From: Eledone cirrhosa
Lineage: Eukaryota
DNA: 64,000 bases
Assembly: GCA_964016885.1 (NCBI GenBank)
Contig: OZ024740.1
Coordinates: forward strand, 6,882,001-6,946,000
Direction of reading: 5' to 3'
Part shown: positions 1 to 64,000 of the stretch, piece after piece
How the letters are laid out: every line of letters begins with the position of its first letter
Position numbering within the stretch: position 1 is the stretch's first letter
Made by a program: the position numbers and the translations under genes
Notes under the pieces: model-generated
What the model saw: the letters and a program-made list of their open reading frames with translations, nothing else
What the model was told of the DNA's origin: nothing
Databases searched by the model: none

Positions 1-3000
1 AAAATACGCAGATCCTAAGGCAGTATTTGTGAGAGACATTACCCCCAAAATGCTCAGATCCTAAGGCAGTGTTTGTGAGAGACATTACCCCAAAATACTC
101 AGATCCTAAGGCAGTGTTTGTGAGAGACATTACCCCAAAATACTCAGATCCTAAGGCAGTGTTTGTGAGATACATTACCCCAAAATACTCAGATTCTAAG
201 GCAGTGTTTGTGAGACTATTACCCCAAAATACTCAGATACTAAGTCAGTTTTTGTGAGAGATATTACCCCAAAATACTCAGATCATAAGGCAGTGTTTGT
301 GAGATACATTACCGCAAAATACTCAGATCGTAAGGCAGTGTTTGTGAGAGATATTACCCCAAAATACTCAGATCCTAAGGCATCGTTTGTGAGAGACATT
401 ACCCCAAAATACTCAGATCCTAAGGCTGTATTTGTGAGAGACATTACCCCAGAATACTCAGATCCTAAGGCAGTAATTGTGAGAGACATTACACCAAAAT
501 ACTCAGATCCTAAGGCTGTATTTGTGAGAGACATTACCCCAAAATACTCAGATCCTAAGGCAGTATTTGTGAGAGACATTACCCCAAAATACTAAGATCC
601 TAAGGCAGTATTTGTGAGAGACATTACCTTAAAATACTCAGATCCTAAGGCTGTATTTGTGAGAGACATTACCCCAAAATACTCAGATCCTAAGGCAGTA
701 TTTTGAGAGACATTACCCCAAAATACTCAGACCCTAAGGCAGTATTTATGAGAGACATTACCCCAAAATACTGAGATCCTAAGGCAGTGTTTGTGAGAGA
801 CATTACCCCCAACATACTCAGATCCTAAGGCTGTATTTGTGAGAGACATTACCCCAAAATACTCAGATCCTAAGGCTGTATTTGTGAGAGACAATAACCA
901 AAAATACTCAGATCCTAAAGCAGTATTTGTGAGAGACATTACCCCAAAATACTCAGATCCTAAGGCTGTATTTGTGAGAGACAATAACCAAAAATACTCA
1001 GATCCTAAGGCAGTATTTGTGAGAGACATTACCCCAAAATACTCAGATACTAAGGCAGTATTTGTGAGAGACATTACGCCAAAATACTGAGCTCCTAAGG
1101 CTGTGTTTGTGAGAGACATTACCCCAAAATACTGAGATCCTAAGGCTGAGTTTGTTAGAGACATTACCCCAAAATACTGAGATCCTAAGGCAGTATTTGT
1201 GAGAGACATTACCCCAAAATACTCAGATCCTAAGGCAGTGTTTGTGAGAGACATTACGCCAAAATACTCAGATCCTAAGGCTGTGTTTGTGACAGACATT
1301 ACCCCAATATACTCAGATCCTAAGATAGTGTTTGTGAGAGACATTACCCCAAAATACTCAGATCCTAAGGCTGTATTTGTGAGAGGCATTACCCCAAAAT
1401 ACTGAGATTCTAAGGCTGTATTTTTGAGAGACATTACCCCAAAATACTCAGATCCTAAGGTAGTGTTTGTGAGAGACATTATCCCAAAATACTCAGATCC
1501 TCAGGCTGTATTTGTGGGAGACATTACCCCAAAATACTCAGATCCTAAGGTAGTGTTTGTGAGAGACATTATCCCAAAATACTCAGATCCTAAGGCTGTA
1601 TTTGTGCGAGACATTACCCAAAAATACTCAGATCCTAAGGCAGTATTTGTGAGAGACATTACGCCAAAATACTCAGATCCCAAGGCAGTGTTTGTGAGAG
1701 ACATTACCCCAAAATACTCAGATCCTAAGGCTGTGTTTGTGAGAGATATTACCCCAAAATACTCAGATCCTAAGGCAGTGTTTGTGAGAGACATTACACC
1801 AAAATACTCAGATCCTAAGGCTGTATTTGTGAGAGACAATACCCCAAAATACTCAGATCCTAAGGCTGTATTTGTGAGAGACAATACCCCAAAATACTCA
1901 GATCCTAAGGCAGTATTTGTGAGAGACAATAACCCAAAATACTCAGATCCTAAGGTAGTATTTGGGAGAGACATTACCCCCAAAATACTCAGATCCTAAG
2001 GCTGTACTTGTGAGAGACATTACCCCAAAATACTCAGATCCTAAGGCAGTGTTTGTGAGGGACATTACCCAAAAATACTCAGATCCTAAGGCAGTATTTG
2101 TGAGAGACATTACCCCAAAATACTCAGATCCCAAGGCAGTGTTTGTGAGAGACATTACCCCAAAATACTCAGATCCTAAGGCTGTGTTTGTGAGAGATAT
2201 TACCCCAAACTACTCAGATCCTAAGGCAGTGTTTGTGAGAGACATTACACCAAAATACTCAGATCCTAAGGCAGTGTTTGGAGAGATATTACCCCAAAAT
2301 ACTCAGATCCTAAGGCAGTGTTTGTGACAGACATTACCCCAAAATACACAGATACTAAGGCAGTATTTGTGAGAGACATTACCCCAAAATACTCAGATCC
2401 TAAGGCAGTGTTTGTGAGGGACATTACCCCCAAATACTCAGATCCTAAGGCAGTATTTGTGAGAGACATTACCCCAAAATACTCAGATCCCAAGGCAGTG
2501 TTTGTGAGAGACATTACCCCAAAATACTCAGATCCTAAGGCAGTGTTTGTGAGAGACATTACACCAAAATACTCAGATCCTAAGGCAGTTTTTGTGAGAG
2601 ATATTACCCCAAAATACTCAGATCCTAAGGCAGTGTTTGTGAGAGATATTACCCCCGAAATACTCAGATCCTAAGGCAGTGTTTGTGAGAGATATTACCC
2701 CAAAATCCTCAGATCCTAAGGCAGTATTTGTGAGAGACATTACCCCAAAATATTCAGATCCTAAGGCTGTATTTGTGAGAGACATTACCCCAAAATACTG
2801 AGTTCCTAAGGCAGTATTTGTGAGAGACATTACCCCAAAATACTCAGATCCTCAGGCTGTATTTGTGAGAGACATTACCCCAAAATACTCAGATTCTAAG
2901 GCTGTATTTTTGAGAGACATTACCCCAAAATACTCAGATCCTCAGGCTGTATTTGTGTGAGACATCACCCCAAAATACTCAGATCCTAAGGTAGTGTTTG

Positions 3001-3286
3001 TGAGAGACATTATCCCAAAATACTCAGATTCTAAGGCTGTATTTTTGAGAGACATTACCCCAAAATACTCAGATCCTCAGGCTGTATTTGTGGGAGACAT
3101 CACCCCAAAATACTCAGATTCTAAGGTAGTGTTTGTGAGAGACATTATCCCAAAATACTCAGATCCTAAGGCTGTATTTTTGAGAGACATTACCCCAAAA
3201 TACTCAGATCGTAAGGCTGTATTTTTGAGAGACATTAACCCAAAATTCTCAGATCCTAAGGCAGTGTTTGTGAGAGACATTACCCC
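1..3286. repeat. HOR-A copy 1 (3,286 bp = 73 monomers +1 nt)
   Basis: Matching ORF patterns recur at a constant +3286 offset (69/3355, 727/4013, 1424/4710, 1962/5248, 2318/5604). The diagnostic variants TACGCAG, GAGACTATT, TAAGTCAGTTTT, GAGCTC and CCCCCAACAT occur in the same order. Confidence 0.93.
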
Positions 3287-6200
3287 AAAATACGCAGATC
3301 CTAAGGCAGTATTTGTGAGAGACATTACCCCCAAAATGGTCAGATCCTAAGGCAGTGTTTGTGAGAGACATTACCCCAAAATACTCAGATCCTAAGGCAG
3401 TGTTTGTGAGAGACATTACCCCAAAATACTCAGATCCTAAGGCAGTGTTTGTGAGATACATTACCCCAAAATACTCAGATTCTAAGGCAGTGTTTGTGAG
3501 ACTATTACCCCAAAATACTCAGATACTAAGTCAGTTTTTGTGAGAGATATTACCCCAAAATACTCAGATCCTAAGGCAGTGTTTGTGAGATACATTACCG
3601 CAAAATACTCAGATCGTAAGGCAGTGTTTGTGAGAGATATTACCCCAAAATACTCAGATCCTAAGGCATCGTTTGTGAGAGACATTACCCCAAAATACTC
3701 AGATCCTAAGGCTGTATTTGTGAGAGACATTACCCCAGAATACTCAGATCCTAAGGCAGTAATTGTGAGAGACATTACACCAAAATACTCAGATCCTAAG
3801 GCTGTATTTGTGAGAGACATTACCCCAAAATACTCAGATCCTAAGGCAGTATTTGTGAGAGACATTACCCCAAAATACTAAGATCCTAAGGCAGTATTTG
3901 TGAGAGACATTACCCCAAAATACTCAGATCCTAAGGCTGTATTTGTGAGAGACATTACCCCAAAATACTCAGATCCTAAGGCAGTATTTTGAGAGACATT
4001 ACCCCAAAATACTCAGACCCTAAGGCAGTATTTATGAGAGACATTACCCCAAAATACTGAGATCCTAAGGCAGTGTTTGTGAGAGACATTACCCCCAACA
4101 TACTCAGATCCTAAGGCTGTATTTGTGAGAGACATTACCCCAAAATACTCAGATCCTAAGGCTGTATTTGTGAGAGACAATAACCAAAAATACTCAGATC
4201 CTAAAGCAGTATTTGTGAGAGACATTACCCCAAAATACTCAGATCCTAAGGCTGTATTTGTGAGAGACAATAACCAAAAATACTCAGATCCTAAGGCAGT
4301 ATTTGTGAGAGACATTACCCCAAAATACTCAGATACTAAGGCAGTATTTGTGAGAGACATTACGCCAAAATACTGAGCTCCTAAGGCTGTGTTTGTGAGA
4401 GACATTACCCCAAAATACTGAGATCCTAAGGCTGAGTTTGTTAGAGACATTAGCCCAAAATACTGAGATCCTAAGGCAGTATTTGTGAGAGACATTACCC
4501 CAAAATACTCAGATCCTAAGGCAGTGTTTGTGAGAGACATTACGCCAAAATACTCAGATCCTAAGGCTGTGTTTGTGACAGACATTACCCCAATATACTC
4601 AGATCCTAAGAGAGTGTTTGTGAGAGACATTACCCCAAAATACTCAGATCCTAAGGCTGTATTTGTGAGAGGCATTACCCCAAAATACTGAGATTCTAAG
4701 GCTGTATTTTTGAGAGACATTACCCCAAAATACTCAGATCCTAAGGTAGTGTTTGTGAGAGACATTATCCCAAAATACTCAGATCCTCAGGCTGTATTTG
4801 TGGGAGACATTACCCCAAAATACTCAGATCCTAAGGTAGTGTTTGTGAGAGACATTATCCCAAAATACTCAGATCCTAAGGCTGTATTTGTGCGAGACAT
4901 TACCCAAAAATACTCAGATCCTAAGGCAGTATTTGTGAGAGACATTACGCCAAAATACTCAGATCCCAAGGCAGTGTTTGTGAGAGACATTACCCCAAAA
5001 TACTCAGATCCTAAGGCTGTGTTTGTGAGAGATATTACCCCAAAATACTCAGATCCTAAGGCAGTGTTTGTGAGAGACATTACACCAAAATACTCAGATC
5101 CTAAGGCTGTATTTGTGAGAGACAATACCCCAAAATACTCAGATCCTAAGGCTGTATTTGTGAGAGACAATACCCCAAAATACTCAGATCCTAAGGCAGT
5201 ATTTGTGAGAGACAATAACCCAAAATACTCAGATCCTAAGGTAGTATTTGGGAGAGACATTACCCCCAAAATACTCAGATCCTAAGGCTGTACTTGTGAG
5301 AGACATTACCCCAAAATACTCAGATCCTAAGGCAGTGTTTGTGAGGGACATTACCCAAAAATACTCAGATCCTAAGGCAGTATTTGTGAGAGACATTACC
5401 CCAAAATACTCAGATCCCAAGGCAGTGTTTGTGAGAGACATTACCCCAAAATACTCAGATCCTAAGGCTGTGTTTGTGAGAGATATTACACCAAACTACT
5501 CAGATCCTAAGGCAGTGTTTGTGAGAGACATTACACCAAAATACTCAGATCCTAAGGCAGTGTTTGGAGAGATATTACCCCAAAATACTCAGATCCTAAG
5601 GCAGTGTTTGTGACAGACATTACCCCAAAATACACAGATACTAAGGCAGTATTTGTGAGAGACATTACCCCAAAATACTCAGATCCTAAGGCAGTGTTTG
5701 TGAGGGACATTACCCCCAAATACTCAGATCCTAAGGCAGTATTTGTGAGAGACATTACCCCAAAATACTCAGATCCCAAGGCAGTGTTTGTGAGAGACAT
5801 TACCCCAAAATACTCAGATCCTAAGGCTGTGTTTGTGAGAGATATTACCCCAAAATACTCAGATCCTAAGGCAGTGTTTGTGAGAGACATTACACCAAAA
5901 TACTCAGATCCTAAGGCAGTTTTTGTGAGAGATATTACCCCAAAATACTCAGATCCTAAGGCAGTGTTTGTGAGAGATATTACCCCCGAAATACTCAGAT
6001 CCTAAGGCAGTGTTTGTGAGAGATATTACCCCAAAATACTCAGATCCTAAGGCAGTATTTGTGAGAGACATTACCCCAAAATATTCAGATCCTAAGGCTG
6101 TATTTGTGAGAGACATTACCCCAAAATACTGAGTTCCTAAGGCAGTATTTGTGAGAGACATTACCCCAAAATACTCAGATCCTCAGGCTGTATTTGTGAG

Positions 6201-6617
6201 AGACATTACCCCAAAATACTCAGATTCTAAGGCTGTATTTTTGAGAGACATTACCCCAAAATACTCAGATCCTCAGGCTGTATTTGTGTGAGACATCACC
6301 CCAAAATACTCAGATCCTAAGGTCGTGTTTGTGAGAGACATTATCCCAAAATACTCAGATTCTAAGGCTGTATTTTTGAGAGACATTACCCCAAAATACT
6401 CAGATCCTCAGGCTGTATTTGTGAGAGACATCACCCCAAAATACTCAGATCCTAAGGTAGTGTTTGTGAGAGACATTATCCCAAAATACTCAGATCCTAA
6501 GGCTGTATTTGTGAGAGACATTACCCCAAAATACTCAGATCGTAAGGCTGTATTTTTGAGAGACATTAACCCAAAATTCTCAGATCCTAAGGCAGTGTTT
6601 GTGAGAGACATTACCCC
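3287..6617. repeat. HOR-A copy 2 (3,331 bp = 74 monomers +1 nt)
   Basis: Same variant order as copy 1, with one extra monomer near 5820-5865 (ORF 5604..6005 is 15 aa longer than 2318..2674; the offset becomes 3331 at 2994/6325). Confidence 0.92.
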
Positions 6618-8608
6618 AAAATACTCAGATCCTAAGGCAGTATTTGTGAGAGACATTACCCCCAAAATGCTCAGATCCTAAGGCAGTGTTTGTGAGAGAC
6701 ATTACCCCAAAATACTCAGATCCTAAGGCAGTGTTTGTGAGAGACATTACCCCCAAAATACTCAGATCCTAAGGCAGTGTTTGTGAGAGACATTACCCCA
6801 AAATACTCAGATACTAAGGCAGTATTTGTGAGAGACATTACGCCAAAATACTGAGCTCCTAAGGCTGTGTTTGTGAGAGACATTACCCCAAAATACTGAG
6901 ATCCTAAGGCTGAGTTTGTTAGAGACATTACCCCAAAATACTGAGATCCTAAGGCAGTATTTGTGAGAGACATTACCCCAAAATACTCAGATCCTAAGGC
7001 AGTGTTTGTGAGAGACATTACGCCAAAATACTCAGATCCTAAGGCTGTGTTTGTGACAGACATTACCCCAATATACTCAGATCCTAAGAGAGTGTTTGTG
7101 AGAGACATTACCCCAAAATACTCAGATCCTAAGGCTGTATTTGTGAGAGGCATTACCCCAAAATACTGAGATTCTAAGGCTGTATTTTTGAGAGACATTA
7201 CCCCAAAATACTCAGATCCTAAGGTAGTGTTTGTGAGAGACATTATCCCAAAATACTCAGATCCTCAGGCTGTATTTGTGGGAGACATTACCCCAAAATA
7301 CTCAGATCCTAAGGTAGTGTTTGTGAGAGACATTATCCCAAAATACTCAGATCCTAAGGCTGTATTTGTGCGAGACATTACCCCAAAATACTCAGATCCT
7401 AAGGCAGTATTTGTGAGAGACATTACGCCAAAATACTCAGATCCCAAGGCAGTGTTTGTGAGAGACATTACCCCAAAATACTCAGATCCTAAGGCTGTGT
7501 TTGTGAGAGATATTACCCCAAAATACTCAGATCCTAAGGCAGTGTTTGTGAGAGACATTACACCAAAATACTCAGATCCTAAGGCTGTATTTGTGAGAGA
7601 CAATACCCCAAAATACTCAGATCCTAAGGCTGTATTTGTGAGAGACAATACCCCAAAATACTCAGATCCTAAGGCAGTATTTGTGAGAGACAATAACCCA
7701 AAATACTCAGATCCTAAGGTAGTATTTGGGAGAGACATTACCCCCAAAATACTCAGATCCTAAGGCTGTACTTGTGAGAGACATTACCCCAAAATACTCA
7801 GATCCTAAGGCAGTGTTTGTGAGGGACATTACCCAAAAATACTCAGATCCTAAGGCAGTATTTGTGAGAGACATTACCCCAAAATACTCAGATCCCAAGG
7901 CAGTGTTTGTGAGAGACATTACCCCAAAATACTCAGATCCTAAGGCTGTGTTTGTGAGAGATATTACCCCAAACTACTCAGATCCTAAGGCAGTGTTTGT
8001 GAGAGACATTACACCAAAATACTCAGATCCTAAGGCAGTGTTTGGAGAGATATTACCCCAAAATACTCAGATCCTAAGGCAGTGTTTGTGACAGACATTA
8101 CCCCAAAATACACAGATACTAAGGCAGTATTTGTGAGAGACATTACCCCAAAATACTCAGATCCTAAGGCAGTGTTTGTGAGGGACATTACCCCCAAATA
8201 CTCAGATCCTAAGGCAGTATTTGTGAGAGACATTACCCCAAAATACTCAGATCCCAAGGCAGTGTTTGTGAGAGACATTACCCCAAAATACTCAGATCCT
8301 AAGGCTGTGTTTGTGAGAGATATTACCCCAAAATACTCAGATCCTAAGGCAGTGTTTGTGAGAGACATTACACCAAAATACTCAGATCCTAAGGCAGTTT
8401 TTGTGAGAGATATTACCCCAAAATACTCAGATCCTAAGGCAGTGTTTGTGAGAGATATTACCCCCGAAATACTCAGATCCTAAGGCAGTGTTTGTGAGAG
8501 ATATTACCCCAAAATACTCAGATCCTAAGGCAGTATTTGTGAGAGACATTACCCCAAAATATTCAGATCCTAAGGCTGTATTTGTGAGAGACATTACCCC
8601 AAAATACT
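6618..8608. repeat. HOR-A copy 3, internally deleted (about 19 monomers, 853 bp) and truncated
   Basis: The offset to copy 2 drops from 3331 to 2478 (4485/6963, 4710/7188, 5248/7726, 5604/8082). Similarity in variant order ends near 8608. Confidence 0.88.
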
Positions 8609-11600
8609 CAGATCCTAAGGCAGTGTTTGTGAGAGACATTACCCCAAAATACTGAGATCCTAAGGCTGTATTTGTGAGAGACATTACCCCCCAAAATACT
8701 GAGATCCTAAGGCTGTATTTGTGAGAGACATTACCCCAAAATACTCAGATCCTAAGGCTGTATTTGTGAGAGACATTACACCAAAATACTCAGATCCTAA
8801 GGCTGTATTTATGAGAAACATTACCCCAAAATACTCAGATTCTAAGGCACTGTTTGTGAGAGACATTACCCCAAAATACTCAAATCCTAAGGAAGAATTT
8901 GTCAGAGACATTACCCCGAAATACTCAGATCCTAAGGCAGTATTTGTGAGCGACATTACCCCAAAATACTCAGATTCTAAGGCTGTATTTGTGAGAGACA
9001 TTACCCCAAAATACTCAGATCCTAAGGCAGTATTTGTGAGAGACATTACCCCAAAATACTAGGATCCTAAGGCAGTATTTGTGAGAGACATTACCCCAAA
9101 ATACTGAGATCTTAAGGCTGTATTTGTGAGAGACATTACCCCAAAATACTGAGACCCTAAGGCAGTATTTGTGAGATACATTACCCCAAAATACTCAGAT
9201 CCTAAGGCAGTATTTGTGAGAGACATTACCCCAAAATACTGAGATACTAAGGCAGTATTTGTGAGAGACATTAGCCCAAAATACTCAGATCCTAAGGCTG
9301 TAATTGTGAGAGACATGACCCCAAAATACTGAGATCCTAAGGCTGTATTTGTGAGAGACATTACCCCAAAATACGCAGATCCTAAGGCAGTATTTGTGAG
9401 AAACATTACACCAAAATACTCAGATCCTAAGGCAGTATTTATGAGAGACATTACCCCAAAATACTCAGATCCTAAGGCAGTATTTGTGAGAGACATTACC
9501 CCAAAATACTCAGATCCTAAGACAGTATTTGTGAGAGACATTACCCCAAAATACTCAGATCCTAAGGCAGTGTTTGTGAGAGACATTACATCAAAATACT
9601 CAGATCCTAAGGCTGTATTTGTGAGAGACATTACCCCAAAATACTGAGATTCTAAGGCTGTATTTATGAGAGACATTACCCCAAAATACTCAGATCCTAA
9701 GGCTGTATTTGTGAGAGACATTACACCAAAATACTCAGATCCTAAGGCTGTATTTATGAGAGACATTACCCCCAAAATACTCAGATTGTAAGGCAGTGTT
9801 TGTGAGAGACATTACCCCAAAATACTGAGATCCTAAGGCTGTATTTGTGAGAGACATTACCCCAAAATACTCAGATCCAAAGGCAGTATTTGTGAGAGAC
9901 ATTAGCCCAAAATACTCAGATCCTAAGGCTGTGTTTGTGAGAGACATTACCCCAAAATACTCAGATCCTAAGACTGGATTTGTGAGAGACATTATCCCAA
10001 AATACTGAGATTCTAAGGCTGTATTTGTGAGCGACATTACCCCAAAATACTCAGATCCTAAGGCAGTGTTTGTGAGAGACATTACCCCAAAATACTCAGA
10101 TCCTCAGGCTGTATTTGTGGGAGACATTACCCCAAAATACTCAGATCCTAAGGTAGTGTTTGTGAGAGACATTATCCCAAAATACTCAGATCCTAAGGCT
10201 GTATTTGTGAGAGACATTACCCCAAAATACTCAGATCCTAAGGCAGTATTTGTGAGAGACATTACCCCAAAATACTCAGATCCTAAGGCTGTATTTGTGA
10301 GAGACATTACCCCAAAATACTGAGATCCTAAGGCAGTGTTTGTGAGAGACATTACGCCAAAATACTCAGATCCTAAGGCTGTATTTGTGAGCGACATTAC
10401 CCCAAAATACTCAGATCCTAAGGCTGTATTTGTGAGAGACAATACCCCAAAATACTCAGATCCTAAGGCTGTATTTGTGAGAGACAATACCCCAAAATAC
10501 TCAGATCCTAAGGCAGTATTTGGGAGAGACATTACCCCCAAAATACTCAGATCCTAAGGCTGTATTTGTGAGAGACATTCCCCCAAAATACTGAGACCCT
10601 AAGGCAGTATTTGTAAGATACATTACCCCAAAATACTCAGATCCTAAGGCAGTATTTGTGAGAGACATTAGCCCAAAATACTCAGATCCTAAGGCAGTAT
10701 TTGTGAGAGACATTACCCCAAAATACTCAGATCCTAAGGCTGTATTTGTGAGAGACATTACCCCAAAATACTGAGATTCTAAGGCTGTATTTTTGAGAGA
10801 CATTACCCCAAAATACTCAGATCCTCAGGCTGTATTTGTGGGAGACATTACCCCAAAATACTCAGATCCTAAGGTAGTGTTTGTGAGAGACATTATCCCA
10901 AAATACTCAGATCCTAAGGCTGTATTTGTGAGAGACATTACCCCAAAATACTCAGATCCTAAGGCAGTATTTGTGAGAGACATTACCCCAAAATACTCAG
11001 ATCCTCAGGCTGTATTTGTGGGAGACATTACCCCAAAATACTCAGATCCTAAGGTAGTGTTTGTGAGAGACATTATCCCAAAATACTCAGATCCTAAGGC
11101 TGTATTTGTGAAAACATTACCCCAAAATACTGAGATTCTAAGGCTGTATTTTTGAGAGACATTACCCCAAAATACTCAGATCCTCAGGCTGTATTTGTGG
11201 GAGACATTACCCCAAAATACTCAGATCCTAAGGTAGTGTTTGTGAGAGACATTATCCCAAAATACACAGATCCTAAGGCTGTATTTGTGAGAGACATTAC
11301 CCCAAAATACTCAGATCCTAAGGCAGTATTTGTGAGAGACATTACCCCAAAATACTCAGATCCTAAGGCTGTATTTGTGAGAGACATTACCCCAAAATAC
11401 TGAGATCCTAAGGCAGTGTTTGTGAGAGACATTACGCCAAAATACTCAGATCCTAAGGCTGTATTTGTGAGCGACATTACCCCAAAATACTCAGATCCTA
11501 AGGCTGTATTTGTGAGAGACAATACCCCAAAATACTCAGATCCTAAGGCTGTATTTGTGAGAGACAATACCCCAAAATACTCAGATCCTAAGGCAGTATT

Positions 11601-14600
11601 TGTGAGAGACAATAACCCAAAATACTCAGATCCTAAGGCAGTATTTGGGAGAGACATTACCCCCAAAATACTCAGATCCTAAGGCAGTGTTTGTGAAAGA
11701 CATTACCGCAAAATACTCAGATCCTAAGGCATCGTTTGTGAGAGATATTACCCGAAAATACTCAGATCCTAAGGCAGTGTTTGTAAGAGACATTACCCCC
11801 AAAATATTCAGATCCTAAGGCAGTGTTTGTCCGAGATATTACCCCAAAATACTCAGATCCTAAGGCTGTATTTGTGAGAGACATTACCCCAAAAACTCAG
11901 ATCCTAAGGCAGTATTTGTGAGAGACATGACCCCAAAATACTCAGATTCTCAGGCTCTATTTGTGACAGACATTACCCCCAAAATACTCAAATCCTAAGG
12001 AAGAATTAGTGAGAGACATTACCCCGAAATACTCAGATCCTAAGGCAGTATTTGTGAGCGACATTACCCCAAAATACTCAGATTCTAAGGCTGTATTTGT
12101 GAGAGACATTACCCCAAAATACTCAGATCCTAAGGCAGTATTTGTGAGAGACATTACCCCAAAATACTGAGATCCTAAGGCAGTATTTGTGAGAGACATT
12201 ACCCCAAAATACTGAGATCCTAAGGCTGTATTTGTGAGAGACATTACCCCAAAATACTGAGACCCTAAAGCAGTATTTGTGAGATACATTACCCCAAAAT
12301 ACTCAGATCCTAAGGTAGTGTTTGTGAGAGACATTATCCCAAAATACTCAGATCCTAAGGCTGTATTTGTGAGAGACTTACCCCAAAATACTCAGATCCT
12401 AAGGCAGTATTTGTGAGAGACATTACCCCAAAATACTCAGATCCTCAGGCTGTATTTGTGGGAGACATTACCCCAAAATACTCAGATCCTAAGGTAGTGT
12501 TTGTGAGAGACATTATCCCAAAATACTCAGATCCTAAGGCTGTATTTGTGAGAGACATTAGCCCAAAATACTCAGATACTAAGGCTGTGTTTGTGAGAGA
12601 CATTACCCCAAAATACTCAGATCCTAAGGCTGTATTTGTGAGAGACATTACCCCAAAATACTGAGATCCTAAGGCAGTGTTTGTGAGAGACATTACGCCA
12701 AAATACTCAGATCCTAAGGCTGTATTTGTGAGCGACATTACCCCAAAATACTCAGATCCTAAGGCTGTATTTGTGAGAGACATTACCCCAAAATACTGAG
12801 ATCCTAAGGCAGTGTTTGTGAGAGACATTACGCCAAAATACTCAGATCCTAAGGCTGTATTTGTGAGCGACATTACCCCAAAATACTCAGATCCTAAGGC
12901 TGTATTTGTGAGAGACAATACCCCAAAATACTCAGATCCTAAGGCTGTATTTGTGAGAGACAATACCCCAAAATACTCAGATCCTAAGGCAGTATTTGTG
13001 AGAGACAATAACCCAAAATACTCAGATCCTAAGGCAGTATTTGGGAGAGACATTACCCCCAAAATACTCAGATCCTAAGGCTGTATTTGTGAGAGACATT
13101 CCCCCAAAATACTGAGACCCTAAGGCAGTATTTGTGAGATACATTACCCCAAAATACTCAGATCCTAAGGCAGTATTTGTGAGAGACATTACCCCAAAAT
13201 ACACAGATCCTAAGGCAGTATTTGTGAGAGACATTACACCAAAATACTCAGATTCTAAGGCAGTGTTTGTGAGAGACATTACCCCAAAATACTGAGATCC
13301 TAAGGCTGTATTTGTCAGAGACATTACCCCAAAATACTCAGATCCAAAGGCAGTATTTGTGAGAGACATTAGCCCAAAATACTCAGATACTAAGGCTGTG
13401 TTTGTGAGAGACATTACCCCAAAATACTCAGATCCTAAGGCAGTATTTGTGAGAGACATTACCCCAAAATACTCAGATCCTAAGGCTGTATTTTTGAGAG
13501 ACATTACCCCAAAATACTGAGATCCTAAGGCTGTATTTGTCAGAGACATTACCCCAAAATACTCAGATCCTAAGGCTGTGTTTGTGAGAGACATTACCCC
13601 AAAATACTCAGATCCTAAGGCTGTATTTGTGAGAGACATTACCCCAAAATACTGAGATTCTAAGGCTGTATTTTTGAGAGACATTACCCCAAAATACTCA
13701 GATCCTCAGGCTGTATTTGTGGGAGACATTACCCCAAAATACTCAGATCCTAAGGTAGTGTTTGTGAGAGACATTATCCCAAAATACTCAGATCCTAAGG
13801 CTGTATTTGTGAAAACATTACCCCAAAATACTGAGATTCTAAGGCTGTATTTGTGAGAGACATTACCCCAAAATACTCAGATCCTAAGGCAGTATTTGTG
13901 AGAGACATTACCCCAAAATACTCAGATCCTCAGGCTGTATTTGTGGGAGACATTACCCCAAAATACTCAGATCCTAAGGTAGTGTTTGTGAGAGACATTA
14001 TCCCAAAATACTCAGATCCTAAGGCTGTATTTGTGAAAACATTACCCCAAAATACTGAGATTCTAAGGCTGTATTTTTGAGAGACATTACCCCAAAATAC
14101 TCAGATCCTCAGGCTGTATTTGTGGGAGACATTACCCCAAAATACTCAGATCCTAAGGTAGTGTTTGTGAGAGACATTATCCCAAAATACACAGATCCTA
14201 AGGCTGTATTTGTGAGAGACATTACCCCAAAATACTCAGATCCTAAGGCAGTATTTGTGAGAGACATTACCCCAAAATACTCAGATCCTAAGGCAGTATT
14301 TGTGAGAGACATTACCCCAAAATACTCAGATCCTAAGGCTGTATTTGTGAGATACATTACCCCAAAATACTGAGATTCTAAGGCTGTATTTTTGAGAGAC
14401 ATTACCCCAAAATACTCAGATCCTCAGGCTGTATTTGTGGGAGACATTACCACAAAATACTCAGATCCTAAGGTAGTGTTTGTGAGAGACATTATCCCAA
14501 AATACTCAGATCCTAAGGCTGTATTTGTGAGAGACATTACCCCAAAATACTCAGATCCTAAGGCTGTATTTGTGAAAACATTACCCCAAAATACTGAGAT

Positions 14601-14949
14601 TCTAAGGCTGTATTTGTGAGAGACAATACCCCAAAATACTCAGATCCTAAGGCAGTATTTGTGAGAGACATTACCCCAAAATACTCAGATCCTAAGGCAG
14701 TATTTGGGAGAGACATTACCCCCAAAATACTCAGATCCTAAGGCTGTACCTGTGAGAGACATTACCCCAAAATACTCAGATCCTAAGGCAGTGTTTGTGA
14801 AAGACATTACCGCAAAATACTCAGATCCTAAGGCATCGTTTGTGAGAGATATTACCCGAAAATACTCAGATCCTAAGGCAGTGTTTGTAAGAGACATTAC
14901 CCCCAAAATATTCAGATCCTAAGGCAGTGTTTGTCCGAGATATTACCCC

Positions 14950-17205
14950 AAAATACTCAGATCCTAAGGCTGTATTTGTGAGAGACATTACCCCAAAATA
15001 CTCAGATCCTAAGGCAGTATTTGTGAGAGACATGACCCCAAAATACTCAGATTCTCAGGCTCTATTTGTGACAGACATTACCCCCAAAATACTCAAATCC
15101 TAAGGAAGAATTTGTGAGAGACATTACCCCGAAATACTCAGATCCTAAGGTAGTGTTTGTGAGAGACATTATCCCAAAATACTCAGATCCTAAGGCTGTA
15201 TTTGTGAGAGACTTACCCCAAAATACTCAGATCCTAAGGCAGTATTTGTGAGAGACATTACCCCAAAATACTGAGATCCTAAGGCTGTATTTGTGAGAGA
15301 CATTACCCCAAAATACTGAGACCCTAAAGCAGTATTTGTGAGATACATTACCCCAAAATACTCAGATCCTAAGGTAGTGTTTGTGAGAGACATTATCCCA
15401 AAATACTCAGATCCTAAGGCTGTATTTGTGAGAGACTTACCCCAAAATACTCAGATCCTAAGGCAGTATTTGTGAGAGACATTACCCCAAAATACTCAGA
15501 TCCTCAGGCTGTATTTGTGGGAGACATTACCCCAAAATACTCAGATCCTAAGGTAGTGTTTGTGAGAGACATTATCCCAAAATACTGAGATCCTAAGGCT
15601 GTATTTGTCAGAGACATTACCCCAAAATACTCAGATCCAAAGGCAGTATTTGTGAGAGACATTAGCCCAAAATACTCAGATACTAAGGCTGTGTTTGTGA
15701 GAGACATTAGCCCAAAATACTCAGATCCTAAGGCAGTATTTGTGAGAGACATTAGCCCAAAATACTCAGATCCTAAGGCAGTATTTGTGAGAGACATTAC
15801 CCCAAAATACTCAGATCCTCAGGCTGTATTTGTGGGAGACATTACCCCAAAATACTCAGATCCTAAGGTAGTGTTTGTGAGAGACATTATCCCAAAATAC
15901 TCAGATCCTCAGGCTGTATTTGTGGGAGACATTACCCCAAAATACTCAGATCCTAAGGCTGTATTTTTGAGAGACATTATCCCAAAATACTCAGATCCTC
16001 AGGCTGTATTTGTGGGAGACATTACCCCAAAATACTCAGATCCTAAGGTAGTGTTTGTGAGAGACATTATCCCAAAATACACAGATCCTAAGGCTGTATT
16101 TGTGAGAGACATTAACCCAAAATACTCAGATCCTAAGGCAGTATTTGTGAGAGACATTACCCCAAAATACTCAGATCCTAAGGCAGTATTTGTGAGAGAC
16201 ATTACCCCAAAATACTCAGATCCTAAGGCTGTACTTGTGAGAGACATTACCCCAAAATACTCAGATCCTAAGGCTGTATTTGTGAGAGACATTACCCCAA
16301 AATACTCAGATCCTAAGGCAGTATTTGTGAGAGACATTACCCCAAAATACTCAGATCCTAAGGCAGTATTTGTGAGAGACATTACCCCAAAATACTCAGA
16401 TCCTAAGGCAGTATTTGTGAGAGACATTACCCCAAAATACTCAGATCCTAAGGCTGTACTTGTGAGAGACATTAATCCCAAAATACTCAGATCCTAAGGC
16501 AGTGTTTGTGAAAGACATTACCGCAAAATACTCAGATCCTAAGGCATCGTTTGTGAGAGATATTACCCGAAAATACTCAGATCCTAAGGCTGTATTTGTG
16601 AGAGACATTACCCCAAAATACTCAGATCCTAAGGCAGTATTTGTGAGAGACATGACCCCAAAATACTCAGATTCTCAGGCTCTATTTGTGACAGACATTA
16701 CCCCCAAAATACTCAAATCCTAAGGAAGAATTTGTGAGAGACATTACCCCGAAATACTCAGATCCTAAGGTAGTGTTTGTGAGAGACATTATCCCAAAAT
16801 ACTCAGATCCTAAGGCTGTATTTGTGAGAGACTTACCCCAAAATACTCAGATCCTAAGGCAGTATTTGTGAGAGACATTACCCCAAAATACTGAGATCCT
16901 AAGGCTGTATTTGTGAGAGACATTACCCCAAAATACTGAGACCCTAAAGCAGTATTTGTGAGATACATTACCCCAAAATACTCAGATCCTAAGGTAGTGT
17001 TTGTGAGAGACATTATCCCAAAATACTCAGATCCTAAGGCTGTATTTGTGAGAGACTTACCCCAAAATACTCAGATCCTAAGGCAGTATTTGTGAGAGAC
17101 ATTACCCCAAAATACTCAGATCCTCAGGCTGTATTTGTGGGAGACATTACCCCAAAATACTCAGATCCTAAGGTAGTGTTTGTGAGAGACATTATCCCAA
17201 AATAC
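14950..17205. repeat. Local duplication with 1,620-bp offset (36 monomers): about 14950-15585 repeated at about 16570-17205
   Basis: Identical ORFs 15190..15393 and 16810..17013. The sequence lines 15001-15541 and 16621-17161 match in register, including the GAGACTTACC deletion monomers and GGAAGAATTT. Confidence 0.88.
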
Positions 17206-17789
17206 TCAGATCCTAAGGCTGTATTTGTGAAAACATTACCCCAAAATACTGAGATTCTAAGGCTGTATTTTTGAGAGACATTACCCCAAAATACTCAGAT
17301 CCTCAGGCTGTATTTGTGGGAGACATTACCCCCAAAATACTCAGATCCTAAGGTAGTGTTTGTGAGAGACATTATCCCAAAATACTCAGATCCTAAGTCT
17401 GTATTTGTGAGAGACATTACCCCAAAATACTCAAATCCTAAGGCAGTATTTGTGAGAGACATTACCCCAAAATACTCAGATCCTAAGGCTGTATTTGTGA
17501 GAGACATTACCCCAAAATACTGAGATCCTAAGGCAGTGTTTGTGAGAGACATTACGCCAAAATACTCAGATCCTAAGGCTGTATTTGTGAGCGACATTAC
17601 CCCAAAATACTCAGATCCTAAGGCTGTATTTGTGAGAGACAATACCCCAAAATACTCAGATCCTAAGGCAGTATTTGTGAGAGACAATAACCCAAAATAC
17701 TCAGATCCTAAGGCAGTATTTGGGAGAGACATTACCCCCAAAATATTCAGATCCTAAGGCTGTACTTGTGAGAGACATTACCCCAAAAT

Positions 17790-20700
17790 ACTCAGATCCT
17801 AAGGCAGTGTTTGTGAGAGACATTACCGCAAAATACTCAGATCCTAAGGCATCGTTTGTGAGAGACATTACCCCAAAATACTCAGATCCTAAGGCTGTAT
17901 TTGTGAGAGACATTACCCCAAAATACTCAGATCCTAAGGCAGTGTTTGTGAGAGACATTACCCCAAAATACTCAGATCCTAAGGCAGTGTTTGTGAGAGA
18001 TATTACCCGAAAATACTCAGATCCTAAGGCAGTGTTTGTAAGAGACATTACCCCCAAAATACTCAGATGATAAGGCAGTGTTTGTCCGAGATATTACCCC
18101 AAAATACTCAGATCCTAAGGCTGTATTTGTGAGAGACATTACCCCAAAATACTCAGATCCTAAGGCAGTATTTGTGAGAGGTATTACCCCAAAATACTCA
18201 GATTCTCAGGCTCTATTTGTGACAGACATTACCCCCAAAATACTCAAATCCTAAGGAAGAATTTGTGAGAGACATTACCCCGAAATACTCAGATCCTAAG
18301 GCAGTATTTGTGAGCGACATTATCCCAAAATACTCAGATTCTAAGGCTGTATTTGTGAGAGACATTACCCCAAAATACTCAGATCCTAAGGCAGTATTTG
18401 TGAGAGACATTACCCCAAAATACTGAGATCCTAAGGCAGTATTTGTGAGAGACATTACCCCAAAATACTGAGATCCTAAGGCTGTATTTGTGAGAGACAT
18501 TACCCCAAAATACTGAGACCCTAAGGCAGTATTTGTGAGATACATTACCCCAAAATACTCAGATCCTAAGGCAGTATTTGTGAGAGACATTACCCCAAAA
18601 TACTGAGATACTAAGGCAGTATTTATGAGAGACATTACCCCAAAATACTGAGATCCTAAGGCAGTATTTGTGAGAGACATTACCCCAAAATACTCAGATC
18701 CTAAGGCTGTAATTGTGAGAGACATGACCCCAAAATACTGAGATCCTAAGGCTGTATTTGTGAGAGACATTACCCCAAAATACGCAGATCCTAAGGCAGT
18801 ATTTGTGAGAAACATTACACCAAAATACTCAGATCCTAAGGCAGTATTTATGAGAGACATTACCCCAAAATACTCAGATCCTAAGGCAGTATTTGTGAGA
18901 GACATTACCCCAAAATACTCAGATCCTAAGACAGTATTTGTGAGAGACATTACCCCAAAATACTCAGATCCTAAGGCAGTGTTTGTGAGAGACATTACAT
19001 CAAAATACTCAGATCCTAAGGCTGTATTTGTGAGAGACATTACCCCAAAATACTCAGATCCTAAGGCTGTATTTATGAGAGACATTACCCCAAAATACTC
19101 AGATCCTAAGGCTGTATTTGTGAGAGACATTACACCAAAATACTCAGATCCTAAGGCTGTATTTATGAGAGACATTACCCCCAAAATACTCAGATCCTAA
19201 GGCTGTACTTGTGAGAGACATTACCCCAAAATACTGAGATCCTAAGGCTGTATTTGTGAGAGACATTACCCCAAAATACTCAGATCCAAAGGCAGTATTT
19301 GTGAGAGACATTAGCCCAAAATACTGAGATCCTAAGGCTGTGTTTGTGAGAGACATTACCCCAAAATACTCAGATCCTAAGGCAGTATTTATGAGAGACA
19401 TTACCCCAAAATACTGAGATCCTAAGACTGTATTTGTGAGAGACATTATCCCAAAATACTGAGATTCTAAGGCTGTATTTTTGAGAGACATTACCCCAAA
19501 ATACTCAGATCCTCAGGCTGTATTTGTGGGAGACATTACCCCAAAATACTCAGATCCTAAGGTAGTGTTTGTGAGAGACATTATCCCAAAATACTCAGAT
19601 CCTAAGGCTGTATTTGTGAGAGACATTACCCCAAAATACTCAGATCCTAAGGCAGTATTTGTGAGAGACATTACCCCAAAATACTCAGATCCTAAGGCTG
19701 TATTTGTGAGAGACATTACCCCAAAATACTGAGATCCTAAGGCAGTGTTTGTGAGAGACATTACGCCAAAATACTCAGATCCTAAGGCTGTATTTGTGAG
19801 CGACATTACCCCAAAATACTCAGATCCTAAGGCTGTATTTGTGAGAGACAATACCCCAAAATACTCAGATCCTAAGGCTGTATTTGTGAGAGACAATACC
19901 CCAAAATACTCAGATCCTAAGGCAGTATTTGTGAGAGACAATAACCCAAAATACTCAGATCCTAAGGCAGTATTTGTGAGAGTCAATAACCCAAAATACT
20001 CAGATCCTAAGGCAGTATTTGGGAGAGACATTACCCCCAAAATACTCAGATCCTAAGGCAGTGTTTGTGAGAGACATTACCGCAAAATACTCAGATCCTA
20101 AGGCATCGTTTGTGAGAGACATTACCCCAAAATACTCAGATCCTAAGGCTGTATTTGTGAGAGACATTACCCCAAAATACTCAGATCCTAAGGCAGTGTT
20201 TGTGAGAGACATTACCCCAAAATACTCAGATCCTAAGGCAGTGTTTGTGAGAGATATTACCCGAAAATACTCAGATCCTAAGGCAGTGTTTGTAAGAGAC
20301 ATTACCCCCAAAATACTCAGATCATAAGGCAGTGTTTGTCCGAGATATTACCCCAAAATACTCAGATCCTAAGGCTGTATTTGTGAGAGACATTACCCCA
20401 AAATACTCAGATCCTAAGGCAGTATTTGTGAGAGGTATTACCCCAAAATACTCAGATTCTCAGGCTCTATTTGTGACAGACATTACCCCCAAAATACTCA
20501 AATCCTAAGGAAGAATTTGTGAGAGACATTACCCCGAAATACTCAGATCCTAAGGCAGTATTTGTGAGCGACATTATCCCAAAATACTCAGATTCTAAGG
20601 CTGTATTTGTGAGAGACATTACCCCAAAATACTCAGATCCTATGGCAGTATTTGTGAGAGACATTACCCCAAAATACTGAGATCCTAAGGCAGTATTTGT

Positions 20701-21964
20701 GGGAGACATTACCCCAAAATACTGAGATCCTAAGGCTGTATTTGTGAGAGACATTACCCCAAAATACTGAGACCCTAAGGCAGTATTTGTGAGATACATT
20801 ACCCCAAAATACTCAGATCCTAAGGCAGTATTTGTGAGAGACATTACCCCAAAATACTGAGATACTAAGGCAGTATTTGTGAGAGACATTACCCCCAAAT
20901 ACTCAGATCCTAAGGCAGTATTTGTGAGAGACATTACCCCAAAATACTCAGATCCTAAGGCTGTAATTGTGAGAGACATGACCCCAAAATACTGAGATCC
21001 TAAGGCTGTATTTGTGAGAGACATTACCCCAAAATACGCAGATCCTAAGGCAGTATTTGTGAGAAACATTACACCAAAATACTCAGATCCTAAGGCAGTA
21101 TTTATGAGAGACATTACCCCAAAATACTCAGATCCTAAGGCAGTATTTGTGAGAGACATTACCCCAAAATACTCAGATCCTAAGACAGTATTTGTGAGAG
21201 ACATTACCCCAAAATACTCAGATCCTAAGGCAGTGTTTGTGAGAGACATTACATCAAAATACTCAGATCCTAAGGCTGTATTTGTGAGAGACATTACCCC
21301 AAAATACTCAGATCCTAAGGCTGTATTTATGAGAGACATTACCCCAAAATACTCAGATCCTAAGGCTGTATTTGTGAGAGACATTACACCAAAATACTCA
21401 GATCCTAAGGCTGTATTTATGAGAGACATTACCCCCAAAATACTCAGATCCTAAGGCTGTACTTGTGAGAGACATTACCCCAAAATACTGAGATCCTAAG
21501 GCTGTATTTGTGAGAGACATTACCCCAAAATACTCAGATCCAAAGGCAGTATTTGTGAGAGACATTAGCCCAAAATACTCAGATCCTAAGGCTGTGTTTG
21601 TGAGAGACATTACCCCAAAATACTCAGATCTTAAGGCAGTATTTATGAGAGACATTACCCCAAAATACTGAGATCCTAAGACTGTATTTGTGAGAGACAT
21701 TATCCCAAAATACTGAGATTCTAAGGCTGTATTTTTGAGAGACATTACCCCAAAATACTCAGATCCTCAGGCTGTATTTGTGGGAGACATTACCCCAAAA
21801 TACTCAGATCCTAAGGTAGTGTTTGTGAGAGACATTATCCCAAAATACTCAGATCCTAAGGCTGTATTTGTGAGAGACATTACCCCAAAATACTCAGATC
21901 CTAAGGCAGTATTTGTGAGAGACATTACCCCAAAATACTCAGATCCTAAGGCTGTATTTGTGAG
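17790..21964. repeat. Tandem duplication, 2,254-bp unit (50 monomers +4 nt)
   Basis: ORF pairs 18213/20467, 18760/21014, 19144/21398 and 19481/21735 are all offset by 2254. Both copies share the rare variants GTCCGAG and GAGAGGTATT. Confidence 0.9.
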
Positions 21965-24900
21965 CGACATTACCCCAAAATACTCAGATCCTAAGGCTGT
22001 ATTTGTGAGAGACAATACCCCAAAATACTCAGATCCTAAGGCAGTATTTGTGAGAGACAATAACACAAAATACTCAGATCCTAAGGCAGTATTTGGGAGA
22101 GACATTACCCCCCAAAATACTCAGATCCTAAGGCTGTATTTGTGAGAGACATTACCCCAAAATACTGAGACCCTAAGGCAGTATTTGTGAGATACATTAC
22201 CCCAAAATACTCAGATCCTAAGGCAGTATTCGTGAGAGACATTACCCCAAAATACACAGATCCTAAGGCAGTATTTGTGTGAGACATTACCCCAAAATAC
22301 TCAGATCCTAAGGCTGTAATTGTGAGAGACATGACCCCAAAATACTGAGATCCTAAGGCTGTATTTGTGAGAGACATTACCCCAAAATACGCAGATCCTA
22401 AGGCAGTATTTGTGAGAAACATTACACCAAAATACTCAGATCCTAAGGCTGTATTTGTGAGAGACATTACCCCAAAATACTCAGATCCTAAGGCAGTATT
22501 TGTGAGAGATATTACCCCAAAATACTCAGATCCTAAGACAGTATTTGTGAGAGACATTACCCCAAAATACTCAGATCCTAAGGCAGTGTTTGTGAGAGAC
22601 ATTACATCAAAATACTCAGATCCTAAGGCTGTATTTGTGAGAGACATTACCCCAAAATACTGAGATCCTAAGGCTGTATTTATGAGAGACATTACCCCAA
22701 AATACTCAGATCCTAAGGCTGTATTTGTGAGAGACATTACACCAAAATACTCAGATCCTAAGGCTGTATTTATGAGAGACATTAGCCCAAAATACTCAGA
22801 TCCTAAGGCTGTGTTTGTGAGAGACATTACCCCAAAATACTCAGATCCTAAGGCAGTATTTATGAGAGACATTACCCCAAAATACTGAGATCCTAAGACT
22901 GTATTTGTGAGAGACATTACCCCAAAATACTCAGATCCTAAGGCAGTGTTTGTGAGAGACATTACCCCAAAATACTGAGATCCTAAGGCTGTATTTGTGA
23001 GAGACATTACCCCCCAAAATACTGAGATCCTAAGGCTGTATTTGTGAGAGACATTACCACAAAATACTCAGATCCTAAGGCAGTATTTGTGAGAGATATT
23101 ACCCCAAAATACTGAGATTCTAAGGCAGTATTTGTGAGAGACATTACCCCAAAATACTGAGATCCTAAGGCTGTATTTGTGAGAGACATTACGCCAAAAT
23201 ACTGAGATCCTAAGGCAGTATTTGTGAGAGACATTACCCCAAAATACTGAGATCCTAAGGCAGTATTTGTGAGAGACATACCCCAAAATACTGAGATCCT
23301 AAGGCAGTATTTGTGAGAGACATTACCCCAAAATACTCAGATCCTAAGGCAGTATTTGTGAGAGACATTACCCCAAAATACTAAGATCCTAAGGCAGTAT
23401 TTGTGAGAGACATTACCCCAAGATACTCAGATCCTAAGGCAGTATTTGTGAGAGACATTACCCCAAAATACTGAGATCCTAAGGCTGTATTAGTGAGAGA
23501 CATTACCCCAAAATGCTGAGATCCTAAGGCTGTATTTGTGAGAGACATTACCCCAGAATACTCAGATCCTAAGGCAGTAATTATGAGAGACATTACACCA
23601 AAATACTCAGATCCTAAGGCTGTATTTGTGAGAGACATTACCCCAAAATACTCAGATCCTAAGGCAGTATTTGTGAGAGACATTACCCCAAAATACTAAG
23701 ATCCTAAGGCAGTAATTGTGAGAGACATTACCCCAAAATACTCAGGTCCTAAGGCAGTGTTTGTGAGAGACATTACGCCAAAATACTCAGATCCTAAGGC
23801 TGTGTTTGTGACAGACATTACCCCAATATACTCAGATCCTAAGACAGTGTTTGTGAGAGACATTACCCCAAAATACTCAGATCCTAAGGCTGTATTTGTG
23901 AGAGACATTACCCCAAAATACTGAGATACTAAGGCTGTATTTTTGAGAGACATTACCCCAAAATACTCAGATCCTCAGGCTGTATTTTTGGGAGACATTA
24001 CCCCAAAATACTCAGATCCTAAGGTAGTGTTTGTGAGAGACATTATCCCAAAATACTCAGATCCTAAGGCTGTATTTGTGAGAGACATTACCCCAAAATA
24101 ATCAGATCCTAAGGCAGTATTTGTGAGAGACATTACCCCAAAATACTCAGATCCTAAGGCTGTATTTGTGAGAGACATTACCCCAAAATACTGAGATCCT
24201 AAGGCAGTGTTTGTGAGAGACATTACGCCAAAATACTCAGATCCTAAGACTGTATTTGTGAGCGATATTACCCCAAAATACTGAGATCCTAAGGCTGTAT
24301 TTGTGAGAGACAATACCCCAAAATACTCTGATCCTAAGGCTGTATTTGTGAGAGACAATACCCCAAAATACTCAGATCCTAAGGCAGTATTTGTGAGAGA
24401 CAATAACCCAAAATACTCAGATCCTAAGGCAGTATTTGGGAGAGACATTACCCCCAAAATACTCAGATCCTAAGGCTGTACTTGTGAGAGACATTACCCC
24501 AAAATACTCAGATCCTAAGGCAGTGTTTGTGAGAGACATTACCGCAAAATACTCAGATCCTAAGGCATCGTTTGTGAGAGACATTACCCCAAAATACTCA
24601 GATCCTAAGGCTGTATTTGTGAGAGACATTACCCCAAAATACTCAGATCCTAAGGCAGTGTTTGTGAGAGACATTACCCCAAAATACTCAGATCCTAAGG
24701 CAGTGTTTGTGAGAGATATTACCCGAAAATACTCAGATCCTAAGGCAGTGTTTGTAAGAGACATTACCCCCAAAATACTCAGATCCTAAGGCAGTGTTTG
24801 TGCGAGATATTACCCCAAAATACTCAGATCCTAAGGAAGAATTTGTGAGAGACATTACCCCAAAATACTCAGATTCTCAGGCTCTATTTGTGACAGACAT

Positions 24901-27900
24901 TACCCCCAAAATACTCAAATCCTAAGGAAGAATTTGTGAGAGACATTACCCCGAAATACTCAGATCCTAAGGCAGTATTTCTGAGCGACATTACCCCAAA
25001 ATACTCAGATTCTAAGGCTGTATTTGTGAGAGACATTACCCCAAAATACTCAGATCCTAAGGCAGTATTTGTGAGAGACATTACCCCAAAATACTGAGAT
25101 CCTAAGGCAGTATTTATGAGAGACATTACCCCAAAATACTGAGATCCTAAGGCTGTATTTGTGAGAGACATTACCCCAAAATACTGAGACCCTAAGGCAG
25201 TATTTGTGAGATACATTACCCCAAAATACTCAGATCCTAAGGCAGTATTTGTGAGAGACATTACCCCAAAATACTGAGATCCTAAGGCAGTATTTGTGAG
25301 AGACATTACCCCAAAATACTCAGATCCTAAGACAGTATTTGTGAGAGACATTACCCCAAAATACTCAGATCCTAAGGCTGTATTTGTGAGAGACATTACC
25401 CCAAAATACTGAGATCCTAAGGCTGTATTTATGAGAGACATTACCCCAAAATACTCAGATCCTAAGGCTGTATTTGTGAGAGACATTACACCAAAATACT
25501 CAGATCCTAAGGCTGTATTTATGAGAGACGTTACCCCAAAATACTCAGATTCTAAGGCAGTGTTTGTGAGAGACATTACCCCAAAATACTGAGATCCTAA
25601 GGCTGTATTTGTGAGAGACATTACCCCAAAATACTCAGATCCAAAGGCAGTATTTGTGAGAGACATTAGCCCAAAATACTCAGATCCTAAGGCTGTGTTT
25701 GTGAGAGACATTACCCCAAAATACTCAGATCCTAAGGCAGTATTTATGAGAGACATAACCCCAAAATACTGAGATCCTAAGACTGTATTTGTGAGAGACA
25801 TTACCCCAAAATACTCAGATCCTAAGGCAGTGTTTGTGAGAGACATTACCACAAAATACTGAGATCCTAAGGCTGTATTTGTGAGAGACAATACTCAAAA
25901 TACTGAGATCCTAAGGCTGTATTTGTGAGAGACATTACCACAAAATACTCATATCCTAAGGCAGTATTTGTGAGAGACATTACCCCAAAATACTGAGATC
26001 CTAAGGCAGTATTTGTGAGAGACATTACCCCAAAATACTGAGATACTAAGGCTGTATTTGTGAGAGACATTACGCCAAAATACTGAGATCCTAAGGCAGT
26101 ATTTGTGAGAGACATTACCCCAAAATACTCAGATCCTAAGGTAGTGTTTGTGAGAGACATTATCCCAAAATACTCAGATCCTAAGGCTGTATTTGTGAGA
26201 GACATTACCCCAAAATACTCAGATCCTAAGGCAGTATTTGTGAGAGACATTACCCCAAAATACTCAGATCCTAAGGCTGTATTTGTGAGCGACATTACCC
26301 CAAAATACTCAGATCCTAAGGCTGTATTTGTGAGAGACAATACCCCAAAATACTCAGATCCTAAGGCAGTATTTGTGAGAGACAATAACACAAAATACTC
26401 AGATCCTAAGGCAGTATTTGGGAGAGACATTACCCCCCAAAATACTCAGATCCTAAGGCTGTATTTGTGAGAGACATTACCCCAAAATACTGAGACCCTA
26501 AGGCAGTATTTGTGAGATACATTACCCCAAAATACTCAGATCCTAAGGCAGTATTCGTGAGAGACATTACCCCAAAATACACAGATCCTAAGGCAGTATT
26601 TGTGTGAGACATTACCCCAAAATACTCAGATCCTAAGGCTGTAATTGTGAGAGACATGACCCCAAAATACTGAGATCCTAAGGCTGTATTTGTGAGAGAC
26701 ATTACCCCAAAATACGCAGATCCTAAGGCAGTATTTGTGAGAAACATTACACCAAAATACTCAGATCCTAAGGCTGTATTTGTGAGAGACATTACCCCAA
26801 AATACTCAGATCCTAAGGCAGTATTTGTGAGAGATATTACCCCAAAATACTCAGATCCTAAGACAGTATTTGTGAGAGACATTACCCCAAAATACTCAGA
26901 TCCTAAGGCAGTGTTTGTGAGAGACATTACATCAAAATACTCAGATCCTAAGGCTGTATTTGTGAGAGACATTACCCCAAAATACTGAGATCCTAAGGCT
27001 GTATTTATGAGAGACATTACCCCAAAATACTCAGATCCTAAGGCTGTATTTGTGAGAGACATTACACCAAAATACTCAGATCCTAAGGCTGTATTTATGA
27101 GAGACATTAGCCCAAAATACTCAGATCCTAAGGCTGTGTTTGTGAGAGACATTACCCCAAAATACTCAGATCCTAAGGCAGTATTTATGAGAGACATTAC
27201 CCCAAAATACTGAGATCCTAAGACTGTATTTGTGAGAGACATTACCCCAAAATACTCAGATCCTAAGGCAGTGTTTGTGAGAGACATTACCCCAAAATAC
27301 TGAGATCCTAAGGCTGTATTTGTGAGAGACATTACCCCCCAAAATACTGAGATCCTAAGGCTGTATTTGTGAGAGACATTACCACAAAATACTCAGATCC
27401 TAAGGCAGTATTTGTGAGAGATATTACCCCAAAATACTGAGATTCTAAGGCAGTATTTGTGAGAGACATTACCCCAAAATACTGAGATCCTAAGGCTGTA
27501 TTTGTGAGAGACATTACGCCAAAATACTGAGATCCTAAGGCAGTATTTGTGAGAGACATTACCCCAAAATACTGAGATCCTAAGGCAGTATTTGTGAGAG
27601 ACATACCCCAAAATACTGAGATCCTAAGGCAGTATTTGTGAGAGACATTACCCCAAAATACTCAGATCCTAAGGCAGTATTTGTGAGAGACATTACCCCA
27701 AAATACTAAGATCCTAAGGCAGTATTTGTGAGAGACATTACCCCAAGATACTCAGATCCTAAGGCAGTATTTGTGAGAGACATTACCCCAAAATACTGAG
27801 ATCCTAAGGCTGTATTAGTGAGAGACATTACCCCAAAATACTGAGATCCTAAGGCTGTATTTGTGAGAGACATTACCCCAGAATACTCAGATCCTAAGGC

Positions 27901-30410
27901 AGTAATTATGAGAGACATTACACCAAAATACTCAGATCCTAAGGCTGTATTTGTGAGAGACATTACCCCAAAATACTCAGATCCTAAGGCAGTATTTGTG
28001 AGAGACATTACCCCAAAATACTAAGATCCTAAGGCAGTAATTGTGAGAGACATTACCCCAAAATACTCAGGTCCTAAGGCAGTGTTTGTGAGAGACATTA
28101 CGCCAAAATACTCAGATCCTAAGGCTGTGTTTGTGACAGACATTACCCCAATATACTCAGATCCTAAGACAGTGTTTGTGAGAGACATTACCCCAAAATA
28201 CTCAGATCCTAAGGCTGTATTTGTGAGAGACATTACCCCAAAATACTGAGATACTAAGGCTGTATTTTTGAGAGACATTACCCCAAAATACTCAGATCCT
28301 CAGGCTGTATTTTTGGGAGACATTACCCCAAAATACTCAGATCCTAAGGTAGTGTTTGTGAGAGACATTATCCCAAAATACTCAGATCCTAAGGCTGTAT
28401 TTGTGAGAGACATTACCCCAAAATAATCAGATCCTAAGGCAGTATTTGTGAGAGACATTACCCCAAAATACTCAGATCCTAAGGCTGTATTTGTGAGAGA
28501 CATTACCCCAAAATACTGAGATCCTAAGGCAGTGTTTGTGAGAGACATTACGCCAAAATACTCAGATCCTAAGACTGTATTTGTGAGCGATATTACCCCA
28601 AAATACTGAGATCCTAAGGCTGTATTTGTGAGAGACAATACCCCAAAATACTCTGATCCTAAGGCTGTATTTGTGAGAGACAATACCCCAAAATACTCAG
28701 ATCCTAAGGCAGTATTTGTGAGAGACAATAACCCAAAATACTCAGATCCTAAGGCAGTATTTGGGAGAGACATTACCCCCAAAATACTCAGATCCTAAGG
28801 CTGTACTTGTGAGAGACATTACCCCAAAATACTCAGATCCTAAGGCAGTGTTTGTGAGAGACATTACCGCAAAATACTCAGATCCTAAGGCATCGTTTGT
28901 GAGAGACATTACCCCAAAATACTCAGATCCTAAGGCTGTATTTGTGAGAGACATTACCCCAAAATACTCAGATCCTAAGGCAGTGTTTGTGAGAGACATT
29001 ACCCCAAAATACTCAGATCCTAAGGCAGTGTTTGTGAGAGATATTACCCGAAAATACTCAGATCCTAAGGCAGTGTTTGTAAGAGACATTACCCCCAAAA
29101 TACTCAGATCCTAAGGCAGTGTTTGTGCGAGATATTACCCCAAAATACTCAGATCCTAAGGAAGAATTTGTGAGAGACATTACCCCAAAATACTCAGATT
29201 CTCAGGCTCTATTTGTGACAGACATTACCCCCAAAATACTCAAATCCTAAGGAAGAATTTGTGAGAGACATTACCCCGAAATACTCAGATCCTAAGGCAG
29301 TATTTCTGAGCGACATTACCCCAAAATACTCAGATTCTAAGGCTGTATTTGTGAGAGACATTACCCCAAAATACTCAGATCCTAAGGCAGTATTTGTGAG
29401 AGACATTACCCCAAAATACTGAGATCCTAAGGCAGTATTTATGAGAGACATTACCCCAAAATACTGAGATCCTAAGGCTGTATTTGTGAGAGACATTACC
29501 CCAAAATACTGAGACCCTAAGGCAGTATTTGTGAGATACATTACCCCAAAATACTCAGATCCTAAGGCAGTATTTGTGAGAGACATTACCCCAAAATACT
29601 GAGATCCTAAGGCAGTATTTGTGAGAGACATTACCCCAAAATACTCAGATCCTAAGACAGTATTTGTGAGAGACATTACCCCAAAATACTCAGATCCTAA
29701 GGCTGTATTTGTGAGAGACATTACCCCAAAATACTGAGATCCTAAGGCTGTATTTATGAGAGACATTACCCCAAAATACTCAGATCCTAAGGCTGTATTT
29801 GTGAGAGACATTACACCAAAATACTCAGATCCTAAGGCTGTATTTATGAGAGACGTTACCCCAAAATACTCAGATTCTAAGGCAGTGTTTGTGAGAGACA
29901 TTACCCCAAAATACTGAGATCCTAAGGCTGTATTTGTGAGAGACATTACCCCAAAATACTCAGATCCAAAGGCAGTATTTGTGAGAGACATTAGCCCAAA
30001 ATACTCAGATCCTAAGGCTGTGTTTGTGAGAGACATTACCCCAAAATACTCAGATCCTAAGGCAGTATTTATGAGAGACATAACCCCAAAATACTGAGAT
30101 CCTAAGACTGTATTTGTGAGAGACATTACCCCAAAATACTCAGATCCTAAGGCAGTGTTTGTGAGAGACATTACCACAAAATACTGAGATCCTAAGGCTG
30201 TATTTGTGAGAGACAATACTCAAAATACTGAGATCCTAAGGCTGTATTTGTGAGAGACATTACCACAAAATACTCATATCCTAAGGCAGTATTTGTGAGA
30301 GACATTACCCCAAAATACTGAGATCCTAAGGCAGTATTTGTGAGAGACATTACCCCAAAATACTGAGATACTAAGGCTGTATTTGTGAGAGACATTACGC
30401 CAAAATACTG
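21784..30410. repeat. Near-perfect tandem duplication, 4,325-bp unit (96 monomers +5 nt)
   Basis: ORF pairs 22105/26430, 23007/27332, 23381/27706, 23975/28300, 24436/28761 and 24884/29209 are all offset by 4325. Both copies share rare variants (TATTCGTG, CAGGTCCT, CTCTGATCC, CAATACTCAAAA). Confidence 0.94.
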
Positions 30411-30899
30411 AAATTCTAAGGCTGTATTTGTGAGAGACATTACCCCAAAATACTGAGATCCTAAGGCAGTGTTTGTGAGAGACATTACGCCAAAATACTG
30501 AGATCCGAAGGCTGTATTTGTGAGAGACATTACCCCAAAATACTCAGATCCTAAGGCAGTATTTGTGAGAGACATTACCCCAAAATACTGAGATCCTAAG
30601 GCAGTATTTGTGAGAGACATTACCCCAAAATACTCAGATCCTAAGGCAGTATTTGTGAGACATTACCCCAAAATACTGAGATACTAAGGCAGTATTTGTG
30701 AGAGACATTACCCCAAAATACTGAGATCCGAAGGCTGTATTTGTGAGAGACATTACCCCAGAATACTCAGATCCTAAGGCAGTAATTGTGAGAGACATTA
30801 CACCAAAATACTCAGATCCTAAGGCTGTATTTGTGAGAGACATTACCCCAAAATACTCAGATCCTAAGGCAGTATTTGTGAGAGGCATTACCCTAAAAT

Positions 30900-33500
30900 A
30901 CTGAGTTCCTAAGGCAGTATTTGTGAGAGACATTACCCCCCAAATACTCAGATCCTAAGGCTGTATTTGTGAGAGACATTACCCCAAAATACTCAGATCC
31001 TAAGGCAGTATTTGTGAGAGACATTACCCCAAAATACTCAGACCCTAAGGCAGTATTTGTGAGAGACATTACCCCAAAATACTGAGATCCTAAGGCAGTG
31101 TTTGTGAGAGACATTACCCCCAACATACTCAGATCCTAAGGCTGTATTTGTGAGAGACATTACCCCAAAATACTCAGATCCTAAGGCTGTATTTGTGAGA
31201 GACATTACACCAAAATACTCAGATCCTAAGGCTGTATTTATGAGAGACATTACCCCAAAATACTCAGATTCTAAGGCAGTGTTTGTGAGAGACATTACCC
31301 CAAAATACTGAGATCCTAAGGCTGTATTTCTGAGAGACATTACCCCAAAATACTCAGATCCTAAGGCTGTGTTTGTGAGAGACATTACCCCAAAATACTC
31401 AGATCCTAAGGCAGTATTTATGAGAGACATTACCCCAAAATACTGAGATCCTAAGACTGTATTTGTGAGAGACATTACCCCAAAATACTCAGATCCTAAG
31501 GCAGTGTTTGTGAGAGACATTACCCCAAAATACTGAGATCCTAAGGCTGTATTTGTGAGAGACATTACCCCCCAAAATACTGAGATCCTAAGGCTGTATT
31601 TGTGAGAGACATTACCCCAAAATACTCAGATCCTAAGGCAGTGTTTGTGAGAGACATTACCCCAAAATACTGAGATCCTAAGGCTGTATTTGTGAGAGAC
31701 ATTACCCCCCAAAATACTGAGATCCTAAGGCTGTATTTGTGAGAGACATTACCCCAAAATACTCAGATCCTAAGGCAGTATTTGTGAGAGACATTACCCC
31801 AAAATACTGAGATCCTAAGGCAGTATTTGTGAGAGACATTACCCCAAAATACTGAGATCCTAAGGCTGTATTTGTGAGAGACATTACCCCAGAATACTCA
31901 GATCCTAAGGCAGTAATTGTGAGAGACATTACACCAAAATACTCATATCCTGAGGCTGTATTTGTGAGAGACATTACCCCAAAATACTCAGATCCTAAGG
32001 CAGTATTTGTGAGAGACATTACCCCAAAATACTAAGATCCTAAGGCAGTATTTGTGAGAGACATTACCCCAAAATACTCAGATCCTAAGGCAGTATTTGT
32101 GAGAGACATTACCCCAAAATACTCAGATCCTAAGGCTGTATTTGTGAGAGACATTACCCCAGAATACTCAGATCCTAAGGCAGTAATTGTGAGAGACATT
32201 ACACCAAAATACTCAGATCCTAAGGCTGTATTTGTAAGAGACATTACCCCAAAATACTCAGATCCTAAGGCAGTATTTGTGAGAGACATTACCCCAAAAT
32301 ACTAAGATCCTAAGGCAGTAATTGTGAGAGACATTACCCCAAAATACTCAGATCCTAAGGCAGTGTTTGTGAGAGACATTACGCCAAAATACTCAGATCC
32401 TATGGCTGTATTTGTGAGAGACATTACCCCAAAATACTCAGATCCTAAGGCAGTATTTGTGAGAGACATTACCCCAAAATACTAAGATCCTAAGGCAGTA
32501 TTTGTGAGAGACATTACCCCAAAATACTCAGATCCTAAGGCAGTATTTGTGAGAGACATTACCCCAAAATACTGAGATCCTAAGGCAGTATTTGTGAGAG
32601 ACATTACCCCAAAATACTGAGATCCTAAGGCTGTATTTGTGAGAGACATTACCCCAGAATACTCAGATCCTAAGGCAGTAATTGTGAGAGACATTACACC
32701 AAAATACTCAGATCCTAAGGCTGTATTTGTAAGAGACATTACCCCAAAATACTCAGATCCTAAGGCTGTGTTTGTGAGAGATATTACCCCAAAATACTGA
32801 GTTCCTAAGGCAGTATTTGTGAGAGACATTACCCCCCAAATACTCAGATCCTAAGGCTGTATTTGTGAGAGACATTACCCCAAAATACTCAGATCCTAAG
32901 GCAGTATTTGTGAGAGACATTACCCCAAAATACTCAGACCCTAAGGCAGTATTTGTGAGAGACATTACCCCAAAATACTGAGATCCTAAGGCAGTGTTTG
33001 TGAGAGACATTACCCCCAACATACTCAGATCCTAAGGCTGTATTTGTGAGAGACATTACCCCAAAATACTCAGATCCTAAGGCTGTATTTGTGAGAGACA
33101 TTACACCAAAATACTCAGATCCTAAGGCTGTATTTATGAGAGACATTACCCCAAAATACTCAGATTCTAAGGCAGTGTTTGTGAGAGACATTACCCCAAA
33201 ATACTGAGATCCTAAGGCTGTATTTCTGAGAGACATTACCCCAAAATACTCAGATCCTAAGGCTGTGTTTGTGAGAGACATTACCCCAAAATACTCAGAT
33301 CCTAAGGCAGTATTTATGAGAGACATTACCCCAAAATACTGAGATCCTAAGACTGTATTTGTGAGAGACATTACCCCAAAATACTCAGATCCTAAGGCAG
33401 TGTTTGTGAGAGACATTACCCCAAAATACTGAGATCCTAAGGCTGTATTTGTGAGAGACATTACCCCCCAAAATACTGAGATCCTAAGGCTGTATTTGTG
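30900..33500. repeat. Duplicated block with 1,896-bp offset (about 30900-31600 repeated at about 32796-33500)
   Basis: Identical ORFs 31038..31565 and 32934..33461. Shared GAGTTCC, C6 tract, CCCCCAACAT and TATTTCTGAG variants. Confidence 0.85.
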
Positions 33501-36500
33501 AGAGACATTACCACAAAATACTCAGATCTTAAGGCAGTATTTGTGAGAGACATTACCCCAAAATACTGAGATCCTAAGGCAGTATTTGTGAGAGACATTA
33601 CCCCAAAATACTGAGATCCTAAGGCTGTATTTGTGAGAGACATTACGCCAAAATACTGAGATCCAAAGGCAGTATTTGTGAGAGAGATTACCCCAAAATA
33701 CTCAGATCCTAAGGCAGTATTTGTGAGAGACATTACCCCAAAATACTGAGATCCTAAGGCAGTATTTGTGAGAGACATTACCCCAAAATACTGAGATCCT
33801 AAGGCTGTATTTGTGAGAGACATTACCCCAGAATACTCAGATCCTAAGGCAGTAATTGTGAGAGACATTACACCAAAATACTCAGATCCTGAGGCTGTAT
33901 TTGTGAGAGACATTACCCCAAAATACTCAGATCCTAAGGCAGTATTTGTGAGAGACATTACCCCAAAATACTAAGATCCTAAGGCAGTATTTGTGAGAGA
34001 CATTACCCCAAAATACTCAGATCCTAAGGCAGTATTTGTGAGAGACATTACCCCAAAATACTGAGATCCTAAGGCAGTATTTGTGAGAGACATTACCCCA
34101 AAATACTGAGATCCTAAGGCTGTATTTGTGAGAGACATTACCCCAGAATACTCAGATCCTAAGGCAGTAATTGTGAGAGACATTACACCAAAATACTCAG
34201 ATCCTAAGGCTGTATTTTTAAGAGACATTACCCCAAAATACTCAGATCCTAAGGCAGTATTTGTGAGAGACATTACCCCAAAATACTAAGATCCTAAGGC
34301 AGTAATTGTGAGAGACATTACCCCAAAATACTCAGATCCTAAGGCAGTAATTGTGAGAGACATTACACCAAAATACTCAGATCCTAAGGCTGTATTTTTA
34401 AGAGACATTACCCCAAAATACTCAGATCCTAAGGCAGTATTTGTGAGAGACATTACCCCAAAATACTAAGATCCTAAGGCAGTGTTTGTGAGAGACATTA
34501 CCCCAAAATACTCAGATCCTAAGGCAGTGTTTGTGAGAGACATTACGCCAAAATACTCAGATCCTATGGCTGTGTTTGTGACAGACATTACCCCAATATA
34601 CTCAGATCCTAAGACAGTGTTTGTGAGAGACATTACCCCAAAATACTGAGATTCTAAGGCTGTATTTTTGAGAGACATTACCCCAAAATACTCAGATCCT
34701 CAGGCTGTATTTGTGGGAGACATTACCCCAAAATACTCAGATCCTAAGGCAGTATTTGTGAGAGACATTACCCCAAAATACTCAGATCCTAAGGCTGTAT
34801 TTGTGAGAGACATTACCCCAAAATACTCAGATCCTAAGGCAGTATTTGTGAGAGACATTACCCCAAAATACTCAGATCCTAAGGCTGTATTTGTGAGAGA
34901 CATTACCCCAAAATACTCAGATCCTAAGGCTGTATTTGTGAGAGACATTACCCCAAAATACTCAGATCCTAAGGTAATGTTTGTGAGAGACATTATCCCA
35001 AAATACTCAGATCCTAAGGCTGTATTTGTGAGAGACATTACCCCAAAATACTCAGATCCTAAGGCAGTATTTGTGAGAGACATTACCCCAAAATACTCAG
35101 ATCCTAAGGCTGTATTTGTGAGAGACATTACCCCAAAATACTGAGATCCTAAGGCAGTGTTTGTGAGAGACATTACGCCAAAATACTCAGATCCTAAGGC
35201 TGTATTTGTGAGCGATATTACCCCAAAATAATCAGATCCTAAGGCTGTATTTGTGAGAGACAATACCCCAAAATACTCAGATCCTAAGGCTGTATTTGTG
35301 AGAGACAATACCCCAAAATACTCAGATCCTAAGGCAGTATTTGTGAGAGACAATAACCCAAAATACTCAGATCCTAAGGCAGTATTTGGGAGAGACATTA
35401 CCCCCAAAATACTCAGATCCTAAGGCTGTATTTGTGAGAGACATTACCCCAAAATACTCAGATCCTAAGGCAGTGTTTGTGAGAGACATTACCCCAAAAT
35501 ACTCAGATCCTAAGGCAGTGTTTGTGAGAGATATTACCCGAAAATACTCAGATCCTAAGGCAGTGTTTGTAAGAGACATTACCCCCAAAATACTCAGATC
35601 CTAAGGCAGTGTTTGTGCGAGATATTACCCCAAAATACTCAGATCCTAAGGCTGTATTTGTGAGAGACATTACCCCAAAATACTCAGATCCTAAGGCAGT
35701 ATTTGTGAGAGACATTACCCCAAAATACTCAGATTCTCAGGCTCTATTTGTGACAGACATTACCCCCAAAATACTCAAATCCTAAGGAAGCATTTGTGAG
35801 AGACATTACCCCGAAATACTCAGATCCTAAGGCAGTATTTGTGAGCGACATTACCCCAAAATACTCAGATTCTAAGGCTGTATTTGTGAGAGACATTACT
35901 CCAAAATACTCAGATCCTAAGGCAGTATTTGTGAGAGACATTACCCCAAAATACTGAGATCCTAAGGCAGTATTTGTGAGAGACATTACCCCAAAATACT
36001 GAGATCCTAAGGCTGTATTTGTGAGAGACATTACCCCAAAATACTGAGACCCTAAGGCAGTATTTGTGAGATACATTACCCCAAAATACTCAGATCCTAA
36101 GGCAGTATTTGTGAGAGACATTACCCCAAAATACTGAGATCCTAAGGCAGTATTTGTGAGATACATTACCCCAAAATACTCAGATCCTAAGGCAGTATTT
36201 GTGAGAGACATTACCCCAAAATACTGAGATCCTAAGGCAGTATTTGTGAGAGACATTACTCCAAAATACTCAGATCCTAAGGCTGTAATTGTGAGAGACA
36301 TGACCCCAAAATACTGAGATCCTAAGGCTGTATTTGTGAGAGACATTACCCCAAAATACGCAGATCCTAAGGCAGTATTTGTGAGAAACATTACACCAAA
36401 ATACTCAGATCCTAAGGCTGTATTTGTGAGAGACATTACCCCAAAATACTCAGATCCTAAGGCAGTATTTGTGAGAGACATTACCCCAAAATACTCAGAT

Positions 36501-36889
36501 CCTAAGACAGTATTTGTGAGAGACATTACCCCAAAATACTCAGATCCTAAGGCAGTGTTTGTGAGAGACATTACATCAAAATACTCAGATCCTAAGGCTG
36601 TATTTGTGAGAGACATTACCCCAAAATACTGAGATCCTAAGGCTGTATTTATGAGAGACATTACCCCAAAATACTCAGATCCTAAGGCTGTATTTGTGAG
36701 AGACATTACACCAAAATACTCAGATCCTAAGGCTGTATTTATGAGAGACATTACCCCAAAATACTCAGATTCTAAGGCAGTGTTTGTGAGAGACATTACC
36801 CCAAAATACTGAGATCCTAAGGCTGTATTTGTGAGAGACATTACCCCAAAATACTCAGATCCAAAGGCAGTATTTGTGAGAGACATTAG

Positions 36890-39800
36890 CCCAAAATACT
36901 CAGATCCTAAGGCTGTGTTTGTGAGAGACATTACCCCAAAATACTGAGATCCTTAGACTGTATTTGTGAGAGACATTACCCCAAAATACTCAGATACTAA
37001 GGCAGTGTTTGTGAGAGACATTACCCCAAAATACTGAGATCCTAAGGCTGTATTTGTGAGAGACATTACCCCCCAAAATACTGAGATCCTAAGGCTGTAT
37101 TTGTGAGAGACATTACCACAAAATACTGAGATCCTAAGGCAGTATTTGTGAGAGACATTACCCCAAAATACTGAGATCCTAAGGCTGTATTTGTGAGAGA
37201 CATTACCCCAAAATACTGAGATCCTAAGGCAGTATTTGTGAGAGACATTACCCCAAAATACTCAGATCCTAAGGCAGTATTTGTGAGAGACATTACCCCA
37301 AAATACTGAGATCCTAAGGCAGTATTTGTGAGAGACATTACCCCAAAATACTGAGATCCTAAGGCTGTATTTGTGAGAGACATTACCCCAAAATACTGAG
37401 ATCCTAAGGCAGTATTTGTGAGAGACATTACCCCAAAATACTCAGATCCTAAGGCAGTATTTGTGAGAGACATTACCCCAAAATACTGAGATCCTAAGGC
37501 AGTATTTGTGAGAGACATTACCCCAAAATACTGAGATCCTAAGGCTGTATTTGTGAGAGACATTACCCCAAAATACTCAGATCCTAAGACAGTATTTGTG
37601 AGAGACATTACCCCAAAACACTCAGATCCTAAGGCAGTGTTTGTGAGAGACATTACATCAAAATACTCAGATCCTAAGGCTGTATTTGTGAGAGACATTA
37701 CCCCCAAATACTGAGATCCTAAGGCTGTATTTATGAGAGACATTACCCCAAAATACTCAGATCCTAAGGCTGTATTTGTGAGAGACATTACACCAAAATA
37801 CTCAGATCCTAAGGCTGTATTTATGAGAGACATTACCCCAAAATACTCAGATTCTAAGGCAGTGTTTGTGAGAGACATTACCCCAGAATACTGAGATCCT
37901 AAGGCTGTATTTGTGAGAGACATTACCCCAAAATACTCAGATCCAAAGGGAGTATTTGTGAGAGACATTAGCCCAAAATACTCAGATCCTAAGGCTGTGT
38001 TTGTGAGAGACATTACCCCAAAATACTCAGATCCTAAGGCAGTATTTATGAGAGACATTACGCCAAAATACTGAGATCCTAAGACTGTATTTGTGAGAGA
38101 CATTACCCCAAAATACTCAGATCCTAAGGCAGTGTTTGTGAGAGACATTACCCCAAAATACTGAGATCCTAAGGCTGTATTTGTGAGAGACATTACCCCC
38201 CAAAATACTGAGATCCTAAGGCTGTATTTGTGAGAGACATTACCACAAAATACTCAGATCCTAAGGCAGTATTTGTGAGAGACATTACCCCAAAATACTG
38301 AGATCCTAAGGCAGTATTTGTGAGAGACATTACCCCAAAATACTGAGATCCTAAGGCTGTATTTGTGAGAGACATTACGCCAAAATACTGAGATCCTAAG
38401 GCAGTATTTGTGAGAGACATTACCCCAAAATAGTCAGATCCTAAGGCAGTATTTGTGAGAGACATTACCCCAAAATACTCAGATCCTAAGGCAGTATTTG
38501 TGAGAGACATTACCCCAAAATACTGAGATCCTAAGGCTGTATTTGTGAGAGACATTACCCCAGAATACTCAGATCCTAAGGCAGTAATTGTGAGAGACAT
38601 TACACCAAAATACTCAGATCCTAAGGCTGTATTTGTGAGAGACGTTACCCCAAAATACTCAGATCCTAAGGCAGTATTTGTGAGAGACATTACCCCAAAA
38701 TACTAAGATCCTAAGGCAGTATTTGTGAGAGACATTACCCCAAAATACTCAGATCCTAAGGCAGTATTTGTGAGAGACATTACGCCAAAATACTGAGATC
38801 CTAAGGCAGTATTTGTGAGAGACATTACCCCAAAATACTCAGATCCAAAGGCAGTATTTGTGAGAGACATTACCCCAAAATACTGAGATCCTAAGGCAGT
38901 ATTTGTGAGAGACATTACCCCAAAATACTGAGATCCTAAGGCAGTGTTTGTGAGAGACATTACCCCCAACATACTCAGATCCTAAGGCTGTATTTGTGAG
39001 AGACATTACCCCAAAATACTCAGATCCTAAGGCTGTATTTGTGAGAGACATTACCCCAAAATACTCAGATCCTAAGGCAGTGTTTGTGAGAGATATTACC
39101 CCAAAATACTCAGATTCTAAGGCTGTGTTTGTGAGAGACATTACCCCAAAATACTCAGATCCCAAGGCAGTGTTTGTGAGAGACATTACCCCAAAATACT
39201 CAGATCCTCAGGCTGTGTTTGTGAGAGATATTACCCCAAAATACTCAGATCCTAAGGCAGTGTTTGTGAGAGACATTACACCAAAATACTCAGATCCTAA
39301 GGCAGTGTTTGTGACAGACATTACCCCAAAATACACAGATTCTAAGGCAGTATTTGTGAGCGACATTACCCCAAAATATTCAGATCCTAAGGCAGTGTTT
39401 GTGAGGGACATTACCCCAAAATACTCAGATCCTAAGGCAGTATTTGTGAGAGACATTACCCCAAAATACTCAGATCCTAAGGCAGTATTTGTGAGAGACA
39501 TTACTCCAAAATACTGAGATCCTAAGGCAGTATTTGTGAGAGACATTACCCCAAAATACTGAGATCCTAAGGCAGTATTTGTGAGAGACATTACCCCAAA
39601 ATACTGAGATCCTAAGGCAGTATTTGTGAGAGACATTACCCCAAAATACTCAGATCCTAAGGCAGTATTTGTGAGAGACATTACCCCAAAATACTCAGAT
39701 CCTAAGGTAGTGTTTGTGAGAGACAATACCCCAAAATACTCAGATCCTAAGGCAGTATTTGTGAGAGACATTACTCCAAAATACTGAGATCCTAAGGCAG

Positions 39801-42800
39801 TATTTGTGAGAGACATTACCCCAAAATACTGAGATCCTAAGGCAGTATTTGTGAGAGACATTACCCCAAAATACTGAGATCCTAAGGCAGTATTTGTGAG
39901 AGACATTACCCCAAAATACTCAGATCCTAAGGCAGTATTTGTGAGAGACATTACCCCAAAATACTCAGATCCTAAGGTAGTGTTTGTGAGAGACAATACC
40001 CCAAAATACTCAGATCCTAAGGCAGTATTTGTGAGAGACATTACCCCAAAATACTGAGATCCTAAGGCAGTATTTGTGAGAGACATTACCCCAAAATACT
40101 CAGATCCTAAGCCAGTATTTGTGAGAGACATTACCCCAAAATACTCAGATCCTAAGGCTGTATTTGTGAGAGACATTACCCCAAAATACTGAGATCCTAA
40201 GGCTGTATTTGTGAGAGACATTACCCCAGAATACTCAGATCCTAAGGCAGTAATTGTGAGAGACATTACACCAAAATACTCAGATCCTAAGGCTGTATTT
40301 GTGAGAGACATTACCCCAAAATACTCAGATCCTAAGGCAGTATTTGTGAGAGACATTACCCCAAAATACTAAGATCCTAAGGCAGTATTTGTGAGAGACA
40401 TTACCCCAAAATACTCAGATCCTAAGGCTGTATTTGTGAGAGACATTACCCCAAAATACTCAGATCCTAAGGCAGTATTTGTGAGAGACATCACCCCAAA
40501 ATACTCAGACCCTAAGGCAGTATTTGTGAGAGACATTACCCCAAAATACTGAGATCCTAAGGCTGTATTTGTGAGAGACAATAACCAAAAATACTCAGAT
40601 CCTAAGGCAGTATTTGTGAGAGACATTACCCCAAAATACTCAGATCCTAAGGCAGTGTTTGTGAGAGACATTACGCCAAAATACTCAGATCCTAAGGCTG
40701 TGTTTGTGACAGACATTACCCCAAAATACTGAGATCCTAAGACAGTGTTTGTGAGAGACATTACCCCAAAATACTCACATCCTAAGGCTGTATTTGTGAG
40801 AGACATTACCCCAAAATACTGAGATTCTAAGGCTGTATTTTTGAGAGACATTACCCCAAAATACTCAGATCCTCAGGCTGTATTTTTGGGAGACATTACC
40901 CCAAAATACTCAGATCCTAAGGTAGTATTTGTGAGAGACATTATCCCAAAATACTCAGATCCTAAGGCTGTATTTGTGAGAGACATTACCCCAAAATACT
41001 CAGATCCTAAGGCAGTATTTGTGAGAGACATTACCCCAAAATACTCAGATCCTAAGGCTGTATTTGTGAGAGACATTACCCCAAAATACTGAGATCCTAA
41101 GGCAGTGTTTGTGAGAGACATTAGCCCAAAATACTCAGATCCTAAGGCTGTGTTTGTGAGAGACATTACCCCAAAATACTGAGATCCTTAGACTGTATTT
41201 GTGAGAGACATTACCCCAAAATACTCAGATACTAAGGCAGTGTTTGTGAGAGACATTACCCCAAAATACTGAGATCCTAAGGCTGTATTTGTGAGAGACA
41301 TTACACCCCAAAATACTGAGATCCTAAGGCTGTATTTGTGAGAGACATTACCACAAAATACTGAGATCCTAAGGCAGTATTTGTGAGAGACATTACGCCA
41401 AAATACTGAGATCCTAAGGCAGTATTTGTGAGAGACATTACCCCAAAATACTCAGATCCTAAGGCAGTATTTGTGAGAGACATTACCCCAAAATACTGAG
41501 ATCCTAAGGCAGTATTTGTGAGAGACATTACCCCAAAATACTGAGATCCTAAGGCTGTATTTGTGAGAGACATTACCCCAAAATACTCAGATCCTAAGAC
41601 AGTATTTGTGAGAGACATTACCCCAAAACACTCAGATCCTAAGGCAGTGTTTGTGAGAGACATTACATCAAAATACTCAGATCCTAAGGCTGTATTTGTG
41701 AGAGACATTACCCCCAAATACTGAGATCCTAAGGCTGTATTTATGAGAGACATTACCCCAAAATACTCAGATCCTAAGGCTGTATTTGTGAGAGACATTA
41801 CACCAAAATACTCAGATCCTAAGGCTGTATTTATGAGAGACATTACCCCAAAATACTCAGATTCTAAGGCAGTGTTTGTGAGAGACATTACCCCAGAATA
41901 CTGAGATCCTAAGGCTGTATTTGTGAGAGACATTACCCCAAAATACTCAGATCCAAAGGCAGTATTTGTGAGAGACATTAGCCCAAAATACTCAGATCCT
42001 AAGGCTGTGTTTGTGAGAGACATTACCCCAAAATACTCAGATCCTAAGGCAGTATTTATGAGAGACATTACCCCAAAATACTGAGATCCTAAGACTGTAT
42101 TTGTGAGAGACATTACCCCAAAATACTCAGATCCTAAGGCAGTGTTTGTGAGAGACATTACCCCAAAATACTGAGATCCTAAGGCTGTATTTGTGAGAGA
42201 CATTACCCCCCAAAATACTGAGATCCTAAGGCTGTATTTGTGAGAGACATTACCACAAAATACGCAGATCCTAAGGCAGTATTTGTGAGAGACATTACCC
42301 CAAAATACTGAGATCCTAAGGCAGTATTTGTGAGAGACATTACCCCAAAATACTGAGATCCTAAGGCTGTATTTGTGAGAGACATTACGCCAAAATACTG
42401 AGATCCTAAGGCAGTATTTGTGAGAGACATTACCCCAAAATAGTCAGATCCTAAGGCAGTATTTGTGAGAGACATTACCCCAAAATACTGAGATCCTAAG
42501 GCAGTATTTGTGAGAGACATTACCCCAAAATACTGAGATCCTAAGGCTGTATTTGTGAGAGACATTACCCCAGAATACTCAGATCCTAAGGCAGTAATTG
42601 TGAGAGACATTACACCAAAATACTCAGATCCTAAGGCTGTATTTGTGAGAGACGTTACCCCAAAATACTCAGATCCTAAGGCAGTATTTGTGAGAGACAT
42701 TACCCCAAAATACTAAGATCCTAAGGCAGTATTTGTGAGAGACATTACCCCAAAATACTCAGATCCTAAGGCTGTATTTGTGAGAGACATTACCCCAAAA

Positions 42801-45250
42801 TACTGAGATCCTAAGGCAGTATTTGTGAGAGACATTACCCCAAAATACTGAGATCCTAAGGCTGTATTTGTGAGAGACATTACCCCAGAATACTCAGATC
42901 CTAAGGCAGTAATTGTGAGAGACATTACACCAAAATACTCAGATCCTGAGGCTGTATTTGTGAGAGACATTACCCCAAAATACTCAGATCCTAAGGCAGT
43001 ATTTGTGAGAGACATTACCCCAAAATACTAAGATCCTAAGGCAGTATTTGTGAGAGACATTACCCCAAAATACTCAGATCCTAAGGCAGTATTTGTGAGA
43101 GACATTACGCCAAAATACTGAGATCCTAAGGCAGTATTTGTGAGAGACATTACCCCAAAATACTCAGACCCTAAGGCAGTATTTGTGAGAGACATTACCC
43201 CCAAAATACTGAGATCCTAAGGCAGTATTTGTGAGAGACATTACGCCAAAATACTGAGATCCTAAGGCAGTATTTGTGAGAGACATTACCCCAAAATACT
43301 CAGACCCTAAGGCAGTATTTGTGAGAGACATTACCCCAAAATACTGAGATCCTAAGGCAGTGTTTGTGAGAGACATTACCCCCAACATACTCAGATCCTA
43401 AGGCTGTATTTGTGAGAGACATTACCCCAAAATACTCAGATCCTAAGGCTGTATTTGTGAGAGACATTACCCCAAAATACTCAGATCCTAAGGCAGTGTT
43501 TGTGAGAGATATTACCCCAAAATACTCAGATTCTAAGGCTGTGTTTGTGAGAGACATTACCCCAAAATACTCAGATCCCAAGGCAGTGTTTGTGAGAGAC
43601 ATTACCCCAAAATACTCAGATCCTCAGGCTGTGTTTGTGAGAGATATTACCCCAAAATACTCAGATCCTAAGGCAGTGTTTGTGAGAGACATTACACCAA
43701 AATACTCAGATCCTAAGGCAGTGTTTGTGAGAGATATTACCCCAAAATACTCAGATTCTAAGGCAGTGTTTGTGAGAGATATTACCCCAAAATACTCAGA
43801 TCCTAAGGCAGTATTTGTGAGAGACATTACCCCAAAATACTCAGATCCAAAGGCAGTATTTGTGAGAGACATTACCCCAAAATACTCAGATCCTAAGGCA
43901 GTATTTGTGAGAGACATTACGCCAAAATACTGAGATCCTAAGGCAGTATTTGTGAGAGACATTACCCCAAAATACTCAGATCCTAAGGCTGTATTTGTGA
44001 GAGACATTACCCCAAAATACTCAGATCCAAAGGCAGTATTTGTGAGAGACATTACCCCAAAATACTGAGATCCTAAGGCTGTATTTGTGAGAGACATTAC
44101 GCCAAAATACTGAGATCCTAAGGCAGTATTTGTGAGAGACATTACCCCAAAATACTGAGATCCTAAGGCAGTATTTGTGAGAGACATTACCCCAAAATAC
44201 TGAGATCCTAAGGCAGTATTTGTGAGAGACATTACCCCAAAATACTCAGATCCTAAGCCAGTATTTGTGAGAGACATTACCCCAAAATACTCAGATCCTA
44301 AGGCTGTATTTGTGAGAGACATTACCCCAAAATACTGAGATCCTAAGGCTGTATTTGTGAGAGACATTACCCCAGAATACTCAGATCCTAAGGCAGTAAT
44401 TGTGAGAGACATTACACCAAAATACTCAGATCCTAAGGCTGTATTTGTGAGAGACATTACCCCAAAATACTCAGATCCTAAGGCAGTATTTGTGAGAGAC
44501 ATTACCCCAAAATACTAAGATCCTAAGGCAGTATTTGTGAGAGACATTACCCCAAAATACTCAGATCCTAAGGCTGTATTTGTGAGAGACATTACCCCAA
44601 AATACTCAGATCCTAAGGCAGTATTTGTGAGAGACATCACCCCAAAATACTCAGACCCTAAGGCAGTATTTGTGAGAGACATTACCCCAAAATACTGAGA
44701 TCCTAAGGCTGTATTTGTGAGAGACAATAACCAAAAATACTCAGATCCTAAGGCAGTATTTGTGAGAGACATTACCCCAAAATACTCAGATCCTAAGGCA
44801 GTGTTTGTGAGAGACATTACGCCAAAATACTCAGATCCTAAGGCTGTGTTTGTGACAGACATTACCCCAAAATACTGAGATCCTAAGACAGTGTTTGTGA
44901 GAGACATTACCCCAAAATACTCAGATCCTAAGGCTGTATTTGTGAGAGACATTACCCCAAAATACTGAGATTCTAAGGCTGTATTTTTGAGAGACATTAC
45001 CCCAAAATACTCAGATCCTCAGGCTGTATTTTTGGGAGACATTACCCCAAAATACTCAGATCCTAAGGTAGTATTTGTGAGAGACATTATCCCAAAATAC
45101 TCAGATCCTAAGGCTGTATTTGTGAGAGACATAACCCCAAAATACTCAGATCCTAAGGCAGTATTTGTGAGAGACATTACCCCAAAATACTCAGATCCTA
45201 AGGCTGTATTTGTGAGAGACATTACCCCAAAATACTGAGATCCTAAGGCA
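36890..45250. repeat. Degenerate tandem duplication of about 4.0-4.4 kb with monomer-scale indels
   Basis: Offsets are 4235 (37066/41301), 4010 (38193/42203), 4416 (38996/43412) and 4146 (40369/44515, 40841/44987). Shared rare variants: CCTTAGACTG, AAAACACTCAG, TAGTCAG, TAAGCCAG. Confidence 0.87.
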
Positions 45251-46099
45251 GTGTTTGTGAGAGACATTACGCCAAAATACTCAGATCCTAAGGCTGTATT
45301 TGTGAGCGACATTACCCCAAAATACTCAGATCCTAAGGCTGTATTTGTGAGAGACAATACCCCAAAATACTCAGATCCTAAGGCTGTATTTGTGAGAGAC
45401 AATACCCCAAAATACTCAGATCCTAAGGCAGTATTTGTGAGAGACAATAACCCAAAATACTCAGATCCTAAGGCAGTGTTTGTGAGGGACATTACACAAA
45501 AATACTCAGATCCTAAGGCAGTGTTTGTGAGAGACATTACATCAAAATACTCAGATCCTAAGGCAGTGTTTGTGAGAGATATTACCCCAAAATACTCAGA
45601 TCCTAAGGCAGTGTTTGTGAGAGATATTACCCCAAAATACTCAGATCCTAAGGCAGTGTTTGTGACAGACATTACCCCAAAATACTCAGATCCTAAGGCA
45701 GTATTTGTGAGAGACATTACCCCAAAATACTCAGATCCTAAGGCTGTATTTGTGAGCGACATTACCCCAAAATACTCAGATCCTAAGGCAGTATTTGTGA
45801 GAGACAATACCCCAAAATACTCAGATCCTAAGGCTGTATTTGTGAGAGACAATACCCCAAAATACTCAGATCCTAAGGCAGTATTTGTGAGAGACAATAA
45901 CCCAAAATACTCAGATCCTAAGGCAGTATTTGGGAGAGACATTACCCCCAAAATACTCAGATCCTAAGGCTATATTTGTGAGAGACATTACCCCAAAATA
46001 CTCAGATCCTAAGGCAGTGTTTGTGAGAGACATTACCGCAAAATACTCAGATCCTAAGGCATCGTTTGTGAGAGACATTACCCCAAAATACTCAGATCC

Positions 46100-49000
46100 T
46101 AAGGCTGTGTTTGTGACAGACATTACCCCAAAATACACAGATCCTAAGGTAGTATTTGTGAGAGACATTACCCCAAAATACTCAGATCCTAAGGCAGTGT
46201 TTGTGAGGGACATTACTCAAAAATACTCAGATCCTAAGGCAGTGTTTGTGAGAGACATTACATCAAAATACTCAGATCCTAAGGCAGTGTTTGTGAGAGA
46301 TATTACCCCAAAATACTCAGATCCTAAGGCAGTGTTTGTGAGAGATATTACCCCAAAATACTCAGATCCTAAGGCAGTGTTTGTGACAGACATTACCCCA
46401 AAATACACAGATCCTAAGGCAGTATTTGTGAGAGACATTACCCCAAAATATTCAGATCCTAAGGCAGTGTTTGTGAGGGACATTACCCCAAATTACTCAG
46501 ATCCTAAGGCAGTATTTGTGAGAGACATTACCCCAAAATACTCAGATCCTAAGGCAGTATTTGTGAGAGACATTACCCCAAAATACTGAGATCCTAAGGC
46601 TGTATTTGTGAGAGACATTACACCAAAATACTCAGATCCTAAGGCTGTATTTGTGAGAGACATTACCCCAAAATACTCACATCCTAAGGCAGTATTTGTG
46701 AGAGACATTACCCCAAAATACTCAGACCCTAAGGCAGTATTTGTGAGAGACATTACCCCAAAATACTGAGATCCTAAGGCAGTGTTTGTGAGAGAAATTA
46801 CCCCCAACATACTCAGATCCTAAGGCTGTATTTGTGAGAGACATTACCCCAAAATACTCAGATCCTAAGGCTGTATTTGTGAGAGACATTACCCCAAAAT
46901 ACTCAGATCCTAAGGCTGTATTTGTGAGAGACAATAACCAAAAATACTCAGATCCTAAGGCAGTATTTGTGAGAGACATTACCCCAAAATGCTGAGATAC
47001 TAAGGCTGTATTTGTGAGAGACATTACCACAAAATACTCAGATCCTAAGGCAGTATTTGTGAGAGACATTACGCCAAAATACTGAGCTCCTAAGGCTGTG
47101 TTTGTGAGAGACATTACCCCAAAATACTGAGATCCTAAGGCAGTATTTGTGAGAGACGTTACCCCAAAATACTCAGATCCTAAGGCAGTGTTTGTGAGAG
47201 ACATTACGCCAAAATACTCAGATCCTAAGGCTGTGTTTGCGACAGACATTACCCCAATATACTCAGATCCTAAGAGAGTGTTTGTGAGAGACATTACCCC
47301 AAAATACTCAGATCCTAAGGCAGTATTTGTGAGAGACATTACCCCAAAATACTGAGATCCTAAGGCAGTATTTGTGAGAGACATTACCCCAAAATACTCA
47401 GATCCTAAGCCAGTATTTGTGAGAGACATTACCCCCAAAATACTCAGATCCTAAGGCTGTATTTGTGAGAGACATTACCCCAAAATACTGAGATCCTAAG
47501 GCTGTATTTGTGAGAGACATTACCCCAGAATACTCAGATCCTAAGGCAGTAATTGTGAGAGACATTACACCAAAATACTCAGATCCTAAGGCTGTATTTG
47601 TGAGAGACATTACCCCAAAATACTCAGATCCTAAGGCAGTATTTGTGAGAGACATTACCCCAAAATACTAAGATCCTAAGGCAGTATTTGTGAGAGACAT
47701 TACCCCAAAATACTCAGATCCTAAGGCTGTATTTGTGAGAGACATTACCCCAAAATACTCAGATCCTAAGGCAGTATTTGTGAGAGACATTACCCCAAAA
47801 TACTCAGACCCTAAGGCAGTATTTGTGAGAGACATTACCCCAAAATACTGAGATCCTAAGGCAGTGTTTGTGAGAGACATTACCCCCAACATACTCAGAT
47901 CCTAAGGCTGTATTTGTGAGAGACATTACCCCAAAATACTGAGATCCTAAGGCTGTATTTGTGAGAGACAATAACCAAAAATACTCAGATCCTAAGGCAG
48001 TATTTGTGAGAGACATTACCCCAAAATACTGAGATCCTAAGGCTGTATTTGTGAGAGACATTACCCCAAAATACTCAGATCTTAAGGCAGTATTTGTGAG
48101 AGACATTACGCCAAAATACTGAGCTCCTAAGGCTGTGTTTGTGAGAGACATTACCCCAAAATACTGAGATCCTAAGGCTGAGTTTGTTAGAGACATTACC
48201 CCAAAATACTGAGATCCTAAGGCAGTATTTGTGAGAGACATTACCCCAAAATACTCAGATCCTAAGGCAGTGTTTGTGAGAGACATTACGCCAAAATACT
48301 CAGATCCTAAAGGCTGTGTTTGTGACAGACATTACCCCAATATACTCAGATCCTAAGAGAGTGTTTGTGAGAGACATTACCCCAAAATACTCAGATCCTA
48401 AGGCTGTATTTGTGAGAGACATTACCCCACAATACTGAGATTCTAAGGCTGTATTTTTGAGAGACATTACCCCAAAATACTCAGATCCTCAGGCTGTATT
48501 TGTAGGAGACATTACCCCAAAATACTCAGATCCTAAGGTAGTGTTTGTGAGAGACATTATCCCAAAATACTCAGATCCTAAGGCTGTATTTGTGAGACAC
48601 ATTACCCCAAAATACTCAGATCCTAAGGCAGTATTTGTGAGAGACATTACCCCAAAATACTCAGATCCTAAGGCTGTATTTGTGAGAGACATTACCCCAA
48701 AATACTGAGATCCTAAGGCAGTGTTTGTGAGAGACATTACGCCAAAATACTCAGATCCTAAGGCAGTGTTTGTGACAGACATTACCCCAAAATACACAGA
48801 TACTAAGGCAGTATTTGTGAGAGACATTACCCCAAAATACTCAGATCAGATCCTAAGGCAGTATTTGTGAGGGACATTACCCCAAAATACTCAGATCCTA
48901 AGGCAGTATTTGTGAGAGACATTACCCCAAAATACTCAGATCCCAAGGCAGTGTTTGTGAGAGACATTACCCCAAAATACTCAGATCCTAAGGCTGTGTT

Positions 49001-52000
49001 TGTGAGAGATATTACCCCAAAATACTCAGATCCTAAGGCAGTGTTTGTGAGAGACATTACACCAAAATACTCAGATCCTAAGGCAGTTTTTGTGAGAGAT
49101 ATTACCCCAAAATACTCAGATCCTAAGGCAGTGTTTGTGAGAGATATTACCCCCGAAATACTCAGATCCTAAGGCAGTGTTTGTGAGAGATATTACCCCA
49201 AAATCCTCAGATCCTAAGGCAGTATTTGTGAGAGACATTACCCCAAAATATTCAGATCCTAAGGCTGTATTTGTGAGAGACATTACCCCAAAATACTGAG
49301 TTCCTAAGGCAGTATTTGTGAGAGACATTACCCCAAAATACTCAGATCCTCAGGCTGTATTTGTGAGAGACATTACCCCAAAATACTCAGATTCTAAGGC
49401 TGTATTTTTGAGAGACATTACCCCAAAATACTCAGATCCTCAGGCTGTATTTGTGTGAGACATCACCCCAAAATACTCAGATCCTAAGGTAGTGTTTGTG
49501 AGAGACATTATCCCAAAATACTCAGATTCTAAGGCTGTATTTTTGAGAGACATTACCCCAAAATACTCAGATCCTCAGGCTGTATTTGTGGGAGACATCA
49601 CCCCAAAATACTCAGATTCTAAGGTAGTGTTTGTGAGAGACATTATCCCAAAATACTCAGATCCTAAGGCTGTATTTTTGAGAGACATTACCCCAAAATA
49701 CTCAGATCGTAAGGCTGTATTTTTGAGAGACATTAACCCAAAATTCTCAGATCCTAAGGCAGTGTTTGTGAGAGACATTACCCCAAAATACGCAGATCCT
49801 AAGGCAGTATTTGTGAGAGACATTACCCCCAAAATGCTCAGATCCTAAGGCAGTGTTTGTGAGAGACATTACCCCAAAATACTCAGATCCTAAGGCAGTG
49901 TTTGTGACAGACATTACCCCAAAATACACAGATCCTAAGGTAGTATTTGTGAGAGACATTACCCCAAAATACTCAGATCCTAAGGCAGTGTTTGTGAGGG
50001 ACATTACTCAAAAATACTCAGATCCTAAGGCAGTGTTTGTGAGAGACATTACATCAAAATACTCAGATCCTAAGGCAGTGTTTGTGAGAGATATTACCCC
50101 AAAATACTCAGATCCTAAGGCAGTGTTTGTGAGAGATATTACCCCAAAATACTCAGATCCTAAGGCAGTGTTTGTGACAGACATTACCCCAAAATACACA
50201 GATCCTAAGGCAGTATTTGTGAGAGACATTACCCCAAAATATTCAGATCCTAAGGCAGTGTTTGTGAGGGACATTACCCCAAATTACTCAGATCCTAAGG
50301 CAGTATTTGTGAGAGACATTACCCCAAAATACTCAGATCCTAAGGCAGTATTTGTGAGAGACATTACCCCAAAATACTGAGATCCTAAGGCTGTATTTGT
50401 GAGAGACATTACACCAAAATACTCAGATCCTAAGGCTGTATTTGTGAGAGACATTACCCCAAAATACTCAGATCCTAAGGCAGTATTTGTGAGAGACATT
50501 ACCCCAAAATACTCAGACCCTAAGGCAGTATTTGTGAGAGACATTACCCCAAAATACTGAGATCCTAAGGCAGTGTTTGTGAGAGAAATTACCCCCAACA
50601 TACTCAGATCCTAAGGCTGTATTTGTGAGAGACATTACCCCAAAATACTCAGATCCTAAGGCTGTATTTGTGAGAGACATTACCCCAAAATACTCAGATC
50701 CTAAGGCTGTATTTGTGAGAGACAATAACCAAAAATACTCAGATCCTAAGGCAGTATTTGTGAGAGACATTACCCCAAAATGCTGAGATACTAAGGCTGT
50801 ATTTGTGAGAGACATTACCACAAAATACTCAGATCCTAAGGCAGTATTTGTGAGAGACATTACGCCAAAATACTGAGCTCCTAAGGCTGTGTTTGTGAGA
50901 GACATTACCCCAAAATACTGAGATCCTAAGGCAGTATTTGTGAGAGACGTTACCCCAAAATACTCAGATCCTAAGGCAGTGTTTGTGAGAGACATTACGC
51001 CAAAATACTCAGATCCTAAGGCTGTGTTTGTGACAGACATTACCCCAATATACTCAGATCCTAAGAGAGTGTTTGTGAGAGACATTACCCCAAAATACTC
51101 AGATCCTAAGGCAGTATTTGTGAGAGACATTACCCCAAAATACTGAGATCCTAAGGCAGTATTTGTGAGAGACATTACCCCAAAATACTCAGATCCTAAG
51201 CCAGTATTTGTGAGAGACATTACCCCCAAAATACTCAGATCCTAAGGCTGTATTTGTGAGAGACATTACCCCAAAATACTGAGATCCTAAGGCTGTATTT
51301 GTGAGAGACATTACCCCAGAATACTCAGATCCTAAGGCAGTAATTGTGAGAGACATTACACCAAAATACTCAGATCCTAAGGCTGTATTTGTGAGAGACA
51401 TTACCCCAAAATACTCAGATCCTAAGGCAGTATTTGTGAGAGACATTACCCCAAAATACTAAGATCCTAAGGCAGTATTTGTGAGAGACATTACCCCAAA
51501 ATACTCAGATCCTAAGGCTGTATTTGTGAGAGACATTACCCCAAAATACTCAGATCCTAAGGCAGTATTTGTGAGAGACATTACCCCAAAATACTCAGAC
51601 CCTAAGGCAGTATTTGTGAGAGACATTACCCCAAAATACTGAGATCCTAAGGCAGTGTTTGTGAGAGACATTACCCCCAACATACTCAGATCCTAAGGCT
51701 GTATTTGTGAGAGACATTACCCCAAAATACTGAGATCCTAAGGCTGTATTTGTGAGAGACAATAACCAAAAATACTCAGATCCTAAGGCAGTATTTGTGA
51801 GAGACATTACCCCAAAATACTGAGATCCTAAGGCTGTATTTGTGAGAGACATTACCCCAAAATACTCAGATCTTAAGGCAGTATTTGTGAGAGACATTAC
51901 GCCAAAATACTGAGCTCCTAAGGCTGTGTTTGTGAGAGACATTACCCCAAAATACTGAGATCCTAAGGCTGAGTTTGTTAGAGACATTACCCCAAAATAC

Positions 52001-52550
52001 TGAGATCCTAAGGCAGTATTTGTGAGAGACATTACCCCAAAATACTCAGATCCTAAGGCAGTGTTTGTGAGAGACATTACGCCAAAATACTCAGATCCTA
52101 AAGGCTGTGTTTGTGACAGACATTACCCCAATATACTCAGATCCTAAGAGAGTGTTTGTGAGAGACATTACCCCAAAATACTCAGATCCTAAGGCTGTAT
52201 TTGTGAGAGACATTACCCCAAAATACTGAGATTCTAAGGCTGTATTTTTGAGAGACATTACCCCAAAATACTCAGATCCTCAGGCTGTATTTGTAGGAGA
52301 CATTACCCCAAAATACTCAGATCCTAAGGTAGTGTTTGTGAGAGACATTATCCCAAAATACTCAGATCCTAAGGCTGTATTTGTGAGACACATTACCCCA
52401 AAATACTCAGATCCTAAGGCAGTATTTGTGAGAGACATTACCCCAAAATACTCAGATCCTAAGGCTGTATTTGTGAGAGACATTACCCCAAAATACTGAG
52501 ATCCTAAGGCAGTGTTTGTGAGAGACATTACGCCAAAATACTCAGATCCT
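46100..52550. repeat. Duplication with 3,791-bp offset (about 46100-48760 repeated at about 49890-52550)
   Basis: ORF pairs 46217/50008, 46722/50513, 47398/51189, 47804/51595 and 48457/52248 are all offset by 3791. Shared CCTAAAGG insertion, GAGAAATT, TGTAGGAG and GAGACACATT variants. Confidence 0.92.
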
Positions 52551-55500
52551 AAGGCTGTATTTGTGAGCGACATTACCCCCAAAATACTCAGATCCTAAGG
52601 CAGTATTTGTGAGAGACAATACCCCAAAATACTCAGATCCTAAGGCAGTATTTGGGAGAGACATTACCCCCAAAATACTCAGATCCTAAGGCTGTATTTG
52701 TGAGAGACAATACCCCAAAATACTCAGATCCTAAGGCTGTATTTGTGAGAGACAATACCCCAAAATACTCAGATCCTAAGGCAGTATTTGTGAGAGACAA
52801 TAACCCAAAATACTCAGATCCTAAGGCAGTATTTGGGAGAGACATTACCCCCAAAATACTCAGATCCTAAGGCTGTATTTGTGAGAGACAATAACCAAAA
52901 ATACTCAGATCCTAAGGCAGTATTTGTGAGAGACATTACCCCAAAATACTGAGATCCTAAGGCTGTATTTGTGAGAGACATTACCCCAAAATACTCAGAT
53001 CCTAAGGCAGTATTTGTGAGAGACATTACGCCAAAATACTGAGCTCCTAAGGCTGTGTTTGTGAGAGACATTACCCCAAAATACTGAGATCCTAAGGCTG
53101 AGTTTGTTAGAGACATTACCCCAAAATACTGAGATCCTAAGGCAGTATTTGTGAGAGACATTACCCCAAAATACTCAGATCCTAAGGCAGTGTTTGTGAG
53201 AGACATTACGCCAAAATACTCAGATCCTAAGGCTGTGTTTGTGACAGACATTACCCCAATATACTCAGATCCTAAGAGAGTGTTTGTGAGAGACATTACC
53301 CCAAAATACTCAGATCCTAAGGCAGTATTTGTGAGAGACATTACCCCAAAATACTGAGATCCTAAGGCAGTATTAGTGAGAGACATTACCCCAAAATACT
53401 CAGATCCTAAGGCTGTATTTGTGAGAGACATTACCCCAAAATACTCAGATCCTAAGGCTGTATTTGTGAGAGACATTACCCCAGAATACTCAGATCCTAA
53501 GGCAGTAATTGTGAGAGACATTACACCAAAATACTCAGATCCTAAGGCTGTATTTGTGAGAGACATTACCCCAAAATACTCAGATCCTAAGGCAGTATTT
53601 GTGAGAGACATTACCCCAAAATACTAAGATCCTAAGGCAGTATTTGTGAGAGACATTACCCCAAAATACTCAGATCCTAAGGCTGTATTTGTGAGAGACA
53701 TTACCCCAAAATACTCAGATACTAAGGCAGTATTTGTGAGAGACATTACCCCAAAATACTCAGACCCTAAGGCAGTATTTGTGAGAGACATTACCCCAAA
53801 ATACTGAGATCCTAAGGCAGTGTTTGTGAGAGACATTACCCCCAACATACTCAGATCCTAAGGCTGTATTTGTGAGAGACATTACCCCAAAATACTCAGA
53901 TCCTAAGGCTGTATTTGTGAGAGACAATAACCAAAAATACTCAGATCCTAAAGCAGTATTTGTGAGAGACATTACCCCAAAATACTCAGATCCTAAGGCT
54001 GTATTTGTGAGAGACAATAACCAAAAATACTCAGATCCTAAGGCAGTATTTGTGAGAGACATTACCCCAAAATACTCAGATCCTAAGGCAGTTTTTGTGA
54101 GAGACATTACGCCAAAATACTGAGCTCCTAAGGCTGTGTTTGTGAGAGACATTACCCCAAAATACTGAGATCCTAAGGCTGAGTTTGTTAGAGACATTAC
54201 CCCAAAATACTGTGATCCTAAGGCAGTATTTGTGAGAGACATTACCCCAAAATACTCAGATCCTAAGGCAGTGTTTGTGAGAGACATTACGCCAAAATAC
54301 TCAGATCCTAAGGCTGTGTTTGTGACAGACATTACCCCAATATATTCAGATCCTAAGAGAGTGTTTGTGAGAGACATTACCCCAAAATACTCAGATCCTA
54401 AGGCTGTATTTGTGAGAGACATTACCCCAAAATACTGAGATTCTAAGGCTGTATTTTTGAGAGACATTACCCCAAAATACTCAGATCCTAAGGTAGTGTT
54501 TGTGAGAGACATTATCCCAAAATACTCAGATCCTCAGGCTGTATTTGTGGGAGACATTACCCCAAAATACTCAGATCCTAAGGTAGTGTTTGTGAGAGAC
54601 ATTATCCCAAAATACTCAGATCCTAAGGCTATATTTGTGCGAGACATTACCCCAAAATACTCAGATCCTAAGGCAGTATTTGTGAGAGACATTACCCCAA
54701 AATACTCAGATCCTAAGGCTGTATTTGTGAGAGACATTACCCCAAAATACTGAGATCCTAAGGCAGTGTTTGTGAGAGACATTACGCCAAAATACTCAGA
54801 TCCTAAGGCTGTACTTGTGAGAGACATTACCCCAAAATACTCAGATCCTAAGGCAGTGTTTGTGAGGGACATTACCCAAAAATACTCAGATCCTAAGGCA
54901 GTATTTGTGAGAGACATTACCCCAAAATACTCAGATCCCAAGGCAGTGTTTGTGAGAGACATTACCCCAAAATACTCAGATCCTAAGGCTGTGTTTGTGA
55001 GAGATATTACCCCAAAATACTCAGATCCTAAGGCAGTGTTTGTGAGAGACATTACACCAAAATACTCAGATCCTAAGGCAGTGTTTGTGAGAGATATTAC
55101 CCCAAAATACTCAGATCCTAAGGCAGTGTTTGTGACAGACATTACCCCAAAATACACAGATACTAAGGCAGTATTTGTGAGAGACATTACCCCAAAATAC
55201 TCAGATCAGATCCTAAGGCAGTATTTGTGAGGGACATTACCCCAAAATACTCAGATCCTAAGGCAGTATTTGTGAGAGACATTACCCCAAAATACTCAGA
55301 TCCCAAGGCAGTGTTTGTGAGAGACATTACCCCAAAATACTCAGATCCTAAGGCTGTGTTTGTGAGAGATATTACCCCAAAATACTCAGATCCTAAGGCA
55401 GTGTTTGTGAGAGACATTACACCAAAATACTCAGATCCTAAGGCAGTTTTTGTGAGAGATATTACCCCAAAATACTCAGATCCTAAGGCAGTGTTTGTGA

Positions 55501-56260
55501 GAGATATTACCCCCGAAATACTCAGATCCTAAGGCAGTGTTTGTGAGAGATATTACCCCAAAATCCTCAGATCCTAAGGCAGTATTTGTGAGAGACATTA
55601 CCCCAAAATATTCAGATCCTAAGGCTGTATTTGTGAGAGACATTACCCCAAAATACTGAGTTCCTAAGGCAGTATTTGTGAGAGACATTACCCCAAAATA
55701 CTCAGATCCTCAGGCTGTATTTGTGAGAGACATTACCCCAAAATACTCAGATTCTAAGGCTGTATTTTTGAGAGACATTACCCCAAAATACTCAGATCCT
55801 CAGGCTGTATTTGTGTGAGACATCACCCCAAAATACTCAGATCCTAAGGTAGTGTTTGTGAGAGACATTATCCCAAAATACTCAGATTTTAAGGCTGTAT
55901 TTTTGAGAGACATTACCCCAAAATACTCAGATCCTCAGGCTGTATTTGTGGGAGACATCACCCCAAAATACTCAGATTCTAAGGTAGTGTTTGTGAGAGA
56001 CATTATCCCAAAATACTCAGATCCTAAGGCTGTATTTTTGAGAGACATTACCCCAAAATACTCAGATCGTAAGGCTGTATTTTTGAGAGACATTAACCCA
56101 AAATTCTCAGATCCTAAGGCAGTGTTTGTGAGAGACATTACCCCAAAATACGCAGATCCTAAGGCAGTATTTGTGAGAGACATTACCCCCAAAATGCTCA
56201 GATCCTAAGGCAGTGTTTGTGAGAGACATTACCCCAAAATACTCAGATCCTAAGGCAGTG
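48750..56260. repeat. Duplicated block with 6,360-bp offset (about 48750-49900 repeated at about 55110-56260)
   Basis: ORF pairs 48827/55187, 48867/55227, 49116/55476 and 49492/55852 are offset by 6360. Both copies carry the 5-nt duplication TCAGATCAGATCC. Confidence 0.9.
53400..56144. repeat. Diverged HOR-A-like copy preceding the second HOR-A cluster
   Basis: ORFs 53760..54512, 53872, 54232 and 54457 mirror 56871..57623, 56983, 57343 and 57568 at offset 3111. This copy lacks the CAATAC/TTTGGG monomer block. Confidence 0.8.
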
Positions 56261-59200
56261 TTTGTGAGAGACATTACCCCAAAATACTCAGATCCTAAGG
56301 CAGTGTTTGTGAGATACATTACCCCAAAATACTCAGATTCTAAGGCAGTGTTTGTGAGACTATTACCCCAAAATACTCAGATACTAAGTCAGTTTTTGTG
56401 AGAGATATTACCCCAAAATACTCAGATCCTAAGGCAGTGTTTGTGAGATACATTACCGCAAAATACTCAGATCGTAAGGCAGTGTTTGTGAGAGATATTA
56501 CCCCAAAATACTCAGATCCTAAGGCATCGTTTGTGAGAGACATTACCCCAAAATACTCAGATCCTAAGGCTGTATTTGTGAGAGACATTACCCCAGAATA
56601 CTCAGATCCTAAGGCAGTAATTGTGAGAGACATTACACCAAAATACTCAGATCCTAAGGCTGTATTTGTGAGAGACATTACCCCAAAATACTCAGATCCT
56701 AAGGCAGTATTTGTGAGAGACATTACCCCAAAATACTAAGATCCTAAGGCAGTATTTGTGAGAGACATTACCCCAAAATACTCAGATCCTAAGGCTGTAT
56801 TTGTGAGAGACATTACCCCAAAATACTCAGATCCTAAGGCAGTATTTTGAGAGACATTACCCCAAAATACTCAGACCCTAAGGCAGTATTTATGAGAGAC
56901 ATTACCCCAAAATACTGAGATCCTAAGGCAGTGTTTGTGAGAGACATTACCCCCAACATACTCAGATCCTAAGGCTGTATTTGTGAGAGACATTACCCCA
57001 AAATACTCAGATCCTAAGGCTGTATTTGTGAGAGACAATAACCAAAAATACTCAGATCCTAAAGCAGTATTTGTGAGAGACATTACCCCAAAATACTCAG
57101 ATCCTAAGGCTGTATTTGTGAGAGACAATAACCAAAAATACTCAGATCCTAAGGCAGTATTTGTGAGAGACATTACCCCAAAATACTCAGATACTAAGGC
57201 AGTATTTGTGAGAGACATTACGCCAAAATACTGAGCTCCTAAGGCTGTGTTTGTGAGAGACATTACCCCAAAATACTGAGATCCTAAGGCTGAGTTTGTT
57301 AGAGACATTACCCCAAAATACTGAGATCCTAAGGCAGTATTTGTGAGAGACATTACCCCAAAATACTCAGATCCTAAGGCAGTGTTTGTGAGAGACATTA
57401 CGCCAAAATACTCAGATCCTAAGGCTGTGTTTGTGACAGACATTACCCCAATATACTCAGATCCTAAGAGAGTGTTTGTGAGAGACATTACCCCAAAATA
57501 CTCAGATCCTAAGGCTGTATTTGTGAGAGGCATTACCCCAAAATACTGAGATTCTAAGGCTGTATTTTTGAGAGACATTACCCCAAAATACTCAGATCCT
57601 AAGGTAGTGTTTGTGAGAGACATTATCCCAAAATACTCAGATCCTCAGGCTGTATTTGTGGGAGACATTACCCCAAAATACTCAGATCCTAAGGTAGTGT
57701 TTGTGAGAGACATTATCCCAAAATACTCAGATCCTAAGGCTGTATTTGTGCGAGACATTACCCAAAAATACTCAGATCCTAAGGCAGTATTTGTGAGAGA
57801 CATTACGCCAAAATACTCAGATCCCAAGGCAGTGTTTGTGAGAGACATTACCCCAAAATACTCAGATCCTAAGGCTGTGTTTGTGAGAGATATTACCCCA
57901 AAATACTCAGATCCTAAGGCAGTGTTTGTGAGAGACATTACACCAAAATACTCAGATCCTAAGGCTGTATTTGTGAGAGACAATACCCCAAAATACTCAG
58001 ATCCTAAGGCTGTATTTGTGAGAGACAATACCCCAAAATACTCAGATCCTAAGGCAGTATTTGTGAGAGACAATAACCCAAAATACTCAGATCCTAAGGT
58101 AGTATTTGGGAGAGACATTACCCCCAAAATACTCAGATCCTAAGGCTGTACTTGTGAGAGACATTACCCCAAAATACTCATATCCTAAGGCAGTGTTTGT
58201 GAGGGACATTACCCAAAAATACTCAGATCCTAAGGCAGTATTTGTGAGAGACATTACCCCAAAATACTCAGATCCCAAGGCAGTGTTTGTGAGAGACATT
58301 ACCCCAAAATACTCAGATCCTAAGGCTGTGTTTGTGAGAGATATTACCCCAAACTACTCAGATCCTAAGGCAGTGTTTGTGAGAGACATTACACCAAAAT
58401 ACTCAGATCCTAAGGCAGTGTTTGGAGAGATATTACCCCAAAATACTCAGATCCTAAGGCAGTGTTTGTGACAGACATTACCCCAAAATACACAGATACT
58501 AAGGCAGTATTTGTGAGAGACATTACCCCAAAATACTCAGATCCTAAGGCAGTGTTTGTGAGGGACATTACCCCCAAATACTCAGATCCTAAGGCAGTAT
58601 TTGTGAGAGACATTACCCCAAAATACTCAGATCCCAAGGCAGTGTTTGTGAGAGACATTACCCCAAAATACTCAGATCCTAAGGCTGTGTTTGTGAGAGA
58701 TATTACCCCAAAATACTCAGATCCTAAGGCAGTGTTTGTGAGAGACATTACACCAAAATACTCAGATCCTAAGGCAGTTTTTGTGAGAGATATTACCCCA
58801 AAATACTCAGATCCTAAGGCAGTGTTTGTGAGAGATATTACCCCCGAAATACTCAGATCCTAAGGCAGTGTTTGTGAGAGACATTACCCCAAAATATTCA
58901 GATCCTAAGGCTGTATTTGTGAGAGACATTACCCCAAAATACTGAGTTCCTAAGGCAGTATTTGTGAGAGACATTACCCCAAAATACTCAGATCCTCAGG
59001 CTGTATTTGTGAGAGACATTACCCCAAAATACTCAGATTCTAAGGCTGTATTTTTGAGAGACATTACCCCAAAATACTCAGATCCTCAGGCTGTATTTGT
59101 GTGAGACATCACCCCAAAATACTCAGATCCTAAGGTAGTGTTTGTGAGAGACATTATCCCAAAATACTCAGATTCTAAGGCTGTATTTTTGAGAGACATT

Positions 59201-62200
59201 ACCCCAAAATACTCAGATCCTCAGGCTGTATTTGTGGGAGACATCACCCCAAAATACTCAGATTCTAAGGTAGTGTTTGTGAGAGACATTATCCCAAAAT
59301 ACTCAGATCCTAAGGCTGTATTTTTGAGAGACATTACCCCAAAATACTCAGATCGTAAGGCTGTATTTTTGAGAGACATTAACCCAAAATTCTCAGATCC
59401 TAAGGCAGTGTTTGTGAGAGACATTACCCCAAAATACGCAGATCCTAAGGCAGTATTTGTGAGAGACATTACCCCCAAAATGGTCAGATCCTAAGGCAGT
59501 GTTTGTGAGAGACATTACCCCAAAATACTCAGATCCTAAGGCAGTGTTTGTGAGAGACATTACCCCAAAATACTCAGATCCTAAGGCAGTGTTTGTGAGA
59601 TACATTACCCCAAAATACTCAGATTCTAAGGCAGTGTTTGTGAGACTATTACCCCAAAATACTCAGATACTAAGTCAGTTTTTGTGAGAGATATTACCCC
59701 AAAATACTCAGATCCTAAGGCAGTGTTTGTGAGATACATTACCGCAAAATACTCAGATCGTAAGGCAGTGTTTGTGAGAGATATTACCCCAAAATACTCA
59801 GATCCTAAGGCATCGTTTGTGAGAGACATTACCCCAAAATACTCAGATCCTAAGGCTGTATTTGTGAGAGACATTACCCCAGAATACTCAGATCCTAAGG
59901 CAGTAATTGTGAGAGACATTACACCAAAATACTCAGATCCTAAGGCTGTATTTGTGAGAGACATTACCCCAAAATACTCAGATCCTAAGGCAGTATTTGT
60001 GAGAGACATTACCCCAAAATACTAAGATCCTAAGGCAGTATTTGTGAGAGACATTACCCCAAAATACTCAGATCCTAAGGCTGTATTTGTGAGAGACATT
60101 ACCCCAAAATACTCAGATCCTAAGGCAGTATTTTGAGAGACATTACCCCAAAATACTCAGACCCTAAGGCAGTATTTATGAGAGACATTACCCCAAAATA
60201 CTGAGATCCTAAGGCAGTGTTTGTGAGAGACATTACCCCCAACATACTCAGATCCTAAGGCTGTATTTGTGAGAGACATTACCCCAAAATACTCAGATCC
60301 TAAGGCTGTATTTGTGAGAGACAATAACCAAAAATACTCAGATCCTAAAGCAGTATTTGTGAGAGACATTACCCCAAAATACTCAGATCCTAAGGCTGTA
60401 TTTGTGAGAGACAATAACCAAAAATACTCAGATCCTAAGGCAGTATTTGTGAGAGACATTACCCCAAAATACTCAGATACTAAGGCAGTATTTGTGAGAG
60501 ACATTACGCCAAAATACTGAGCTCCTAAGGCTGTGTTTGTGAGAGACATTACCCCAAAATACTGAGATCCTAAGGCTGAGTTTGTTAGAGACATTAGCCC
60601 AAAATACTGAGATCCTAAGGCAGTATTTGTGAGAGACATTACCCCAAAATACTCAGATCCTAAGGCAGTGTTTGTGAGAGACATTACGCCAAAATACTCA
60701 GATCCTAAGGCTGTGTTTGTGACAGACATTACCCCAATATACTCAGATCCTAAGAGAGTGTTTGTGAGAGACATTACCCCAAAATACTCAGATCCTAAGG
60801 CTGTATTTGTGAGAGGCATTACCCCAAAATACTGAGATTCTAAGGCTGTATTTTTGAGAGACATTACCCCAAAATACTCAGATCCTAAGGTAGTGTTTGT
60901 GAGAGACATTATCCCAAAATACTCAGATCCTCAGGCTGTATTTGTGGGAGACATTACCCCAAAATACTCAGATCCTAAGGTAGTGTTTGTGAGAGACATT
61001 ATCCCAAAATACTCAGATCCTAAGGCTGTATTTGTGCGAGACATTACCCAAAAATACTCAGATCCTAAGGCAGTATTTGTGAGAGACATTACGCCAAAAT
61101 ACTCAGATCCCAAGGCAGTGTTTGTGAGAGACATTACCCCAAAATACTCAGATCCTAAGGCTGTGTTTGTGAGAGATATTACCCCAAAATACTCAGATCC
61201 TAAGGCAGTGTTTGTGAGAGACATTACACCAAAATACTCAGATCCTAAGGCTGTATTTGTGAGAGACAATACCCCAAAATACTCAGATCCTAAGGCTGTA
61301 TTTGTGAGAGACAATACCCCAAAATACTCAGATCCTAAGGCAGTATTTGTGAGAGACAATAACCCAAAATACTCAGATCCTAAGGTAGTATTTGGGAGAG
61401 ACATTACCCCCAAAATACTCAGATCCTAAGGCTGTACTTGTGAGAGACATTACCCCAAAATACTCAGATCCTAAGGCAGTGTTTGTGAGGGACATTACCC
61501 AAAAATACTCAGATCCTAAGGCAGTATTTGTGAGAGACATTACCCCAAAATACTCAGATCCCAAGGCAGTGTTTGTGAGAGACATTACCCCAAAATACTC
61601 AGATCCTAAGGCTGTGTTTGTGAGAGATATTACCCCAAACTACTCAGATCCTAAGGCAGTGTTTGTGAGAGACATTACACCAAAATACTCAGATCCTAAG
61701 GCAGTGTTTGGAGAGATATTACCCCAAAATACTCAGATCCTAAGGCAGTGTTTGTGACAGACATTACCCCAAAATACACAGATACTAAGGCAGTATTTGT
61801 GAGAGACATTACCCCAAAATACTCAGATCCTAAGGCAGTGTTTGTGAGGGACATTACCCCCAAATACTCAGATCCTAAGGCAGTATTTGTGAGAGACATT
61901 ACCCCAAAATACTCAGATCCCAAGGCAGTGTTTGTGAGAGACATTACCCCAAAATACTCAGATCCTAAGGCTGTGTTTGTGAGAGATATTACCCCAAAAT
62001 ACTCAGATCCTAAGGCAGTGTTTGTGAGAGACATTACACCAAAATACTCAGATCCTAAGGCAGTTTTTGTGAGAGATATTACCCCAAAATACTCAGATCC
62101 TAAGGCAGTGTTTGTGAGAGATATTACCCCCGAAATACTCAGATCCTAAGGCAGTGTTTGTGAGAGATATTACCCCAAAATACTCAGATCCTAAGGCAGT

Positions 62201-64000
62201 ATTTGTGAGAGACATTACCCCAAAATATTCAGATCCTAAGGCTGTATTTGTGAGAGACATTACCCCAAAATACTGAGTTCCTAAGGCAGTATTTGTGAGA
62301 GACATTACCCCAAAATACTCAGATCCTCAGGCTGTATTTGTGAGAGACATTACCCCAAAATACTCAGATTCTAAGGCTGTATTTTTGAGAGACATTACCC
62401 CAAAATACTCAGATCCTCAGGCTGTATTTGTGTGAGACATCACCCCAAAATACTCAGATCCTAAGGTCGTGTTTGTGAGAGACATTATCCCAAAATACTC
62501 AGATTCTAAGGCTGTATTTTTGAGAGACATTACCCCAAAATACTCAGATCCTCAGGCTGTATTTGTGAGAGACATCACCCCAAAATACTCAGATCCTAAG
62601 GTAGTGTTTGTGAGAGACATTATCCCAAAATACTCAGATCCTAAGGCTGTATTTGTGAGAGACATTACCCCAAAATACTCAGATCGTAAGGCTGTATTTT
62701 TGAGAGACATTAACCCAAAATTCTCAGATCCTAAGGCAGTGTTTGTGAGAGACATTACCCCAAAATACTCAGATCCTAAGGCAGTATTTGTGAGAGACAT
62801 TACCCCCAAAATGCTCAGATCCTAAGGCAGTGTTTGTGAGAGACATTACCCCAAAATACTCAGATCCTAAGGCAGTGTTTGTGAGAGACATTACCCCCAA
62901 AATACTCAGATCCTAAGGCAGTGTTTGTGAGAGACATTACCCCAAAATACTCAGATACTAAGGCAGTATTTGTGAGAGACATTACGCCAAAATACTGAGC
63001 TCCTAAGGCTGTGTTTGTGAGAGACATTACCCCAAAATACTGAGATCCTAAGGCTGAGTTTGTTAGAGACATTACCCCAAAATACTGAGATCCTAAGGCA
63101 GTATTTCTGAGAGACATTACCCCAAAATACTCAGATCCTGAGGCAGTGTTTGTGAGAGACATTACGCCAAAATACTCAGATCCTAAGGCTGTGTTTGTGA
63201 CAGACATTACCCCAATATACTCAGATCCTAAGAGAGTGTTTGTGAGAGACATTACCCCAAAATACTCAGATCCTAAGGCTGTATTTGTGAGAGGCATTAC
63301 CCCAAAATACTGAGATTCTAAGGCTGTATTTTTGAGAGACATTACCCCAAAATACTCAGATCCTAAGGTAGTGTTTGTGAGAGACATTATCCCAAAATAC
63401 TCAGATCCTCAGGCTGTATTTGTGGGAGACATTACCCCAAAATACTCAGATCCTAAGGTAGTGTTTGTGAGAGACATTATCCCAAAATACTCAGATCCTA
63501 AGGCTGTATTTGTGCGAGACATTACCCCAAAATACTCAGATCCTAAGGCAGTATTTGTGAGAGACATTACGCCAAAATACTCAGATCCCAAGGCAGTGTT
63601 TGTGAGAGACATTACCCCAAAATACTCAGATCCTAAGGCTGTGTTTGTGAGAGATATTACCCCAAAATACTCAGATCCTAAGGCAGTGTTTGTGAGAGAC
63701 ATTACACCAAAATACTCAGATCCTAAGGCTGTATTTGTGAGAGACAATACCCCAAAATACTCAGATCCTAAGGCTGTATTTGTGAGAGACAATACCCCAA
63801 AATACTCAGATCCTAAGGCAGTATTTGTGAGAGACAATAACCCAAAATACTCAGATCCTAAGGTAGTATTTGGGAGAGACATTACCCCCAAAATACTCAG
63901 ATCCTAAGGCTGTACTTGTGAGAGACATTACCCCAAAATACTCAGATCCTAAGGCAGTGTTTGTGAGGGACATTACCCAAAAATACTCAGATCCTAAGGC
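56145..64000. repeat. Second occurrence of positions 1-7856 (HOR-A copies 1', 2', 3') at offset 56,144 bp
   Basis: ORF pairs 69/56213, 727/56871, 2994/59138, 3355/59499, 6325/62469, 6716/62860 and 7188/63332 are all offset by 56144. Copy-specific variants are preserved (TGGTCAG 3337/59481, ATTAGCCC about 4449/60593, GGTCGTG 6321/62465), as is the copy-3 deletion. Confidence 0.95.

Follow-up and report, generated by a model that had tools for sequence, protein, structure and literature searches.

An apparent one-off 56-58-kb duplication in a 45-bp satellite array of Eledone cirrhosa, with rearrangements clustered on one side of its junction

How a satellite array gains tens of kilobases at once is debated, with unequal exchange and break-induced replication (BIR) set against each other in the accessible parts of recent reports (10.1101/2023.11.11.566714; 10.1101/2025.06.02.657473; PMC13011684). 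The window analysed here, a 64,000-bp stretch of the Eledone cirrhosa assembly, brings this question to a single locus. It consists wholly of one 45-bp satellite array, and a sequence-only reading had proposed that bases 1-7856 recur at 56145-64000 and that the array amplifies as a super-repeat of about 56 kb, while leaving undecided whether the recurrence reflects a tandem period or a one-off duplication. The flanks, examined over 200 kb upstream and 300 kb downstream of the window, point to the latter, with two copies. Coordinates throughout are those of the window, negative values lying upstream of it and addition of 6,882,000 giving the contig position; all features are on the + strand.

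The 45-bp array spans -89,138..74,435 (contig 6,792,862-6,956,435; 1..64000 in the window), amounting to 163,574 bp and 3,631 monomers. It runs on one strand throughout and has no N inside; stretches of 200 N occur at 111,002 and 329,350, both outside it. Across the 3.0-Gb genome, exact 44-mer matches number 312 and two-mismatch 30-mer matches 2,892, in each case the same as the count within the array. The satellite therefore occupies a single locus, and no second one was found in the genome at up to 2 mismatches in 30. Centromeric satellites would be expected to bind CENP-A and to form large or multi-chromosome arrays; this single 164-kb locus, together with its position 6.9 Mb into a 443-Mb contig, speaks to some degree against that identity. 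Its neighbours are unrelated arrays with units of 36, 38, 41, 45, 46 and 49 bp, and mobile-element frames also lie nearby (a reverse transcriptase match in 8 of 22 frames scanned). A coding repeat, to be considered given a unit divisible by 3, was rejected: 302 of the 3,631 monomers deviate from 45 bp, and a 414-aa open reading frame of the array returned only a Pfam match below cutoff. Rfam gave 0 matches at positions 8000-10000. A monomer hairpin acting as a fork barrier was likewise rejected, three 90-base folds having z-scores of -0.05, -0.65 and 0.71. Part of 8000-9600 was contained in 5 of the 8 sequencing runs listed, at shares of 0.06-0.18 that are not used as evidence here, and RNA runs were absent from those listed for it. 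The duplication carries no implied function, and neutral turnover of a heterochromatic repeat is its most likely setting.

In the one assembled sequence, this array appears to have undergone a one-off duplication that left two copies of 56-58 kb lying head to tail. Copy A extends from about -49,765 to 8,608 (58,374 bp, 1,296 monomers), so that the window holds its 3' end at 1..8608, including a three-copy 3.3-kb unit. Copy B extends from 8,722 to 64,752 (56,031 bp, 1,244 monomers; 8722..64000 in the window), and the duplication adds about 1,246 monomers. Among 62,999 lags tested the best is 56,144, at which 7,804 of 7,856 bases are identical (99.34%, 52 mismatches) compared with 87.1% at lag 45 in the window; the recurrence as such is thus borne out. 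All seven sites of difference listed in the sequence-only reading are real (285, 629-630, 1326, 5490, 58181, 63107 and 63140; eight bases), but it had missed the other 44 of the 52 mismatches. These fall within 2542-2726, because a monomer near 2,520 is missing from A and a different one, near 58,890, from B.

The fixed 56,144-bp period does not hold up. Its diagonal extends only from about -2,188 to 8,608, or ~10.8 kb; over 25 aligned A/B blocks the lag falls from 58,487 to 51,993, and identity at lag 56,144 is 0.26-0.47 in bins starting at 9-15 kb. Since 56,144 is the length of copy B plus that of a 113-bp insert at the junction, this lag appears at the 3' ends of the copies. A diagonal ending shortly outside the window had been named as the mark of a local duplication; on the right it does end there, 752 bases past the edge, whereas on the left the duplication continues for ~50 kb on shifting diagonals. 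A third copy was sought by asking, for each twenty-monomer window, whether some site over 20 kb distant has at least 90% of its monomers identical. Outside the two copies no window has such a partner, neither any of the 854 lying upstream of A (best fraction 0.70) nor any of the 194 lying downstream of B (best fraction 0.60). Inside them the share is 66% of 1,276 windows for A and 67% of 1,223 for B. The picture of an array amplifying as a ~56-kb unit finds support neither in these flanks nor in the remaining duplications found in the array, which measure about 0.8-5.2 kb each. The sole BamHI site in copy B (9062..9067) has its counterpart in A at -49,380, so the fragment predicted from the sequence is 58,442 bp rather than 56,144; further BamHI sites are at -108,536, -61,633 and 88,389.

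What class of repeat is this? The copies are closer to one another than adjacent monomers are, with 986 of 1,044 aligned A/B monomer pairs identical compared with 87.1% identity at lag 45, as in an HOR or superHOR. Those, however, comprise at least three consecutive units of constant length, and here there are two copies with a lag ranging over 51,993-58,487. Because there are only two copies and no fixed period, the large duplication is neither an HOR nor a superHOR. With two collinear copies of several tens of kilobases inside one array, it is probably a satellite macro-repeat, and the duplication as such is ordinary, large two-copy blocks in satellites being already known from human centromere 12 and maize knobs. 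No duplication near 56-58 kb was found in the four neighbouring arrays tested, where the largest is 10.3 kb.

The two copies have had time to drift apart. Point differences between A and B occupy 52 sites in 44,788 bp with block-edge pairs excluded, that is 1.16 per kb (1.16-1.35 per kb over three alignment settings), and the 27 gaps (25-31 over settings) merge into 24 monomer-scale rearrangements. With ~1.2 differences per kb and 24 rearrangements separating A from B, the large duplication is not fresh, and the earlier description of it as recent was overstated. A crude age of 9,000-58,000 generations follows from two borrowed rates, 6.5e-8 per site per generation, given for Arabidopsis centromeres in the available text of 10.1101/2025.06.02.657473, and an assumed 1e-8.

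Smaller duplications within the copies add a relative chronology. The three-copy 3.3-kb unit, with lags of 3,331 and 2,478 and a third copy lacking 853 bp, is present in both A and B (55371..64000 in B, laid out as in A), as the sequence-only reading had recognised, and this common layout implies that the unit predates the large duplication. Other duplications are confined to one copy. Copy B alone carries a 4,325-bp tandem duplication (21820..30411; 1 mismatch in 4,267 bp) and a 3,791-bp complex duplication (46107..52555), in which 2,658 bp are repeated around a ~1.1-kb patch matching 55,102-56,267. The one-copy-only duplications, with 0 mismatches in 1,604 bp, 1 in 4,267, 2 in 2,613 and 3 in 2,658, are mostly less diverged than the copies of the shared 3.3-kb unit (7 in 3,315; 4 in 3,297), as a nested history would predict.

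The junction itself is resolved to the base and is not a simple abutment. Between A and B lies an insert of 113 bp (8609..8721), in monomer phase. The 194 bp at 8,565-8,758 comprise 44 bp that also end copy A, the 113-bp insert and 37 bp that also begin copy B. This whole string recurs without a mismatch 33 kb back within copy A (-24,514..-24,321), and again at 31583..31776, the copy-B counterpart of that site. A direct A-to-B join would require 6 differences across three monomers. The 113-bp core has 15 further occurrences, all within -32 to -10 kb or 23 to 42 kb and none near either breakpoint; its monomer type occupies 20 of the array's 3,631 positions, and the 19 outside the insert are without exception in mid-A or mid-B. 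When random neighbours were drawn around its middle monomer, the 194-bp string was regenerated in 2 of 20,000 draws. This rarity, of monomer type and of string, indicates that the insert is a copy of a third site, either made with the duplication or overlaid on the junction later. BIR/MMBIR is expected to leave a templated insert and a brief stretch of identity wherever the template switches; the 113-bp insert, with its 44- and 37-bp overlaps, shows both.

The chief peculiarity of the locus lies immediately beyond this insert. In a zone at the start of B (8722..16480) are concentrated 12 of the 24 A/B rearrangements, a mix of single-monomer deletions and mosaic patches that are mostly B-derived. 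These 12 fall within the first 7,778 of 56,030 bp of B (binomial p 2.7e-5), with a zone boundary of 7.8 kb that was picked post hoc, the data already in view; an interval of 10 kb, derived from the literature, contains 13 of the 24 (p 6.4e-5). Events were polarised against further instances of the same local pattern, and the outcome is one-sided as well. Under an automated rule, B is the derived copy in 10 events of the 7.8-kb zone and A in 2, whereas past the zone B is derived in 1 and A in 8, with 3 ties (Fisher p 0.002). By eye, with neighbouring events merged and two compound events split, B is derived in 9 and A in 2 of the events in the first 10 kb; further on the counts are 6 and 7, with 1 ambiguous (Fisher p 0.10). 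Some of the third-party copies used to assign polarity are themselves tied to the copy they favour, as for the event at 29,186. Scored by eye, the 9 B-derived events in the first 10 kb stand against a background expectation of 1.4 for each copy and 10 kb (Poisson p 2e-5). Confinement of switches to the first 10 kb, also looked for under BIR/MMBIR, is accordingly seen with the automated rule, whereas the contrast scored by eye stands at p 0.10.

The changes at the start of B have a consistent character: the deletions remove single monomers and leave hybrid monomers, and the patches are copied from monomers close by. The matching sequence in copy A has been altered once or twice only. Since that stretch of A is nearly unchanged, the sequence is not intrinsically unstable. 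Point differences in the B-start zone are not raised either, at 0.79 per kb compared with 1.0-1.3 elsewhere. Among the papers listed in a literature search reaching few subscription journals, none concerns a junction-side cluster of changes in a natural satellite duplication; Fig. S14 in the supplement of 10.1101/2021.07.12.452052, which deals with macro-repeats, may describe such junctions.

A single out-of-register BIR event with early template switching would account for both the templated insert and the one-sided, B-derived cluster in the first 7.8 kb, and we put the probability that it made the large duplication at about 0.6, a judgement resting on one sequence and one haplotype. A fork would have broken near position 8,608; the broken end would have entered the sister chromatid in the wrong register, some 33 kb back, where 113 bases were copied, and would then have switched to about -49,765 through monomer identity of 37-44 bp. 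Some ten more slips or re-invasions may have followed across the next 8 kb, before the last 48 kb were copied processively in the + direction. Later, A and B would have accumulated point changes, small duplications and deletions at similar rates. Two copies without a third, an in-phase junction and an array free of N all speak for this course of events. In yeast BIR, template switches occur in the first 10 kb and synthesis is processive afterwards, according to the accessible parts of PMC2621351 and PMC3039667, citing Smith 2007; the 10-kb rule is a yeast rule, and its transfer to this organism is assumed. Satellite insertions in Arabidopsis, including mosaic 'complex tandem duplications', are ascribed to BIR in the available portion of 10.1101/2025.06.02.657473, and changes in human array size depend on RAD52 and PIF1 in that of 10.1101/2023.11.11.566714. 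Against an unstable BIR start, smaller in-array duplications are clean (1 mismatch in 5,078 bp, 1 in 4,267, 2 in 2,613), as is the 10.3-kb duplication in a neighbouring 46-bp array (0 mismatches in 9,354), from which it follows that an unstable start is not general here. Nor is a point-mutation excess of the kind linked to BIR visible, non-consensus variants at differing sites numbering 27 in A and 29 in B, counts in which later mutation may mask a raised load. More tentatively, and at somewhat less than even odds, the monomer variants may serve as barcodes of a full natural BIR tract, recording two switches at the junction, some ten over 8 kb and then 48 kb of processive copying.

The sequence-only reading had named unequal exchange, BIR and rolling-circle amplification together; BIR fits best, and the other two fit less well. 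If sisters or homologues paired with an offset of 56-58 kb, unequal crossing over would readily yield two tandem copies in monomer phase. The junction patch, which swaps three monomers for three, could then be a conversion tract, and the balance of derived changes between A and B beyond the first 10 kb sits comfortably with such an exchange, as does the preference for unequal crossover as the origin of the megabase similarity blocks of maize knobs (PMC13011684, as far as its accessible text goes). What it does not predict is a cluster on one side and in one copy. The changes at the start of B would have to be later events at an unstable spot, while the last 10 kb of A has about two; had a diverged allele supplied the start of B, point differences should be raised there too, and they are not. 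We consider this route unlikely. A 56-kb circle that was excised and went back in beside its place of origin, or that a single round of rolling-circle replication copied, would also give a head-to-tail pair with one new junction. It is very improbable, given that there are two copies only and no concatemer, and it leaves the one-sided cluster unexplained.

The remaining possibilities concern the assembly and the period. A and B might be alleles of one 107-kb array, joined artificially through an aberrant or chimeric read that supplied both the junction and the scrambled 8 kb. A divergence of ~1.2 per kb with several kb-scale indels is compatible with two alleles, none of the features found demands that A and B be on one molecule, the assembly contains no second copy of the array for comparison, and in length the scrambled zone would correspond to a portion of a single long read. 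Yet the array has no N gap, while 200-N stretches occur outside it, and the insert overlaps either flank, A's end or B's start, by only 37-44 bp, where long-read assemblers use overlaps far longer than this. The changes at the start of B, moreover, involve whole monomers and are templated, unlike scattered single-base errors; a false join is thus quite improbable. That the array grows by a fixed super-repeat of 56,144 bp, of which more copies would exist, is the reading to which we give least credence. The diagonal is indeed 99.3% identical over the window overlap, and later unequal exchange in other individuals could turn two copies into three, but for this assembly the reading is refuted: the 163.6-kb array has no third copy, the lag shifts, and identity is low in the 9-15 kb bins.

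Only the burst of changes beside the junction is unusual about this duplication, and its value is diagnostic: a one-sided, one-copy cluster separates unequal-exchange from BIR models from sequence alone. The polarity test applies to every large duplication in a completely assembled array. If the BIR reading is true, the locus would be evidence at base resolution, drawn from a wild genome, that satellite growth is shaped by the yeast rule of an unstable first 10 kb, and polarising the changes on either side of large satellite duplication junctions would become a general test.

Several known systems, compared here through the accessible parts of the cited reports, share features with this locus. 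The alpha-satellite macro-repeats of human chromosome 12 likewise comprise two large copies in one array, separable by small local duplications (10.1101/2021.07.12.452052). That array is an active centromere with a regular HOR and is far larger, whereas the present one is a 164-kb, single-locus array of a 45-bp unit, with only local units of 0.8-5.2 kb and a base-resolved junction. In HG002, superHORs similarly impose order above small higher-order units, but consist of 2-9 HORs that recur three or more times in succession (PMC13477032), as opposed to the two copies seen here. The similarity blocks of maize knob180 are also large satellite-pattern repeats related by descent; they measure 0.48-1.5 Mb, occur several per knob, are diverged and are ascribed to unequal crossover (PMC13011684), in contrast to two copies that are 99.9% alike where aligned.

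The complex tandem duplications of Arabidopsis CEN178 have in common with this locus in-phase insertions of whole monomers, mosaics of nearby units and hybrid breakpoint monomers, and BIR with template switching has been proposed there as here (10.1101/2025.06.02.657473). The scale differs: CEN178 insertions comprise 1-31 units with a mean of 1,870 bp, compared with a gain of about 1,246 monomers, and the 59.5-kb and 105-kb events of that study are deletions in rtel1 mutants, where this is a gain (10.1101/2025.06.02.657473). Finally, duplications attributed to BIR, MMBIR or FoSTeS share with the present one a templated insert, short stretches of identity where templates switch, and switches within the first 10 kb (PMC2621351; PMC3039667). 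Those are known from yeast assays and human disease rearrangements, whereas here the process would have left its mark in one natural satellite, with the switches made through 37-44 bp of exact identity within near-identical monomers.

Templated patches are not confined to the main junction, the boundary with a 113-bp insert (8,609-8,721) between copies A and B of the large head-to-tail duplication, since a patch of ~1.1 kb that matches a site 6.4 kb downstream lies inside a further complex duplication of copy B (46,107-52,555), which is absent from copy A. In the upstream part of the same 45-bp array, a 5,171-bp tandem duplication (-84,192 to -73,944, flanking stretches L012-L013; negative coordinates lie upstream of the window) carries a single mismatch in 5,078 bp, and an older duplication of 1,663 bp is nested within it.

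The surroundings, from -141,479 to 364,000, form a mosaic of unrelated arrays across about 500 kb, with monomers of 18-49 bp and 5-164 kb apiece; among these, the single-locus test covered the main 45-bp array only. The upstream flank (L001-L006 and L009-L011) holds many retrotransposon frames: reverse transcriptase accompanied by endonuclease and zinc-finger parts, two frames that pair reverse transcriptase with a PHD finger, and one GIY-YIG frame. Downstream, a stretch of 200 Ns at 111,002-111,201 separates two different arrays, so that either their adjacency depends on scaffolding or the Ns stand for withheld sequence; a second 200-N stretch occupies 329,350-329,549. Between these lies a 46-bp array (185,987-323,231) that bears its own tandem duplication, of 10.3 kb, at about 301,962-322,640 (L044-L046). 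Its copies are identical throughout a run of 9,354 bp, beyond which they are offset by one monomer, and the duplication is either an assembly duplicate or very young.
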